DNA from: Octopus vulgaris
Lineage: Eukaryota
Assembly: GCA_951406725.2 (NCBI GenBank)
Contig: OX597842.1
Coordinates: 1,116,001-1,180,000 of the forward strand
Length of the DNA: 64,000 nt
Reading direction: 5' to 3'
Position 1 is the stretch's first letter. Every line of letters starts with the position of its first letter. Below the pieces are notes generated by a model that had not been told where the DNA came from, did not search any database, and was given only the letters and a program-made list of their open reading frames with translations. Shown one piece after another: positions 1-64,000 of the stretch. The position numbers were made by a program, and so were the translations under genes.

Positions 1-678
1 GCCGATTTCTAAAGGAAAGAAAAAGGTCAATAAATACTTGCCATTACATTTTTAATCAACCAAATATGAACCATTTTGTTGCACAATGCGTCTCCATCTT
101 TCCTTTAACTTGAAAATACCCTCTTCCCAGAATTGAGGTGGTTTCATGGCAAAGAATTCATCAAGGTATCTTTTTATGTCATCCAAGGAATTGAAATTTT
201 TACCATTAAGACTATTCTGCAAAGACCTGAATAAGTGGAAATCCGAATTTTTGTCTGGTTCCCAAAGCATCAAGTGCTGAAAATGAACTTTCTTATCTTC
301 CATTTTAAAGGGTTACAGAATTAACACAGGTTATAGGAACATAAACCTTCTTCCACGAAAAGATAGCTTAAACTGTGCTCTAAATGGAGGTGTAGTCAAA
401 TCCTATTTTATGGACTCAACCATGTTCTAAAATAAGTCGAAAGGTAAGCTACTATAAATCGGCCGAGCTGCAGCAATTTTTGTCTGGTTCCCAAAGCATC
501 AAGTACTGAAAATGAACTTTCTTATCTTCCATTTTAAAGGGTTACAGAATTAACACAGGTTATAGGAACATAAACCTTCTTCCACGAAAAGATAGCTTAA
601 ACTGTACACTAAATGGAGGTGTAGTCAAATCCTATTTTATGAACTCAACCATGTTCTAAAATAAGTCGAAAGGTAAGT
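1..678 (-). mobile_element. Internally deleted mariner transposon with tandemly duplicated 5' region; runs off the window start
   Basis: ORF 52-303 fuses a mariner N-terminus (MEDKKVHFQHLMLWE) to a C-terminus (SDFHLFRSLQNSL...KLKERWRRIVQQNGSYLVD). 249-460 is repeated at 478-678. GCCGATTT at base 1 matches the TIR of the copy at 28159. Confidence 0.85.
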
Positions 679-794
679 GAAACAAGCATTTTACATGCCA
701 CCGGCATGGGAGCCAGTCAGGGGGCACTGGCATCGGTCACATTCCAATGGTGCTGTTTATGTACTGCCAGCACAGGAGCCTGTCAGGTAGCCCT

Positions 795-1008
795 CAAATT
801 TTGGCAAAAAAGATCAGCAATTTCAAGGAAAGGGGATTTGTAGATTACATCGCCCCCAATGCTCAACTGGTGCTTATTTTATCAACCCCCAAAAAGACAA
901 AAGATAAAGCCAACCTCAACAGAATTCAAACTTACGACATAAAATACAGACAAAATGCCGTGAAGCATTTTGCCCAAAGTTCTAACAATTCTGTCAGCTC
1001 ACCACCTT
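795..1008 (-). mobile_element. SINE family B copy (diverged)
   Basis: Reverse complement similar to the full copy at 29337-29574. Confidence 0.7.
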
Positions 1009-1602
1009 AACTTTCTCAAATATTATTTTTGCCTTTGGTCACCTGTTATTTACACCTGTCTGTTGCCTGTCTTCAGGATTCTGTATCCCGTCATCTGATT
1101 CTCCTAATTCCAGTTTGTCGTCTGTCATTAATTCTATCGTATCTCACCTGTCGTATACAATTTCCTTCAGTTCTTGCCTCGTCTTTTACATCTAAGAATC
1201 ACTCATCCATTATCGTTAATCATGAATCTTATAAAAATCACTCTTTTTTTTTAACTGTCTCTGGTATTTGACTTGTTTCATTCATTTGACTGTGGCCAAG
1301 CTGGGGCACCACCTTGAAGGGTTTTAGACAAACAAATTGTCCCAAACACTGATTTCCTCTGAACTCTGGTACTTATTCTATCATTTATATTTTACTTGTT
1401 TCAGTCATTAGACTGTGGCCAAGCTGGAGCACCACTCTGAAGAATTTTAGTCAAGCAAATCGAGCCCAGTACTTATTATTCTTTTAATATCTGGAACTTT
1501 TTCTATCAGTCTCTTTTACTCAACAGCTAAGTTACAGGGATGTAAACATACCAACATCGGCTGTCAAGTAGTGGTGGGAGACAAACACATATACCCCACC
1601 TC

Positions 1603-1635
<33 letters not shown>

Positions 1636-1638
<3 letters not shown>

Positions 1639-1863
1639 TTTAATCTTTTATTTGTTTCAGTCATTTGACTGTGTCCATGCTGGAGCACCGCCTTTAGTCG
1701 AACAAACTGACCCCAGGACTTATTCTTTGTAAGCCTAGTACTTATTCTATTGGTCTCTTTTGTTGAACTGCTAAGTTACAGGCACATAAACACACCAACA
1801 TCAGTTGTCAAGTGATGCTGGGAGACAAACACAGACACACAAACATATACACACACATACATT

Positions 1864-1935
<72 letters not shown>

Positions 1936-2230
1936 ACGAAAAAAACAAAAGACGAAGACAGGGGGTGTACAAAACAAACAGATGTATTAGTATAACGCTC
2001 AGGAATAGAAAAAAGTCTTTTACGTTTCAAGCCTACGCTCTTCTACAGAAAGGGGCACAAAAAAAAACAAGGAGAGAAAAAAATGTGTGTAATGGCTAAT
2101 ATGTATATATGACGGGCTTCTTTCAGTTTCTGTCTACCAAATTCATTCACAATGCATTGGTCAACCCAAGGTTATAGTAGAAGACACTTGCTCAAGGTGC
2201 CATGCAGTGGGACTGAATCCAAAACCATGT
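1636..2230 (-). mobile_element. SINE family A (tRNA-headed, internal TA/CA tract, (AGAGTAAA) tail; probably the octopus OK-type SINE), interrupted at ~1932-2100; extra 3' fragments at 1270-1600
   Basis: Matches the many copies in this window (TTTCAGTCATTTGACTG...GGACTGAA). Confidence 0.85.
2017..2052 (-). ncRNA. Minimal type-I hammerhead-like motif with A6U core variant, in a Penelope-like insert (~1932-2100)
   Basis: Minus strand reads CUUU-CUGUAGA-A-GAGC(GUAG)GCUU-GAAA-CG-UA-AAAG. Confidence 0.5.
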
Positions 2231-2249
2231 ATGTATATATATATGTGTA

Positions 2250-2490
2250 TAGAAATTAAATATAAATTACAAAATGGGACAAGAACGCAAAAACACACAA
2301 AGAGACACAAAAAAACAGACGGGTCATTCGAAGCTTCTAATCTTCAGTCGGGAACCGGATCATCATAGCAATTTCAGCTGATTAATCCTCTATATCGCTC
2401 CGATACGGCCAGCCCCAAAGAAAAACTAAGCCACGGGCATTAGATTTCTTGGAAAGAGGATCGAATGTATACGAAACAAGGACAGGGTGC
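2250..2490. repeat. Dispersed repeat abutting (TA)n; opposite-orientation copy at ~31180-31520
   Basis: ACAAAATGGGACAAGAA...GATCGAATGTATAC matches the reverse complement of 31324-31505. Confidence 0.7.
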
Positions 2491-2827
2491 CACACGAATC
2501 GCCATCTCTCCTCCCCTTGCTCTCTCTCTCTCTCTCTTATGCACATGTAATAGAATATAAATATGTGACAAAGATGTCCAGGTGCCAATTCATTACTGCC
2601 ATTTGAAGCTGCTTCATCTAATTGATTAATGAGAACATTACATCGATTTGAAAGAAACTGCTCCCTTCAGATGACAACATAGGCATCAAATATAAGGGAT
2701 AAACAAATTTACATCAATAATGGAAACAAGGAATAGATAACCTAATTGCAACCCTATAATGAAATCCCACCAGTCCCCTCCAACCAAATTTCAGGCCTTG
2801 TACCTTTAGTAGAAAGGATTATTATTA

Positions 2828-4020
2828 TTATTACCTCTACCTTAGCGAAGACAGAGGTATTGGAAAAGATTTTCCCCACAAATTCCTTTACAATCGTAAT
2901 GTATGCCGTTTCAAATATATTTCTATAGAAATTTCATTGAAAAACACTCCATTTTCCTAAAAGTTACGAGGGAAAAGTTTGAATTTTGTGAATTTTCCGA
3001 TGTCCTCTCCCCAACCGCTGGGAAAAGATTTTCCCCCAAAAAAAATTCTTTATAATCGTAATGTATGCCTTTTGAAAGGTATTTCTATAAAATTTCATTG
3101 AAAAAAACCACCATTTTCCTAAAAGTTACGAGGCAAAAGTTCGGATTTTGTGAATTTTCCGATGTCCTCTCTCCAACCGCTTGGAAAAGATTTTCCCACC
3201 AAAATTTCTTTATAATCGTAATGTATGCCATTTGAAAGGTGTTCACTCTTTTATCCTTGTCTCAGTCATTTGACTGCAGCCATGTTGGAGCACTGCATTT
3301 AGTCGAGCAAATCGACCCCAGGACTTATTATTTGTAAGACCAGTACTTATTCTATCGGTCAATATTGCCGAACCGCTAAGTGACGGGGACGTAAACACAC
3401 CGGCATCGGTTGTCAAACGATGTTGGGGGGACAAACACAGACACACACACATATATATATAAATATATATATATACATATATACGACGGGCTTCTTTCAG
3501 TTTCCGTCTACCAAATCCACTCACAAGGATTTGGTCGGCCCGAGGCTAGAGGAGACACTTGCCCAAGGTTTCACGTAGTGGGTCTGAACTCGGAACCATG
3601 TGGTTCGTATGCAAGCTACTTAACACACAGCCACTCTTACGCCTATTTCTATAAAATTTCATTGAAAAAAACCCCCATTTTCCTAAAAGTTACGAGGGAA
3701 AAGTTCGGATTTTGTGAATTTTCCGATGTCCTCTCCCCAACCGCTTGGAAAAGATTTTCCAAAAAACATTTCTGTATAATCGTAATGTATGCCATTTGAA
3801 GGGTATTTCTATAAAATTTCATTGAAAAAACCCTAATTTTCCTAAAAGTTACGAAGGAAAAGCTTGAATTTTGTAAATTTTCCGAAGTCTTCTCCCCAAC
3901 CGCTTGGAAAAAATTTTCCCCAAAAATTTCTTTACAATCGTAATGTATAACATTTGAAAGGTATTTCTATAAAATTTCATTGAAAAAAAGCCATTTCTCT
4001 AAAAGTTACGAGGGAAAAAG
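2828..4020 (+). mobile_element. Helentron/HINE-like element: terminal hairpin followed by a tandem ~155-bp array, split by a SINE
   Basis: TTATTACCTCTACCTTAGCGAAGACAGAGGT hairpin at 2828-2858. The unit TTTCTATAAAATTTCATTGAAAA...CCAACCGCTTGGAAAAGATTTTCC...GAAAGGTA repeats about 5 times. Confidence 0.55.
3243..3643 (-). mobile_element. SINE family A, full length, inserted in the 155-bp array
   Basis: The array unit resumes on both sides (GAAAGGT | ATTTCTATAAAA). Confidence 0.9.
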
Positions 4021-7000
4021 TCGGACGTAAATATTAACTGAATCGAAAAATAAGGATAACTCTAAGAAATATTCTGAAGTGTTTATAATGGTATAATGTT
4101 TGAAAGGCACAGTGTGTTGTAATTCAATTACTAAGTTATATAATACCAGAAGCGAAGTAGAATCAATGTTTAATGTAAACCATGATGGTATAAAACGAAA
4201 ATATAACCTCGCAGAATAGTCTGTCATAAAATAATGGGACCATTGTCAAAAAGACCAAAAATTAAATAAATTTTAAAGTCTTTGGTATATAGACCAACCC
4301 TTAAAGGAAGTTTTCCGTAATATTGTTAAGGTAACGACATAATTTCAAGTATGAACATTATGAGCAAAACGATAAATAATACAAAGTGAAATGTTAAACT
4401 TGACATAGAAATAGTTTAGGAATTGTTGGTTGTGGAATATTCAAAGAAAAATAATCTCAAGGAAACGTACTTTTTGCTAGAAGTCCAAAGAGTGGAAATA
4501 AATCCGAGTGAAGACAAACATTTTACCACAATTAACAGTTTACTAATTGAAATAACGTTTGTAAAATAGGAATTCGATAAAAACGAAATACAATTTCGTT
4601 TTCCATAATTGTTACCCACGTTTGAACTACCCTGCATTATTTTCTACAAACAATTTAGGTGAATAATGCACATTTTTTAGCGCCAGTCAAAGTTATTATC
4701 AAATTTTTAAAAAAAGGCACATTTATTATTATTATAGTTCCTATCAAAAACGACTATATAAGAAAAAATTGTCGACTATATAAGATAACAAAATGGACGC
4801 CCTAACGTGACCAACCAATGTAAAAAAAAAACTTTAAGAAAACGTTTATGCCCAGCAATAAAAAATGTCTGGTTTTCATTCCCAATTACTGCAGCATTTT
4901 TGTGCAATCTTTGCGTGCACTTAATAGCTAATTGAGTAAAGCTCACATCTGAGTACAACTCATCTCATTTCTCGCACTGCTCAACAGGACCCAATCTCGA
5001 TTTTCGAAAAAAAATAAGTAGATGGATGGCAGACGAAGCTGCCTATAAAATTTCAATGAAATTGGATGAATGGTTCAGAAGATAATTGCGGTCGGATGGA
5101 ATTGTCCATAAGATTATATATATATATATGTATATATATATACACACACACAAGTTCCTTTCAGTTTCTGTCCCCCAAATCCACTCATGAGGCTTTGGTC
5201 TGCCCGTAGTTACAGCAGACGACACTTGTCCAAGGTTCCACTCAGTGGGACTGAACCTGGGGCCATATTGTTGTGAAGCAAGCTTCTTACCACGCAGTCC
5301 TCTCCCCACCCGCTTGGAAAAGATTTTCCACCCAAATTTCTTTATAATCGTAATGTATGTCGTTTGAAAGGTATTTCTATAAAATTTCATTGAAAAACAA
5401 CCCCATTTCTCTAAAAATTACGAGGGAAAAAATCGGACGTAAATATTAACTGAATCGAAAAATAAGGATAACTTAAAGAAATATTCTGAAGTGTTTTTAA
5501 TGGTATAACGGTTGAAAGGCACAGGGTGTACTAAGTTAATTACTAAGTTATATAATACCAGAAGCGAAGTAGAATCAATATTAATGTAAACCATGATGGT
5601 ATAAAACGAAAATATAACCTCGCAGAATATTCTGTCATAAAATAATGGGACCAATTGTGGTCAAAAAGACCAAAAATTGAATAAATTTTAAAGTCTTTGG
5701 TGTATAGACCAACCCTTAAAGGAAGTTTTCCGTAATATTGTTAAGGTAACGACATAATTTCAAGTATGAACATTATGAGCAAAACGATAAATAATACAAA
5801 GGCAAATGTTAAACTTTACATAGAAATAGTTTAAGAATTGTTGGTTGTGGAATATTCAAAGAAAAATAATCTCATTGAAACGTACTTTTTGCTTGAAGTC
5901 CAAAGAGTGGAAATAAATCCGAGTGAAGACAAAAATTTTACAAATGACAGTTTACTTATTGAAACAACGTTTGTAAAACAGGAATTCAATAAAAACGAAA
6001 TACAATAAGTTTGATAATGCTTTCGTTTTCCATAATTGTTAGCCACGTTTGAACAACCCTGTATTATTTTCTACAATTTAGGTGAATAATGCACATTTTT
6101 TAGCACCAGTCAAAGTTATTATCAAATTTTAAAAAAAAGGCACATTTATTATTATTATTATTATTATAGTTCCTATCAAAAACGACTATGTAAGAAAAAC
6201 ATTGTCGACTATATAAGATAACAAAATGGACGCCCTAACGTGACCAACCAATGTGAAAAAAAAAAACCTTTTGAAAATTTGTTTACGAAAACGTTTATGC
6301 CCAGCAATAAAAAATGTCTTGTTTTCATTACTGCAGCATTTTTGTGCAATCTTTGAGTGCACTTAACAGCAGATTGAGTAAAGCTCACATGTGAGTACAA
6401 CTCATCTCACGTCTCGTACTGCTCAACAGGACCCAATCTCTTGCTGGATGGCAGACGAAGCTCTGTACAAAATTTCAATGAAATTGGATGAATGATTCAG
6501 AAAATAATTGCGGTCGTATGGAACTGTCACACACACAGAAAACTTCAGCTTTATTTATATATATATAAGATTATATGTGGTCAAAAATATCAAAAATTGA
6601 ATAAATTTTAAAGTCTTTGGTGTATAGACCAACCCTTAAAGGAAGTTTTCCGTAATATTGTTAAGGTAACGACATATTTTCAAGTATGAACATTATGAGC
6701 AAAAGGATTAAATAGTACCAAGTCAAATGTTAAACTTAAGATAGAAATAGTTTAGGAATTGTTGGTTGTGGAATATTCAAAGAAAAATAATCTCAAGGAA
6801 ACGTACTTTTTGCTTGAAGTCCAAAGAGTGGAAATAAATCCGAGTGAAGACAAACATTTTACCACAATTAACAGTTTACTAATTGAAATAACGTTTGTAA
6901 AACAGGAATTCGATAAAAAACGAAATACAATAAGTGTGATAATGCTTTCGTTTTCCATAACTGTTACCCATGTTTGAACTACCCTGCATTATTTTCTGCA

Positions 7001-7462
7001 AACAATTTAGGTGAATAAGGCACATTTTTTAGCGCCAGTCAACGTTATTATCAAATTTAAAAAAAAGGCACATTTATTATTATTATAGTTCCTATAAAAA
7101 ATGACTATATAAGAAAAAATTGTCGACTATATAAGATAACAAAATGGACGCCCTAACGTGACCAACCAATGTAAAAAAAAAGGTTTATGCCCAGCAATAA
7201 AAAACGTCTTCGTTTTCTTTCCTAATTACTGCAGCATTTTAGTGCAATCTTTGCGTGCACTTAACAGGTGATTGAGTAAAGCTCACATGTGAGTGCAACT
7301 CATCTCATTTTTCGCACTGCTCAACAAGACCCAATATCGATTTTCGAAAAAATAAGGAGATGGGGTCCTTGCTGGATGGCAGACGAAGCTCTGTACAAAA
7401 TTTCAATGAAATTGGATGAATGGTTCGGAAGATAATTGCGGTCGTATGGAATTGTCCATAAG

Positions 7463-7512
<50 letters not shown>

Positions 7513-8235
7513 AGTTTCTTTCAGTGTCTGTCCCCCAAATCCACTCATGAGGCTTTGGTCTGCCCGTAGTTACAGCAGACGACACTTGTCCAAGGTTCCA
7601 CTCAGTGGGACTGAACCTGGGGCTATGTTGTTGTGAAGCAAGATTCTTACCACACTGTCCTTTCCCCCAACCGCTTGGAAAAGATTCCCCTCCAAAAAAA
7701 AATTCTTTATAATCGTAATGTATACCGCTTGAAAGGTATTTCTATAAAATTTCAATGAAAAACAACCCCATTTCTCTAAAAGTTACGAGGGAAAAAGTCG
7801 GACGTAAACATTAACTGAATCGAAAAATAAGGATAACTCTAAGAAATATTCTGATGTGTTTATAATGGTATAACGGTTGAAAGGCACAGGGTGTTTGTTG
7901 TAAGTTAATTATTAAGTTATATAATACCAGAAGCGAAGTAGAATCAATATTAATGTAAACCATGATGGCATAAAACGAAAATATAAACTCGCAGAATATT
8001 CTGTCATAAAATAATGGGACCAAATGTGGTCAAAAAGACCAAATGTGGTCAAAAAGACCAAAAATTGAATAAATTTTAAAGTCTTTGGTGTATAGAGCAA
8101 CCCTTAAAGGAAGTTTTCCGTAATATTGTTAAGGTAACGACATAATTTCAAGTATGAACATTATGAGCAAAAAGCGATACATAGTACAAAGGCAAATGTT
8201 AAACTTAAGATAGAAATAGTTTAGGAATTGTTATA
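3900..8235 (-). mobile_element. Tandem array of a ~1.1-1.4 kb non-autonomous Helitron-like unit (3-4 partial copies) carrying a truncated SINE
   Basis: Markers recur at 4020/5432/7797, 4775/6208/7126 and 5025/6448/7376. Minus-strand A|TCTTATATATATATAAATAAAGCTGAAG starting at 6570 is a Helitron-type 5' end. Confidence 0.65.
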
Positions 8236-8404
8236 ACAACAATTAATATAAAGCTTTCCTTCCATAAGTTTCAAGTTTCTCCATTGTTTGAAAAAAAAAA
8301 CTAGGAACATGTATCGTATATGATCAATGAACACCAGAGCAATATGTTCTGTGTATTGTTTGTGATACACAAGACAGACAAAGAATAAAATCTACCCCGG
8401 AATT

Positions 8405-8858
8405 TCACTCTCTTTTACTAATTTACTCTTTTATTTGTTTCAGTCATTTGACTGCAGCCATGCTGGAGCACTGCCTTTAATTGAGCAAATCGACCCTAAG
8501 ACTTATTCTTTGTAAGCCTAGTACTTATTCTATTGGTCTCTTTTTGCCGAACCGCTAAGTTACGGGGACGTGAACACACCAACATCGGTTGTCATTTGGT
8601 AGATGGAAACTGAAAGAAGCCTGTCGTATATATGAATATATGTATGTGTGTGCATATGGTTGTGTGTGTGTGTTTGTCCCCCAACATCGCTTGACAACTG
8701 ATGCTGGTATGTTTATGCTCCTGTAACATAGTGGTTCGGCAAAAGAGACCGATAGAATAAGTACTAGGCTTACAAAGACCAAATCCTGCTTGTCTAAAGG
8801 CGGTGCTCCAGCATGGCCACAGCCAAATGACTGAAACAAGTAAAAAAAAAGAGAGAGA
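8405..8858. mobile_element. Two SINE A 3' halves fused in inverted orientation
   Basis: The minus copy 8405-8594 switches directly to a plus copy 8595-8858. Confidence 0.8.
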
Positions 8859-9349
8859 GTATAAAATTCTGTCTGTCTGTCCGGGACCCCTGTATCTTAG
8901 TCTACATTTGCTTTACATAGACATATTATACCTTTTTGGAATTAGAATGATTTGCGGGATTGAAAATCTGCCCTTCATTTGGTTCTTAGCCATCCAGCAT
9001 TGGGATCAGGTCCAGATGAGGATTTGTCATATGCTAACAGTTGAAAATTCAAATTTTAAAAGAATTCCAAAAATCTGTGAACTTACAAGTTTTTCATTCA
9101 GCACACAGAAAGACCTGCTTAGTGATATCAATCCTGTTGCTACATTCTGAGTTCAAATTCGGCTGAGGTCGACTTTGCCTTTCATCCTTTCAGGGTCGAT
9201 AAATTAAGTACCAGTGAAACACTGGGGTCGATGTAATTGACTAGTCCCCTCCCCCAAAATGACAGGCCTTGTGTCTTTAACAGAAAAGATTATTATTGCT
9301 CTCTTTAGTTTTCGGCCACAGGCCCAATTAACCCTCTGCAGGAGCTAGC

Positions 9350-10002
9350 TTAAACTTTTCATTACTGTATTTATTTTGAGATGCTCTCTTTACTCTCTCT
9401 TTTACTCTTTTACTTGTTTCAGTCATTTGACTGCGGCCATGCTGGAGCACCGCCTTTAATCGAGCAACTCGACCCCGGGACATATACTTTTGAACGCCCA
9501 GTACTTATTCTATCAGTCTCTTTTGCCAAACCGCTAAGTGATGGGGACGTAAACACACCAGCATCGGTTGTCAAGCAATGCTAGGGGGACAAACACAGAC
9601 ACACAAACACACACACGCATATATATACATATATACAACGGGCTTCTTTCAGTTTCCGTCTACCAAATCCACTCACAAGGCTTTGGTCGGCCCGAGGCTA
9701 TAGTAGAAGACACCTGCCTAAGGTGCCACGCAGTGGGACTGAACCCGGAACCATGTGGTTGGTAAACAAGCTACTTACCACACAGCCACTCCTGCGCTTG
9801 TTACTGTATTTATTTTGAGATATTCTGTGTTTCTTTCAATTACTTTAAATATAACAAAGAATTTGGTAAAATAACTTAGTTATCATTAAGCTAGTGTCAG
9901 GAACATAAATTGGTGGAAGATTTTAATTCAAAACGTATGGAAACAAGACATTTGTACTTAGAGACATAGGTGGTTTCAGCCAGGTTGGTATCAAAAGGGT
10001 AA
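9350..10002. mobile_element. piggyBac-type MITE containing a SINE A insertion (9384-9798, minus) with a 21-bp TSD
   Basis: TTACTGTATTTATTTTGAGAT at 9362-9382 and 9801-9821. The body matches the MITE at 10081-10307. Confidence 0.75.
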
Positions 10003-10080
10003 ATTTGCAGATTTTGTTTCACTTGTTAGAAATAGCAGCCAAATCTTGTGCAAATTGAAGACACATTTGATTGACTGTCT

Positions 10081-10308
10081 TTAATCCTTTCGTTATTGTA
10101 TTTCTTTTGAGATGCTCTGCATTTCTTTCAGTTACTTTAAATATAACAAAGAATTTAGTAAAATAACTTAGTTATCATTAAGCTAGTGTTAGGAATATAG
10201 ATTGTGACTAAGGTTTGGTGGAAGATTTTAATTCAGAACTTATGGAAGCAAGATATTTGTACTACAAAGCCAGAGCTGGTTTCAGCCGGGTTGGTAACAA
10301 ATGGGTTA
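10081..10308. mobile_element. piggyBac-type MITE
   Basis: TTAATCCTTTCGTTA...GGTAACAAATGGGTTAA; termini resemble those of the element at 49884-50926. Confidence 0.75.
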
Positions 10309-10382
10309 AAAGTCTGCATGGAGTGTGGCTTTTAAGCCAGTCTATTATAATTTCATTGATATCTAGCATGTTTCATGGCAAA

Positions 10383-10909
10383 AATCAAAATCAAAGTGAA
10401 ATTCGATGACGGGCACAAGCACCATGCGAGCCAGTTAGCAAGCGGCTAACTGGCTTCCATGCCAGTGGCACATAAAAGGCACCATTTGAGTGTGATCATT
10501 ACCAGCTTCGCCTTACTGGCACTTGTGCCACATGCTAGTAGGGTGTTAAAAGCACCATCTGAGCATGATCATTGCCAGAGCGGCTTACTGGCTTCCATGC
10601 CATAGGTATGTAGGAGGCACCATTCAAGCAGAATCGTTACCAGCATCACCTTACTGGCACCTGTGTTGCTGGCACGTGGAAAAAAATTCGAGCGAGGTCG
10701 TTGCCAGTATAGCCTGACTGGCCCCTGTGCTGGTGGCATGTAAAAGCAGCCACTATGCTCTCGGAGTTGTTGGCGTTAGGAAGGGCATCCAGCTGTAGAA
10801 ACTCTGCCAGATCAAGACTGGAGTCTGGTGCAGCCATCTGGTTCGCCAGCCCTCAGTCAAACCGTCCAACCCATGCTAGCATGGGAAGCAGACGTTAAAC
10901 AATGATGAT
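10383..10909 (+). mobile_element. RTE LINE (family R1) 3' UTR fragment with (GAT)n tail
   Basis: GTGGCAC..AAAAGCACC subrepeats, GGAAGGGCATCCAGCTG, GACGTTAAAC(GAT)n. The same UTR follows an RTE ORF2 end at 42540. Confidence 0.75.
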
Positions 10910-11639
10910 GCCCAAAGATTTTCATATGACTGTCCTTAGAACCCATGCTTGTTTTTAGGTATTTAGTGAATCCTTGTTTCGTGTGCTCAGACTATAATGT
11001 AAAGTTTTCCTTTCATAAGTCCCACTCTTGTGGCTGAAAAGAATTGGTAATGTCTATCATATATGATGCATGGTCGACGGGGAAATATGTCCTGTGAATC
11101 ATGAGTGAGACGAGATGGGTAAAAGGTTAAAAATGGAAAACAGAAAAGACAATTGTAGAAGACAGAAAAGAAAACCACGACAATGGAAACCAGGTGACTG
11201 ACAAAGAACAAAAATGGCAGGCAACAAAAGGTAAAATAACGTTGTTAAAAATGGGTGAAAAAGAGAAAAAATAGAAGATTGTTCAAGAGAGATAGATTGA
11301 CAGATGTCTGAAGATGTAGACGAAGTAGATATGTCAAGAGATATACAGTATTATATTGTGAATTAATAGTTTCAAACTCAGCTAGTCGTTGTCATTGTTA
11401 AAGATATGTATTATAGGAGAGCGATGTGGAAGAAGTTTTGAAAATATTTCCTCGATAAGATCATCATTAAAAGTTTTATAGTTAATAAAATATAGTGATT
11501 AGAATATAGAAAGGAGAAAATAAAGATGGCAAATGATAGAAAATGGCAGAGAGAAGAGAGACGGGAAGAAACGGGTAGCAGAAGATTGAAGAAAATTTGA
11601 AGATTTATGATGGGAAAGAAGAGGGGGGTTAGAACAAAA

Positions 11640-13070
11640 AGGAAGAGAGATGTTAATTTAGAGAGAAGAATATGAAAGAATGTAGAAGTGAGAAATAGGA
11701 GCAGACAGAAGCAGAAGGTAACTGGAAGAGAAAAAATTTATGATGGAAGATTGGAGTATGATGAATAAAATTGAAAAAAAATTATAGATGAAGACCGACA
11801 TAAGTGAACAGGAATTGTAAACTGTAGAAAATAGAGAAGAAATGAGCAGAAGACAAAGAAGATGGAATGTAGGGAGGTGAAGGAAATAGGAAAAAGCAGA
11901 CGATTGAAGCAGAAGGTAAATGGAAGAGAAAATATTTATGATGGATGATTGAAGTAAGATGAACAAAAAATAACAGATGAAGACTGACACAAGTGAACAG
12001 AATTGTAAACTGTAGGAAATAGAGAAGAAATGAGCAGAAGACAAAGAAGACAGAATGTAGGGAGGCGAAAAAGACAGGAGAAAGCAGATGATAGAAGCAG
12101 AAGGTAAGTGGAAAAGCGGATATTTAAGATGGATGATTGAAGTAAGATGAACAAAACTGAATAAAAATAACAGAAGATGACTGATGCAAGTGAACAGAGT
12201 TGAGAGTATGAATACATAAACAAGTGCCTGTCCAACAGTGATTGCATCATCCATACTCTCAACAATGCGCCCTTAAATATGGTTTCTGATTACAAATATC
12301 TTGGGTCATACATATCATCATCTGAAAAAGATTTTCTAACTAGAAAGGGTATGGCCTGGTCAGCCTGTAATGACATGCATAAGATCTGGTCATCAAATCT
12401 AAGTAGAGACTTCAAACTTGAAATCTTCAAAGCCACAGTCGAACCAATTCTACTATATGGCTCAGAAACCTGGACGTTATCAAAGAAGCTTGAGAGGCAG
12501 TTGGATGGAACTTACACTCGCCTCCTTATAAAAGCTCAAAATCTCTCGTGGAAGCGTCATCCAACCAAAGTACAAATATATGGAAACTACCACCTGTGTC
12601 ATCTCTTGTGAAAGGTAGGAGAATCCAGTTTGCTGGACATTGTTGTAGAATTGAAAACGAGGTAATTTCTACTCTTCTCCTCTGGAAGCCATCTACTCGC
12701 AATACCAGAGGGTGCACACTCTCCTACCCTGATGTAATCTCCAGGGATACAGGCATCCAGCAACAGGACCTCCGTAATGCTATGATGGACCGTGAAGTCT
12801 GGTGTAGCATGGTAAATTCCATTGTCTCGACCACGGTCGAACAATGATGATCTGATGAGTGAACAGAACTGTAAACTGTAGAAAATAGAGAAGATGTAAT
12901 GTCAGGAATGAGAAGACGACGGAATGTAGGGAGGCGAAGAAGACAGGAGAAAGCAGATGATAGAAGCAGAAGGTAAATGGAAGAGAAGCAGAAGTTAAAT
13001 GGAAGAGACAATATTTAAGATGGAGGATTAAAGTAAGATGAACAAAACTGAAAGAAAATAAATCTTTTGG
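11640..13070. repeat. Purine-rich ~190-bp tandem repeat, split by an RTE fragment
   Basis: GTGAACAG.AATTGTAAACTGTAG.AAATAGAGAAGA recurs at ~11803, 11992 and 12859. Confidence 0.75.
12199..12857 (+). mobile_element. 5'-truncated RTE/RTE-X LINE (RT C-terminus, one frameshift) with short TGA tail and 10-bp TSD
   Basis: YKYLGS...LLYGSETWTL...RIQFAGHC...AMMDREVW. AGTGAACAGA at 12189-12198 and 12858-12867. Confidence 0.9.
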
Positions 13071-13164
13071 ACAAAAGAAGTTGAACGTTAAGGGTTTTGC
13101 AACCCCATATTTACATGCTGTTATGTATGGTTTTATCATCAGCTTTGAGATCCAGTATTCCCAA

Positions 13165-13903
13165 AAAGCTCTTGTGCTGGTGTTATGTAAAAAGTACCCA
13201 GTACATACACTATGTAAAGTGGTTGGGTTTATGAAGGACATCCAGTCATAGAGACTAGGCCAAGGTAGGCAACTGGAGCCTGGTGCTTATCGCCTCCTTT
13301 TAAAACATCCAATCCATGTCAGCATGGAAAACAGACGTTAAATGATGATAATCAAATTCAATGACTGGCATCTGTGCTAGCAGCATGCAAAGAGCACCAT
13401 ACGAGTGTGATCGTTGACAGAGCAGCTAACCAGCTTCCATGCCAGTGGCACATAAAAGGCACCATTTGAGTGTGATTGTTACTAGCGTCACCTTACTGGC
13501 ACTTGTGTCCGTGCTAGTAGGGTGCCAAGAGTACCATCCGAGCATGATCATTGCCAGAGCGGCTACCTGGCCTCCATGCCGGTGGCATGTAAAAGACACC
13601 ATTCAAGCATGATCGTTACCAGCGTCGCCTTACTGGCACCTGTGCTGGTGGCATGTGTAAAAAGATTCGAGCGAGGTTGTTGCCAGTACCGCCTGACTGG
13701 CCCCTGTGCTGGTGGCACGTAAAAAACACCCACTACACTCTCGGAGTGGTTGGCATTAGGAAGGGCATCCAGCTGTAGAAACTCTGCCAAATCAAGACTG
13801 GAGCCTGGTGCAGCCATCTGGTTCGCCAGTCCTCAGTCAAAATCGTCCAACCCATGCCAGCATGGAAAGCGGATGTTAAACGATGATGATGATGATGATG
13901 ATG
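13165..13903 (+). mobile_element. Two tandem RTE R1 3' UTR fragments
   Basis: Both end in GTTAAA(C)GATGAT tails (~13350 and 13903). Confidence 0.75.
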
Positions 13904-13924
13904 ACTGATACATATTTTATTCTT

Positions 13925-14278
13925 TTTTCTTTTACTTGTTTCAGTCATTTGACTGCGGTCATGCTGGAGCTATGCCTTGACAAATACAGTCAAACAAATC
14001 ACCCCAAATATTTATTTTTTGACAAATGGTACTTATTCTATTAAATCCCTTTTTACTGAACTGCTAAGTTACAGGGATGTAAACAAACCAACATTGGTTG
14101 CCAAGCAGTGGTGCAACACAGCAACACACATACGTACAAACACAGATAGGCCATGGGCTTCTTTCAGTTTCTGTTTACCAAACTCACTCATAGAGAATTT
14201 ATGTCGCGACGTGGGATTGAACCTGAAGCCATGTGATTGCAAAGCAAGATTCTTAACCTCACAGCTCTGTCTACACTT
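13925..14278 (-). mobile_element. SINE family A, diverged
   Basis: Similar to other copies in the window. Confidence 0.75.
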
Positions 14279-14869
14279 ATAGAAATTATTGTCATTAAAA
14301 CTTACAGAGCTAATAAAATGAATGCCGTTTAGAAAGGCGGCCGGTGGGGAGACGGAGTTTAGGAGAAACAAGAAGATCGTTAAATACACAAGGTGGAAGA
14401 AGACGGAGAAAGCCATAAAGAAAATATCAACATAAAAATTGTAGAATGGAGACAGCAGAAGACATGACAGATGAACAAGACCGAAGCTGGAACGGAGAAG
14501 CGGAAGATTGCTGACAGACGCAGCTGAGAGAAGAAAGAGAGAGAGGAACGGTTAAGACAGACGACACAAGCGAGTTAAATGTGACGGGGACAACAGGCAG
14601 AGCTGACAGTCGGCCCCAATAAAATTCTCGTGGAGACAATGAAGGAATCTGAAATCTGAAGGCTGTATGTAACAAGGATGGAGGAAAATCTGGGGAAACA
14701 GAGACGGATATATAGAATATATAGTCTGAGATGCTGCAAGTTGTTAGATATTGTATTGCAAGGTAAATGGTTTCAAAATCAGTTAATATCATTTCTCTCT
14801 CTCTCTCTCTCTCTCTCTATGTATATATATATATATATATACATACATATATACATATATATATATATA

Positions 14870-15270
14870 AACTCTTTACTCTCTTTTACTCTTTTACTTG
14901 TTTCAGTCATTTGACTGCGGCTATGCTGGAGCACCGCCTTTAATCGAGCAACTCGACCCAGGGACTTATTCTTTGTAAGCCCAGTACTTATTCTATCGGT
15001 CTCTTTTGCCGAACCGCTAAGTGACGGGGACGTAAACACACCAGCATCGGTTGTCAAGCAATGCTAGGGGGACAAACACAGACACACAAATATATATACA
15101 TATATACGACGGGCTTCTTTCAGTTTCCGTCTACCAAATCCACTCACAAGACATTGGTCGACCCGGGGCTATAGCAGAAGACACTTGCCCAAGGTGCCAC
15201 GCAGTGGGACTGAACCCAGAACGATGTGGTTGGTTAGCAAGCTACTTACTACACAGCCACTCCTGCACCT
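14870..15270 (-). mobile_element. SINE family A, full length
   Basis: Near-consensus copy. Confidence 0.9.
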
Positions 15271-15305
15271 ATACATATATATATATATTTATATATATAT
15301 ATCTA

Positions 15306-15357
<52 letters not shown>

Positions 15358-15466
15358 CATATATATATATATATACACACAACAATTGTTTTCGTTTTAG
15401 CACACGATCTCAGATCAAATTACTTGCTAAGCAAGTACATCTCCGTAATATATATATATATATTTC

Positions 15467-15630
15467 TTAATTACCCACAAGGGGCTAAACACAGTGGGGA
15501 CAAACAAGGACAGACACAGGGATTAAGTCGATTACATCGACCCCAGAGTGAAACTGGTACTTTATTTATCGACCCCGAACAGATGAAAGGCAAAGTCGAC
15601 CTAGGCGGAATTTGAACTCAGAATGTAACG
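15467..15630 (-). mobile_element. SINE family B 3' part
   Basis: Reverse complement of ~29410-29570. Confidence 0.8.
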
Positions 15631-15770
15631 ACAGTACATATATACATATATACATATACATATATGTACCGTTAAGTACATATATACATGTGTATATATA
15701 TATATATATATATATGTATATGTATATATAGTTACATATATATATGTGTGTGTGTGTGTATATATGTATA

Positions 15771-15801
<31 letters not shown>

Positions 15802-16037
15802 TTATTGATAGAAATGGTAAGACAACAAAAGAATAAAAGAGACCTCGATATTATGTAAATAGAGGAATTCATCTGTAAATGTAATATTTACACCATAGCA
15901 TTTTTTCCGATGGCCGGATAACTGAAGAGATGGCAGCGTGGATTTCCACCCCAACATCCAACCCTCAGACTTTTATTATGGTTACTGAATAATTATCACA
16001 TATTACATTTACAGATGTATATATATATATATATACA

Positions 16038-16266
16038 CTTTATTTTAAGCAGCAGAAAATTCAACAAAATCTGTTACTCTGAGTTTCTCGTTGCCGTTCA
16101 TCAGACAATTTTTGCTAGCAAAAACTGTCTGATGAACGGCAACGAGAAACTCAGTGTAACAGATTTTGTTGAATTTTCTGCTGCTTAAAATAAAGCATAT
16201 TACTCTACCACTGGTATTTGAGTACTCTTTTTTCCACCTTGTTTCACATTTATGTGTTTACTCCAG
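16038..16266. mobile_element. Penelope-like fold-back insert in (TA)n: 79-bp arms (16038-16116 / 16117-16195) plus a one-sided extension
   Basis: Near-perfect palindrome centred on GCTAGC; each arm contains a hammerhead motif. Confidence 0.75.
16125..16162 (+). ncRNA. Minimal type-I hammerhead ribozyme motif (mirror copy on the minus strand at ~16071-16108)
   Basis: CUGU-CUGAUGA-ACG(GCAA)CGA-GAAA-CUCAGU-GUA-ACAG. There is an A.A mismatch at the base of stem II. Confidence 0.65.
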
Positions 16267-16294
16267 TATATATATATATATATATACATATATA

Positions 16295-16668
16295 TATTCT
16301 TTATTCTTTTACATGTTTCAGTCATTTGACTGTGGCCATGTTGGGGCACCACCGTAAAAAGTTTTAGTTGAAGAAATTAACCCCAAGACTTATTCTTTGT
16401 AAGCCTAGTATTTATTCTGTGCCCACCCCCTTCTCTTTGCTGAAATACTAAGTTACAGGAACATAAACACACCAGCATCAGATACCAAGCAATGGTGGGC
16501 AGGCAAACACACACACACACAAAGACACACACATAAATATACACACACACACACACACACACACATATATGTCAGGCTTCTTTCCATTTCCATCTCCCAA
16601 ATTCACTCACAAGGCTTTGGTCAGCATGAGCCTGTAGTAGAAGACACTTTCCCAAGGTGCCACACGGT
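16295..16668 (-). mobile_element. SINE family A, diverged
   Basis: Similar to other copies in the window. Confidence 0.8.
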
Positions 16669-16794
16669 GGATCCTCAATTTGCTATTTTCTTGTGTGAAC
16701 CCCCAAGAATCTTATATGGACCCTCAGGGGCCATACGGACCCCAGTTGAGGACCACTGGTCTAAAGTATAATATAATGAGTATAAGTGGTTTTA

Positions 16795-17258
16795 GTTGCT
16801 TTGCCCCAGGTCAGTCTTGATCTAGCAGACCTATGATCAAAGATGTTCCAGCTGTGGCCATCCCATCTGTTATTCAGTGTAAGTAGGACTACATTATCTA
16901 ACATATAGTATAAGAGTTAGTATTAGTGGCTATTGTTGTTTAACCCCAGGTCAGTCCTGATTCAACAGCCCTATGATCAAAGATGTTCCAGCTGTGACCA
17001 TCCCATCTTTTATTCAGGCATAGTGTATCTAGGACTACATTATCTCATATATAGCACAGAAATTAGTTTTTGTGGCTATAGTTGTTGCTGTTTAGGTGTA
17101 TCTAGGAGTACATTGTCGAATGTAGTTAGTATTAGTGGCTACAGTGGTTGTTTAGTCCCAGGTCAGTCCTAATCCAGCCGAACTATGATCAAAAACGTTC
17201 CAGCTGTGACCATCCCATCTTTTATTCAGACATAGTGTATCTGGGACTACATTATCTA
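16795..17258 (-). repeat. Tandem ~150-bp units resembling a retroposon 3' end with (AAC)n tail; same family at 45700-46900
   Basis: CCCCAGGTCAGTC...TATGATCAAAGATGTTCCAGCTGTGACCATCCC recurs at ~16805, 16945 and 17157. Confidence 0.75.
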
Positions 17259-17259
17259 A

Positions 17260-18419
17260 AGCAGGACTTTTCTATGGACCCATTTGATTACTGTTTTATC
17301 CTGGTGACCCCATCCCATAACCATTCAATGTTTAAAAACTAGGGAAGATAAGAACCTCCACCACACATTAACTTGTGTCGGTTGAATTATGTAAAATGTT
17401 AAAGAAAGAAACCTAACTGTTTCTTGCAAGACATACAGCTAAAGCAAAACTTTTTTAGAAACCCTTAAAATACTATAGTGGATCCCTAATTTACTATTTT
17501 GCTTGTGTGGATCCCCCTTTGATTACTGTTCTATTCTGGTGGCCCCTCATACCATTCAGTATTTAAAAACTAATTTTACAGATCCTTCTTTCAAAAGAAT
17601 ACATACAGCTAAAGCAAAACTTTTTTAGAAACCCTTAAAATACTATAGTGGATCCCTAATTTACTATTTTGCTTGTGTGGATCCCCCTTTGATTACTGTT
17701 CTATTCTAGTGGATCCCCATAGCCGTTTGATGTGTAAAAACTACTTTTACAGAATATCATTTGTTGATGCTTTCACCCATTAACTTGTGTCGGTTGAACC
17801 ATGTAAAATATTAGAGAAAGAAACCCAGCTGTTTCTTGCAATACAACACCAATACATACATCTAAAGTAATGTTAGAGAATGGACCCTTAAAATACTACC
17901 ACAGATTCTCAATTTACTATTTTGCTAGCTTGGACCCCCTTAAATTATTATTGTATTTTGGTGGACCTCTATAGCCATTCAATGTTTAAAAACTAGTTTT
18001 ATAGAATGTCATTAATTAATGTTTTTCACACATTAATTTCTTTAGGTTGAACTGGGTAAAAGGATACAGAAAGAAACCTGTTTATTGCAAACATACATCT
18101 AAAACAAAATTTTTTGGGGGGCCCTTAAAATACTATTATGGATCCCTAGTTTACTATTTTGCTTGTGTGGAGCCCTTTTGATCATTATTTTCTGTTGGGT
18201 CCCCATAGCCACTTGATGTATGAAGATTGAACTATGTAAAATGTTGGAGAAGGAAACCTAGATATTTCTTGTAATACATACCAACACATACATCTAAACT
18301 TTTTCCAGGGGCCCTTGAAATATACTATTGTGGATCCCCAGTTTACCATTTTGTGGCATGAATGCCCAAAATTCTTAAGTGGACTCTTAAAGATCATATG
18401 GAGTCTGGTTGAGAACTAC
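17260..18419. mobile_element. hAT-like non-autonomous element with internal tandem duplications; another end fragment at 16668-16758
   Basis: Ends GGTTGAGAACTAC and AGTTGAGGACCACTG resemble the reverse of the hAT-type CAGTGGTTCTCAACC. 17432-17537 is repeated at 17601-17707. Confidence 0.5.
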
Positions 18420-18495
18420 AAAGCTGTCTTCACAGCCTTTCTACATTCATGAATTTCTTTATTCAGCGCTGATAGGTTTGTTTGGAAAATACACA

Positions 18496-18534
<39 letters not shown>

Positions 18535-18954
18535 GATGGGCTTCTTTCAGTTTCCATCTACCAAATCACTCACAAGGCTTTGGTCGGTCCGGGGCTATAA
18601 TAGAAGACACCTGACCAGGGTGCCACTCAATGGGACTGAACCCAGAACCATGAAGCTGGAAAGCAAGCTTCCAAACTTCTCTTAAAGACTTTCATTTACC
18701 AATTCCACCACCATGTTGAATCTCAAAGAATCTAAGTTACCAATATTTAAGACGTCATCCTTTTGATTCCATCTCCCTGCAAATATCCGTGTATGTCTGT
18801 CTTTTTGCTCCCCTCCATCTTTATTCCAGACTCTTTCAGTCTTAGAAAATTCATCTGTTGTCTTTCATCGTAATTCTATCATTTTTCTATCTTCTATCAC
18901 ACCATATTCTCTTCGGTTTTTGTCTTCTGCCACCACTGTCTCTACTACCACTTT

Positions 18955-19491
18955 CTCCTCTTCTGCTGCCAATTCTTCTTCTTCTTCTTCTTCTTCTTCT
19001 TCTTCCAATTCTTCTCCTTCTTCTTCCTTTTCTTATTTTTTTTCTTCTTCTTCCTCTTCTTCTTCTTCTTCCAATTCTTCTCCTTCTTCTTCCTTTTCTT
19101 ATTTTTTTTCTTCTTCTTCCTCTTCTTCTTCTTCTTCCAATTCTTCTTCTTCTTCTTCTTCTTCTTCTTCTTCTTCTTCTTCCAATTCTTCTTCTTCTTC
19201 TTCCAATTCTTCTCCTTCTTCTTCCAATTCTTCTTCTTCCTTTTCTTATTTTTTTTCTTCTTCTTCCTCTTCTTCTTCTTCTTCCAATTCTTCTTCTTCT
19301 TCTTCCTTTTCTTATTTTTCTTCTTCTTCTTCCAATTCTTCTTCTTTTTCTTCTTCCTTTTCTTCTTATTTTTTCTTCTTCTTCTTCTTCACCTCCTCCT
19401 CCTCTTCTTCTTCTTCCAATTCTTCTTCTTCTTCACCTCCTCCTCCTCTTCTTCCAATTCTTCTTCTTCACCTTCTCCTCCTCCTCCACAT

Positions 19492-19553
<62 letters not shown>

Positions 19554-19570
19554 CCATCATCATCATCTTT
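18955..19570. repeat. (TTC)n compound microsatellite with ~63-bp higher-order units, ending in (CAT)n
   Basis: Seen directly. Confidence 0.95.
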
Positions 19571-20099
19571 CTTTTTCTACAGCTTTCTCTCATACCCATC
19601 CACCTATTCACCCATCCACCCATCCATCCGTCCATCCCACATTTCGTCTTCTGTCTTTAAGCGTCTCCGGTTCGTCTAAATTGTATCTTTTGTCATTTTA
19701 ATACCGCCATTCATAATAAAACACGTAAGTTTCCCCACAACAATAACACAGTAACTGTTACATTACCTCATCACCTCAACCTTACACATAACATCGACAA
19801 CAGACGATGACCTACTTTGAAACAGCTTAATTCTCAATAATATCAGCATTGTCCTTCTTTGTCTCAACCTTCTGACTTCTGGGAAGCAATCAGCATCTTT
19901 TTCATTCAGTTTTTCTCCGTCTTCATTCAATTTACGATCTCTAGTCTTCTTATTTGCTTATTTTCAAAATGAATTTCCATTGTGTCTTCTGCTATTTCTG
20001 TGTTTGTCGTCTGCTTACCTCTACGTCTCGTCTGTCGTCTGTCGTCTGCTGTCATCTGGAAGTCTACTTTATATACGGCTTTTCCCTGCCCTCTTCATT

Positions 20100-20331
20100 A
20101 ACCACCATTTCCACTTCTCATTCTTCTTCTTCTTTTCCTTCTTTTTCGTTTTCTTCTTTTTCTTCTTTCAATACTTCTTCTTCTTCTTCTTTTTCTCCTC
20201 CTCCTCCTTGTCTTTCTTCTTTTCCTCCTTCCCCTCCTCCTTCTTCTTCTTCTTTCAATACTTCTTCTTCTTCTTCTTGTCCTTCTTCTTCTTCTTCCAA
20301 TTCTTCTTTTTCTTCTTTCAATACTTCTCAA

Positions 20332-20363
<32 letters not shown>

Positions 20364-20620
20364 CTTCTTCTTCCTCCTTCTTTTCCTCCTCCCCCTCCTC
20401 CTCCTTATTCTTCTTCTTCCAATTCTTCTTCTTCTTCTCCTCCTCCTCCTCCTTGTCGTTCTTCTTCTTCTTCTTCTTGTCCTTCTCTTTCTTCTTGTCC
20501 TTCTTCTTCTTCTTCTCCTCCTCCGCCTTGTTGTTGTTCTTCTTCTCCCAATTTTCCTCCTCCTTCCACTTCTTCATCTTCATCTTTTTTCAACCCTCTC
20601 CTCCTCCTCCTCCCACTCCC
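20100..20620. repeat. (TTC)/(TCC) pyrimidine-rich microsatellite
   Basis: Seen directly. Confidence 0.95.
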
Positions 20621-20864
20621 GATCGTCTGTTTGTTTTCACTTTCTGCCCTTTTGCCTTCTATCTTCTGTCACCTGTCACCTGTCTCTCACAATTTCTCAT
20701 CAAATATCCTTTTCCATTCTCCGTTCTCCTCCATCTTTAAACATTTCTGTCATCTACCTCGTTTTTAAAACACCATTCTTTTAGTATCCAACTTATTCAT
20801 AACAGCAACACCAATCATGTCATTTCCCTCCATAATTCCTTTCTACATACATATCAATAACAGA

Positions 20865-21098
20865 AGCACTCAAATCTTTAGGAATACTTACAAATGCACT
20901 TACAACTACAGGGATACATTTTACCCCCATTTTCCAAAGCCTCCGTAACTCAATGGCCAGGTCCTGGTACTTGCTATTTTCTGTATAGTTTTCGTATTAA
21001 GTCTCTCATTATTTTGGGGCAAAATGTCAATTATCTGGCATTTTCTGTCCTTGTTATCTACTACTACTAAATAAGGCCTTCTAGCTTCTATTACTCTA
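20865..21098 (-). mobile_element. Restriction-like endonuclease fragment of an R4/Dong-type non-LTR retrotransposon (frameshifted)
   Basis: Manual translation: RVIEARRPYLVVVDNKDRKCQIID.../KYQDLAIELRRLWKMGVKCIPVVV. Confidence 0.75.
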
Positions 21099-21250
21099 AT
21101 TCCGTTGAGGTCGACTTTGCCTTTCGTCCTTTCGGGGTCGATAAATTAAGTACCAGTTACGCACTGGAGTCGATATAATCGACTTAACACCTATGTCTGT
21201 CCTTGTTTGTCGCCTCTATGTTTAGCCCCTTGTGGGCAATAAAGAAATAT
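21095..21250 (+). mobile_element. SINE family B 3' part
   Basis: GAGGTCGACTTTGCCTTTC...GGGCAATAAAGAAATA. Confidence 0.8.
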
Positions 21251-21259
21251 ATTACTCTG

Positions 21260-21261
<2 letters not shown>

Positions 21262-21290
<29 letters not shown>

Positions 21291-21842
21291 TTTAGCGTCC
21301 GCTTTCCATGCTAGCATGGGTTGGACGGTTCAACTGGGGTCTGGGAAGCCAGAAGGCTGCACCAGGCCCAGTCTGATCTGGCAATGTTTCTACGGCTGTA
21401 TGCCCTTCCTAACGCCAACCACTCTGTGAGTGTAGAGGGTGCTTTTTACGTGCCAGATGAGGCTATATATATATATCATCATCATCATCATCGTTTAACG
21501 TCCGTTCTCCATGCTAGCATGGGTTGGACTGTTCAACTGGGGTCTGGGAAGCCGGAAGGCTGACCCAGGCCCAGTCTGATCTGGCAATGTTTCTACGGCT
21601 GGATGCCCTTCCTAACACCAACCACTCCGAGAGTGTAGTGGGTGCTTTTTACGTGCCAACGGCACAGGTGCCAGACGGGTCTGGCAAACGGCCACGGTCG
21701 GATGGTGCTTTTTACATGCCACTGGCACAGAGGCCCATCGGGGGCGGTGCTGGCAATGGCCACGTTCAGATGGTTCTCTTACGTGCCACCGGCACTGGTA
21801 TCACAGCTGCAATTTCCATTGATGTTTATCGATTTCGATTTT
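21262..21842 (-). mobile_element. Two RTE R1 3' UTR fragments
   Basis: (CAT)n tails at 21262 and 21477; GGATGCCCTTCCTAAC motif. Confidence 0.8.
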
Positions 21843-22127
21843 GCTGAATGTTAAAGTCCCACATATTATATTTCTTATTTTATAGTACTTTACTAAGTTC
21901 ATCTTCATACCATTTATCAGTATGGTTAAATCCTAGCTTTCTACATAACTCCCAGTCAATTATTCTCCCTAGAATACCAATTCCTATTGTGTATTCTTTC
22001 TATATTCACTTGCTATATGAATAACACTTTTCCTCTTTCGATTTACATAACCTGCATTGGAATCTACCTGTCCTTTTTTTTTTTCTGTCTTAGCGTTTAT
22101 CCAATTAGTCCTCAATCATCATCATCA

Positions 22128-22161
<34 letters not shown>

Positions 22162-22188
22162 CATTATTGATATTATTATTATTATTAT

Positions 22189-22695
22189 TGAGTGAGAGAG
22201 CAGTGCATGCCATCAAAGTGACACTGGGGTGCAAATATACAAAGCCCAGTATACCCATCATGACTACCCATCTGATAAGGGTACACTAGGCACATGCATC
22301 ACAACCATATGTGCACAACATGGTGATCACATATCAAGATAAACAGCACATGACCTTGCAGGTAGGGTCCAGTTAGAATTTTCTTCTGGTCGAATAGCCC
22401 ATCCTACTCAAAAGGTCCCTGAATAAGGGTTGTTGAAGAATGTTGAACAAAACACTCATGTTTCCAGAGGTGAATTATCTAAACCCCAAAGAATCCCTCT
22501 CAACACATGGCTATGATGCTCCCCCACTACTTCTGCTCGTGATCAGAGATGCACATATCATCAGCCACTAAGGGACATGGTCAACTGGTTAAGGTCAAAC
22601 AACTGACAAGTAAATCTGTGGTATTGAGCAGAATATTTGCTGTAGCCCATCTTTTATACCAAGACACAACAATGTACATAACACTTCCATTTAGC
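22189..22695 (-). mobile_element. Retroposon 3' end with (TAA)n tail; copies at 26780-26980 and 51825-52260
   Basis: GAGTGAGAGAGCAGTGCATGCCATCAAAGTGACACTGGGGT is shared with 51825. Confidence 0.75.
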
Positions 22696-22699
22696 TTTA

Positions 22700-22774
<75 letters not shown>

Positions 22775-22776
<2 letters not shown>

Positions 22777-22993
22777 GGTGTCAAGTTGGCAGAAATGTTA
22801 GCATGTTGGGCAAAATGCTTAACAGTATTTTATCTGTCTTTATGTTCTGAGTTCAAATTCCATTGAGGTCAACTTTGTCTTTCATCCTTTCGGGGTCGTC
22901 AAATTAAGTACCAGTTGTGTACTGAGGTTGATCTAACTGACCGGCCCCCACCTTTCTACAAAAATTTTGGGCCCTGTGCCTGGAGTAGAAAAG

Positions 22994-23025
<32 letters not shown>

Positions 23026-23245
23026 CATTATCATCATCATCATTATTATAATTATTATCATTATTAAGGCAGTGAGCTAGCAGAGTCGTTAGTCCACAGG
23101 GCAACATGCTTGGTGGTATTCCGTTTGTCTTTACATTCTGAGTTCAAATCCTGCCGAGGTCGACTTCGCTCTTCATCCTTTCAGGATCAATAAATTAAGT
23201 ACCAGTTGAATACTGGGGTCGACGTGCTTATAGTAGAAAGGATTA
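22775..23245 (+). mobile_element. Two SINE family B copies separated by (ATT)n
   Basis: Heads AAGG..GC.AG.TGGCAGA..GTTAG; central TTCATCCTTTC.GGGTC. Confidence 0.75.
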
Positions 23246-23687
23246 TTATTATCATCGTTGTTGCTCTAGTCATAATTATTGTTGTTGCTGTTGTTATTTC
23301 ATGTGACAATTACATACTAATTACTTCATCTTGCGTCAACGGAGGAAGAAAAGAAGACAATATCTTCCAACAGTTACCATTCTACATTAGTTCTTTTTCT
23401 TCCAGAATTCTTCCTTCTTTTACTGTCTTTGGACTACAGACATTTCCAGTCTCTACACGATTTTTGTTTGGCCAACTGTCAGCCTTGTCAACAGTACATC
23501 TCTTATACAAGCTTCTGTCTTCTCTCAAACAGCTTCTGTCTTCTGGTTCTTCTCTCTCTCATTCTCTCTTTCTCCTCTGACAGTTGTATTTGTCACTTGG
23601 TTTCTAGTTTCGCTTTTGTTCTCTGTTCCATCTACTCTGTTCGTTATTCTGCAGTTTTTAGCATCATTACAATCATCATCATCATCA

Positions 23688-24150
23688 AGGCATAGGAGTG
23701 GCTGTAATTACAATCATCATCATCATCAAGGCATAGGAGTGGCTGTATGGTAAGCAGCTTGCTTATCAACCACATGGTCCTGGGTTCATTCCCACTGTGT
23801 TGTACCTTGGGCAAGTGTCTTCTACTATAGCCTTGAGTCGACCAATGCCTTGTGAGTGAATTTGGTAGACGGAAACTGAAAGAATTCCATCGTAAATATG
23901 TATATATATATATGTACGTGTATGTGTATGTGTTTGTGTGTCTGTGTTTGTCCCCCCAACATCGCTTGACAACCGACGCTGGTGTGTTTACGTCCTCGTC
24001 ACTTAGTGCTTTGGTGAAAGAGATCGATAGAATAAGTACTAGGCTTACAAAGAATAAGTCCTGGGGATCGATTTGCTCGACTGAAGGTGGTGCTCCAGCA
24101 TGGCCACAGTCAAATGACTGAAACAAGTAACAGAGTAACAGAGTATCAGA
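23688..24150 (+). mobile_element. SINE family A with a short duplicated 5' junction
   Basis: ACAATCATCATCATCATCAAGGCATAGGAGTGGCTGTA occurs twice. Confidence 0.85.
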
Positions 24151-24154
24151 GTAA

Positions 24155-24350
24155 CATTTAACATCAGTTTTCCATGTGGACATGGGTTGGATGCCTTGAC
24201 AGGAACTGACAAGGCCAAGAGGCCACACCAGGTTGCATGGTATGTTTTTGACTTGGTTTCTACAGCTTGATGCCCTTCCTAATGCCAACCAATTTACAAA
24301 GTGAACTGGGTGCTTTTTACATGATACTATCACCAAGCTTTTTAAGTTGC
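24155..24350 (-). mobile_element. RTE R1 3' UTR fragment grading into the satellite
   Basis: TTTAACATCAGTTTTCCATG...GATGCCCTTCCTAATGCCAACC...GGGTGCTTTTTAC. Confidence 0.75.
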
Positions 24351-25915
24351 ACCAGCACAAGTGCCTTTTAAGTGGCACCAGCACCAGTGCTTTTTAAGTG
24401 GCACCAGCACCAGTGCCTTTTAAGTGGCACCATCACCAGTGCTTTTTAAGTGGCACCAGCACCAGTGCTTTTTAAGTGGCACCATCACCAGTGCTTTTTA
24501 AGTGGCACCATCACCAGTGCTTTTTAAGTGGCACCAGCACCAGTGCCTTTAAGTGGCACCATCACCAGTGCTTTTTAAGTGGCACCAGCACCAGTGCTTT
24601 TTAAGTGGCACCATCACCAGTGCTTTTTAAGTGGCACCATCACCAGTGCTTTTAAGTGGCACCAGCACCAGTGCCTTTTAAGTGGCACCATCACCAGTGC
24701 TTTTTAAGTGGCACCAGCACCAGTGCTTTTTAAGTGGCACCAGCACCAGTGCCTTTTAAGTGGCACCAGCACCAGTGCTTTTTAAGTGGCACCATCACCA
24801 GTGCTTTTTAAGTGGCACCAGCACCAGTGCTTTTAAGTGGCACCATCACCAGTGCTTTTTAAGTGGCACCAGCACCAGTGCCTTTTAAGTGGCACCATCA
24901 CCAGTGCTTTTAAGTGGCACCATCACCAGTGCTTTTTAAGTGGCACCAGCACCAGTGCTTTTAAGTGGCACCATCACCAGTGCTTTTTAAGTGGCACCAG
25001 CACCAGTGCCTTTTAAGTGGCACCAGCACCAGTGCTTTTTAAGTGGCACCATCACCAGTGCTTTTTAAGTGGCACCATCACCAGTGCTTTTTAAGTGGCA
25101 CCAGCACCAGTGCCTTTTAAGTGGCACCAGCACCAGTGCTTTTTAAGTGGCACCAGCACCAGTGCCTTTTAAGTGGCACCATCACCAGTGCTTTTTAAGT
25201 GGCACCAGCACCAGTGCTTTTTAAGTGGCACCATCACCAGTGCTTTTAAGTGGCACCATCACCAGTGCTTTTTAAGTGGCACCAGCACCAGTGCCTTTTA
25301 AGTGGCACCATCACCAGTGCTTTTAAGTGGCACCAGCACCAGTGCTTTTAGTGGCACCATCACCAGTGCTTTTTAAGTGGCACCATCACCAGTGCTTTTT
25401 AAGTGGCACCAGCACCAGTGCCTTTTTAAGTGGCACCATCACCAGTGCTTTTAAGTGGCACCAGCACCAGTGCTTTTTAAGTGACACCATCACCAGTGCT
25501 TTTAAGTGGCACCATCACCAGTGCCTTTTAAGTGGCACCAGCACCAGTGCCTTTTAAGTGGCACCAGCACCAGTGCTTTTAAGTGGCACCATCACCAGTG
25601 CTTTTTAGTGGCACCATCACCAGTGCTTTTAAGTGGCACCAGCACCAGTGCTTTTTAAGTGGCACCATCACCAGTGCTTTTTAAGTGGCACCAGCACCAG
25701 TGCTTTTTAAGTGGCACCAGCACCAGTGCTTTTTAAGTGGCACCAGCACCAGTGCTTTTTAAGTGGCACCAGCACCAGTGCCTTTTAAGTGGCACCAGCA
25801 CCAGTGCCTTTTAAGTGGCACCAGCACCAGTGCTTTTTAAGTGGCACCATCACCAGTGCTTTTTACGTGGCACCATTACCAGTATTCTTTATGTGGTACC
25901 AGCACCATTGTTTTT
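24350..25915. repeat. Minisatellite, 25-26 bp unit AAGTGGCACCA(G/T)CACCAGTGC(C/T)TTT(T), about 60 copies
   Basis: Seen directly. Confidence 0.97.
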
Positions 25916-25934
25916 ATGTGATCCCATCAGCTGT

Positions 25935-26510
25935 TGTTTAGCACTTGCTAAACAGCAGCAAAAGCAAATTCATGGACTTAGTGTTGAAAATTGAAGGATA
26001 CTATATCCTATGCGTTGGAAGAGGGCTCCTCATGAAGTACTCTCTCCCATGCAACCCCAAATCAGCTGGACCAGCATACCTCAAAGAAGATCTGGAAGTG
26101 AAATGCTCAGAATACCAAAACCAAGACCATGCATGGGTAGGTTTCTCATAGACTTGAAGAAGATAGTAACATTGACAGGAAGTGAAGATTGATAGATAAA
26201 TAGATAGGATGATAGATAGATAGATAGACAGACAGATAAACAGACAGGAAGTGAAGCCTTTTCTGTGACTGCTACATCACACTTCGAAGGCTATGCATTT
26301 GCAATCAAAGAACAGAAGACTGCATCTAAATACCTAATCAACAAAAGTGGCAGTGAAGCCCTTGGAGTTCCAAGATGCAACCATAAATGTAGATTATGTT
26401 ATATTTCTGTGGAAGACATTCCATATGTGATCAGCAGCTGCCCAAAAATGCCATCAAAGGATTACATCTCTATACGACCTGACATAATCGCAAAAACAAT
26501 ATACATATCA
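25935..26510 (+). mobile_element. R4/Dong-type non-LTR retrotransposon fragment (post-RT region and CCHC knuckle)
   Basis: TSHFEGYAFAIKEQ...KCRLCYISVEDIPYVISSCPKMPSKDYISIRPDIIAK. Confidence 0.75.
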
Positions 26511-26757
26511 AAAACAACTGCAGTGTGGAAGGTGTTTATAAGCCATTTATGAAACACACAAAACCGTTAGATCCACTTCAACATTTAAATTTAATTTGCC
26601 AAAATATTTTCATCGCTTTGAGGCAGCGACCTGTTCACTGACAAAATTCCATGTGGCATCTTAAATGGCTTATAAACACCTTCCACGCTGCAATTGTTTT
26701 CATTCCAGCACACAATCTCAGATCAGGTCACTTGCTATGCAAGTACATCTCCATAAT
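26511..26757. mobile_element. Penelope-like fold-back insert: arms 26511-26549 / 26662-26700 plus extension; extension also at ~15387-15450
   Basis: Inverted arms enclose a hammerhead-fold motif. Confidence 0.65.
26595..26645 (-). ncRNA. Type-I hammerhead ribozyme fold with G3-C8 swapped core
   Basis: UUUGUCA-GUGAACA-G-GUCGCU(GCCUCAA)AGCGAU-GAA-AAUAUU-U-UGGCAAA. Confidence 0.65.
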
Positions 26758-27034
26758 ATACATATCATAGCCATATATAGAGGGGAATTCTTTGGAGTTT
26801 GAATAATTCACCTTTGGAACATGAGTGTTTTGTTCAACATCCTTAAACAACCCTTATTCAGGAACCTTTTGAGTGGAATAGGCTACTCGGCCTGAAGAAA
26901 ATTCTAACTGGGCCCCACCTGTAAGGTCATGTGCTGGTTATCTTGATATGAGATCACTATGTCGTGCCTGATGTACCCTTTTGGGAAAAAGACTGTTCTG
27001 GAATGAATTATAGAGAATCCCCTTGTTACTGAAT

Positions 27035-27257
27035 ACTCTTTTCTCTTTTACTCTTTTACTTGTTTCAGTCATTTTGACTGTGGCCATGCTAGAGCACCAC
27101 CTTTAGTCGAGCAAATCGACCCCAGGACTTATTCTCTGTAAGCCTAGTACTTATTCTATCGGTCTCTTTTGCCAAACCGCTAAGTTATGGGGACATAAAC
27201 ACACCAGCATCGGTTGTCAAGCAATGTTGGGTGGAAAAACACAGACACACAAACATG

Positions 27258-27297
<40 letters not shown>

Positions 27298-27475
27298 CAT
27301 ATATACGACAGGCTTCTTTCAGTTTCCCTCTACCAAAGGCTTTTCATCTACACAAGGCTTTGGTTGGCCCGAGACTATAGTAGAAGACACCTGCCCAAGG
27401 TACCACGCAGTGGACAGAACCCGGAACCATGTGGTTTGTAAGCAAGCTACTTACCACACAAACACTCCTACGCCT
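27035..27475 (-). mobile_element. SINE family A
   Basis: Full copy. Confidence 0.9.
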
Positions 27476-27662
27476 ATAACATACACAAATACCAGCGCAA
27501 GGAATACTGGTGGAATATTCCTGTCAAATGTAAACATAACAAACTGGATATTGTTGTTTGGGACAGACAAGAGAAAGTATGTACCATCATAGAGGTCAGC
27601 TGTCTTGCCAATGTGAACATCTCTTTGAAAATCAAAGAGAAAGAAAATAATTATGGACAACT

Positions 27663-27829
27663 TAGGCGCAGGAGTGGCTGTGTGGTAAGTGGCTTGCTTA
27701 CGAACCACATGGTTCCGGGTTCAGTCCCACTGCGTGGCACCTTGGGCAAGTGTCTTCTACTATAGCCTCAGGCCGACCAATGCCTTGTGAGTGGATTTGG
27801 TAGATGGAAACTGAAAGAAGCCCGTCATA

Positions 27830-27886
<57 letters not shown>

Positions 27887-28097
27887 TTGTGTGTCTGCGT
27901 TTGTCCTCCTAGCATTGCTTGACAACCGATGCTGGTGTGTTTATGTCCCCGTCACTTAGCGGTTCAGCAAAAGAGACTGATAAAATAAGTACTGGGCTTA
28001 CAAAGAATAAGTCCTGGGGTCGAGTTACTCGACTAAAGGCGGTGCTACAGCATGGCTGCAGTCAAATGACTGAAACAAGTAAAAGAGTAAAAGAGTA
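27663..28097 (+). mobile_element. SINE family A
   Basis: Full copy: AGGCGCAGGAGTGGCTGTGTGGTAAG...GGTTCAGTCCC...AAAAGAGTAAAAGAG. Confidence 0.92.
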
Positions 28098-28158
28098 ACT
28101 GCTTCAGAACTGCCAGCTTCTATATCTGGATTACAAATTTACATTTATATCAATAATA

Positions 28159-28505
28159 TTGGGTTGTCCGGAAAGTTCATGCCGATTTATAGTAGCTTAC
28201 CTTTCGACTTATTTTAGAACATGGTTGAGTCCATAAAATAGGATTTGACTACACCTCCATTTAGAGCACAGTTTAAGCTATCTTTTCGTGGGAAGAAGGT
28301 TTATGTTCCTATAATCTGTGTTAATTCTGTAACCCTTTAAAATTGGAAGATAAGAAAGTTCATTTTCGGTACTTGATGCTTTGGGAACCAGACAGAAATT
28401 GCTGCAGCTCAGCGCTGGGATGTGTTACCCCACCCTCCATATTCACCAGATATTGCTCCTTTGGATTTCCACTTATTCAGGTCTCTGCAGGATAGTCTTA
28501 ATGGT
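28159..28505 (+). mobile_element. Internally deleted mariner, same family as 1-678; 5' TIR present, 3' truncated
   Basis: TA|TTGGGTTGTCCGGAAAGTTCATGCCGATTT; encodes WDVLPHPPYSPDIAPLDFHLFRSLQ. Confidence 0.88.
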
Positions 28506-30200
28506 CTAGACTACCTCCACTCCCAAGGGACCAATGTCTGACCCACATGTCTCTTTCATTTCACGGTGGCTCTCCCTATCAATGAGCAAATGTCTCAAAT
28601 AAAGGGAAACACTCTCACCCGGCAAGTTCACCCTTCGACCTTTTTCACTAGTGGTGCTTTCCTTGCCTCGTATAACAATGCAAAAGCTGTTTTTTGCGGG
28701 GCAGGGGTTGGGGGATTTGAGGCTCCTGTGTGTTTGTAAGTGTACCTGTATGTGCAGGTTCTGGGTCAGTGTCTGGGGCTGGGTGAGGGATGGTGTCTGT
28801 GGGAGTAGGGTGGAGGCTAGTATCCATGGAGTGGTTATTCCTCCTCTTTCACCTTTTCTTCTTGGAGATGTTGGTCCGTCGTTTTCCTCTGGCACCTTTA
28901 TCCCTTTCTCATCACATTTCTCCTCCATCTCTGCATTTGTCACTGTATGAGGTAGAGGTGCAGTTTCCTTCACCACTGGAGGTACCACAGGTGCTTTTGC
29001 AGGAGGTGGAGAGCATTCTGCTCTTATGTGGCCTTTCTAGCCACACTTGAAGCATTGAGGTTTCCTGCCCTTCACCACTACCCTCAATCTCGTCACCCAC
29101 CAAAATGGTGTCCACCATATTTTCTATCTCCTCTGGGGCAGCTGGGATGATCATCTCCAGACCCTGCCCTAGTCAGTTTTGCTTTGATATTCTTGATGCT
29201 TGGAGGATTGTTATCCTCTCCTCCAAGCCTAATGATATCACTGCTGCCAGCCAGGCAACATCCACCTCTGGTGGGATTTCTTTGACGTTTACTCTAGAAG
29301 TTCACCTTCCAAGGTATGGTGGTAGTAGAATCACTTAAAAGGCGGCGAGGAGCTGGCAGAATCGTTAGCACGCTGGGTGAAATGCTTAGAAGTATTTCGT
29401 CTACCGTTACGTTCTGAGTTCAAATTCTGCCGAGGTCGACTTTGCCTGTCATCCTTTCGGGGTCAATAAATTAAGTACCAGTTACGCACTGGGGTCGATG
29501 TAATCGACTTAATACCTATGTCTGTCCTTGTTTGTCCCCTCTGTGTTTAGCCCCTTGTGGGTAGTAAAGAAATAGGTAGTAGAATCACTTCTTCGGTCTT
29601 CAGGGAGGCCACAGAGTGTTGCCTGGCAATTTCCTCCGTTTGAAACCCCTCTTCCACCGAAGCATATTTGTAACCCCTGGCCAGGTATGCAATTTCAGGC
29701 CAGATCAGTCTCAAGCACTTCTTGATTTGAACCTTTGTTGCCACATGTATATTTTTCTCTTTGACTAAAAACATTAAAAATATTTTCTTCAACGTATCTT
29801 CACTAACTCTGCAAGGAGGAGTCAGTTCAATTTTGTGCCCCTCCTTTTTTGAACAAGTCTTTGTACTTCATTAAATTCTGCATTTCAAACTCTATCTCAT
29901 ATTTCAAAGTGTTGGCTGCAGCTGCAAAACTTTGATACTTTTCCTGTTGATATTCATTATCCTTTTCCCTCTTGACAGCTCCTTGTCTCTGTTATCCAAG
30001 AATTCCATTAATTCATTCTCCAACGAATCCACATCAGAAAGACTTAACCTTTCACAACCAGTGTTCATGATATACCAAAAGCGCTTCCCCACTCAAACAA
30101 GAAGAAAACAACAACAGGACCACCAGAAAGCAGTAAAACAGTGGTGCATTAAACATACACAATAACAATATTCAACAATTCAACAATCGTAATATAACAA
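28506..30200 (-). mobile_element. Decayed ORF1 (gag-like) of a Tx1/L1-type LINE, split by a SINE
   Basis: Zinc knuckle GRKPQCFKCG*KGHIRAEC at ~29012-29069. The reading frame continues across the SINE. Confidence 0.7.
29337..29574 (+). mobile_element. SINE family B, full length, with 16-bp TSD
   Basis: GGTAGTAGAATCACTT at 29321-29336 and 29575-29590; tRNA-like A/B boxes (TGGCAGAATCGTTAG, GAGTTCAAATTC). Confidence 0.92.
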
Positions 30201-30326
30201 GCAAACAAGCAACACTGACACTAAATAATGACACTAACTCTTGGCATAAAGTAAAAAGAATGGATAGCTCAAGCCATCACTACATGCATTTCAGTAGCAT
30301 GGCTATTTATTCAAGAATGCATAGTA

Positions 30327-30671
30327 TCTGAGACCCCTTTCAGTCACGACACAGACCATGGGATTGCATGAAGAAAGTTACCCTCCCAGGCACATATCCG
30401 GGCAAGGTTGTTTATGGAAGACCAGCAGTCGCCCATGTATACCGGCCTCCCCTCCTCATGCCACTGATGTTATCCAAGGGAAAGGCAAAGGGGCTGATAC
30501 AGTTTGGCACCTGTGACGTCGCAACTCATTTCTACAGCTGAGTGAACTGGAGCAACATGAAATAAAGTGTCTTGCTCAAGAACACAACATGCAACCCAGT
30601 CCGGGATTCGAGCTCACAACCTTACGATCGTAAGCTTGACGCTCTAACCACTGAACCATGTGCCTTCACAC
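30327..30671 (-). mobile_element. SINE family C (tRNA head plus CORE-like GTGTTCTTGAGCAAGACAC) with 11-bp TSD
   Basis: AATGCATAGTA at 30316-30326 and 30672-30682. Relatives at 35393-35638, 46543-46790, 52300-52775 and 57045-57215. Confidence 0.85.
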
Positions 30672-31130
30672 AATGCATAGTAATTAGGCAATATTACACA
30701 GCTACACATAACTTCACCTGATGAAATGACATGGCTATGAAGTTATGTAATCTTGGGTAATTGTTATATACTATTGAATAAATAACCATGCCATCGAAAC
30801 CTGTGTAGCAATATGTGGAGTCATATGTTCTGATTTTCTTTACTACATTATACATTGCCTAATATGTAGTAGTTATCTCACTGATACAAAATTAGAGTTG
30901 CAAAATGACTGGAATCATTAAACAAATGTCTATCTTCTGAGGGACTGCTCTATATTGACCGATTGAATGACTTGGAAAGTTTATGGAGTCCCTTTGGAAC
31001 AAACTGTTAGACTGATATAGGTGAAAGTGCTACAAAGCTAATTGCCAAGACCAATTGATTGATCAATTAATTAATCTACCTACCTACCTACCTGCCTGCC
31101 TGCCTGCCTGCCTGCCTGTCTGTTTGTGTG

Positions 31131-31163
<33 letters not shown>

Positions 31164-31515
31164 ATATATATATTTATTTCAAAATGCGCCAGCTAAGATA
31201 AGTTAAACTGTCTAAAGTCGTAAGACACCCACTGTTTTTGTCCTGTTATTACTATTCTTGTCTTTTATTTTTGTTTTTGTATCTATATTCGTGTGGCATC
31301 GTCCGTTTTTCTGTACTTGTTTTGTATACATTCGATCTTTTTTCCAAGAAATCTAATGCTCATGGCTTAGTTTTTCCTTAGGGGATGGCCATAAGGATTA
31401 ATCAGGAGAATTCAGTATGATCCGGTTATACTGAAGATTAAGGTATAATGACCCATCCGTTTTTTTGTCGTTAAGTGGTTTTGCATTCTTGTCCCATTTT
31501 GTATTTTTATATATA

Positions 31516-31565
<50 letters not shown>

Positions 31566-31687
31566 TTGCAGATATAGGGTAAAGAATTATTAATTTAATA
31601 ATTAATCAATTTTACCAAGTAGTTTCAGTAAGGAGAAAAAAGACCATTATCAGTTATAAATTGTACAAAAAGTTTATATATATATAT

Positions 31688-31925
31688 ATAAATATAATTA
31701 AGGGTTTAGTAACAAGTTGCTTCACCACATACTGAAAACTTAGAAATAGCAGCCAAAAGACAGCTAATTCTATTAACTACAAATATTCTGTGGAGTCACA
31801 AATATGTCTGTGGAGTCACAAATATTATTTGTAGCTAAAGAAATTAGCTGTCTTTGGCTGCTGTTTCTAAATTTTCAGTATGTGGTGAAGCAACTTGTTA
31901 CCAAACCCTTAATTATATTTATAAA
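31688..31925. repeat. Fold-back element in (TA)n with ~95-bp arms
   Basis: AATATAATTAAGGGTTT.GTAACAAGTTGCTTCACCACATACTGAAAA and its reverse complement. Confidence 0.85.
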
Positions 31926-31951
31926 TAAATATATATATATAGATATATATA

Positions 31952-32522
31952 TAGTGGTTGTATACTGTCAACTTAACGTGACAGTAGTAGGGATTACACC
32001 ACCGCTGTTTAGCCCTAGAAGCATCAACACTTCCTGTTGGCTTTGACACATTTCTGTGTCCTTATATATTTACGAAGGGAGACAAACACCCCCAACAGCT
32101 AGGCCTGCATCTAGAGACACGCATGTTTCAGGGTCTTTGCCCATCATCGGTCTAGAGTAGCAGAGGGTATTTGTCTCCCCTTCGTAAATATATAAGGACA
32201 CAGGAAATGTATCGAAGCCGACAGGAAGCGTCGAGGCTTCCTAAGGCTAAACAGCGGTGGTGTAATTCCCTACTGTCACGTTAACCCTTTAGCATTCAGA
32301 TTATTCTGTCAAATGTAAAGCTTATGTATTCACACCATGTAAAATTAATCTTGCATCATTTCATGGCTTTGAGATTTCAATGATGTGATTGTTTATTTTT
32401 AAAATGACACAATAAGGTAGCTATGAATGACTATATCTGACTAGTCTGAACATAAAATATTTTGGCCGAATATGGCCGGTTTAAACACTAAAGGGTTAAG
32501 TTGATAGTATACAACCACTCTA
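31952..32522. mobile_element. Long-TIR MITE/fold-back with a piggyBac MITE in its right arm
   Basis: TAGTGGTTGTATACTGTCAACTTAACGTGACAGTAG versus CTACTGTCACG-TTAA[insert]TTAA-GTTGATAGTATACAACCACT. Confidence 0.85.
32285..32495. mobile_element. piggyBac-type MITE with TTAA TSD
   Basis: TTAA|CCCTTTAGCATT...AACACTAAAGGG|TTAA. Confidence 0.9.
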
Positions 32523-32571
32523 TCGCCCCACCACCGTACATATCTCTATGAGATATTTAGAAATTTAATAT

Positions 32572-32614
<43 letters not shown>

Positions 32615-33060
32615 AGGAGGTATCCAAAAGTTCCTGGACTGGTTCTGTAGCACACTAACAGATGGCAGCACATGGTTGCATGTGCAGTGAGAGCTAGCAG
32701 TGACCTGTCTTTACTTTGCAAGTTGTGAAATTTGTGCTTTTGGGATCACACGTATGCTATAGTCTGCAATTTCTGTCTTGGACAGGAAGTTGGAACAAAG
32801 AACCAAAGTGAAATTTTGCATTGAACATGGGAAGTCTTCTACAGAGACATTGAGCATGCTCTGGCAAACTTACAATAATGAAGGTAATGGGTTATATGCA
32901 ATGTTTCAAATGGCATTGGTGCTTCAAAAGTGGAAGAATGTCTCTGAAACATGATTAGGGATCTGGAAAACCTGCCACGATTGTGAGCCCCAGAAATGTG
33001 TAGAAAATTCATCAGCATGAACATGAGAATCATTGGAGAACAACCAACGAGATTATCGAT

Positions 33061-33249
33061 ATACATTATTTACATTGTTTACATTATTTACAATTGACAG
33101 ATATTTGTCCTCATCTTGTTTGTTGTTAACACAACGTTTCGGCTGATATACCCTCCAGCCTTCATCAGGTGTCTTGGGGAAATTTCGAACCTGGGTTCTC
33201 ATTCCTAAAGTATTCTTCGATGTTATTATTATTATTATTATTATTACTA

Positions 33250-33305
<56 letters not shown>

Positions 33306-33554
33306 GTTCAGGTCACTGCTTGGAAGTGAACTCGGAATCTTGGGGTTAATAGTAATAATAACAACAACAACATTGAAAAATACCTTATGAATGAGAACCC
33401 AGGTTCGAAATTTCCGCAAGACACCTGATGAAGGCTGGAGGGTATATCAGCCGAAACGTGTTAAAAACAAACAAGATGAGGACAAATATCTGTCAAATGT
33501 AAATAATGTAAACAATGTAAATAATGTTCATAATTCCTCATCTCTTAAATATAG
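33061..33554. mobile_element. Penelope-like fold-back insert with ~165-bp arms and an apparent 15-bp TSD
   Basis: Arms ~33065-33230 / 33361-33528. AACGA(G/T)ATTAT(C/T)GAT at 33046-33060 and 33555-33569. Confidence 0.8.
33128..33173 (-). ncRNA. Type-I hammerhead ribozyme motif; the plus copy at 33420-33462 lacks the cleavage triplet
   Basis: GACAC-CUGAUGA-A-GGCUG(GAGGGUAUAU)CAGCC-GAAA-CG-UU-GUGUU. Confidence 0.78.
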
Positions 33555-34380
33555 AACGATATTATTGATGTCCTTGGTCAAGCATTTTTGGGCTCATGCA
33601 GGTAATCCTAAAGTCTGAACTGAATATGCAGCCTGTCTGTGCCAAGTTTGTCCCTCGCCTGCTGACCACTAAGCAGCAAGAACATCATGTCAAACCCTAC
33701 CGATATCTCCATCAATGTGCCACTGATGACCCATCCTTCATGACAGGGATCATGACTGATAACGAGAGTTGGGTCTACGGGTTCAACCCTGAGGCAAAGC
33801 AGCGGTCATCACAATGGAAGAGCCCTTTATCTCTATGACCAAATAAGGCACAACAGAGCCTCAGCTCAATCAAGAACATGCCCGTTTTTATTTTGACATC
33901 TGTGGTATTGTGTATCGAGAATTTGTTCCCCCCAGGGCCAGATGGTCAATCGAAAGTTCAACTGTGACATTTTGAGACAGTTAAGGGAAGCATTCAGCAA
34001 AAGTGATTGGATCGGTGGAGGACCCTGTCAAAGAGTTCTCCTCACTTGTGAATTTCTTGCCAAAAAACAACATGGTATTTCTTCCATACCTGCCTTATTC
34101 ACCAGATTTAGCACCTGAAGACTTCTATCTCTTCCTCAAGATAAAAAAGCAGCTTAAAATTGCTGTTTTAACACCACCGTCAAAATCTAGAGCGATTTGC
34201 AGAAAGTCCTTGACTCACTGACAGTAAACGACTTCCAGGGTAGACTCCAAAAGTGGCAGGAATACTGGGACTGGTGCATTGCTGTGCAAGGTGACTATTT
34301 CAAAGGGGATGATGTTAAAACAGGTAGATAAGGTAATTTTTATTGAACATAATTAATCCAGGAACCTTTTGATGACACCT

Positions 34381-34925
34381 CATCATCATCATCATCATCA
34401 TCGTTTAACATCTGTTTTCCATGCTAGCGTGGGTTGGACGGTTCAACTGGGGTCTGGGAAGCCAAGAAGCTGTGCCAAGCCCCAGTCTGATCTGGCAATG
34501 TTTCTACAGCTGAACGCCCTTCCTAACGCCAACCACTCCATGAGTGTTGTGGGTGCTTTTTACGTGCCACCGGCATGGGGGCCTGGGGAGACTGGCCAAA
34601 CGGCCACAATCGGTTGGTGTTTTTTACATGTCACCGACATGAACACCAGTCAGGTGGCGCTGGCATCAGCCATGTTCGGATGGTACTTTTTACCTGACAC
34701 CATCAAAGGTATCTTAACTACAATTTCCATTTGATTTTTATTTTGATGTTGGTGTTGATGTACTTGACTCAATGGGTCTCCTCAAGAACAGTGGGTCCCT
34801 CTACGATCCAAGGTTAGCAGAGCAGGTCATCCTGCGAACCATGAACTCACTTTATTTGTTGGGTCTTTGCAGTTACAGCATATCTCAGGTCTCGGTCGTT
34901 TGTCATTTCCTCTGTGAGGCCCAAT
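34381..34925 (-). mobile_element. RTE R1 3' end (last codons, UTR and tail)
   Basis: GLTEEMTNDRDLRYAVTAKTQQIK* followed by the UTR and (GAT)n. Confidence 0.8.
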
Positions 34926-34956
34926 GTATGTATAATATATATATGTGTGTATATAT

Positions 34957-35392
34957 ACTCTTTTACTTGTTTCAGTAATTTGACTGTGGCCATGCTGGAG
35001 CACCGCCTTTAGTTAAGCAAATCAACCCCAGGACTTATTTTTTGTAAGCCTAGTGCTTATTCTATCGGTCCCTTTTGCAATGTTGGGGACACACACACAC
35101 AAACACAAACACAGACATACAATCGTATACACACACACATACATATATAAACACACCAGCATCGGTTGTCAAGCAATGCTAGGGGGACAAACACAGACAC
35201 ACATACACACACACACACATATATATATATACATATATACGACAGGCTTCTTCCAGTTTCCATCTACCAAATCCACTCACAATGCTTTGGTCGGCCTGAG
35301 GCTATAGTTAGAGACACTTGCCCAATTTTCGACGCAGTGGGACTGAACCTGGAACCATGTGGTTGGTAAGCAAGCTTCTTACCACACAGCCA
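34957..35392 (-). mobile_element. SINE family A
   Basis: Similar to other copies in the window. Confidence 0.85.
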
Positions 35393-35649
35393 GATATAGA
35401 GTACAGCTCCTTCCTAAGTTATGTAGGCTCATAGGAATGGTTTTCCAGTTTCTAGGGTGTATTTATACTCAACCAGGATAGGATGCCTGTCCATTGCAGT
35501 GTTACTCATTTTTGCCAGCCGAGTGGACTGGAGCAATGTGAAAATGAAGACCACAACACATTGCCTGGTCCAGGAATCGAAATCACAATCTTACGATAAC
35601 GAACCTGACACTCCTACTACTAAGTCATGCATTTCCACTATACAGGGGT

Positions 35650-35724
35650 ATATATATATACACACATACATGTATATTTACATATATACATTATATATGT
35701 ATATATATATATCTACATATCCAT

Positions 35725-35773
<49 letters not shown>

Positions 35774-36041
35774 GTGTGTGTGTTTGTGTGTATATTTCTG
35801 TTAATATATTATATATTGCAGCACAACACGTGCCCTATTATGAAAAGGTGTGTGAATGGTTTATGAGTACAACAACCAAACAACAAAAGCAAAAAAAAAA
35901 AGAAGAAAAGAATATAACAAACAAACACAAATATGAAGGTGTAGGTTAGAAGTAAAGAAAGGTATGATACAGTGTCTATACATAGACATATATATATATA
36001 TATATACATATACACACACACACATTTAGACATATACATAC

Positions 36042-36082
<41 letters not shown>

Positions 36083-36425
36083 AACATATATATATATATA
36101 TACACACATACATATATATGTGTATATAGCAATACATGAAGATATGTATGAATATATAGTCATCTATGTGTCTATATACATCATTGCAAATGTGCATATG
36201 TATATATGCATATATATTTATATGTGTGCGTATGTATATTTATATATATACGTATATACATATATATATATATGTATATCCTTATACATATGTAGGTTTG
36301 TAATGTAAGTGTAGATTTCTGTATATGTATGTGTATGTGTGTATGTATCATCGAATGTATACTGAATAATGTGTGTGTGTGTGTGTGTGGATGTATACAT
36401 GTGTGGATGTATACATGTGTGTATG

Positions 36426-36469
<44 letters not shown>

Positions 36470-37483
36470 CAAATAAATATATGAACATATCTTGTGTTTA
36501 TACACACACACCCATGTATATACATACGTGTTTGTACTATGCATGTGTACATACATGTATATACATATGTATATCCATACTGATGTACACACACACCTCC
36601 ATATATAAAAACATATATATATATACGTGTGTGTGTGTGTGTGTGTGTGTGTGTATTATGTATGTATATATATATATATACATGTAAATATATATACACA
36701 CACACACACATTTAGACATATACATACATACATAAATATATATATATATATATACACATAAACATATATATATATATATATATACACACATACATATATA
36801 TGTGTATATAGGAATACATGAAGATATGTATGAATATATAGGCATATATGTGTCTATATACATCATTGCAAGTGTGCATATGTATATATGCATATATATA
36901 TGTGTGTGTGTGTGTGTGCGTATTATGTATGTATATATATATATATATATATATACATATATGCTCACATATATATATACACATATATATGTATATATAT
37001 GTGTGTATATATACATATATATTATGTATGTATATATATATATACACACACACATATACATACATATATACACACACACATATACATACATACATACATA
37101 CATACATACACACACGTATATATATAGCCTAAAAGGAGAAGGTTGAGGATGTTCCTGATTCATACATACTTTGTTTCTTTTTTGGGGGGTTTTATATATA
37201 TACAGTTTAATTTTGTTTTCTTTCTTTGACAAGAAATGGATGCAAAGATTCCGAAGAATGGCATTCATATTAAGAGGTGCGTAAATATGTTTGTTTGTCT
37301 GCATATGTTTGTGTGTGTGTGTGTGTGTGTATGTGTGTGTGTGTAGGTATATGTGTATGTCTTATGTATATCCTTGTACGTATGTAGGTTTGTAATGTAA
37401 GTGTAGATTTCTGTATATGTATGTGTATGTGTGGATGTATCACTGAATATATATATGATATATATATATATATATATGTACAG

Positions 37484-37539
<56 letters not shown>

Positions 37540-37772
37540 GTATGTATGATGTATGTATGTATATCTGTGTGGATGTATACATGTGTGTATACACACACAC
37601 ATACACACATATATATATTTACATACAAATAAATATATGAATGTATCATGTGTTTATACACACACACACAAATACACATGTATACACATACATATATGCA
37701 CTATGCATGTGTACATACATGTATATACGTATGTGTATCCATACTGATATATACACACATCTACATATATAA

Positions 37773-37805
<33 letters not shown>

Positions 37806-38352
37806 CATACATAAATATATGTGTACATATATAAATATACATACACACACACATATAAATATATATGCATGTATATGAATATATATACACACATACACGT
37901 ACATAAATATACGTGTACATACATTTATAAATATACGTACACACACATATATAAATATATATATGAATATACATATATACACACACACATACACATATAT
38001 ATATGTACATAAATATATGTGTACATATATAAATATACATACACACACTCATATAAATATATATAAATATATATATGAATATACATATATACACACACAC
38101 ATATATATATACATACATAAATATATGTGTACATACATTTATAAATATACATACACACATATAAATATATATGAATATATATGCATTTATATGAATATAT
38201 ATATACACACACACGTATATAAATATATGTGTACATACATATATAAATATACATACCCACACATATAAATAAATAAATAAATATATATGAATATATATGC
38301 ATGTATATGAACATACATATACACATGCACACACACACATATATACACATAT
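35650..38352. repeat. Compound (TA)/(CA)/(TG) microsatellite domain with internal block duplications
   Basis: Seen directly; short unique islands at ~35800-35975 and 37125-37300. Confidence 0.95.
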
Positions 38353-38699
38353 CCAAAACGATATTTATTTCCTAAATCTTGCATTCTTTTTTTGTTCTCA
38401 CCTTCATCTCTTTGTCTCCTCCGCGTAGATTCCCTCCGTTCCTATTTATTATTTATCAGGTTCTCTTAGAATACGGCTTTGGTAAAAGTCTACAAGGAGT
38501 TGAAGCACCAATGCCAAATTGGATATCTTTACAGTAGAACTAAGCCAATTATAGCGATCGGTAGGGAGAGGGCGGAACTGGAGAAAATGGTAACTTGGTA
38601 AATTGGTAAAAAGCTAAGAGAAATATGGCAGCCATGATTGACAATGGTTGTGGATGTTAAAAGGTAAGGCAAGGCTAAGGTTTTTGTATTTGAATAGTG

Positions 38700-39071
38700 A
38701 AGTGTATAGGTATGTGTGTTTGTGTGTGTGTGTGAGTGTGTGTGTGTGTGTATGTGTGTGTGTATGTATATATATATATATATGTGTGTGTGTATATATG
38801 TATATATATATAGGTATATATATATATGTGTGTGTGTATATATGTGTGTGTGTTGGTGTGGGTGTGTGTGTGTGTATATATATATATATATGTGTGTGTG
38901 TGCACATGTACAGATATAAATACATATATAAGTATGTGTGTGTGTATATAACTATATATGTATGTTTGTGTATGTATATATATATACATATATATAGATA
39001 TATATTTATATATATATGTATATATACATACACACATATACACACACAGACACAGACATGCACACACACAC

Positions 39072-39072
<1 letters not shown>
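38700..39072. repeat. (TG)/(TA) microsatellite
   Basis: Seen directly. Confidence 0.95.
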
Positions 39073-40005
<933 letters not shown>

Positions 40006-40050
40006 ATAATTGAATCTCTCTCTCTCTGTCTCTCTCACTTTCTCTCTGCA

Positions 40051-40094
<44 letters not shown>

Positions 40095-40096
40095 GA

Positions 40097-40487
40097 TCAT
40101 CATCATCATCATCATCATCGTTTAACGTCCATTTTCGATGCTGGCATGGGTTGGACGGTTTGACTGGGGAGTGGCAAGCCAGGAGACCGCACCAGGCTCC
40201 AATCTGATGTGGCAATATTCTACAGCTGGATGCCCTTCTTAATGCCAACCACTCCGAGATTGTAGTGGCTGCTTTTTATGAGCTGCCAGCAAGAGAGCCT
40301 GTCAGGTGGCACTGGCATCGATCACATTCCAATGGTGCTTTTTATGTGCTACCGGCACAGGAGCCAGTCGGAGTGGGGAGGCTGGCATTTATCATGCTTG
40401 GATGGTGCTTTTCACTTTCCACTGGCACAGGGAGCCAGTCAGGTGGCACTGGCAATGATCCACGCATAAATGGTGCTTATTGCGTGC
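40097..40487 (-). mobile_element. RTE R1 3' UTR fragment
   Basis: (CAT)nCGTTTAACGTCC...GGATGCCCTT. Confidence 0.8.
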
Positions 40488-40799
40488 TGATTACATATAT
40501 ATATATATATGCATGAATATATTATGTGTATGTGTGTTTGTGTGTTATTTATGCCATGTGAATATAGAAACATCGGGAGAACGTGAAATAATTCATTCTT
40601 ATTCCTTATATTTTAAGTAGATAAAGCTATAAATTATAACATGCAAATATTGTATTAAAAACCCCTTTGAATGGAAGGGCAGCCTCTGAATTTTTCAATT
40701 CAAATGGTTTATGTACTCAATATTTATGTTATTACTTATAGCTTTATCTACTTCAAGTTCAACCACTTAGAATCACACAAACACACTATAAATTTGTGT

Positions 40800-41070
40800 T
40801 AAGAAACGGATGCTGAAATCTCAAGGAGAATAAGGGGAAGAAGGAAGCTGTTTACCTTAATAAAATGTGTGATCAAAGTAAAATTGGAGAAGACCCAATA
40901 TGTCTTAAATAACAGTCCTACCTGCTCTTTTATACACAATGAAACATGGCTACTAGAAAAAGGGAAGAACATCAATTGAGTACGATACAAATGGGTCATG
41001 GGAAAATCCATGCTGAGAATATCATTGTGAGAGCACACCCAAAATGAGTTATCCAAAATGAGATCAGGTT
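40800..41070 (+). mobile_element. Old RTE-clade RT C-terminal fragment
   Basis: ETDAEISRRIRG...NETW...MGKSMLRISL*EHTQNE. Confidence 0.55.
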
Positions 41071-41261
41071 GACACAAGGATGTATGTGTAAAGGGTGTCT
41101 TAAAAAAAATGTATACAGAGGTGCAAGCGTGGGTGTGTGGTAAGAAAAAAGCTTGGTTTTCAACAACATGGTTCTAGGTTCAGTCCCACAGCATAGCACC
41201 TTAGGTAAGTTCCAGGCTGACCAAAGCTAGATTTGGTAGATTGAAACAGAAAGAAGATCAT

Positions 41262-41292
<31 letters not shown>

Positions 41293-41440
41293 CGGTTCGG
41301 CAAAAGAGACCGATAGAATAAGTACTGAGCTTACAAAAGAATAAGTCCCGGGGTCGATTTGCTCGACTAAAGGCAGTGCTCCAGCATGGCCGCAGTCAAA
41401 TGACTGAAACAAGTAAATGAGTAAATGAGAATGAGTATCA

Positions 41441-41483
<43 letters not shown>

Positions 41484-41529
41484 AACAAACACACACATAC
41501 ACACACACACACACACATAAAATTTAAAA

Positions 41530-41900
41530 ACAGGATAAACTCCTGCACCTATAACTAATTCTGCTAAAGATTCTGCAATAAGAGCAAGGTCATCAGCATA
41601 TATATTTCTTTACTGCCCACAAGGGGATAAACATACAAGGGACAAACAAGGACAAAGGGATTAAGTCGATTACATCGACCCCAGTGCGTAACTGGTACTT
41701 ATTTCATCGACCCCATAAAGATGAACGGCAAAGTTGATCTCGGCGGAATTTGAACTCAAAACATAGTGGCAGATGAAATACCGCTAAGCATTTCGCCCGA
41801 TTCTGCCAGCTCCCTGCCCTAGGTCATCAGCATATAGCAGTTCCCATGGGAACCCAGTCTTTTAATTCGTCTACGACCTGGTGGACTACAATGAGGACTC
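41530..41900 (-). mobile_element. RTE RT fragment (PWELLYADDLALIAES) interrupted by SINE B (41603-41820) with 16-bp TSD
   Basis: AGGTCATCAGCATATA at 41587-41602 and 41821-41836. Confidence 0.85.
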
Positions 41901-41924
41901 TCTGTGTGTGTATTGTGTATATAC

Positions 41925-44492
<2,568 letters not shown>

Positions 44493-44829
44493 ACATATAT
44501 ATCCTATATTTGTAGGATGACCTTTCACACTGCTTCTATCTCCCAAATCCACTCACTGACCCAATGTGATGGTAGGAGACAAGAAAGGTGCCACATAGTA
44601 GGACTGAACCTGAAAGCATTTGGTTGCAAAGCAAGCCTCTTAACCACACAGCCATTCCAGCATGTCTGCATATTTAACTGGATACACTCTGAGAATTGTA
44701 CACATATTTAAACATTTTAAACATTGCTGTTGGCAACGAACTGTTTACAATTTATTTACAATTAAAACATCAATGAACACAAATGAAGAATTTATAGATT
44801 CAGGATTTGTAACAGATGCAAATGCACCC

Positions 44830-44838
44830 ACCCATATG

Positions 44839-44869
<31 letters not shown>

Positions 44870-44953
44870 ATATGTATATACACATATATATATACACACA
44901 CATATATATATATATTCAGACACACACACACACCTATACAAACACATACATGA

Positions 44954-44986
<33 letters not shown>

Positions 44987-45003
44987 CTATATATATAATA
45001 TAC

Positions 45004-45048
<45 letters not shown>

Positions 45049-45415
45049 TTAGAGACAAAACCACTATTATATATATATATATATATATATATTATAGATA
45101 TATATATATAGGTGTGTGTGTAGAGAGAGATATCCACACATATACATACATAGACATATGTATATATTCATACACATGGGTGCATATATATATACATATG
45201 TGTGTATATGTAAATATGTATGTATATGCACCTATGTGTATGCATGTATATATATGTCTATGTATGTTTATGTATGGATATCTATATACATATATATATG
45301 TGTGTGTGTGTGTGCATGTAAATGTATATATATATATGTATGTATATGTGTGTTTGTGCATAACACATACATATATATGTGTGTGTGTGTATGTGTATAT
45401 ATATATACATATGCG
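44830..45415. repeat. (TA)/(CA)/(TG) microsatellite
   Basis: Seen directly. Confidence 0.95.
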
Positions 45416-45699
45416 TAGTCTGTGTGTATGTAGGTTGTGTTTACTGTTTGCCAAGCTCACCAAAGTCAGATAAAAATAAATATATTAGTTTTGTTAATGC
45501 TTAAACATTTAATTTTATTTCTATTAATTAACCAAGCACTATTTAACTACCATTAATTGCTTTTGAATTATTTATATCTTGATTAGTTTCTGACTAATTA
45601 CAAAATATAAACGAAGTATAAAAAAGGCAAGTATTTGTGGGATAGAACAACGAATATATTATTAACAATGTTCTGCTTTTGGTTTTATTGTTGTTGTAG

Positions 45700-46900
45700 T
45701 TGGCATAGTGTATCTAGGACTACACTATCTAATGTATAGTATTGTAGTCTGTATTAGAGGTTATGGTTGTTGTTGTTGTTGTTTAACCCCAGGTCAGTCC
45801 TAATCCAGTTCTAGCTGTGACCATCCCTTCTTTTATTCAGGCATAGTGTATCTAGGACTACATTATCTAATGTATAGTATTGTAGTCTGTATTAGTGGTT
45901 ATGGTTGTTGTTGTTGTTGCTTAGCCCCAGGCCAGTCCTAATTCAGTTGACCTATGATCAAAGATGTTCCAGCTGTGACCATCCCATCTTTTATTCAGGC
46001 ATAGTGTATCTAGGAGTACATTACCTAATGTGTAGTATTGTAGTCTGTATTAGTGGTTATGGTTGTTGTTGTTGTTGCTTAACCCCAGGCCAGTCCTTAT
46101 CCAGTCGACCTATGATCAAAGATGTTCCAGCTGTGATCATCTCATCTTTTATTCAGGCATAGTGTATCTAGGACTACATTATCTAATGTATAGTATTGTA
46201 ATCTGTATTAGTGGTTATGGTTGTTGTTGCTTAGCCCCAGGTCAGTCCTAATCCAGTCGACCATTGATCAAAGATGTTCCAGCTGTGACCATCCCACATT
46301 TTATTCAAGCATAGTGTATCTAGGACTACATTAGCTATTGTATAGTATTGTAGACTGTATTAGTGGTTATGGTTGTTGTTGCTGTTGTTGTTCAGCACCA
46401 GGCCAGTCCTAATCCAGTTGACCTATGATCAAATATGTTCCAGTTGTGACCATCCCATTATTTATTCAGGCATAGTGTATCTAGGACTACGTTATATAAT
46501 GCATAGTGTAGTTGTTAATATTAATGACTATAGTTATTGTTTAGTGGAGGCACGTGGCTTAGTGGTTAGGGCGTCAGCATCATGATCGTAAGACTGTGGT
46601 TTCAATTCCTGGATCGGGCAACGCATTGTGTTCTTGAGCAAAACACTTCCTTTCACGTTGCTCCAGTCCACTCAGCTGGCAAAAATGAGTAACACTGCAA
46701 TGGACTGGCATCCCGTACAGTTGGGGAACACATAAGCCATAGAAACCGGGCCCATGAGCCTGGCTAGGCTTTAAAAGGGCACATTTATTTATTTATAGCC
46801 ATTGTTTAGCTCAAGGTCAGTGTCGATTTAGCAGTCTTTCGATCAAAGATGTTCCAGCTGTGACCATCCAACCTTTTATTCCGGCATAGTGTATCTTTTC
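45700..46900 (-). repeat. Tandem ~150-bp array (about 6 units) with a SINE C-like insertion at 46543-46790
   Basis: Units at ~45788, 45925, 46084, 46235, 46398 and 46810. Confidence 0.9.
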
Positions 46901-47700
46901 ATGCTTTCGGGGTCAATATATAAGTACCTATTTCTTTACTACCCACAAGGGGTTAAACACAGAGAGGACAAACAAGGACAGACAAACGGATTAAGTCGAT
47001 TGTATCGATCCCAGTGTTTCACTGGTACTTAATTTATAGACCCTGAAAGGATGAAAGGCAAAGTTGACCTCGGCGGAATTTGAACTCAGAATGTAGCGGC
47101 AGACGAAATACCAGTAAGCATTTCGCCCGGCGTGCTAACATTTCTTATTTCTTTACTGCCCACAAGGGGCTACACCCAGAGGGGACAAACAAGGACAAAA
47201 GGATTAAGTCAGTTATATCAACCCCAGTGCATAACTGGTACTAATTTAATTGACCCAGAAAGGATGAAAAGCAAAGTCGACCTCAGTGGAATTTGAACCC
47301 AGAACGCAGTGGCAGACGAAATACCTCTAAGCATTTCGCCCGGTGTGCTAACGTTTCTGCCAGCTCGCCGCCTTAAATATATAAGTACCAGTTGAGCACT
47401 GGGGTTGATGTAACTGACTTGTCCCCTACCCTCAAATTTTCTGGCCTTGTGCCTTTAGTAGAAGGGATCATAATTATTATTGATGCAGTGAGCTCTCAGA
47501 ACTATTAGCACACTGGGCCAAATGCTTAGCAAGTATTTCTTTTGCCATTGTGAATTATGTACCATCAAGATCCTCATTGCATTTCATTCTTTGGGGTTGA
47601 TAAAATAAGTACCAGTTGAGCATTGGGGTCATCAGTTTATTCAACTAGCGCCATCCCTCAAAATCTCAAACATTGTGCATTGAGTAGAAAGGGTTATTAT
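46900..47700. mobile_element. Nested SINE B cluster (minus tandem copies ~46928-47374 inside a plus copy; a further plus copy from 47483)
   Basis: AATATATAAGTACC at ~46915 and 47376 flanks the minus copies. Confidence 0.8.
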
Positions 47701-47824
47701 CATTATTATTGTTGGTTCCTGGATCAGGTGTAGTCCGAGGCAGGGCACTTGGCACCTAGAGTGTCTCCAAGCGCTCACGGCCTTCGTTCAATGTAGTCAG
47801 TTGAAGTTCCACTTTGGAGTTCTA

Positions 47825-48360
47825 TAGGTGCAGGAGTGGCTGTGTGGTAAGTAGCTTGATTACCAACCACATGGTTCTGGGTTCAGTCCCACTGCATGGC
47901 ACCTTGGGCAAGTGTCTTCTGCTACAGCCTCAGGCCAACCAAAGCCTTGTGAGTGGATTTGGTAGACGGAAACTGAAAGAAGCCTGTCGTATATATGTAT
48001 ATATATATGTATGTGTGTATGTGTTTGTCCTCCCCCCAACATCGCTTGACAACCGATGCTGGTGTGTTTACGTCCCTGTAACATAGTGGTTCGGCAAAAA
48101 GAGACCAATTGAATAAGTAGTAGGCTTACAAAGAATAAGTCCTGGGGTTGATTTGCTCGATTAAAGGTGGTGCTCCAGCATGGCCACAGTCAAATGCTGG
48201 TGTGTTTGCGTCCCCGTAAGTTAGCAGTTCGGCAAAAGAGATTGATAGAATAAGTACAAGGCTTACACAGAATAAGTCCTGGAGTCAATTTGCTCGACTA
48301 AAGGTGGTACTCCAGCATGGCCGCAGTCAAATGACTGAAACAAGTAAAAAGAGTAAGAGA
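47825..48360 (+). mobile_element. SINE A with duplicated 3' half
   Basis: ATGCTGGTGTGTTT...GTCAAATG occurs twice. Confidence 0.85.
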
Positions 48361-49090
48361 GGGGATTAGCGGAGGGCAAGAATGACAATGTACTCAGAGA
48401 AGTCCTAGGCATCATGGTGGATCAACTGGCTGGTCTCTTCCAGAAATCCCTAAACTGGTAATGCTACCGGGGGGGGTGGGGCACCGCTGGTTTGAGATAA
48501 GCTCTACAGGCACGGGTATGCAGTCAGTTGGGCCTGTCTGAGATACCCGCAGAATGATGCAACCATTCTGTATGCTCTTGTACAATGTCTGTACATTGAT
48601 GACTTGTGGAGCTTTGTCAAATAATTACAGTCATGTGTAAAACAGATCCAGCTATCATCCAAGTCCATTTGTGAAGGTCACCCTGCCTCCTTCCTTTGGC
48701 TGGGAAGGGAGGGCAATTTTTCTCTATCTGGTGGCTATGGAAAAAGAGGTTGTATGGTGGATGCGATTGAAAGGGTTGAAGATGGGTACCTTCTTCTTTC
48801 GCCAAGGCCTCATTGACTTTTTCAGGTTCCACCTGAAAAGGAAAGAGAGGCTGGAGAAGGAGGTACTGTGACCCAGGAAGTTCATTGAAAGGTGGGTGAA
48901 TGTGACAAGAATAGCCAGCATGAAGGGCTTACTCTAAGTGTGCACCTGTAAGCTAGATTGAAGGGAAAGGAGAGGGTTCCTTCCTGAGGAGCCGTAGGTG
49001 TTAAGGGGTCCAAAGTGCATGAGGCCACTTTGGTCATTTTATAGTGGAACTCCCCCAATTGGGGAAGCATATTGTTGATTTAATCTCTTT
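48360..49090 (+). mobile_element. Decayed ORF2 C-terminus and 3' UTR of a Tx1/L1-type LINE
   Basis: Frameshifted DKLYRHGYAVSWACLRYPQNDATILYALVQC...LW, then FFRFHLKRKERLEKEVL*PRKFIERW. Confidence 0.6.
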
Positions 49091-49104
49091 GTTAATCATT
49101 GTGC

Positions 49105-49598
49105 TTACTCTTTTACTCTTTTATTGGTTTCAGTCATTTGACTGTGGCCATGCTGGACCCCAGGGCTTATTCTTTGTAAGCCTAGAACTTATTCTATCGG
49201 TCTCTTTTCTCTTCTTTTACTTGTTTCAGTCATTTGACTGTGGCCATGCTGGAGCACTGCCTTTAGTTGAGCAAATCGACCCCAGGACTTATTCTTTGTA
49301 CGCCTAGTACTTATTCTATCGGTCTCTTTTGCCAAACTGCTAAGTTACGGGGACGTAAACACACCAACATCGGTTGTCAAGCGATGTTGGGGGGACAAAC
49401 ACAGACACACAAACACACATACATACACATATATACGATGGGCTTCTTTCAGTTGCCGTCTACCACATCCACTCACAAGGCTTTGGTTTGCACGAGGCTA
49501 CAGTAGAAGACACTTGCCCAAGGTGCCATGCAGTGAGACTGAACCCGGAACCATGTGGTTGGTAAACAAGCTACTTACCACACACCCACTCTTGCACC
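49105..49598 (-). mobile_element. SINE A plus an extra 3' fragment
   Basis: Similar to consensus. Confidence 0.85.
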
Positions 49599-49883
49599 TG
49601 TGTATCCTCCTCTATGTTTTGTGTTTGGCCCTGGTGGCCAATAACAAAGGATCATTACTTTTGCTGTTATTATCATGATTATTATTTATAGCTGACATTA
49701 TATAAATATCAGCTGACAACTGTAAAAATCAGCTCAACCTCTCCTGGGTGTGGAGTATAAAGAAGTGCACCCCTTTGTCAAGCCCTGTTGAGCCAATGTG
49801 ATAGACCAAGTTCATCAAACCAGTATGATCTCAAGCTCAAATCAGACTGCATTTATATGGAGAGAACATGCTGAGGCCTTTAA

Positions 49884-50926
49884 CCCTTTCGTTACTATAT
49901 TTCTGACCAAATTACACCCCTTATGTGTTTCAATTAATTTCTAACATAATCATAAATTTAGTCTGGTTTCATTAAACAACTATAACTTTTTCATTTATCA
50001 ATATATTAATCTGATTTTTGGAAGATAATTTAATGAAATATTCTCAACCAATTCTATACTATAATTTTTGTCACAAAGTGACTCTAATTGCAGGTAAATA
50101 CAGATAAATTCCACAAAATATAAAATTATTAAAATTTTGTTCAAACATCACTATAGAAAATGGGTTATTAGCTAATATTCAATTGGGTATACAACAAAAT
50201 TTTACGATAGAATTTGTTATTCTGGGTAACTTTCTGATACCCATAATAATATTTATGGCAAAATAGTCTTAATTTCATTTAAGGTTATGGGAAACCACTA
50301 ACTATCCTTTCTTTCGCTTTGTTTACGTTTAGCGTAACGGTTCGTTTTCGCCGTAATGATTTCAAATGGGCTCATTCGAAAAAGTAAAGAGAAATAGCCT
50401 AAGGCTTTACTCTTCTGGGAAAGTCTGTGGCTTCGTCCAGTTTCTTCAGAAAAATCACCGAAAGAAACAGTTTTTAAATTTTCACTCCATTCAGGTGCCA
50501 ATTCGTTTTCTTTATCGCTATCGGAGATCTCAGATTCACTGTTTTCACTTTCGGAAAATGAAACATCAAATTCATTATCAAATACCACATGCTTTTTTTT
50601 TTCAGTCATAGAGTTAGATTTATGAAGGTCTTCAGTAGAAAATCCTTCGAATTCTGACTCGCTGCTTGATATAATGAAATTCGTATCCATTTTTTGTCAG
50701 AATTACAAATTTTGAAAACACAATAGGAACAAATTTCGGAAAAAAAATCTCCCAAAATTCACGGAATTAAAATTACACTTCGATTATTGTACAAAACTGT
50801 AGTTGAACTGTTTACGAAGTATAATACGTGTTTTCACGAATGTACTGAAGAGATTTGCTCTGATATTCTCATTTAAATATGAATAGGTAAATTCGGGCGG
50901 CTTTGGGCGGTTTGGTAACGAAAGGG
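49884..50926 (-). mobile_element. Internally deleted piggyBac transposon retaining the transposase N-terminus
   Basis: TTAA|CCCTTTCGTTAC...GTAACGAAAGGG|TTAA. ORF 50690-50298 has an acidic N-terminus, then YFSLLF...IITAKTNRYA, followed by IIMGIRKLP. Confidence 0.9.
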
Positions 50927-50999
50927 TTAATTTGCAGTAGACTCAACATGGACAATCCAATCCAATTCATAGCTGTTGTCATAGTTACCATTATTGTTA

Positions 51000-51805
51000 C
51001 AGTGGCAAGCTGGCAGAAATGTTAGCACACCAAGTGAAATGCTTAACAGTATTGCGTCTGTCATTACGTTCTGAGTTCAAATTCTGCCGAGGTTGACTTT
51101 GCCTTTCATCCTTTCGCGGTCGATTAAATAAGTACCAGTTACACACTGGGGTCGATATAATCGACTTAATCCGTCAGTCTGTCCTTGTTTGTCCTCTCTG
51201 TGTTTAGCCCCTTGTGGGCAATAAAGAAACAGGTATTTCATGTGCCTTTACATTCTGAGTTCAAATTCCACCGAGGTCTACTTTGCTTTTCATCCTTTCG
51301 GGGTCGATAAATTAAGGACCAGTTATGCACTGGGGTCGATCCAATTGACTTAATCCCTTTGTCCTTGTTTGTTCCCTGTCTCTTTAGTCCCTTGCGGGCA
51401 ATAAAGAAATAATTATTGTTACTATTACAATTTAAAAAATGGATCATCAACATCATCATCATCATCATCGTCAGTATAATTAAGGCATCATCATAATTAA
51501 GAATTGTTAGCACGCTGGGAAAAATGCTTGGTGGTAATTTGTACATCCTTATGTTCTTTGTTCAAATTCCACGTAGGTCAACTTTGCCTTTCATCCTTTC
51601 AGAGTCGATGAAATAACTACCAGCTACACCCCCCCCCAAAACTTCAGGTCTTGTGCCTGTAGTAAAAAGAATTATCATTAGTATTATTGTTCAAATTCTG
51701 CCTTTCGGGGTTGATAAATTAAGTACCAGTGAAACACTGGGGTTGATGTAATCAAATAGGCTCTCTCCCAATTTCACACCTTGTGCCTATAACAGAAGAG
51801 ATTAT
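51000..51805 (+). mobile_element. Cluster of 4-5 tandem SINE B copies and fragments
   Basis: Repeated GTTCAAATTC...TTTCATCCTTTC. Confidence 0.8.
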
Positions 51806-52256
51806 TATTATTACTATTATTATTGAGTGAGAGAGCAGTGCATGCCATCAAAGTGACACTGGGGTAAAATATACGAAGCCCAATATACCCATCATGACTT
51901 CCCGTCTGATAAGGGTACACCAGGCACATGCATCACAACCATATGTGCATGACATGGTGATCTCATATCAAGATACACAGCACATGACCTTGCAGGTGGA
52001 GCCCAGTTAGAATTTTCTTCAGGTTGAGTAGCCCATTCTGCTCAAAGGTCCCTGATTCAGGGTTGTTGAACGAACCACCTATGTTTCCAAAGGTGAATTA
52101 TCCAAACCTCTAAGAATTCCTCTCAACACATGGCTATGATGCTCCCCCACTACTTCTGCTCGTGATCAGAGATGCACATATCGTCAGCCACTAAGGGACA
52201 TGCTCAACTGGTTAAGGACAAACAACTGACAAACAAATCTGTGGTATTGAGCAAAA

Positions 52257-52296
<40 letters not shown>

Positions 52297-52821
52297 CTTT
52301 AAGGTAAAAGGGTAAAGACATCCTTTAGTCATGACTGACCATGGGATTGCACCTAGAAATTTACACTCCAAGGCACAAGTCTGGCCAGTACTTGCCCATG
52401 CATACAGGCCTCCCCTCTCTAAACCATTATATATGTGTATAGAATAAAGAGTAAAGACCCCCTTCAGTCATGAATGACCTAGATAGTTCCCCTTCAAAGC
52501 ACAAGCGCCAGGAAGGTTATCAACCGAAGACCAGCAGTCATACATGCATACCAGCCTTCCCTCTTCATGCCACCAGTGTTATCCAAGGGTGAGGCAAAGG
52601 GGCCGATACAGCTTGGCACCAGTGACGTCGCAACTCATTTCTACAGCTGAGTGAACTGGAACAACGTGAAATAAAGTGTCTTGCTGAAGAACACAACATG
52701 CAGCCCGGTCCAGAAATTGAACTCACTACCTCATGATTGTGAACCCAACACTCTAGCCACTGTACCACACACCTTCAATTATTATCTATATTGTTATCTT
52801 TATTATCATCTTTATTATTAT

Positions 52822-53035
52822 ACTCTTTTACTCTTTTACTTGTTTCAGTCATTTTGACTGTGGCCATGCTGGAGCACTGCCATTAGTTGAGCAAATCGAC
52901 CCCAGGACTTATTCTTTGTACGCTTAGTATTTATTCTATTGGTCTCTCTTGCCAAACCGCTAAGTGACGGGGACGTAAACACACCAGCATCGGTTGTCAA
53001 ACGATGATGGGGAGGACAAACACAGACACACAAAC

Positions 53036-53086
<51 letters not shown>

Positions 53087-53250
53087 CATATATACAACGG
53101 GCTTCTTTCAGTTTCCGTCTACCAAATCCACTCACAAAGGCAAAGTCAGCCCAAGGCTATAGTAAAAGATACTTGCCCAAGGTGCCACGCAGTGGGATTG
53201 AACCCGGTACCATGTGGTTGGTAAGCAAGCTACTTACCACACAGCCACTC
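52822..53250 (-). mobile_element. SINE family A
   Basis: Similar to consensus. Confidence 0.88.
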
Positions 53251-53264
53251 ATGTACCGGTTATC

Positions 53265-53385
53265 TTATATTATTATCTTTATTATTATCTTTATTATTAT
53301 TATTATTACTATTATTATCTTTATTATTATTATTTTTATTATCTTTATTATTATCTTTATTATTATTATTTTTATTATTATTATG

Positions 53386-53421
<36 letters not shown>

Positions 53422-53492
53422 TTATTATTATTATTATTATTATTACTATTATTATCTTTATTATTATTATATTTATTATCTTTATTATTATC

Positions 53493-53527
<35 letters not shown>

Positions 53528-53579
53528 CTTTATTATTATTATTTTTATTATCTTTATTATTATTATTTTTATTATTATC

Positions 53580-53621
<42 letters not shown>

Positions 53622-53695
53622 TTTATTATTGTTGTTATCTATATTGTTATCTTTATTATTATTGTCTTTACCATTGTTGTTGTTGTTGTTATTCA
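53265..53695. repeat. (ATT)n microsatellite with ATCTTT interruptions
   Basis: Seen directly. Confidence 0.95.
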
Positions 53696-54204
53696 TTTTC
53701 ATTACAAAGCTCCAACAATGACCTTCCATTACTACAAGAGACCTACTTCATATGTTTGATTGCATTAATCATATTATACCAACGAACGGCACCGAAAGTA
53801 GGAGGGGGAGAGGCCGGAGGAGGAGGAGGAAGAAAAGGGTGACGGGAGAGTGGGGGGTGAAGAGCATAAAAATAAATAACATGAAATATAATGACATAAA
53901 TGGCCTATAATTCCTGCATGCAGCGCCGAAATCCATAAAAAGTTTTCTGCGAATACCAGACCCTTCTTCCCCACATGCACCTCACCGCTCCCACCGCTGA
54001 TTCCCGTTCTGCCATTGCTGCTGCCGCCGCCGCTGTTGTTTCTGTTGCTGCTGCTGTTGCTGCTAATGTCGGCTCTCCTGCAGTCGGCACTAATACATCA
54101 ACGTTAACCAAAAGAATTTCTTATCAATTACAGCATTTTATGGCCTTTGTAGCGGTGTATAGCAAAGCACGGTCATATGGGATGATGTGGTTTCAGTCAG
54201 GATG

Positions 54205-55305
<1,101 letters not shown>

Positions 55306-55877
55306 AAACACAGCTGAGGGAATAGTACAGCAATAAAAGATCTCCACAAGCGAAGTCTTCCAGAGTTCCATCAAGGAAATTCACTTTCGGTAAAATTTAC
55401 GTCTTCGCTCTGCTGTGTCCAGATTTCCGAACACAACAGAATACAATACAAGACACTGAAATGTAATGTAATGCATAAAAGATGTGCTGAGGGGTGGGCG
55501 AGGATAGAAGTTATGTGACAACAAGGCCGAATTCTTTATTTTGGAATTCTTTGTGAGAAAGAATAATGAACGTTTAGTTATTGGTTGAACTATAAATAAA
55601 GGCTCGTAAAAATTGGCTGTGCCACTAACGAACTCTAACTGGTTCCCAAATCTAATTAAGGGGCTAGTTTTAGTGGTGTGTTTTAATGTTTGTGTAAAGT
55701 ACCGATCCCTTCATTTTTATTTTGGGGTTCGTTCTCCGTGTAGTCTATCTGTCTATCTGATAGTTTGAATGTTTCTCTGTTCAATTAGGGGATGTAAACA
55801 AAGCAACACCAGTTTGTCATGTGATGGGGCATAAAAGTGAATAAAAGTGGATACAGAAATTAATGTAAAGATAAGTA

Positions 55878-56897
55878 TAGGCGCAGGAGTGGCTGTGTGG
55901 TAAGTAGCTTGCTAACCAACCACATGGTTTCGGGTTCAGTCCCACTGCGTGGCATCTTGGGCAAATGTCTTCTGCTATAGCCTCGGGCCGACCAATGCCT
56001 TGTGAGTAGATTTGGTAGACGGAAACTGAAAGAAGCCGGTCGTATATATGTATATATATATATGTATATGTGTTTGTGTGTCTATGTTTGTCCCCCTAGC
56101 ATTACTTGACAACCGATGTTGGTGTGTTTACATCTCCGTCACTTAGCGGTTCAAAAGAGACCGATAGAAAAAGTACTGGGCTTACAAAGAATAAGTCCCG
56201 GGGTCGATTTGCTCGACTAAAAAAAGGCGGTGCTCCAGCATGGCCGCAGTCAAATGACTGAAACAAGTAAAAGAGTAAAAGAGTATGAACACACACACAC
56301 CCAGGAGCACACATTTACACACCCACATGAATACACATACATGCACACACACACACAAACATAATCATCACCTCTCGACCCACCCCTCCATTTATACAGG
56401 GTGTCCATAAATTACTTTTACAGTTTAAAACATTGAGAGAAAAATGAAGCTAGGGATAATAAGTACATTTAACGAGAAACGAAATTAAAGGCAAAAATTA
56501 AAACTTTAGTGTAGTAAGTAGCTTGCTTACCAACCACATGGTTACGGGTTCAGTCCCACTGCATGGAATGCTGGGCAAGTGTCTGCTATTATAGCCTCGA
56601 GCGGACCAAAGCCTTGTGAGTGGATTTGGTAGGCAGAAACTGAAAGAAGACAGTTGTATATATATGTGTGTGTATATGTTTGTGTGTTTGTGTTTGTCCC
56701 CCCCACAATGATTGACAACTGATGCTGGTGTGTTTACGTCCCATTAACTTAGTGGTTCGGCAAAATAGACCGATAGAATAAGTACTAGGCTTACAAAGAA
56801 TAAGTCCTGGGGTCGATTTGCTCAACTAAAGGCGGTGCTCGAGCATGGCCACAGTCAAATGACTGAAACAAGTAAAAGAGTAAAGAGAGTAAAGAGA
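55878..56897 (+). mobile_element. Two SINE A copies (55878-56284; 56508-56897)
   Basis: Similar to consensus. Confidence 0.88.
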
Positions 56898-57215
56898 AAA
56901 ATAGCTTCTTGAAACTGCAAAGGAAGATTAGATTTAATTTACCTCTAGCACTGCCTTTAGAAGAGCAAATCAACCCCAGGACTTATTCTTTGTAAGCCTA
57001 GTACTTATTATATCAGTGTCTTTTGCTGAACTGCTAAGTTATATGTGAGGGTGCATGGCATAGTGGTTACAGTGTTGCACTCATGATTGCTAGATTGTGA
57101 TTTCAATTCCTAGACTGGGTGGTGTGTTCTTATCTTGAGCAAAAGTCTTCATCTTTCATTGCTCTGCTATCACTTGACCAACACCTGATGTGGGGTACAC
57201 CACGCACCTGTTCAA

Positions 57216-57340
57216 ATGGGGAGAGTGAACACTTGACAGACACTGACTTTGCTGACGTCATCGCTCTTATCAGTGATTCTCTCTCCAATGCCCAGTCTCT
57301 TTTACAATCTCTCAAACAAGCCTCAAATTGTGTAGGTTGG
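57216..57340 (+). mobile_element. RTE/RTE-X RT core fragment
   Basis: HLTDTDFADVIALISDSLSNAQSLLQSLKQASNCVG (decayed FADD motif). Confidence 0.75.
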
Positions 57341-57666
57341 AATGGATCCAAATGAAACCGAACCGAACCAAACCGAACTGAACCGAACCGAATGGAACCA
57401 AACCAAACCAAACCGAACCGAACCGAACCGAGCTGAGCCAAGACAAACCAAGCTGAACTGAGCTGAACGAAACCTGACTGAACCGAAAGGAATCGAACTG
57501 AACAGGACCGAACCAAACAGAATGGAACCGAATGTAACCAAACTGAACGGAACTGCACGGAACCAAACAGAACTGAACAGAACTGTACAGAACCGAACTG
57601 AACCGAATGGAATGGAACCGAAACGAAATGAACCGAACTGAACTTAACAAAACTGAATGGAACCGA
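57340..57666. repeat. Degenerate pentamer repeat (AACCG/AACTG/AATGG)n
   Basis: Seen directly. Confidence 0.92.
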
Positions 57667-57739
57667 GTGAAGATGTAGAGCAGTGGCTAATAAAAATGGG
57701 GTTGGTAGGGAGATAGATAGATAAATTGATAAAATATTG

Positions 57740-58088
57740 GTATGCATGTGTGATATGAGGCTTGATTTCTAACCACATGGTTCCAAGTTCAGTCCTGCTG
57801 TGTGGCACCTTGGGATTTCTGCTATAGCCACAGGCTGACCAAAGCCTTGTCATAGGATTTGATAGATGGAAACTGAAAAGAAGCCTGTCGTATATATTAT
57901 GTATATATATATATGTGTGTGTGTAGGCATAGGCGTGGCTGTGTGGTAAGAAATTTACTCCTCAACAACATGGTTCCAGGTTCAGTCCCACTGCGTAGCA
58001 TGTTGGGCAAGTGTCTTCTACTATAGCCTCGGGCCGACCAAAGCCTTGTGAGTGGATTTAGTAGATAGAAACTGAAAGATACCTGTTG

Positions 58089-58123
<35 letters not shown>

Positions 58124-58340
58124 CTTTGCATCTGTGTTTGTCCCTCACCAGTGCTTGACAACCAGTGTGTGTGTGTTTATGTCCCCATAACTTAGCGGTT
58201 CAGGTATAAGAGACCAATATAGTAAGTACAAGGCTTAAAATATAAAACAAAAGAGAACTGGGGTCGATTCATTTGACTAAACCTTCATGGCATTGCTCCA
58301 GCATGGCCGCAGTCTAATGACTGAAATGAATAAAAGACGA
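57740..58340 (+). mobile_element. SINE A 5' fragment and diverged full copy
   Basis: Similar to consensus. Confidence 0.8.
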
Positions 58341-59124
58341 AAAATATTGGGATCGAAATGATCAAAGTGGGGTCCCAACATGGCCATCACCTAAGAGATA
58401 TCCAAAAATATTAGGAAAACACTCAACACAAACAATAACTTTTTTATAATTTGCAAACCAACTTTTCTACAAATACTGTCATGTGACCTGTCATGTGATA
58501 CAAGGGCTGATAACTCAGCGTCACATGACAACACGGAGTGTAAACCTGTTGAAGGAACAATAATGGCACCGAGTACAAGAACTGCATTCAATCCGAATAA
58601 TATACATTGTTTGCTTGCACTGCTTTGCACTGAAACGGTGCATTTTTAGCCAGTTTATTTTGATGCACAACGGCAGCAGCACCAGCAGCAGCTGCTCTTG
58701 TCGCTGTTGTTGCTGGTGATGGTGGCGGTGGTGGTGGTGGGCGGTGGTGGTGCTGGTGGTGGTGGTGCAGGAGTTGCAGAGTTGAACTGCACCGGGAAAT
58801 TCACTTGGCAGTGCAGAACCAAAGACACTCGCAAACATGCTTAAGCACACACGCACGCACACACTTTGAATAATTGCTTTTATATATACATATGCATGTG
58901 TGTGTGTGTAAGTGTATATACACCCACCCACCTTATATAAAGTGTGTAGGAGTTTATATATGTATATTATATATATATGTGTAAATATATATGTATATAT
59001 GTGTATGTATATATATATGCACGTATCTGAATATCTGTGTGAGTGTATTATATATTTGTATATCTGTGTACAATATATATATGTATATATGTGTATATAT
59101 ATATATGTATGTATGTATGTATAT

Positions 59125-59325
59125 TCTTTTATTCTTTATCTGTTTCAGTCTTTTGACTGTGGCCATGCTGAAGCACCACTTTTTAGTTGAACAAATCAAC
59201 ACTAGGACTTATTCTTTGTAAGCCTAGGACTTATTCCATAGGGCTTTGTTTCTGAACTGCTAAATTATGGGGATGTAAACACTCCAACATCAGTTGTCAA
59301 GCGATGGTGGGGGGAGAAACACAGG

Positions 59326-59357
<32 letters not shown>

Positions 59358-59539
59358 CATATATACAACAGGCTTCTTTCGGTTTCCGTCTACCAAATCC
59401 ACTCACAAAGCTTTAGTCAGCCTGAGGCTATAGTAGAAGACACTGCCCAATGTGCAACGCAGTGGGACTGAACCTGGAACCATGTGGTTGGTAAGCAAGC
59501 TACTTACCACACGGCCACACCTATGCCTACACACACACG

Positions 59540-59607
<68 letters not shown>

Positions 59608-59830
59608 CTATATTATAATATAACATATATATATATATATATATATATCTATGTATATAGGTGCAGGTGTGATTGTGTGGTAAGTACCTTGCTTCCCAAA
59701 CACATGGTTCCAGGTTCAGTCCTATGGCATGGCACTTTTGGCAAGTGTCTTCTGCTATGGTCTCAGGCTGACCAAAGCCTTGTGAGTGGATTTGGTAGAC
59801 GGAAACTGAAAGAAGCCCATCACATATATG

Positions 59831-59881
<51 letters not shown>

Positions 59882-60090
59882 TATATTTGTGTCTGTTTAT
59901 TTCACCTACCTTCACTTGAAACTGATGCTGGCATGTTTACATCTCTGTAACTTAGCAGTTCGGCAAAGGAGACTGATGGAATAAGTACTAGTCTTACAAA
60001 GAATAATTCTGGGATCGATTTGTTTGACTAAAGGCGGTGCTCCAGCATGGCCACAGACAAATGAGTGAAACAGGTAAAAGAACAAAGGAA
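59125..60090. mobile_element. Head-to-head SINE A pair (59125-59528 minus; 59658-60090 plus)
   Basis: Similar to consensus in opposite orientations. Confidence 0.85.
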
Positions 60091-60129
60091 TACATATATA
60101 ACATATTTAAGTATATATGAATATATTAT

Positions 60130-61448
60130 ATGATAGCTGTCCACTCATGACCGAGGAAGATCATTGCTAACCTTCAGGGACATTGTGCGCTCTAGGACTA
60201 ACTTATATTTTGCATCTGCAGCTCTGCTCTTGTTAAGCATACACAGACCTCTGGAGATATGCTGTGACTGCGAAGACCCTACAAATAACGTGAGCTCATG
60301 GCTGTTTCCTGCACCAGCTTCACATAGAAGCCCCAGCCCATCCAAAGTGTCTTGGATTGCAGGTTGGCCTGCTGTGCTTACCTTGGATCGTAGGGTGACC
60401 TGCTGTGCTTGAGGAGACCCACTGAGTCAAGTGCATCAACATAAAAAAAAAAATCAAATGGAAATTGCTGTTGTGATACTTGCGCTGGTGGCACGTTAAA
60501 AGCACCATCTGTATGTGGCTGATGCCAGCACCGCCTTAACTGGCTTCTGTAGTGGTGGCAGGTAAAAAGCACCAACCGATCGTGGCCGTTGCCAGCCTGC
60601 ACTGGCACCTGTGCCGGTGGCATGTAAAAAGCACCCACTACAGTCACATAGCCGTTGGCATTAGGAAGGGCATCCAGCTGTAGAAACACTGCCAGATCAG
60701 ACTGGAGACTGGTGCAGCCTCCTGGCTTCCCAGACTCCAGTCAAACCATCCAACCCATGCTAGCATGGAAAACAGACGTTAAACGATGATGATGATGATG
60801 ATGATGACTACAAACACTGCAGACCAAGCTTTCCCCATTCACTACACCAGCAGTGTGCTTTCGAGCACCATGCTTAAGTTCTTTGTGCAGAATACGTGCT
60901 CCCTCAAAAGTGTTGACCCCTTCCTTAACCTGCTTCCTCCATCTGTGTCAATGACAGGCATTGTTCTCCCAGTCAGTGTCCTGCATATCACAGGCCTTTA
61001 ATGAGGACTTGACACAGTCCTTGAATCGCAACCTTGGTTTCTGCCGGGGTCGCTTTCTATTCACAAGTTCCCCATATAGCATCTTCTTAGGAATCCTTCT
61101 ATCCTTCATTCTAATAAGGTGTCCAGTCCAATGTAACCAGTGCTTGTGCACCATCGCCTCAATACTTAAGATATCAGCCCATTCTCAGGACCTGTGTGTC
61201 TGGAATTTTTGAGGTCCAGCCAACATTGAGAATGTGTCTGAGACATCTCTGATGAAAGCGTTCAAGGGCCCTTACATGACGTTTGTAAAGGGTCCATGTC
61301 TCACATGAGTAAAGGAGCGATGTCAGTACACATGCACGGTACACAGCAATTTTTGTTTGCTTTGAGATGCCCTGCTGGAACCAGACATGAGATTGAAGAG
61401 ACTGGAAGGAATCAGTTGCTCTCTGCAGCCTGAAAGATATTTCATCAT
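60130..61448 (-). mobile_element. RTE/BovB-like LINE 3' end, interrupted by an RTE R1 3' end (60243-60807, plus)
   Basis: LLYSCETWTLY...LHWTGHLIRMKDRRIPKKMLYGEL...RLRFKD...LVCSVCS | VCLTRAEL. Confidence 0.85.
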
Positions 61449-62276
61449 GGCTGTATGGTAACTAGTTTGCTTACCAGCCACATGGTTCCGGGTTCAGTCC
61501 CACTGCGTGGCACCTTGGGCAAGTGTCTTCTACTATAGCCTCGGGCCGACCAAAGCCTTGTGAGTGGATTTGGTAGACGGAAACTGAAAGAAGCCCGTCG
61601 TATATATGTATGTTTATATATGCGTGTGTGTGTTTGTGTGTGTGTGTTTGTGTGTGTGTGTTTGTCCCCCTAGCATTGCTTGACAACCGATGCTGGTGTG
61701 TTTATGTCCCCGTCACTTAGCAGTTCGGCAAAAGAGAACGATAGAATAAGTACTGGGCTTACAAAGAATAAGTCCCGGGGTCGAGTTGCTCGATTTAAGG
61801 CGGTGCTCCAGCATGGCCGCAGTCAAATGACTGAAACAAGTAAAAGAGTAAAAGAGTAAAAGAGTATATATATTTTTTTTTACTTGTTTCAGTCATTTTG
61901 ACTGCGGCCATGCTGGAGCACTGCCTTTAATCAAGCAACTCGACCCTGGGACTTATTATTTGTAAGCCCAGTACTTATTCTATCGGTCTCTTTTGCCGAA
62001 CCGCTAAGTGACGGGGACATAAACACACCAGCATCGGTTGTCAAACAATTTTGTGGGGACAAACACAGACACACAAACATACACACACACACATATATAT
62101 ATACATATATACGACAGGCTTCTTTCAGTTTCCGTCTACCAAATCCACTCACAAGGCTCTGGTCGACCTGAGGGCTATAGTAGAAGACACTTGCCCAAGG
62201 TGCCACGCAGTGGGACTGAACCCGGAACCATGTGGTTGGTAAACAAGCTACTTACCACACAGCCACTCCTGCACCT
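61447..62276. mobile_element. Tail-to-tail SINE A pair (61447-61864 plus; 61879-62276 minus)
   Basis: Two near-consensus copies about 15 bp apart. Confidence 0.92.
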
Positions 62277-62909
62277 ATATATAACTTTTGTGCTATTTCC
62301 ATTTACTAAATTATGCTTACGCTGCCTTCGTCATTTCAAAATTATTGTAGAAGACATCCAGACTGCCTCGTAGTCACATTAGGATTGAACCCCAGAAGTA
62401 CAGGGTTACGTACCTGGCTTCCTAACCACACACCCACACCTAATTTGGTCTGCAAGAACAAGTCTATCTTGACGCCCAGCAACAAACGAAACAAGAAAAA
62501 CAACAACAACAATCTTGACAACATTACAAACATTATAATTAACAACAATTAAAAGTTTCAGTTCACAATAATTAATAAATTTTCAGTAATTATTAATTAA
62601 AAGAACTGGCTTGATAGAAATCACTTCCACCCTCGCCCAGCCATACTAACCAACCAACCCTTGGAAACACCCAATATATATCTGTAGCCCTTTATAGTGC
62701 TCCACAACCCCTGAATGGTAGGGGTTGCTGTCCCCTCTCCCACACCGGCACCGACTCCTGAACGAATGGATTCTTGTTTCAGTGTTGCTAATTCTGTCGT
62801 TCTATTGTGAGTTCAAGCCCCGGGTAAGAGAAATGACATTAACCAAATATTGGACATTCATAATTAAATGTTCGTTGTTTGCATGATAACAATAAATTGT
62901 TGGTCGTTG

Positions 62910-64000
62910 GGGAGGGTGGGTGGCGGTGTGGTGGTGGTGGTGGTGGCGGTGGTGGTGGTGGTGGTGGTCATATACTGGTGGTGTGTTGGTGGCAGTGTGT
63001 ATGTGTGGTGGAGGTGTATGTGTGGTAGGAGGTATATGGTGGCAGTGTGTATTGATGTATGGTGGTGGTAGTGGTGATGGTAGTGGTGATAGTGGTGGTG
63101 TTATGGTAGTGGTAGTAGTGGGGATGGTGGTAGTGGTGGTAGTGTGGGGATTGCAGTATAGTGGTGGTGGCGATGTTGGTGTTGGTGGTGGTGGTAGTGG
63201 TCTTGGTCTTGGTGATGGTGGTCATATACTGGTGGTGTGTTGGTGGCAGTGTGTATGTGCAGTGGAGGTGGCGGGGTATGGTGGAGGAGGTAGTGTGGTG
63301 GCAGTGTGTATTGATGTGTGGTGGTGGTGGTGGTAGTGTTGGTGGTGTGGTAGTGGTGGTGGTTGTAGCAGTAGTGGTGGTAGTGTGGTGAGTACAGTAT
63401 AGTGGTGGTGGGGATGGTGGTGGTCGTTGTGGTAGTGGTGTGGTGGTGGTAGAGGTGGTAGTGGGGTAGTGGTCTTGGTGATGGTGGTCATATATTGGTG
63501 GTGTGTTGGTGGCAGTGTCTATGTGTGGTGGAGGTGGAGTGTGATGGTGGTAGTGCTGACAGTGTTAGTGGTATGGTAGTGGTGGTAGTGTGATTACAGT
63601 ATAGTGTTGGTGGTGATGGTGGTGGTGGTTGTGGTGGTGGTAGTGGGGTAGTGGTCTTGATGACGGTGGTCATATACTGGTGGTGTGTTGGTGGCAGTGT
63701 TTATATGCAGTGGAGGTGGCGGGGTATGGTGGAGGAGGTGGCGGGGTATGGTGGAGGAGGTAGTGTGGTGGGAGGGATATGGTGGCAGTGTGTATTGATA
63801 TGTGGTGGTATTAGTGGTAGTGGTGGTAGTATGGTGATTGCAGTATAGTGATGGTGGTGATGGCGGTGGTGGTTGTGGTGGTGGCGGTGGTAGTGGTGAT
63901 AGTGTTGGTGGTGTGGTAGTGGTGGTGGTAGTGGCGGTGGTGGTAGTGTGGTGGGAAAGACATGGTGGCAGTGTGTATTGATGTGTGGTGGTTGTGGTAG
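62910..64000. repeat. (GGT)n-rich repeat with ~180-270-bp higher-order units
   Basis: GGTCATATA(C/T)TGGTGGTGTGTTGGTGGCAGTGT recurs at ~62966, 63220, 63487 and 63668. Confidence 0.92.

What the first reader, a model, noticed from the sequence alone, without database searches (positions are those of the whole stretch)
2017..33462. Four unrelated short inserts each carry a minimal hammerhead ribozyme fold
Seen: type-I hammerhead topologies at 2017-2052(-), 16125-16162(+ and mirror), 26595-26645(-) and 33128-33173(-), in four inserts of different sequence. Three inserts are asymmetric fold-backs, and most abut microsatellite. Stem III is palindromic with 0-1 loop nt (ACGU, AAUAUU, or ACUC-A-GAGU in the mirror arm at 16 kb). 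Three have an extra purine between A9 and stem II. Established: Penelope-like elements carry minimal hammerheads in their pseudo-LTRs, which can cleave as dimers, and insert as inverted or partial-tandem structures. Inference: a diverse non-autonomous Penelope/ribozyme system dense enough to affect processing of any transcript through this region.
Basis: partly seen in the sequence, partly recalled or inferred. Interest (0 to 1): 0.78.

Follow-up and report, generated by a model that had tools for sequence, protein, structure and literature searches.

The report
Octopus Penelope hammerheads, one swapped core
Five short repeats in this octopus DNA carry the tiny hammerhead motif typical of Penelope-like jumping genes and are most likely dead end-fragments of them; this kind is already known, but one very abundant family has two paired catalytic letters swapped (G3-C8), a form I found in print only as a lab-made mutant, and its cutting is untested.

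Summary
The four motifs are present and exceed chance: 4 observed against a mean of 0.08 in 150 shuffles. Only two motifs have a canonical core: 2017-2052 has U6, and 26595-26645 has the C3-G8 pair swapped to G3-C8. A fifth motif (U4C) lies at 32110-32156. The + arms at 16 kb and 33 kb are damaged.

Head-to-head inverted arms, one-sided tails, microsatellite targets and an extra base after A9 match 5'-truncated Penelope-like (PLE) ends, described since 2014. No PLE reading frame could be linked. The host is an octopus.

Contigs from four DNA runs show the G3-C8 core is the family norm at very high copy (roughly 10^4, a rough figure), with family majorities giving better stem pairing. None of 56 published representatives has it.

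The idea that these motifs process host transcripts is not supported. Three of five motifs lose their stems in predicted read-through RNA, and published PLE hammerheads need dimers or element protein.

Verdict: known kind, with one natural core variant worth an assay.

The parts
1933..2098 (-). Site 1 insert, single arm; its 3' end abuts (GA)n
   Evidence: no second copy in the window
2017..2052 (-). Minimal type I hammerhead with U6 in place of A6; stem I 4 bp, stem II 4 bp, stem III ACGU; predicted cut 2021/2020. Whether U6 is a family trait is untested
15383..15457 (+). 3'-end-only copy of the site 3 family between (TA)n tracts, without hammerhead
   Evidence: 87% identity over 75 nt
16038..16264 (.). 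Site 2 insert: head-to-head fold-back 16038-16195 (97% self-complementary) plus a tail of about 70 nt on the + arm, (TA)n at both ends
16071..16108 (-). Minimal hammerhead with canonical core; stem II 2 bp with a GCAA loop, extra A on both sides; stem III ACUC-A-GAGU; predicted cut 16075/16074
16125..16162 (+). Mirror copy of the site 2 hammerhead, stem III pair broken at 16155
   Evidence: not returned by the scans
26238..26504 (+). Host of the site 3 insertion: zinc-knuckle part of a decayed non-LTR retrotransposon frame, continuing at 27457-27660 and 28099-28167; not part of the hammerhead family
   Evidence: about 42-55% identity to proteins, 2 of 8 with PF00078; depth 60-1400 against about 1e5-3e6 over most of the insert
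26511..26765 (.). Site 3 insert: arms 26511-26552 and 26659-26700 (93%), one-sided tail 26701-26757/26765; very high-copy family with two common 3' ends
   Evidence: (tables 2, 5, 7)
26595..26645 (-). Minimal hammerhead with swapped G3:C8 core (G3 at 26638, C8 at 26633), extra G, stem I 7 bp, stem II 5-6 bp, stem III AAUAUU, U17; predicted cut 26602/26601
31973..32284 (.).
32110..32156 (-). Minimal hammerhead with U4C in this copy; stem I 6 bp, stem II 3 bp, 10-nt near-palindromic stem III, GUC cleavage triplet; predicted cut 32116/32115
33063..33555 (.). Site 4 insert: head-to-head fold-back (arms 33095-33222 and 33371-33495, 93%), internal (AAT)n, tail of about 30 nt on the + arm
33128..33173 (-). 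Minimal hammerhead with canonical core, extra A, stem I 5 bp, stem II 5-6 bp, stem III ACGU; predicted cut 33133/33132
33420..33465 (+). Mirror copy of the site 4 hammerhead with 3 nt lost at the cleavage site
33322..33333 (-). B-box-like word upstream of the (AAT)n in the site 4 long arm; a lead only
   Evidence: ARAGORN finds no tRNA in the window

Best explanation
The five inserts carry minimal type I hammerhead motifs and are most likely 5'-truncated, often inverted, dead terminal copies of five different Penelope-like retroelement families in an octopus genome. Shown: the motifs, head-to-head arms with 3' ends outward, one-sided tails at sites 2-4, and, for site 3, very high copy number, two common 3' ends and a family-wide G3:C8 core. 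Inferred: a PLE protein nicked AT-rich or microsatellite DNA and began reverse transcription inside uncleaved element RNA, at two nearby starts that give the tail. Early stops and inversion left only the pseudo-LTR end. In the parent element's tandem RNA, two motifs would pair through the palindromic stem III and cut slowly, probably with help from the element protein. The G3:C8 family would keep the 3-8 pair and so likely keeps partial activity (about 55%). Isolated genomic copies are predicted to be largely inert in host read-through RNA.
For: Motif features match the min-HHR definition: extra base between 9 and 10.1, G10.1-C11.1, palindromic 15.2-16.2 (against 15, 70). Inverted 5'-truncated copy, one-sided tail and microsatellite bias are described PLE hallmarks and are seen at sites 2-4. 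Two 3' termini (26699/26700 and 26757/26765) appear among the site 3 loose ends (table 7), as two RT starts do in PAc. Site 3 family: no C>G change at any place in any of 4 runs, and the only G>C is at 26620, so no reversion to C3:G8 reaches 5%. The majority letter at 26612 (70-83%) gives G10.1-C11.1, and 26599 varies U-G/U-A (41-71%) while keeping the pair. The two near-fixed differences lie in loop II. An exonised site 4 copy in a named O. sinensis protein changes only the residue that covers the free position 7 of the core (1 of 2 hits, the other is decayed there). PLEs are abundant in Octopus vulgaris.
Against: No PLE RT or GIY-YIG frame was linked: 0 of 147 window frame pieces hit such a Pfam family, and the peptide searches gave nothing or chance hits. 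The tails at sites 2 and 3 (about 57-70 nt) are longer than the published 30-40 bp, and site 5 shows no clear tail. Family-level data exist for 1 of 5 families only. They come from short contigs mapped at 80% or more likeness, which would miss more distant subfamilies, and 7 variant rows were not shown (one unshown G>A each in runs X6 and X12 could lie in the core). Within the family no two-sided stem covariation was seen. U6 and U4C may be decay in single copies. Cleavage is not shown.
Confidence: 0.8

Rival explanations
1. Some families, notably site 4, are true non-autonomous elements (a SINE-like head plus a PLE-derived hammerhead tail) that borrow PLE proteins, rather than truncated autonomous copies.
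For: A B-box-like word lies upstream of the (AAT)n at site 4. Site 3 depth falls 3- to 4-fold just upstream of the motif, so most copies are short. Animal retrozymes are proposed to derive from PLE pseudo-LTRs (abstract to methods read).
Against: No tRNA gene is found and the head at site 4 is partial. No insert is a tandem array, which is the retrozyme hallmark. Site 3 5' ends vary (table 7).
Confidence: 0.2
2. The motifs cut host read-through or intronic RNA and so shape host transcript processing.
For: Five motifs lie in 64 kb. Sites 3 and 5 keep stem II (0.96 and 0.91) and site 3 keeps stem I (0.77) in predicted read-through folds.
Against: Stems I and II fall to 0.00-0.02 for sites 1, 2 and 4 in context. 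No same-strand partner of the same family lies in the window. Published monomers were inactive and dimers slow. The PAc motif needed protein, and no RNA-seq ends were found at its cut site. No host exon was identified.
Confidence: 0.04
3. The G3:C8 motif is a dead or non-catalytic descendant, kept as a protein-binding or folding element or simply carried along by a successful family.
For: Hammerhead catalytic mutants did not affect PAc insertion in vitro. Naiad PLEs thrive without canonical hammerheads. All window copies span the cut site, so they were made from uncut or re-joined RNA (inference).
Against: Both partners of the 3-8 pair changed together while the rest of the core and all stems are kept across four organisms. 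The lab-made double mutant partly rescues cleavage.
Confidence: 0.4
4. The motifs are chance matches in AT-rich repeats.
For: The descriptors were widened after seeing the sites. The relaxed null reaches 3 hits. Site 2 has a 2-bp stem II and folds poorly alone (stem I 0.05). Rfam finds nothing.
Against: Observed 4 against 0.08 and 5 against 0.475. All five lie in low-copy inserts of the window, four in fold-backs. Site 3 family variation keeps the pairing.
Confidence: 0.03

Closest known systems
Minimal hammerheads (min-HHR) in pseudo-LTRs of metazoan Penelope-like elements (Cervera and De la Pena 2014, PMC4209133)
   Same: Type I topology, extra base after A9, palindromic or absent stem III, many unrelated families per genome, mostly single dispersed motifs, and dual motifs on opposite strands close together (100-700 bp in that paper).
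   Different: Fig. S3 lists 56 representatives: 53 C3:G8, 2 U3:A8, 1 U3-G8, none G3:C8, none without A6, and no cephalopod. No PLE frame is linked here.
Poseidon PLE of Anolis carolinensis, PAc (Frangieh et al. 2024, PMC11167929)
   Same: Hammerhead near the element's 3' end, AT-rich targets, two internal RT starts giving a tail, intact motif in inserted copies.
   Different: PAc has C3:G8, and C3G/G8C appears there only as an engineered partial rescue. The tails here are longer. The octopus proteins are unknown.
Natural hammerhead core variants (Perreault et al. 2011, PMC3088659)
   Same: Compensated change of the 3-8 pair; change at position 6; U4C mentioned in a viroid; 2-bp stem II.
   Different: The section read names U3-A8 and A6C, not G3-C8 or U6. 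Its figure 5 itself was not visible.
Non-LTR retrozymes (Cervera and De la Pena 2020, PMC7229834; bioRxiv 10.64898/2026.07.22.740005)
   Same: Short non-coding repeats with type I hammerheads, linked to PLEs.
   Different: Retrozymes are head-to-tail tandem units, mostly with canonical hammerheads. These inserts are single or head-to-head and minimal.

Membership tests
PLE min-HHR | 5' core CUGANGA (or a published variant), GAAA, NUH triplet | tested here: met
   Met for sites 2 and 4. Sites 1 (U6), 3 (G3:C8) and 5 (U4C) depart from the published descriptor; GAAA and NUH are kept in all five
PLE min-HHR | Extra base between position 9 and 10.1 | tested here: met
   5 of 5
PLE min-HHR | G10.1-C11.1 pair | tested here: inconclusive
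   G-C at sites 4 and 5; G-U at sites 1 and 3, with the site 3 family majority G-C; C-G at site 2
PLE min-HHR | Palindromic 15.2-16.2 / loop 3 | tested here: met
   5 of 5; site 5 has one G-U pair and site 2 a central unpaired A
PLE min-HHR | Consensus family with conserved core and stems | tested here: met
   Site 3 only; the other four families were not tested
PLE min-HHR | Self-cleavage as a dimer or with element protein | not testable with these tools
   Needs an in vitro assay
Penelope-like elements | RT plus GIY-YIG reading frame in full copies | tested here: inconclusive
   None in the window; peptide searches negative; no genome held
Penelope-like elements | Inverted 5'-truncated copy at the 5' end | tested here: met
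   4 of 5 inserts; family joints between opposite strands (table 5)
Penelope-like elements | One-sided 30-40 bp tail | tested here: inconclusive
   About 30 nt at site 4, about 57-70 nt at sites 2 and 3, none clear at site 5
Penelope-like elements | AT-rich or microsatellite target | tested here: met
   Sites 1 and 2, the copy at 15383-15457, and site 3 loose ends; the genome is very microsatellite-rich, so this is weak
Non-LTR retrozymes | Head-to-tail tandem units, each with a hammerhead | tested here: not met
   No same-strand repeat of any motif in the window
Rfam hammerhead families | Match to a curated covariance model | tested here: not met
   No hammerhead model at E up to 10 for sites 3, 4 or 5; sites 1 and 2 were not scanned separately
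tRNA-derived SINE with hammerhead (site 4) | Pol III A and B boxes in a tRNA-like head | tested here: inconclusive
   B-box-like word only; no tRNA

The most novel reading that the evidence does not exclude
Octopus genomes carry a Penelope-type family of roughly ten thousand or more copies whose hammerhead has a natural, active G3:C8 core, alongside families with other non-standard cores (U6, U4C). All of these are invisible to the published CUGANGA descriptor. Protein-assisted PLE hammerheads would then tolerate core changes thought rare in nature, hammerhead counts in animal genomes would be underestimated, and thousands of natural variants of one motif would be available to test whether cutting matters for PLE spread.
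Probability: 0.35. Interest if true: 0.6.

Novelty: new variant of a known kind. Interest (0 to 1): 0.38.

Why it matters
Minimal hammerheads in truncated Penelope ends are ordinary. The useful part is the G3:C8 family. A double change that keeps the 3-8 pair, fixed in a very abundant family across four organisms, suggests selection on the active fold. That bears on an open question raised in PMC8557442 and PMC11167929: do PLE hammerheads need to cut at all? It also shows that standard descriptors miss whole high-copy families. It does not support a role in host RNA processing.

Tried and rejected
- Whole-genome analysis: no genome is held, so family models and covariation tests could not be run.
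- Rfam: the whole-window scan showed only repeat-driven hits among the 150 of 362 rows displayed. Targeted scans found no hammerhead model.
- Possible reading frame downstream of the site 3 motif (ATG at 26665): no homologue among longer proteins. The profile search was run one base off frame and gave two chance repeat proteins, so the intended frame was not searched in that library.
- Site 4 open frame: only two exonised host proteins.
- Metagenome pattern scan: one chance hit inside what reads as an ATP synthase gamma gene (the gene name is my recognition, not a call). Viral scan for the site 1 motif: 0.
- Sequencing runs: no RNA holder listed on record.
- Copies starting at the cut site: depth falls about 4-fold across 26596-26619, but table 6 lists no pile-up, the shown loose ends include none there (941 not shown) and this copy diverges there, so it is inconclusive.
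- Site 3 as part of the flanking non-LTR element: rejected, because the insert interrupts the frame and is far deeper than its flank.
- Fold-backs 31697-31913 and 40612-40756: no motif in the scans.
- The site 4 stem II index was off by one and was corrected.
- Papers not held: Lunse et al. 2017 and Arkhipova et al. 2017. Either may already list G3:C8 or U6 cores.
- Earlier scan notes by place and by sequence gave nothing.
Full report
1. Observation. A descriptor scan of both strands returned type I hammerhead topologies at 2017-2052(-), 16071-16108(-), 26595-26645(-) and 33128-33173(-), plus two weak long-range hits (23435-23498, 3185-3250) that the tighter descriptors dropped. With block-wise dinucleotide shuffles, the canonical core gave 2 hits against 0 in all 150 shuffles. 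The union of canonical and variant cores gave 4 hits against a mean of 0.08, maximum 1; that union was chosen after seeing the sites. A more relaxed scan gave 5 hits against a mean of 0.475, maximum 3 in 200 shuffles, and added a motif at 32110-32156(-). The cores differ: sites 2 and 4 are canonical, site 1 has U6, site 3 has G3:C8 and site 5 has U4C. The + arm at 16125-16162 has a broken stem III pair, and the + arm at 33.4 kb lacks 3 nt at the cut. Rfam hammerhead models match none of sites 3, 4 and 5, so Rfam does not decide anything here.

2. Setting. The window is AT- and microsatellite-rich: 16,812 of 64,000 bases are masked as tandem repeats. A translation of site 4 hits two named proteins of Octopus sinensis and O. 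bimaculoides at 89-91% identity, so the host is an octopus. No genome is held. None of 147 low-copy frame pieces of 48 aa or more hit an RT or GIY-YIG family; 2 of 147 had weak unrelated hits. Site 3 interrupts a decayed non-LTR retrotransposon frame whose pieces match RT-bearing proteins.

3. Anatomy. Four of five inserts are fold-backs. Read in the sense of the hammerhead, the arms are head-to-head with 3' ends outward. One arm is longer by about 70 nt (site 2), 57-65 nt (site 3) or 30 nt (site 4); site 5 has no clear tail. Sites 1 and 2 and a 3'-only copy of the site 3 family at 15383-15457 abut microsatellite. Craig et al. (PMC8557442; passages and one section read) describe these features for PLEs: 5' truncation, an inverted truncated copy at the 5' end, a 30-40 bp one-sided tail and microsatellite bias. 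Frangieh et al. (PMC11167929; parts 1-2 of 4 read) explain the tail by two internal RT starts. Octopus vulgaris has many PLE families, 31 of them with recent insertions (PMC13282606; passages); the word hammerhead does not occur in that paper's main text.

4. The site 3 family. Twenty of 24 listed runs hold part of the stretch. I laid contigs of 4 of them, one each from organisms A-D, at 80% likeness and a 5% threshold. Between 5,356 and 9,882 contigs were laid per run. Summed depth over the core was 8e4 to 1e6, against 60-1,400 in the flank. Dividing by the depth of long contigs gives 5,000-67,000; the tool warns this is no copy number, so I take it only as an order of magnitude. No listed change falls in 26629-26650. 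Seven rows were not shown, but the per-run tallies contain no C>G at all, and the single G>C (runs X1, X6) is the row at 26620. Reversion to C3:G8 therefore does not reach 5% in any run; one unshown G>A each in X6 and X12 cannot be placed. The majority letter at 26612 (70-83%) turns this copy's G-U into G10.1-C11.1. Position 26599 varies (41-71%) between U-G and U-A in stem I. The two near-fixed differences (88-99%) lie in loop II, and the other stem changes are 5-9% CpG decay. These are one-sided, pair-keeping changes, not two-sided covariation. Loose ends show two 3' termini, near 26700 and 26757-26765, several followed by (TA)n, and 5' ends at several places. Joints between opposite strands show that inversion is common in the family.

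5. Mechanism. Shown: motifs, arms, tails and the site 3 family traits. From the literature: metazoan min-HHR monomers did not cleave and dimers cleaved weakly (PMC4209133; parts 1-2 of 4 of the main text and the whole supplementary PDF text read). The PAc motif cleaved only with the element protein, catalytic mutants did not affect insertion, C3G/G8C partly rescued cleavage, and no RNA-seq ends were found at the cut. Inferred: these are dead ends of PLE insertions made from uncut RNA. In the parent tandem transcript, two motifs would pair through the palindromic stem III and cut slowly. The G3:C8 family would keep the 3-8 pair. Kalweit and Hammann (PMC3884650; passages) note that a G3-C8 variant did better with G17 than with C17; the family has U17, which may avoid a G3-C17 trap (my inference). 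Against host processing: in predicted folds of 450-700 nt read-through RNA, the mean pair probability of stems I/II falls from 0.71/0.98 to 0.00/0.02 (site 1), 0.05/0.62 to 0.00/0.00 (site 2) and 0.97/0.99 to 0.00/0.00 (site 4). Sites 3 (0.77/0.96) and 5 (0.24/0.91) keep stem II. No same-strand partner exists in the window.

6. Comparison and novelty. It works like, and probably is, the PLE min-HHR class. Membership in PLEs rests on anatomy because no reading frame was linked. It is not a tandem retrozyme (PMC7229834 passages; bioRxiv 10.64898/2026.07.22.740005 part 1 of 5). Among the 56 representatives of Cervera's Fig. S3, 53 are C3:G8, 2 are U3:A8, 1 is U3-G8, and none is G3:C8 or lacks A6. 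Perreault et al. (PMC3088659; passages and section 8 read, figure not visible) name U3-A8 and A6C. Searches for a natural G3-C8 core or cephalopod hammerheads returned only engineered uses, judged from listings and from passages of three papers. Two reviews were read as passages (PMC6765202; PMC6155905). Lunse et al. 2017, recalled as a large survey of small PLE-linked variants, and Arkhipova et al. 2017 were not available, so a prior report cannot be excluded. Earlier AI notes of this scan report G3-C8 swaps in phages and in protist PLEs, the latter with an added base, and many ordinary PLE min-HHR cases. These are unchecked leads, and they lowered my estimate of uniqueness.

7. Verdict. Observation partly confirmed, with corrections and one addition. 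Interpretation partly supported. Best explanation 0.8. Novelty: new variant of a known kind, on the strength of the high-copy G3:C8 family alone. Interest 0.38; novel case probability 0.35, with interest 0.6 if true.

Noticed in passing
window 26238-26504, 27457-27660, 28099-28167 (+): Decayed non-LTR retrotransposon frame (zinc knuckle, then a restriction-like endonuclease motif; Dong/R4-like by recall), split by the site 3 insert and by SINEs.
   Followed up: partly
window 31697-31913 and 40612-40756: Two more low-copy fold-backs without a detectable hammerhead; possibly shorter PLE ends or MITE-like.
   Followed up: partly
window 2338-2485 and 31311-31440: Two-copy dispersed family (75% identity) ending at (TA)n. 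It holds the 5' half-core of a hammerhead but no matching stem set.
   Followed up: no
P0003, P0004: The site 4 family is annotated as the first coding stretch of two named Octopus proteins, one a dystrobrevin beta isoform; these are exonisation or annotation artefacts.
   Followed up: no
window 33322-33333 (-): B-box-like word in the site 4 long arm, similar to five near-identical words elsewhere in the window, at least one in a dispersed SINE-like repeat.
   Followed up: partly
window 12204-12847, 42762-43358, 61174-61461: C-terminal fragments of LINE reverse-transcriptase frames (RTE-like by recall).
   Followed up: no
window 50298-50696 (-): Frame fragment that resembles a piggyBac-type transposase N-terminus (by recall; no Pfam hit).
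   Followed up: no
window 4019-8232: Partial tandem array of a unit of about 1.1-1.4 kb at 83-87% identity.
   Followed up: no
window 26665-26755 (+): An ATG-initiated 30-codon frame starts about 60 nt downstream of the site 3 motif in family orientation and runs to the family's 3' end. It may be the start of the PLE frame; no homologue was found.
   Followed up: partly

What the first reader, a model, noticed from the sequence alone, without database searches (positions are those of the whole stretch)
26595..26645. Natural-looking hammerhead with the C3-G8 core pair swapped to G3-C8
Seen: a 7-bp stem I (UUUGUCA/UGGCAAA), core GUGAACA in place of CUGANGA, an extra G, a 6-bp stem II, GAAA, a palindromic AAUAUU stem III and a UUU cleavage triplet. 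Established: positions 3 and 8 form a Watson-Crick pair in the active fold, and compensatory swaps can rescue activity. A double covariant change is unlikely from decay, and standard CUGANGA searches would miss it.
Basis: partly seen in the sequence, partly recalled or inferred. Interest (0 to 1): 0.8.

Follow-up and report, generated by a model that had tools for sequence, protein, structure and literature searches.

The report
Swapped-core hammerhead in Penelope retrotransposon
This hammerhead-type RNA motif, whose central C-G pair is swapped to G-C, is the normal form in thousands of copies of one Penelope-type jumping gene in this animal genome; it likely cuts its own RNA slowly, and sister families carry the other three possible pairs, but cutting has not been tested.

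Summary
Observation confirmed on the minus strand. The motif lies in a 246-bp foldback insertion with a 13-bp target duplication, left by a Penelope-like element (PLE) with RT plus C-terminal GIY-YIG. G3-C8 is the family state: 5,420 exact motif hits, 97 of 100 listed G3/C8, no C3/G8 form in the genome, and it is present in young copies with long intact ORFs. The motif sits about 60 nt after the inferred transcript start and about 55 nt before the ORF's AUG. Other PLE families here carry U3-A8, A3-U8 and C3-G8, so all four Watson-Crick pairs occur. Against strong activity: only 1 of 53 sampled arms starts at the cut site. Natural U3-A8 is published; G3-C8 appeared only as an engineered, partly active mutant in what I could read, and key papers were not held. 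The scan noted G3-C8 motifs behind PLE RTs in two other genomes (unchecked). Verdict: real, new variant of the PLE minimal hammerhead; cleavage untested.

The parts
26595..26645 (-). Type I minimal hammerhead-like motif with G3-C8 core (G3 26638, C8 26633, extra G 26631, GAAA 26611-26608, palindromic stem III 26608-26603); predicted cut between 26602 and 26601
   Evidence: sequence and fold; family counts; cut site predicted from hammerhead numbering, not shown
26511..26661 (-). Sense arm of the insertion: 5' end of the PLE transcript (starts at AGATG), hammerhead, and first 12 codons of the PLE ORF, ending at the short 3' end
26544..26546 (-). Start codon of the PLE ORF (reads MAYKHLPR... straight into the RT-EN ORF in tandem copies L264 and L281)
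26659..26756 (+). Inverted arm: 3' part of the same unit including the ~57-nt 'tail' (ORF codons to about +92); forms the long hairpin with the sense arm
26498..26510 (+). Left copy of a 13-bp target-site duplication
26755..26767 (+). Right copy of the 13-bp target-site duplication (first two bases overlap the element's end)
15383..15457 (+). Second, separate fragment of the same family: tail only, no hammerhead

Best explanation
The motif is the hammerhead-type RNA element of a Penelope-like retrotransposon family whose copies carry G3-C8 instead of C3-G8, and it likely still works as a slow ribozyme that would need a partner copy or the element's protein to cut. Shown: family, position, core state, link to the ORF. 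Inferred: the element's mRNA starts at the fixed AG-ATG point about 60 nt upstream of the cut site; the element's RT starts inside the first ~35 or ~92 nt of the ORF and runs to that 5' end; second-strand foldback gives the inverted arm; the GIY-YIG nick in AT-rich DNA gives the 13-bp duplication. The window copy is one such short, dead-on-arrival product. Predicted: C8 still supplies the 2'-OH general acid and is held by pairing to G3, stem III forms only between two copies through the AAUAUU palindrome, and occasional cutting after UUU trims read-through or tandem transcripts to unit length (possibly circles) or uncaps the mRNA just before the ORF.
For: Linkage: copies extended upstream run through a ~950-nt 3' UTR into a GIY-YIG domain (Pfam PF01541 25.7 bits, cut-off 22.6), within ORFs of 839 and 1025 codons bearing a YVDD RT motif. 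Nearest Atlas clusters score 0.97-0.98 and include RVT_1/GIY-YIG clusters. The tandem junction pLTR-to-ORF is seen in L264, L281, L286. Core state. It holds in young copies 1.7% from their majority and in older ones at 4-5%. Four subfamily majorities differ at 0 of 43 core and stem positions against 5 of 64 flanking non-coding positions (one-sided Fisher p=0.07) and 5 of 9 loop II positions. Covariation between families in this genome: A3-U8 99 of 100 listed, 148 hits; U3-A8 97 of 100 listed, 500 hits; further U3-A8 and C3-G8 families; they lie on separate branches of an endonuclease tree. Precedent: in a lizard PLE hammerhead the single mutants are dead, C3G/G8C partly rescues, cleavage needs the PLE protein, and RT starts internally near the ORF start (PMC11167929). 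PLE minimal hammerheads have the extra base after A9, G10.1-C11.1 and a palindromic stem III (PMC4209133).
Against: No cleavage data. Only 1 of 53 arms anchored downstream of the motif starts within 3 nt of the cut site, and that one has microhomology there; 45 of 53 reach upstream of the core, so the copied RNAs were uncut. The palindrome can over-extend to 10 bp (AAAAUAUUUU, -3.8 against -0.2 kcal/mol for the active 6 bp), which would sequester A13, A14 and U17. The conservation test is weak: p=0.07 on flanks; the p=0.008 figure includes loop II, which I used to define the subfamilies, so it is partly circular. Engineered G3-C8 only partly restores activity. Seven of the 20 rows in the endonuclease tree had no hammerhead found. 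Pfam finds RVT_1 only weakly (E 0.05, below cut-off) and nothing on the whole 839-aa protein.
Confidence: 0.65

Rival explanations
1. A hammerhead descendant that no longer cuts. The fold or sequence is kept for another job at the 5' end of the PLE mRNA (protein binding, promoter or splice signal, RT stop), and G3-C8 is a relic.
For: Copies derive from uncut RNA. Hammerhead mutants did not affect insertion of the lizard PLE in vitro, and no reads ended at its cut site (PMC11167929). The motif lies just downstream of a branch-point/polypyrimidine/AG-like or initiator-like sequence. The over-extendable palindrome disfavours the active fold.
Against: A relic would not need a double change that keeps Watson-Crick pairing. 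All well-formed family motifs found in this genome keep 3-8 complementary through four different states. All other catalytic positions are canonical.
Confidence: 0.22
2. An active ribozyme whose main job is translation: cutting about 55 nt before the AUG removes the cap and either starts cap-independent translation of the RT-EN protein or switches translation off.
For: Position in the 5' UTR. Type I hammerheads in viral 5' UTRs drive cap-independent translation through self-cleavage (PMC13725137, abstract only). It would explain why cut RNA is rarely copied back to DNA.
Against: No expression or translation data here. The precedent comes from fungal and plant viruses with canonical cores.
Confidence: 0.11
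3. Chance resemblance or decay of a canonical hammerhead in a single copy.
For: The window copy does carry three private changes in stem and loop II.
Against: 0 of 200 shuffled windows give such a motif; 5,420 family hits with no C3/G8 form; it lies in the pLTR where PLEs keep hammerheads.
Confidence: 0.02

Closest known systems
Minimal type I hammerheads of metazoan Penelope-like elements (Cervera and de la Pena 2014, PMC4209133; parts 1-2 of 4 read, one supplement file searched)
   Same: In the pLTR; type I; extra base between 9 and 10.1; G10.1-C11.1; palindromic stem III; mostly solo dispersed copies; a natural U3-A8 variant reported in Schistosoma Cercyon elements
   Different: G3-C8 core, outside their descriptors; 7-bp stem I; 10-nt perfect palindrome across the junction
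Anolis PAc (Poseidon) PLE hammerhead (Frangieh et al. 2024, PMC11167929; passages and first part of main text read)
   Same: Hammerhead next to the ORF start in the pLTR; two 3' ends ('tail') inside the ORF's first codons; copies made from uncut RNA
   Different: There C3G/G8C is an engineered partial rescue; here it is the wild type. There the cut is 26 nt inside the ORF; here about 55 nt before it. Different PLE clade.
Natural U3-A8 hammerheads (Perreault et al. 2011, PMC3088659; section 8 and passages read)
   Same: Natural covariation of the 3-8 pair
   Different: Only U3-A8 named; purine at 3 with pyrimidine at 8 (G3-C8, A3-U8) is not mentioned in what I read
C-terminal EN+ PLE clades Nematis / Neptune / Hydra (Craig et al. 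2021, PMC8557442; passages, section 11, supplement term search)
   Same: RT plus C-terminal GIY-YIG, Zn-finger-like linker (Cx3CxxC), inverted and tandem pLTRs, tail, (TA)n targets
   Different: The host element falls outside the Neptune-like families of this genome on the endonuclease tree and lacks Hydra's CxCX5C linker. 'Nematis-like' is my inference from the short linker; no reference Nematis sequence was compared.

Membership tests
Hammerhead ribozyme (type I, minimal) | Three-way junction with stems I and II and correct order of blocks | tested here: met
Hammerhead ribozyme (type I, minimal) | Literal core CUGANGA | tested here: not met
   GUGAACA in the family; 0 C3/G8 copies. It is a core variant, not a consensus member.
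Hammerhead ribozyme (type I, minimal) | Watson-Crick pair possible between positions 3 and 8 | tested here: met
   G3/C8 in 159 of 175 copies; the pairing itself is inferred from the known structure
Hammerhead ribozyme (type I, minimal) | U4 G5 A6, A9, G12 A13 A14, A15.1-U16.1, H17 | tested here: met
   each kept in 164-175 of 175 copies
Hammerhead ribozyme (type I, minimal) | G10.1-C11.1 closing stem II and an extra base after A9 | tested here: met
   family majority; the window copy has G-U by CpG decay
Hammerhead ribozyme (type I, minimal) | Stable stem III, or palindrome allowing a dimer | tested here: inconclusive
   palindrome present, but the active 6-bp duplex is marginal and a 10-bp over-extended duplex is favoured
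Hammerhead ribozyme (type I, minimal) | Match to an Rfam hammerhead model | tested here: inconclusive
   no hit, but the canonical C3-G8 minimal motif in the same window is missed too
Hammerhead ribozyme (type I, minimal) | Site-specific self-cleavage | not testable with these tools
   needs an assay; genomic 5' ends show no cut-site peak
Penelope-like element (C-terminal EN+) | Single ORF with RT and C-terminal GIY-YIG | tested here: met
   the RT match in Pfam is weak
Penelope-like element (C-terminal EN+) | pLTR in tandem and inverted arrangements, 3' tail, 5' truncation | tested here: met
Penelope-like element (C-terminal EN+) | Hammerhead motif within the pLTR | tested here: met
Nematis clade | RT groups with reference Nematis elements | not tested
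Non-LTR retrozyme | Head-to-tail tandem units each with a hammerhead, no ORF | tested here: not met
   copies are solo or inverted pieces of an ORF-bearing element

The most novel reading that the evidence does not exclude
An animal retrotransposon that was active until recently uses, as wild type, the G3-C8 hammerhead core known so far only from mutagenesis, and the PLE families of one genome have sampled all four Watson-Crick pairs at 3-8 (including A3-U8) while staying catalytic. The swap would tune a slow, protein- or dimer-gated cut in the 5' UTR, and thousands of animal ribozymes per genome would be invisible to CUGANGA-based searches.
Probability: 0.45. Interest if true: 0.7.

Novelty: new variant of a known kind. 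Interest (0 to 1): 0.52.

Why it matters
The 3-8 pair is a pillar of the active hammerhead structure, and its purine-pyrimidine swap has been a laboratory control. A natural, fixed G3-C8 core in a family with intact young copies, next to natural A3-U8, U3-A8 and C3-G8 families, is an evolutionary covariation test of that pair. It gives a ready set of wild-type RNAs to ask whether PLE hammerheads must cut and how fast, which is an open question for these elements. It also shows that descriptor searches undercount PLE hammerheads: at least 5,420 exact motif hits in this genome, partly inflated by one amplified insertion.

Tried and rejected
Rfam: nothing at the site, and nothing at the canonical motif either, so uninformative. 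The pairs 2.7-2.8 kb apart that I first took for ORF-flanking pLTRs are one insertion captured in a larger amplified palindromic repeat. A GIY-YIG family search of the genome returned other (Neptune-like) families, not the parent; the parent was found by walking upstream. Coding constraint on the core from the short ATG-started frame over the motif: rejected, because the frame shifts between subfamilies. Splicing at the CTAAC/polypyrimidine/AG motif: no donor found that matches the bases seen before ATG in short copies, and no such joint in the laid contigs; left open. Public runs: no RNA holder listed on record. The four laid runs are contigs, two only guessed to be RNA; they cannot show starts, ends or expression. 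Metagenome pattern scan: 5 hits, none with stem I or the palindrome, treated as chance. PDB sequence search: no hit. The two fixed-structure energies were mis-registered by one base and are not used. Papers not held: Lunse 2017, Przybilski and Hammann 2007, Martick and Scott 2006, and two ids recalled for Hammann-lab papers.

Full report
Observation. The minus strand of 26595-26645 holds exactly the described elements: 7-bp stem I, GUGAACA, extra G, stem II, GAAA, palindrome AAUAUU and U17; RNAfold gives stems I and II. A descriptor allowing any Watson-Crick 3-8 pair finds 2 sites in the window (this one and a canonical one near 33168) and none in 200 locally shuffled windows. Rfam finds neither site. 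The piece at 15383-15457 is tail only.

Context. The motif is the loop of a long hairpin. A sense arm (26661-26511, minus strand) and an inverted arm (26659-26756) lie between 13-bp direct repeats. The genome is 2.8 Gb in 227 contigs; that it is an octopus is my guess from recalled repeat content and comes from no call. Thirty best matches share this layout with variable junctions and mostly (TA)n flanks. Inverted 5'-truncated arms, a tail at one end and microsatellite targets are the described marks of PLE insertions (PMC8557442 passages).

Is G3-C8 the family state? With N at both places there are 1,201 exact hits; of 100 listed, 95 are G3/C8, 2 G/T, 1 T/C, 1 G/G, 1 A/A. With a free loop and V (no T) at both places there are 5,420 hits; 97 of 100 listed are G3/C8. 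The C3/G8 version has 0 hits. Among 243 fetched copies, reduced to 175 after removing repeats (36 belonged to one amplified insertion and were counted once), 159 are G3/C8 and none is C3/G8. Genome counts are inflated by that amplified insertion and by copies with two arms. The family stem II is 5 bp with G10.1-C11.1; the window copy's 6-bp stem and G-U closing pair come from private changes.

The parent element. Three of 74 anchored rows extended upstream of the usual 5' end; that extension has 422 exact hits. It leads through a ~950-nt microsatellite-rich 3' UTR to a GIY-YIG domain (Pfam above cut-off). Open frames of 839 and 1025 codons carry DKS, YVDD, a Cx3CxxC linker and the nuclease. 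Atlas neighbours are RT and GIY-YIG clusters at 0.97-0.98; Pfam's RVT_1 match is weak and the whole protein had no Pfam or PDB hit. In L264 and L281 the pLTR runs straight into the ORF, whose AUG lies inside the pLTR about 55 nt after the predicted cut, so the 'tail' is the ORF's first codons. Young copies (47, mean 1.7% from their majority) have a different loop II but the same core and stems as older ones (100 at 5.1%, 12 at 4.0%, 5 at 5.0%). The four majorities differ at 0 of 43 core and stem places, 5 of 64 flanking non-coding places (p=0.07) and 5 of 9 loop places (p=0.008 with the loop, which is partly circular because the loop defined the groups). One stem I position varies A/G (125/46) and keeps a wobble pair.

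Covariation between families. Loci from a GIY-YIG search showed other PLE families with hammerheads behind the nuclease. U3-A8: 500 hits, 97 of 100 listed, 3 U3-G8. A3-U8: 148 hits, 99 of 100 listed. Three more U3-A8 families, one with GCAA for GAAA in both copies seen, and a C3-G8 family in which two of four copies have U4C. The scans allowed any 3-8 combination; the non-complementary hits were single mutated copies or lacked stems. On an endonuclease tree of 20 rows (one further row dropped, seven without a hammerhead found) the G3-C8 family lies on a long branch apart from the Neptune-like families, which hold U-A, A-U and C-G. Four states imply at least three double changes, and none of the families found settled on a mismatch. 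The tree is short and unrooted, so I infer no order of events.

How the short copies arise, and what they say about cutting. Of 74 rows anchored downstream of the motif, 21 from the amplified insertion were dropped. Of 53 arms, 3 extend far upstream, 22 start at the AG-ATG point, 20 between it and the core, 7 inside the motif and 1 at the cut site. In the lizard PLE, RT starts at two internal sites near the ORF start, which makes the tail, and uncut RNA is the main template (PMC11167929). I infer the same here: the short copies are cDNAs of the transcript's 5' end. That end may be a start site. Of 27 short copies ending in AG, 12 have a G before it, where long copies have C (44) or T (7); this fits a copied cap, but at least three of the 12 are explained by the inverted arm. 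The upstream sequence also looks like a 3' splice site, as described for the Drosophila Penelope intron ending at helix I (PMC4209133); I found no matching donor. So most templates were uncut, and the ribozyme, if active, is slow or gated. The junction palindrome can over-extend into the core, a further brake.

Mechanism and rivals. Most likely (0.65): a slow, dimer- or protein-assisted hammerhead in which C8's 2'-OH replaces G8's (general-acid role of the position-8 2'-OH: PMC6155905 and PMC8495972 passages), processing tandem or read-through PLE RNA. Rivals: a non-cutting relic with another role (0.22); translation control by cutting before the AUG (0.11; viral precedent, PMC13725137 abstract); chance or decay (0.02).

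Literature. Natural U3-A8 is reported (PMC3088659 section 8; PMC4209133). G3-C8 appears as an engineered variant. Eight searches showed no natural G3-C8 or A3-U8 family. Also consulted without such a report: PMC6765202 and PMC10085705 (passages) and bioRxiv 10.64898/2026.07.22.740005 (part 1 of 5). However, Lunse 2017 (a large survey of PLE hammerheads; size and content recalled), Przybilski and Hammann 2007 and Martick and Scott 2006 were not held, one supplement file of PMC4209133 was not searched, and figures cannot be seen; any of these could already list the variant. Two earlier notes of this scan describe G3-C8 motifs behind PLE RTs in other genomes; I did not check them and do not count them as support.

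Verdict. A real, family-wide core variant of the PLE minimal hammerhead in a recently active retrotransposon; new variant of a known kind; activity unshown; interest 0.52.

Noticed in passing
window 33128-33173 (-): Canonical C3-G8 minimal type I hammerhead (CUGAUGA, extra A, GAAAC, palindrome ACGU) of another repeat family; a similar sequence flanks L008 and L015.
   Followed up: partly
L089:~2045-2085 (+) and L119-L126: PLE family with an A3-U8 core, 2-bp stem II and ACCGGU palindrome; 148 exact hits, 99 of 100 listed A3/U8. I found no natural A3-U8 in the papers searched.
   Followed up: partly
L080, L093 and related loci L076-L095: Neptune-like PLE family with many intact 781-codon frames and a U3-A8 hammerhead; 500 exact hits.
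   Followed up: partly
L084 (~2677 on the minus strand) and L090 (~2504): U3-A8 hammerhead with GCAA in place of GAAA (A13C) in both copies seen.
   Followed up: no
L109 and L110, ~550 nt after the nuclease stop: C3-G8 hammerhead with U4C in these two copies, while L072 and L117 have U4.
   Followed up: no
L060-L062 and many of L033-L059: One G3-C8 insertion is captured in a larger unit amplified many times on contig 1, arranged as multi-kb palindromes.
   Followed up: partly
L087:~26 and L124: Another short U3-A8 hammerhead-like motif (stem I UGCA/UGCA, ACAUGU palindrome) seen twice, family not identified.
   Followed up: no
window 26764-26900, 22380-22517, 52014-52140: A different dispersed repeat starts right after the insertion and recurs twice in the window.
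   Followed up: no
window 24337-25920: Tandem array of a 26-bp unit, 61.5 copies, 93% matches.
   Followed up: no
L024:2-565 and 2039-2752: A family copy lies between C2H2 zinc-finger coding stretches, probably in an intron.
   Followed up: no
L114: Distant relative of the parent element's nuclease; no hammerhead found behind it.
   Followed up: partly
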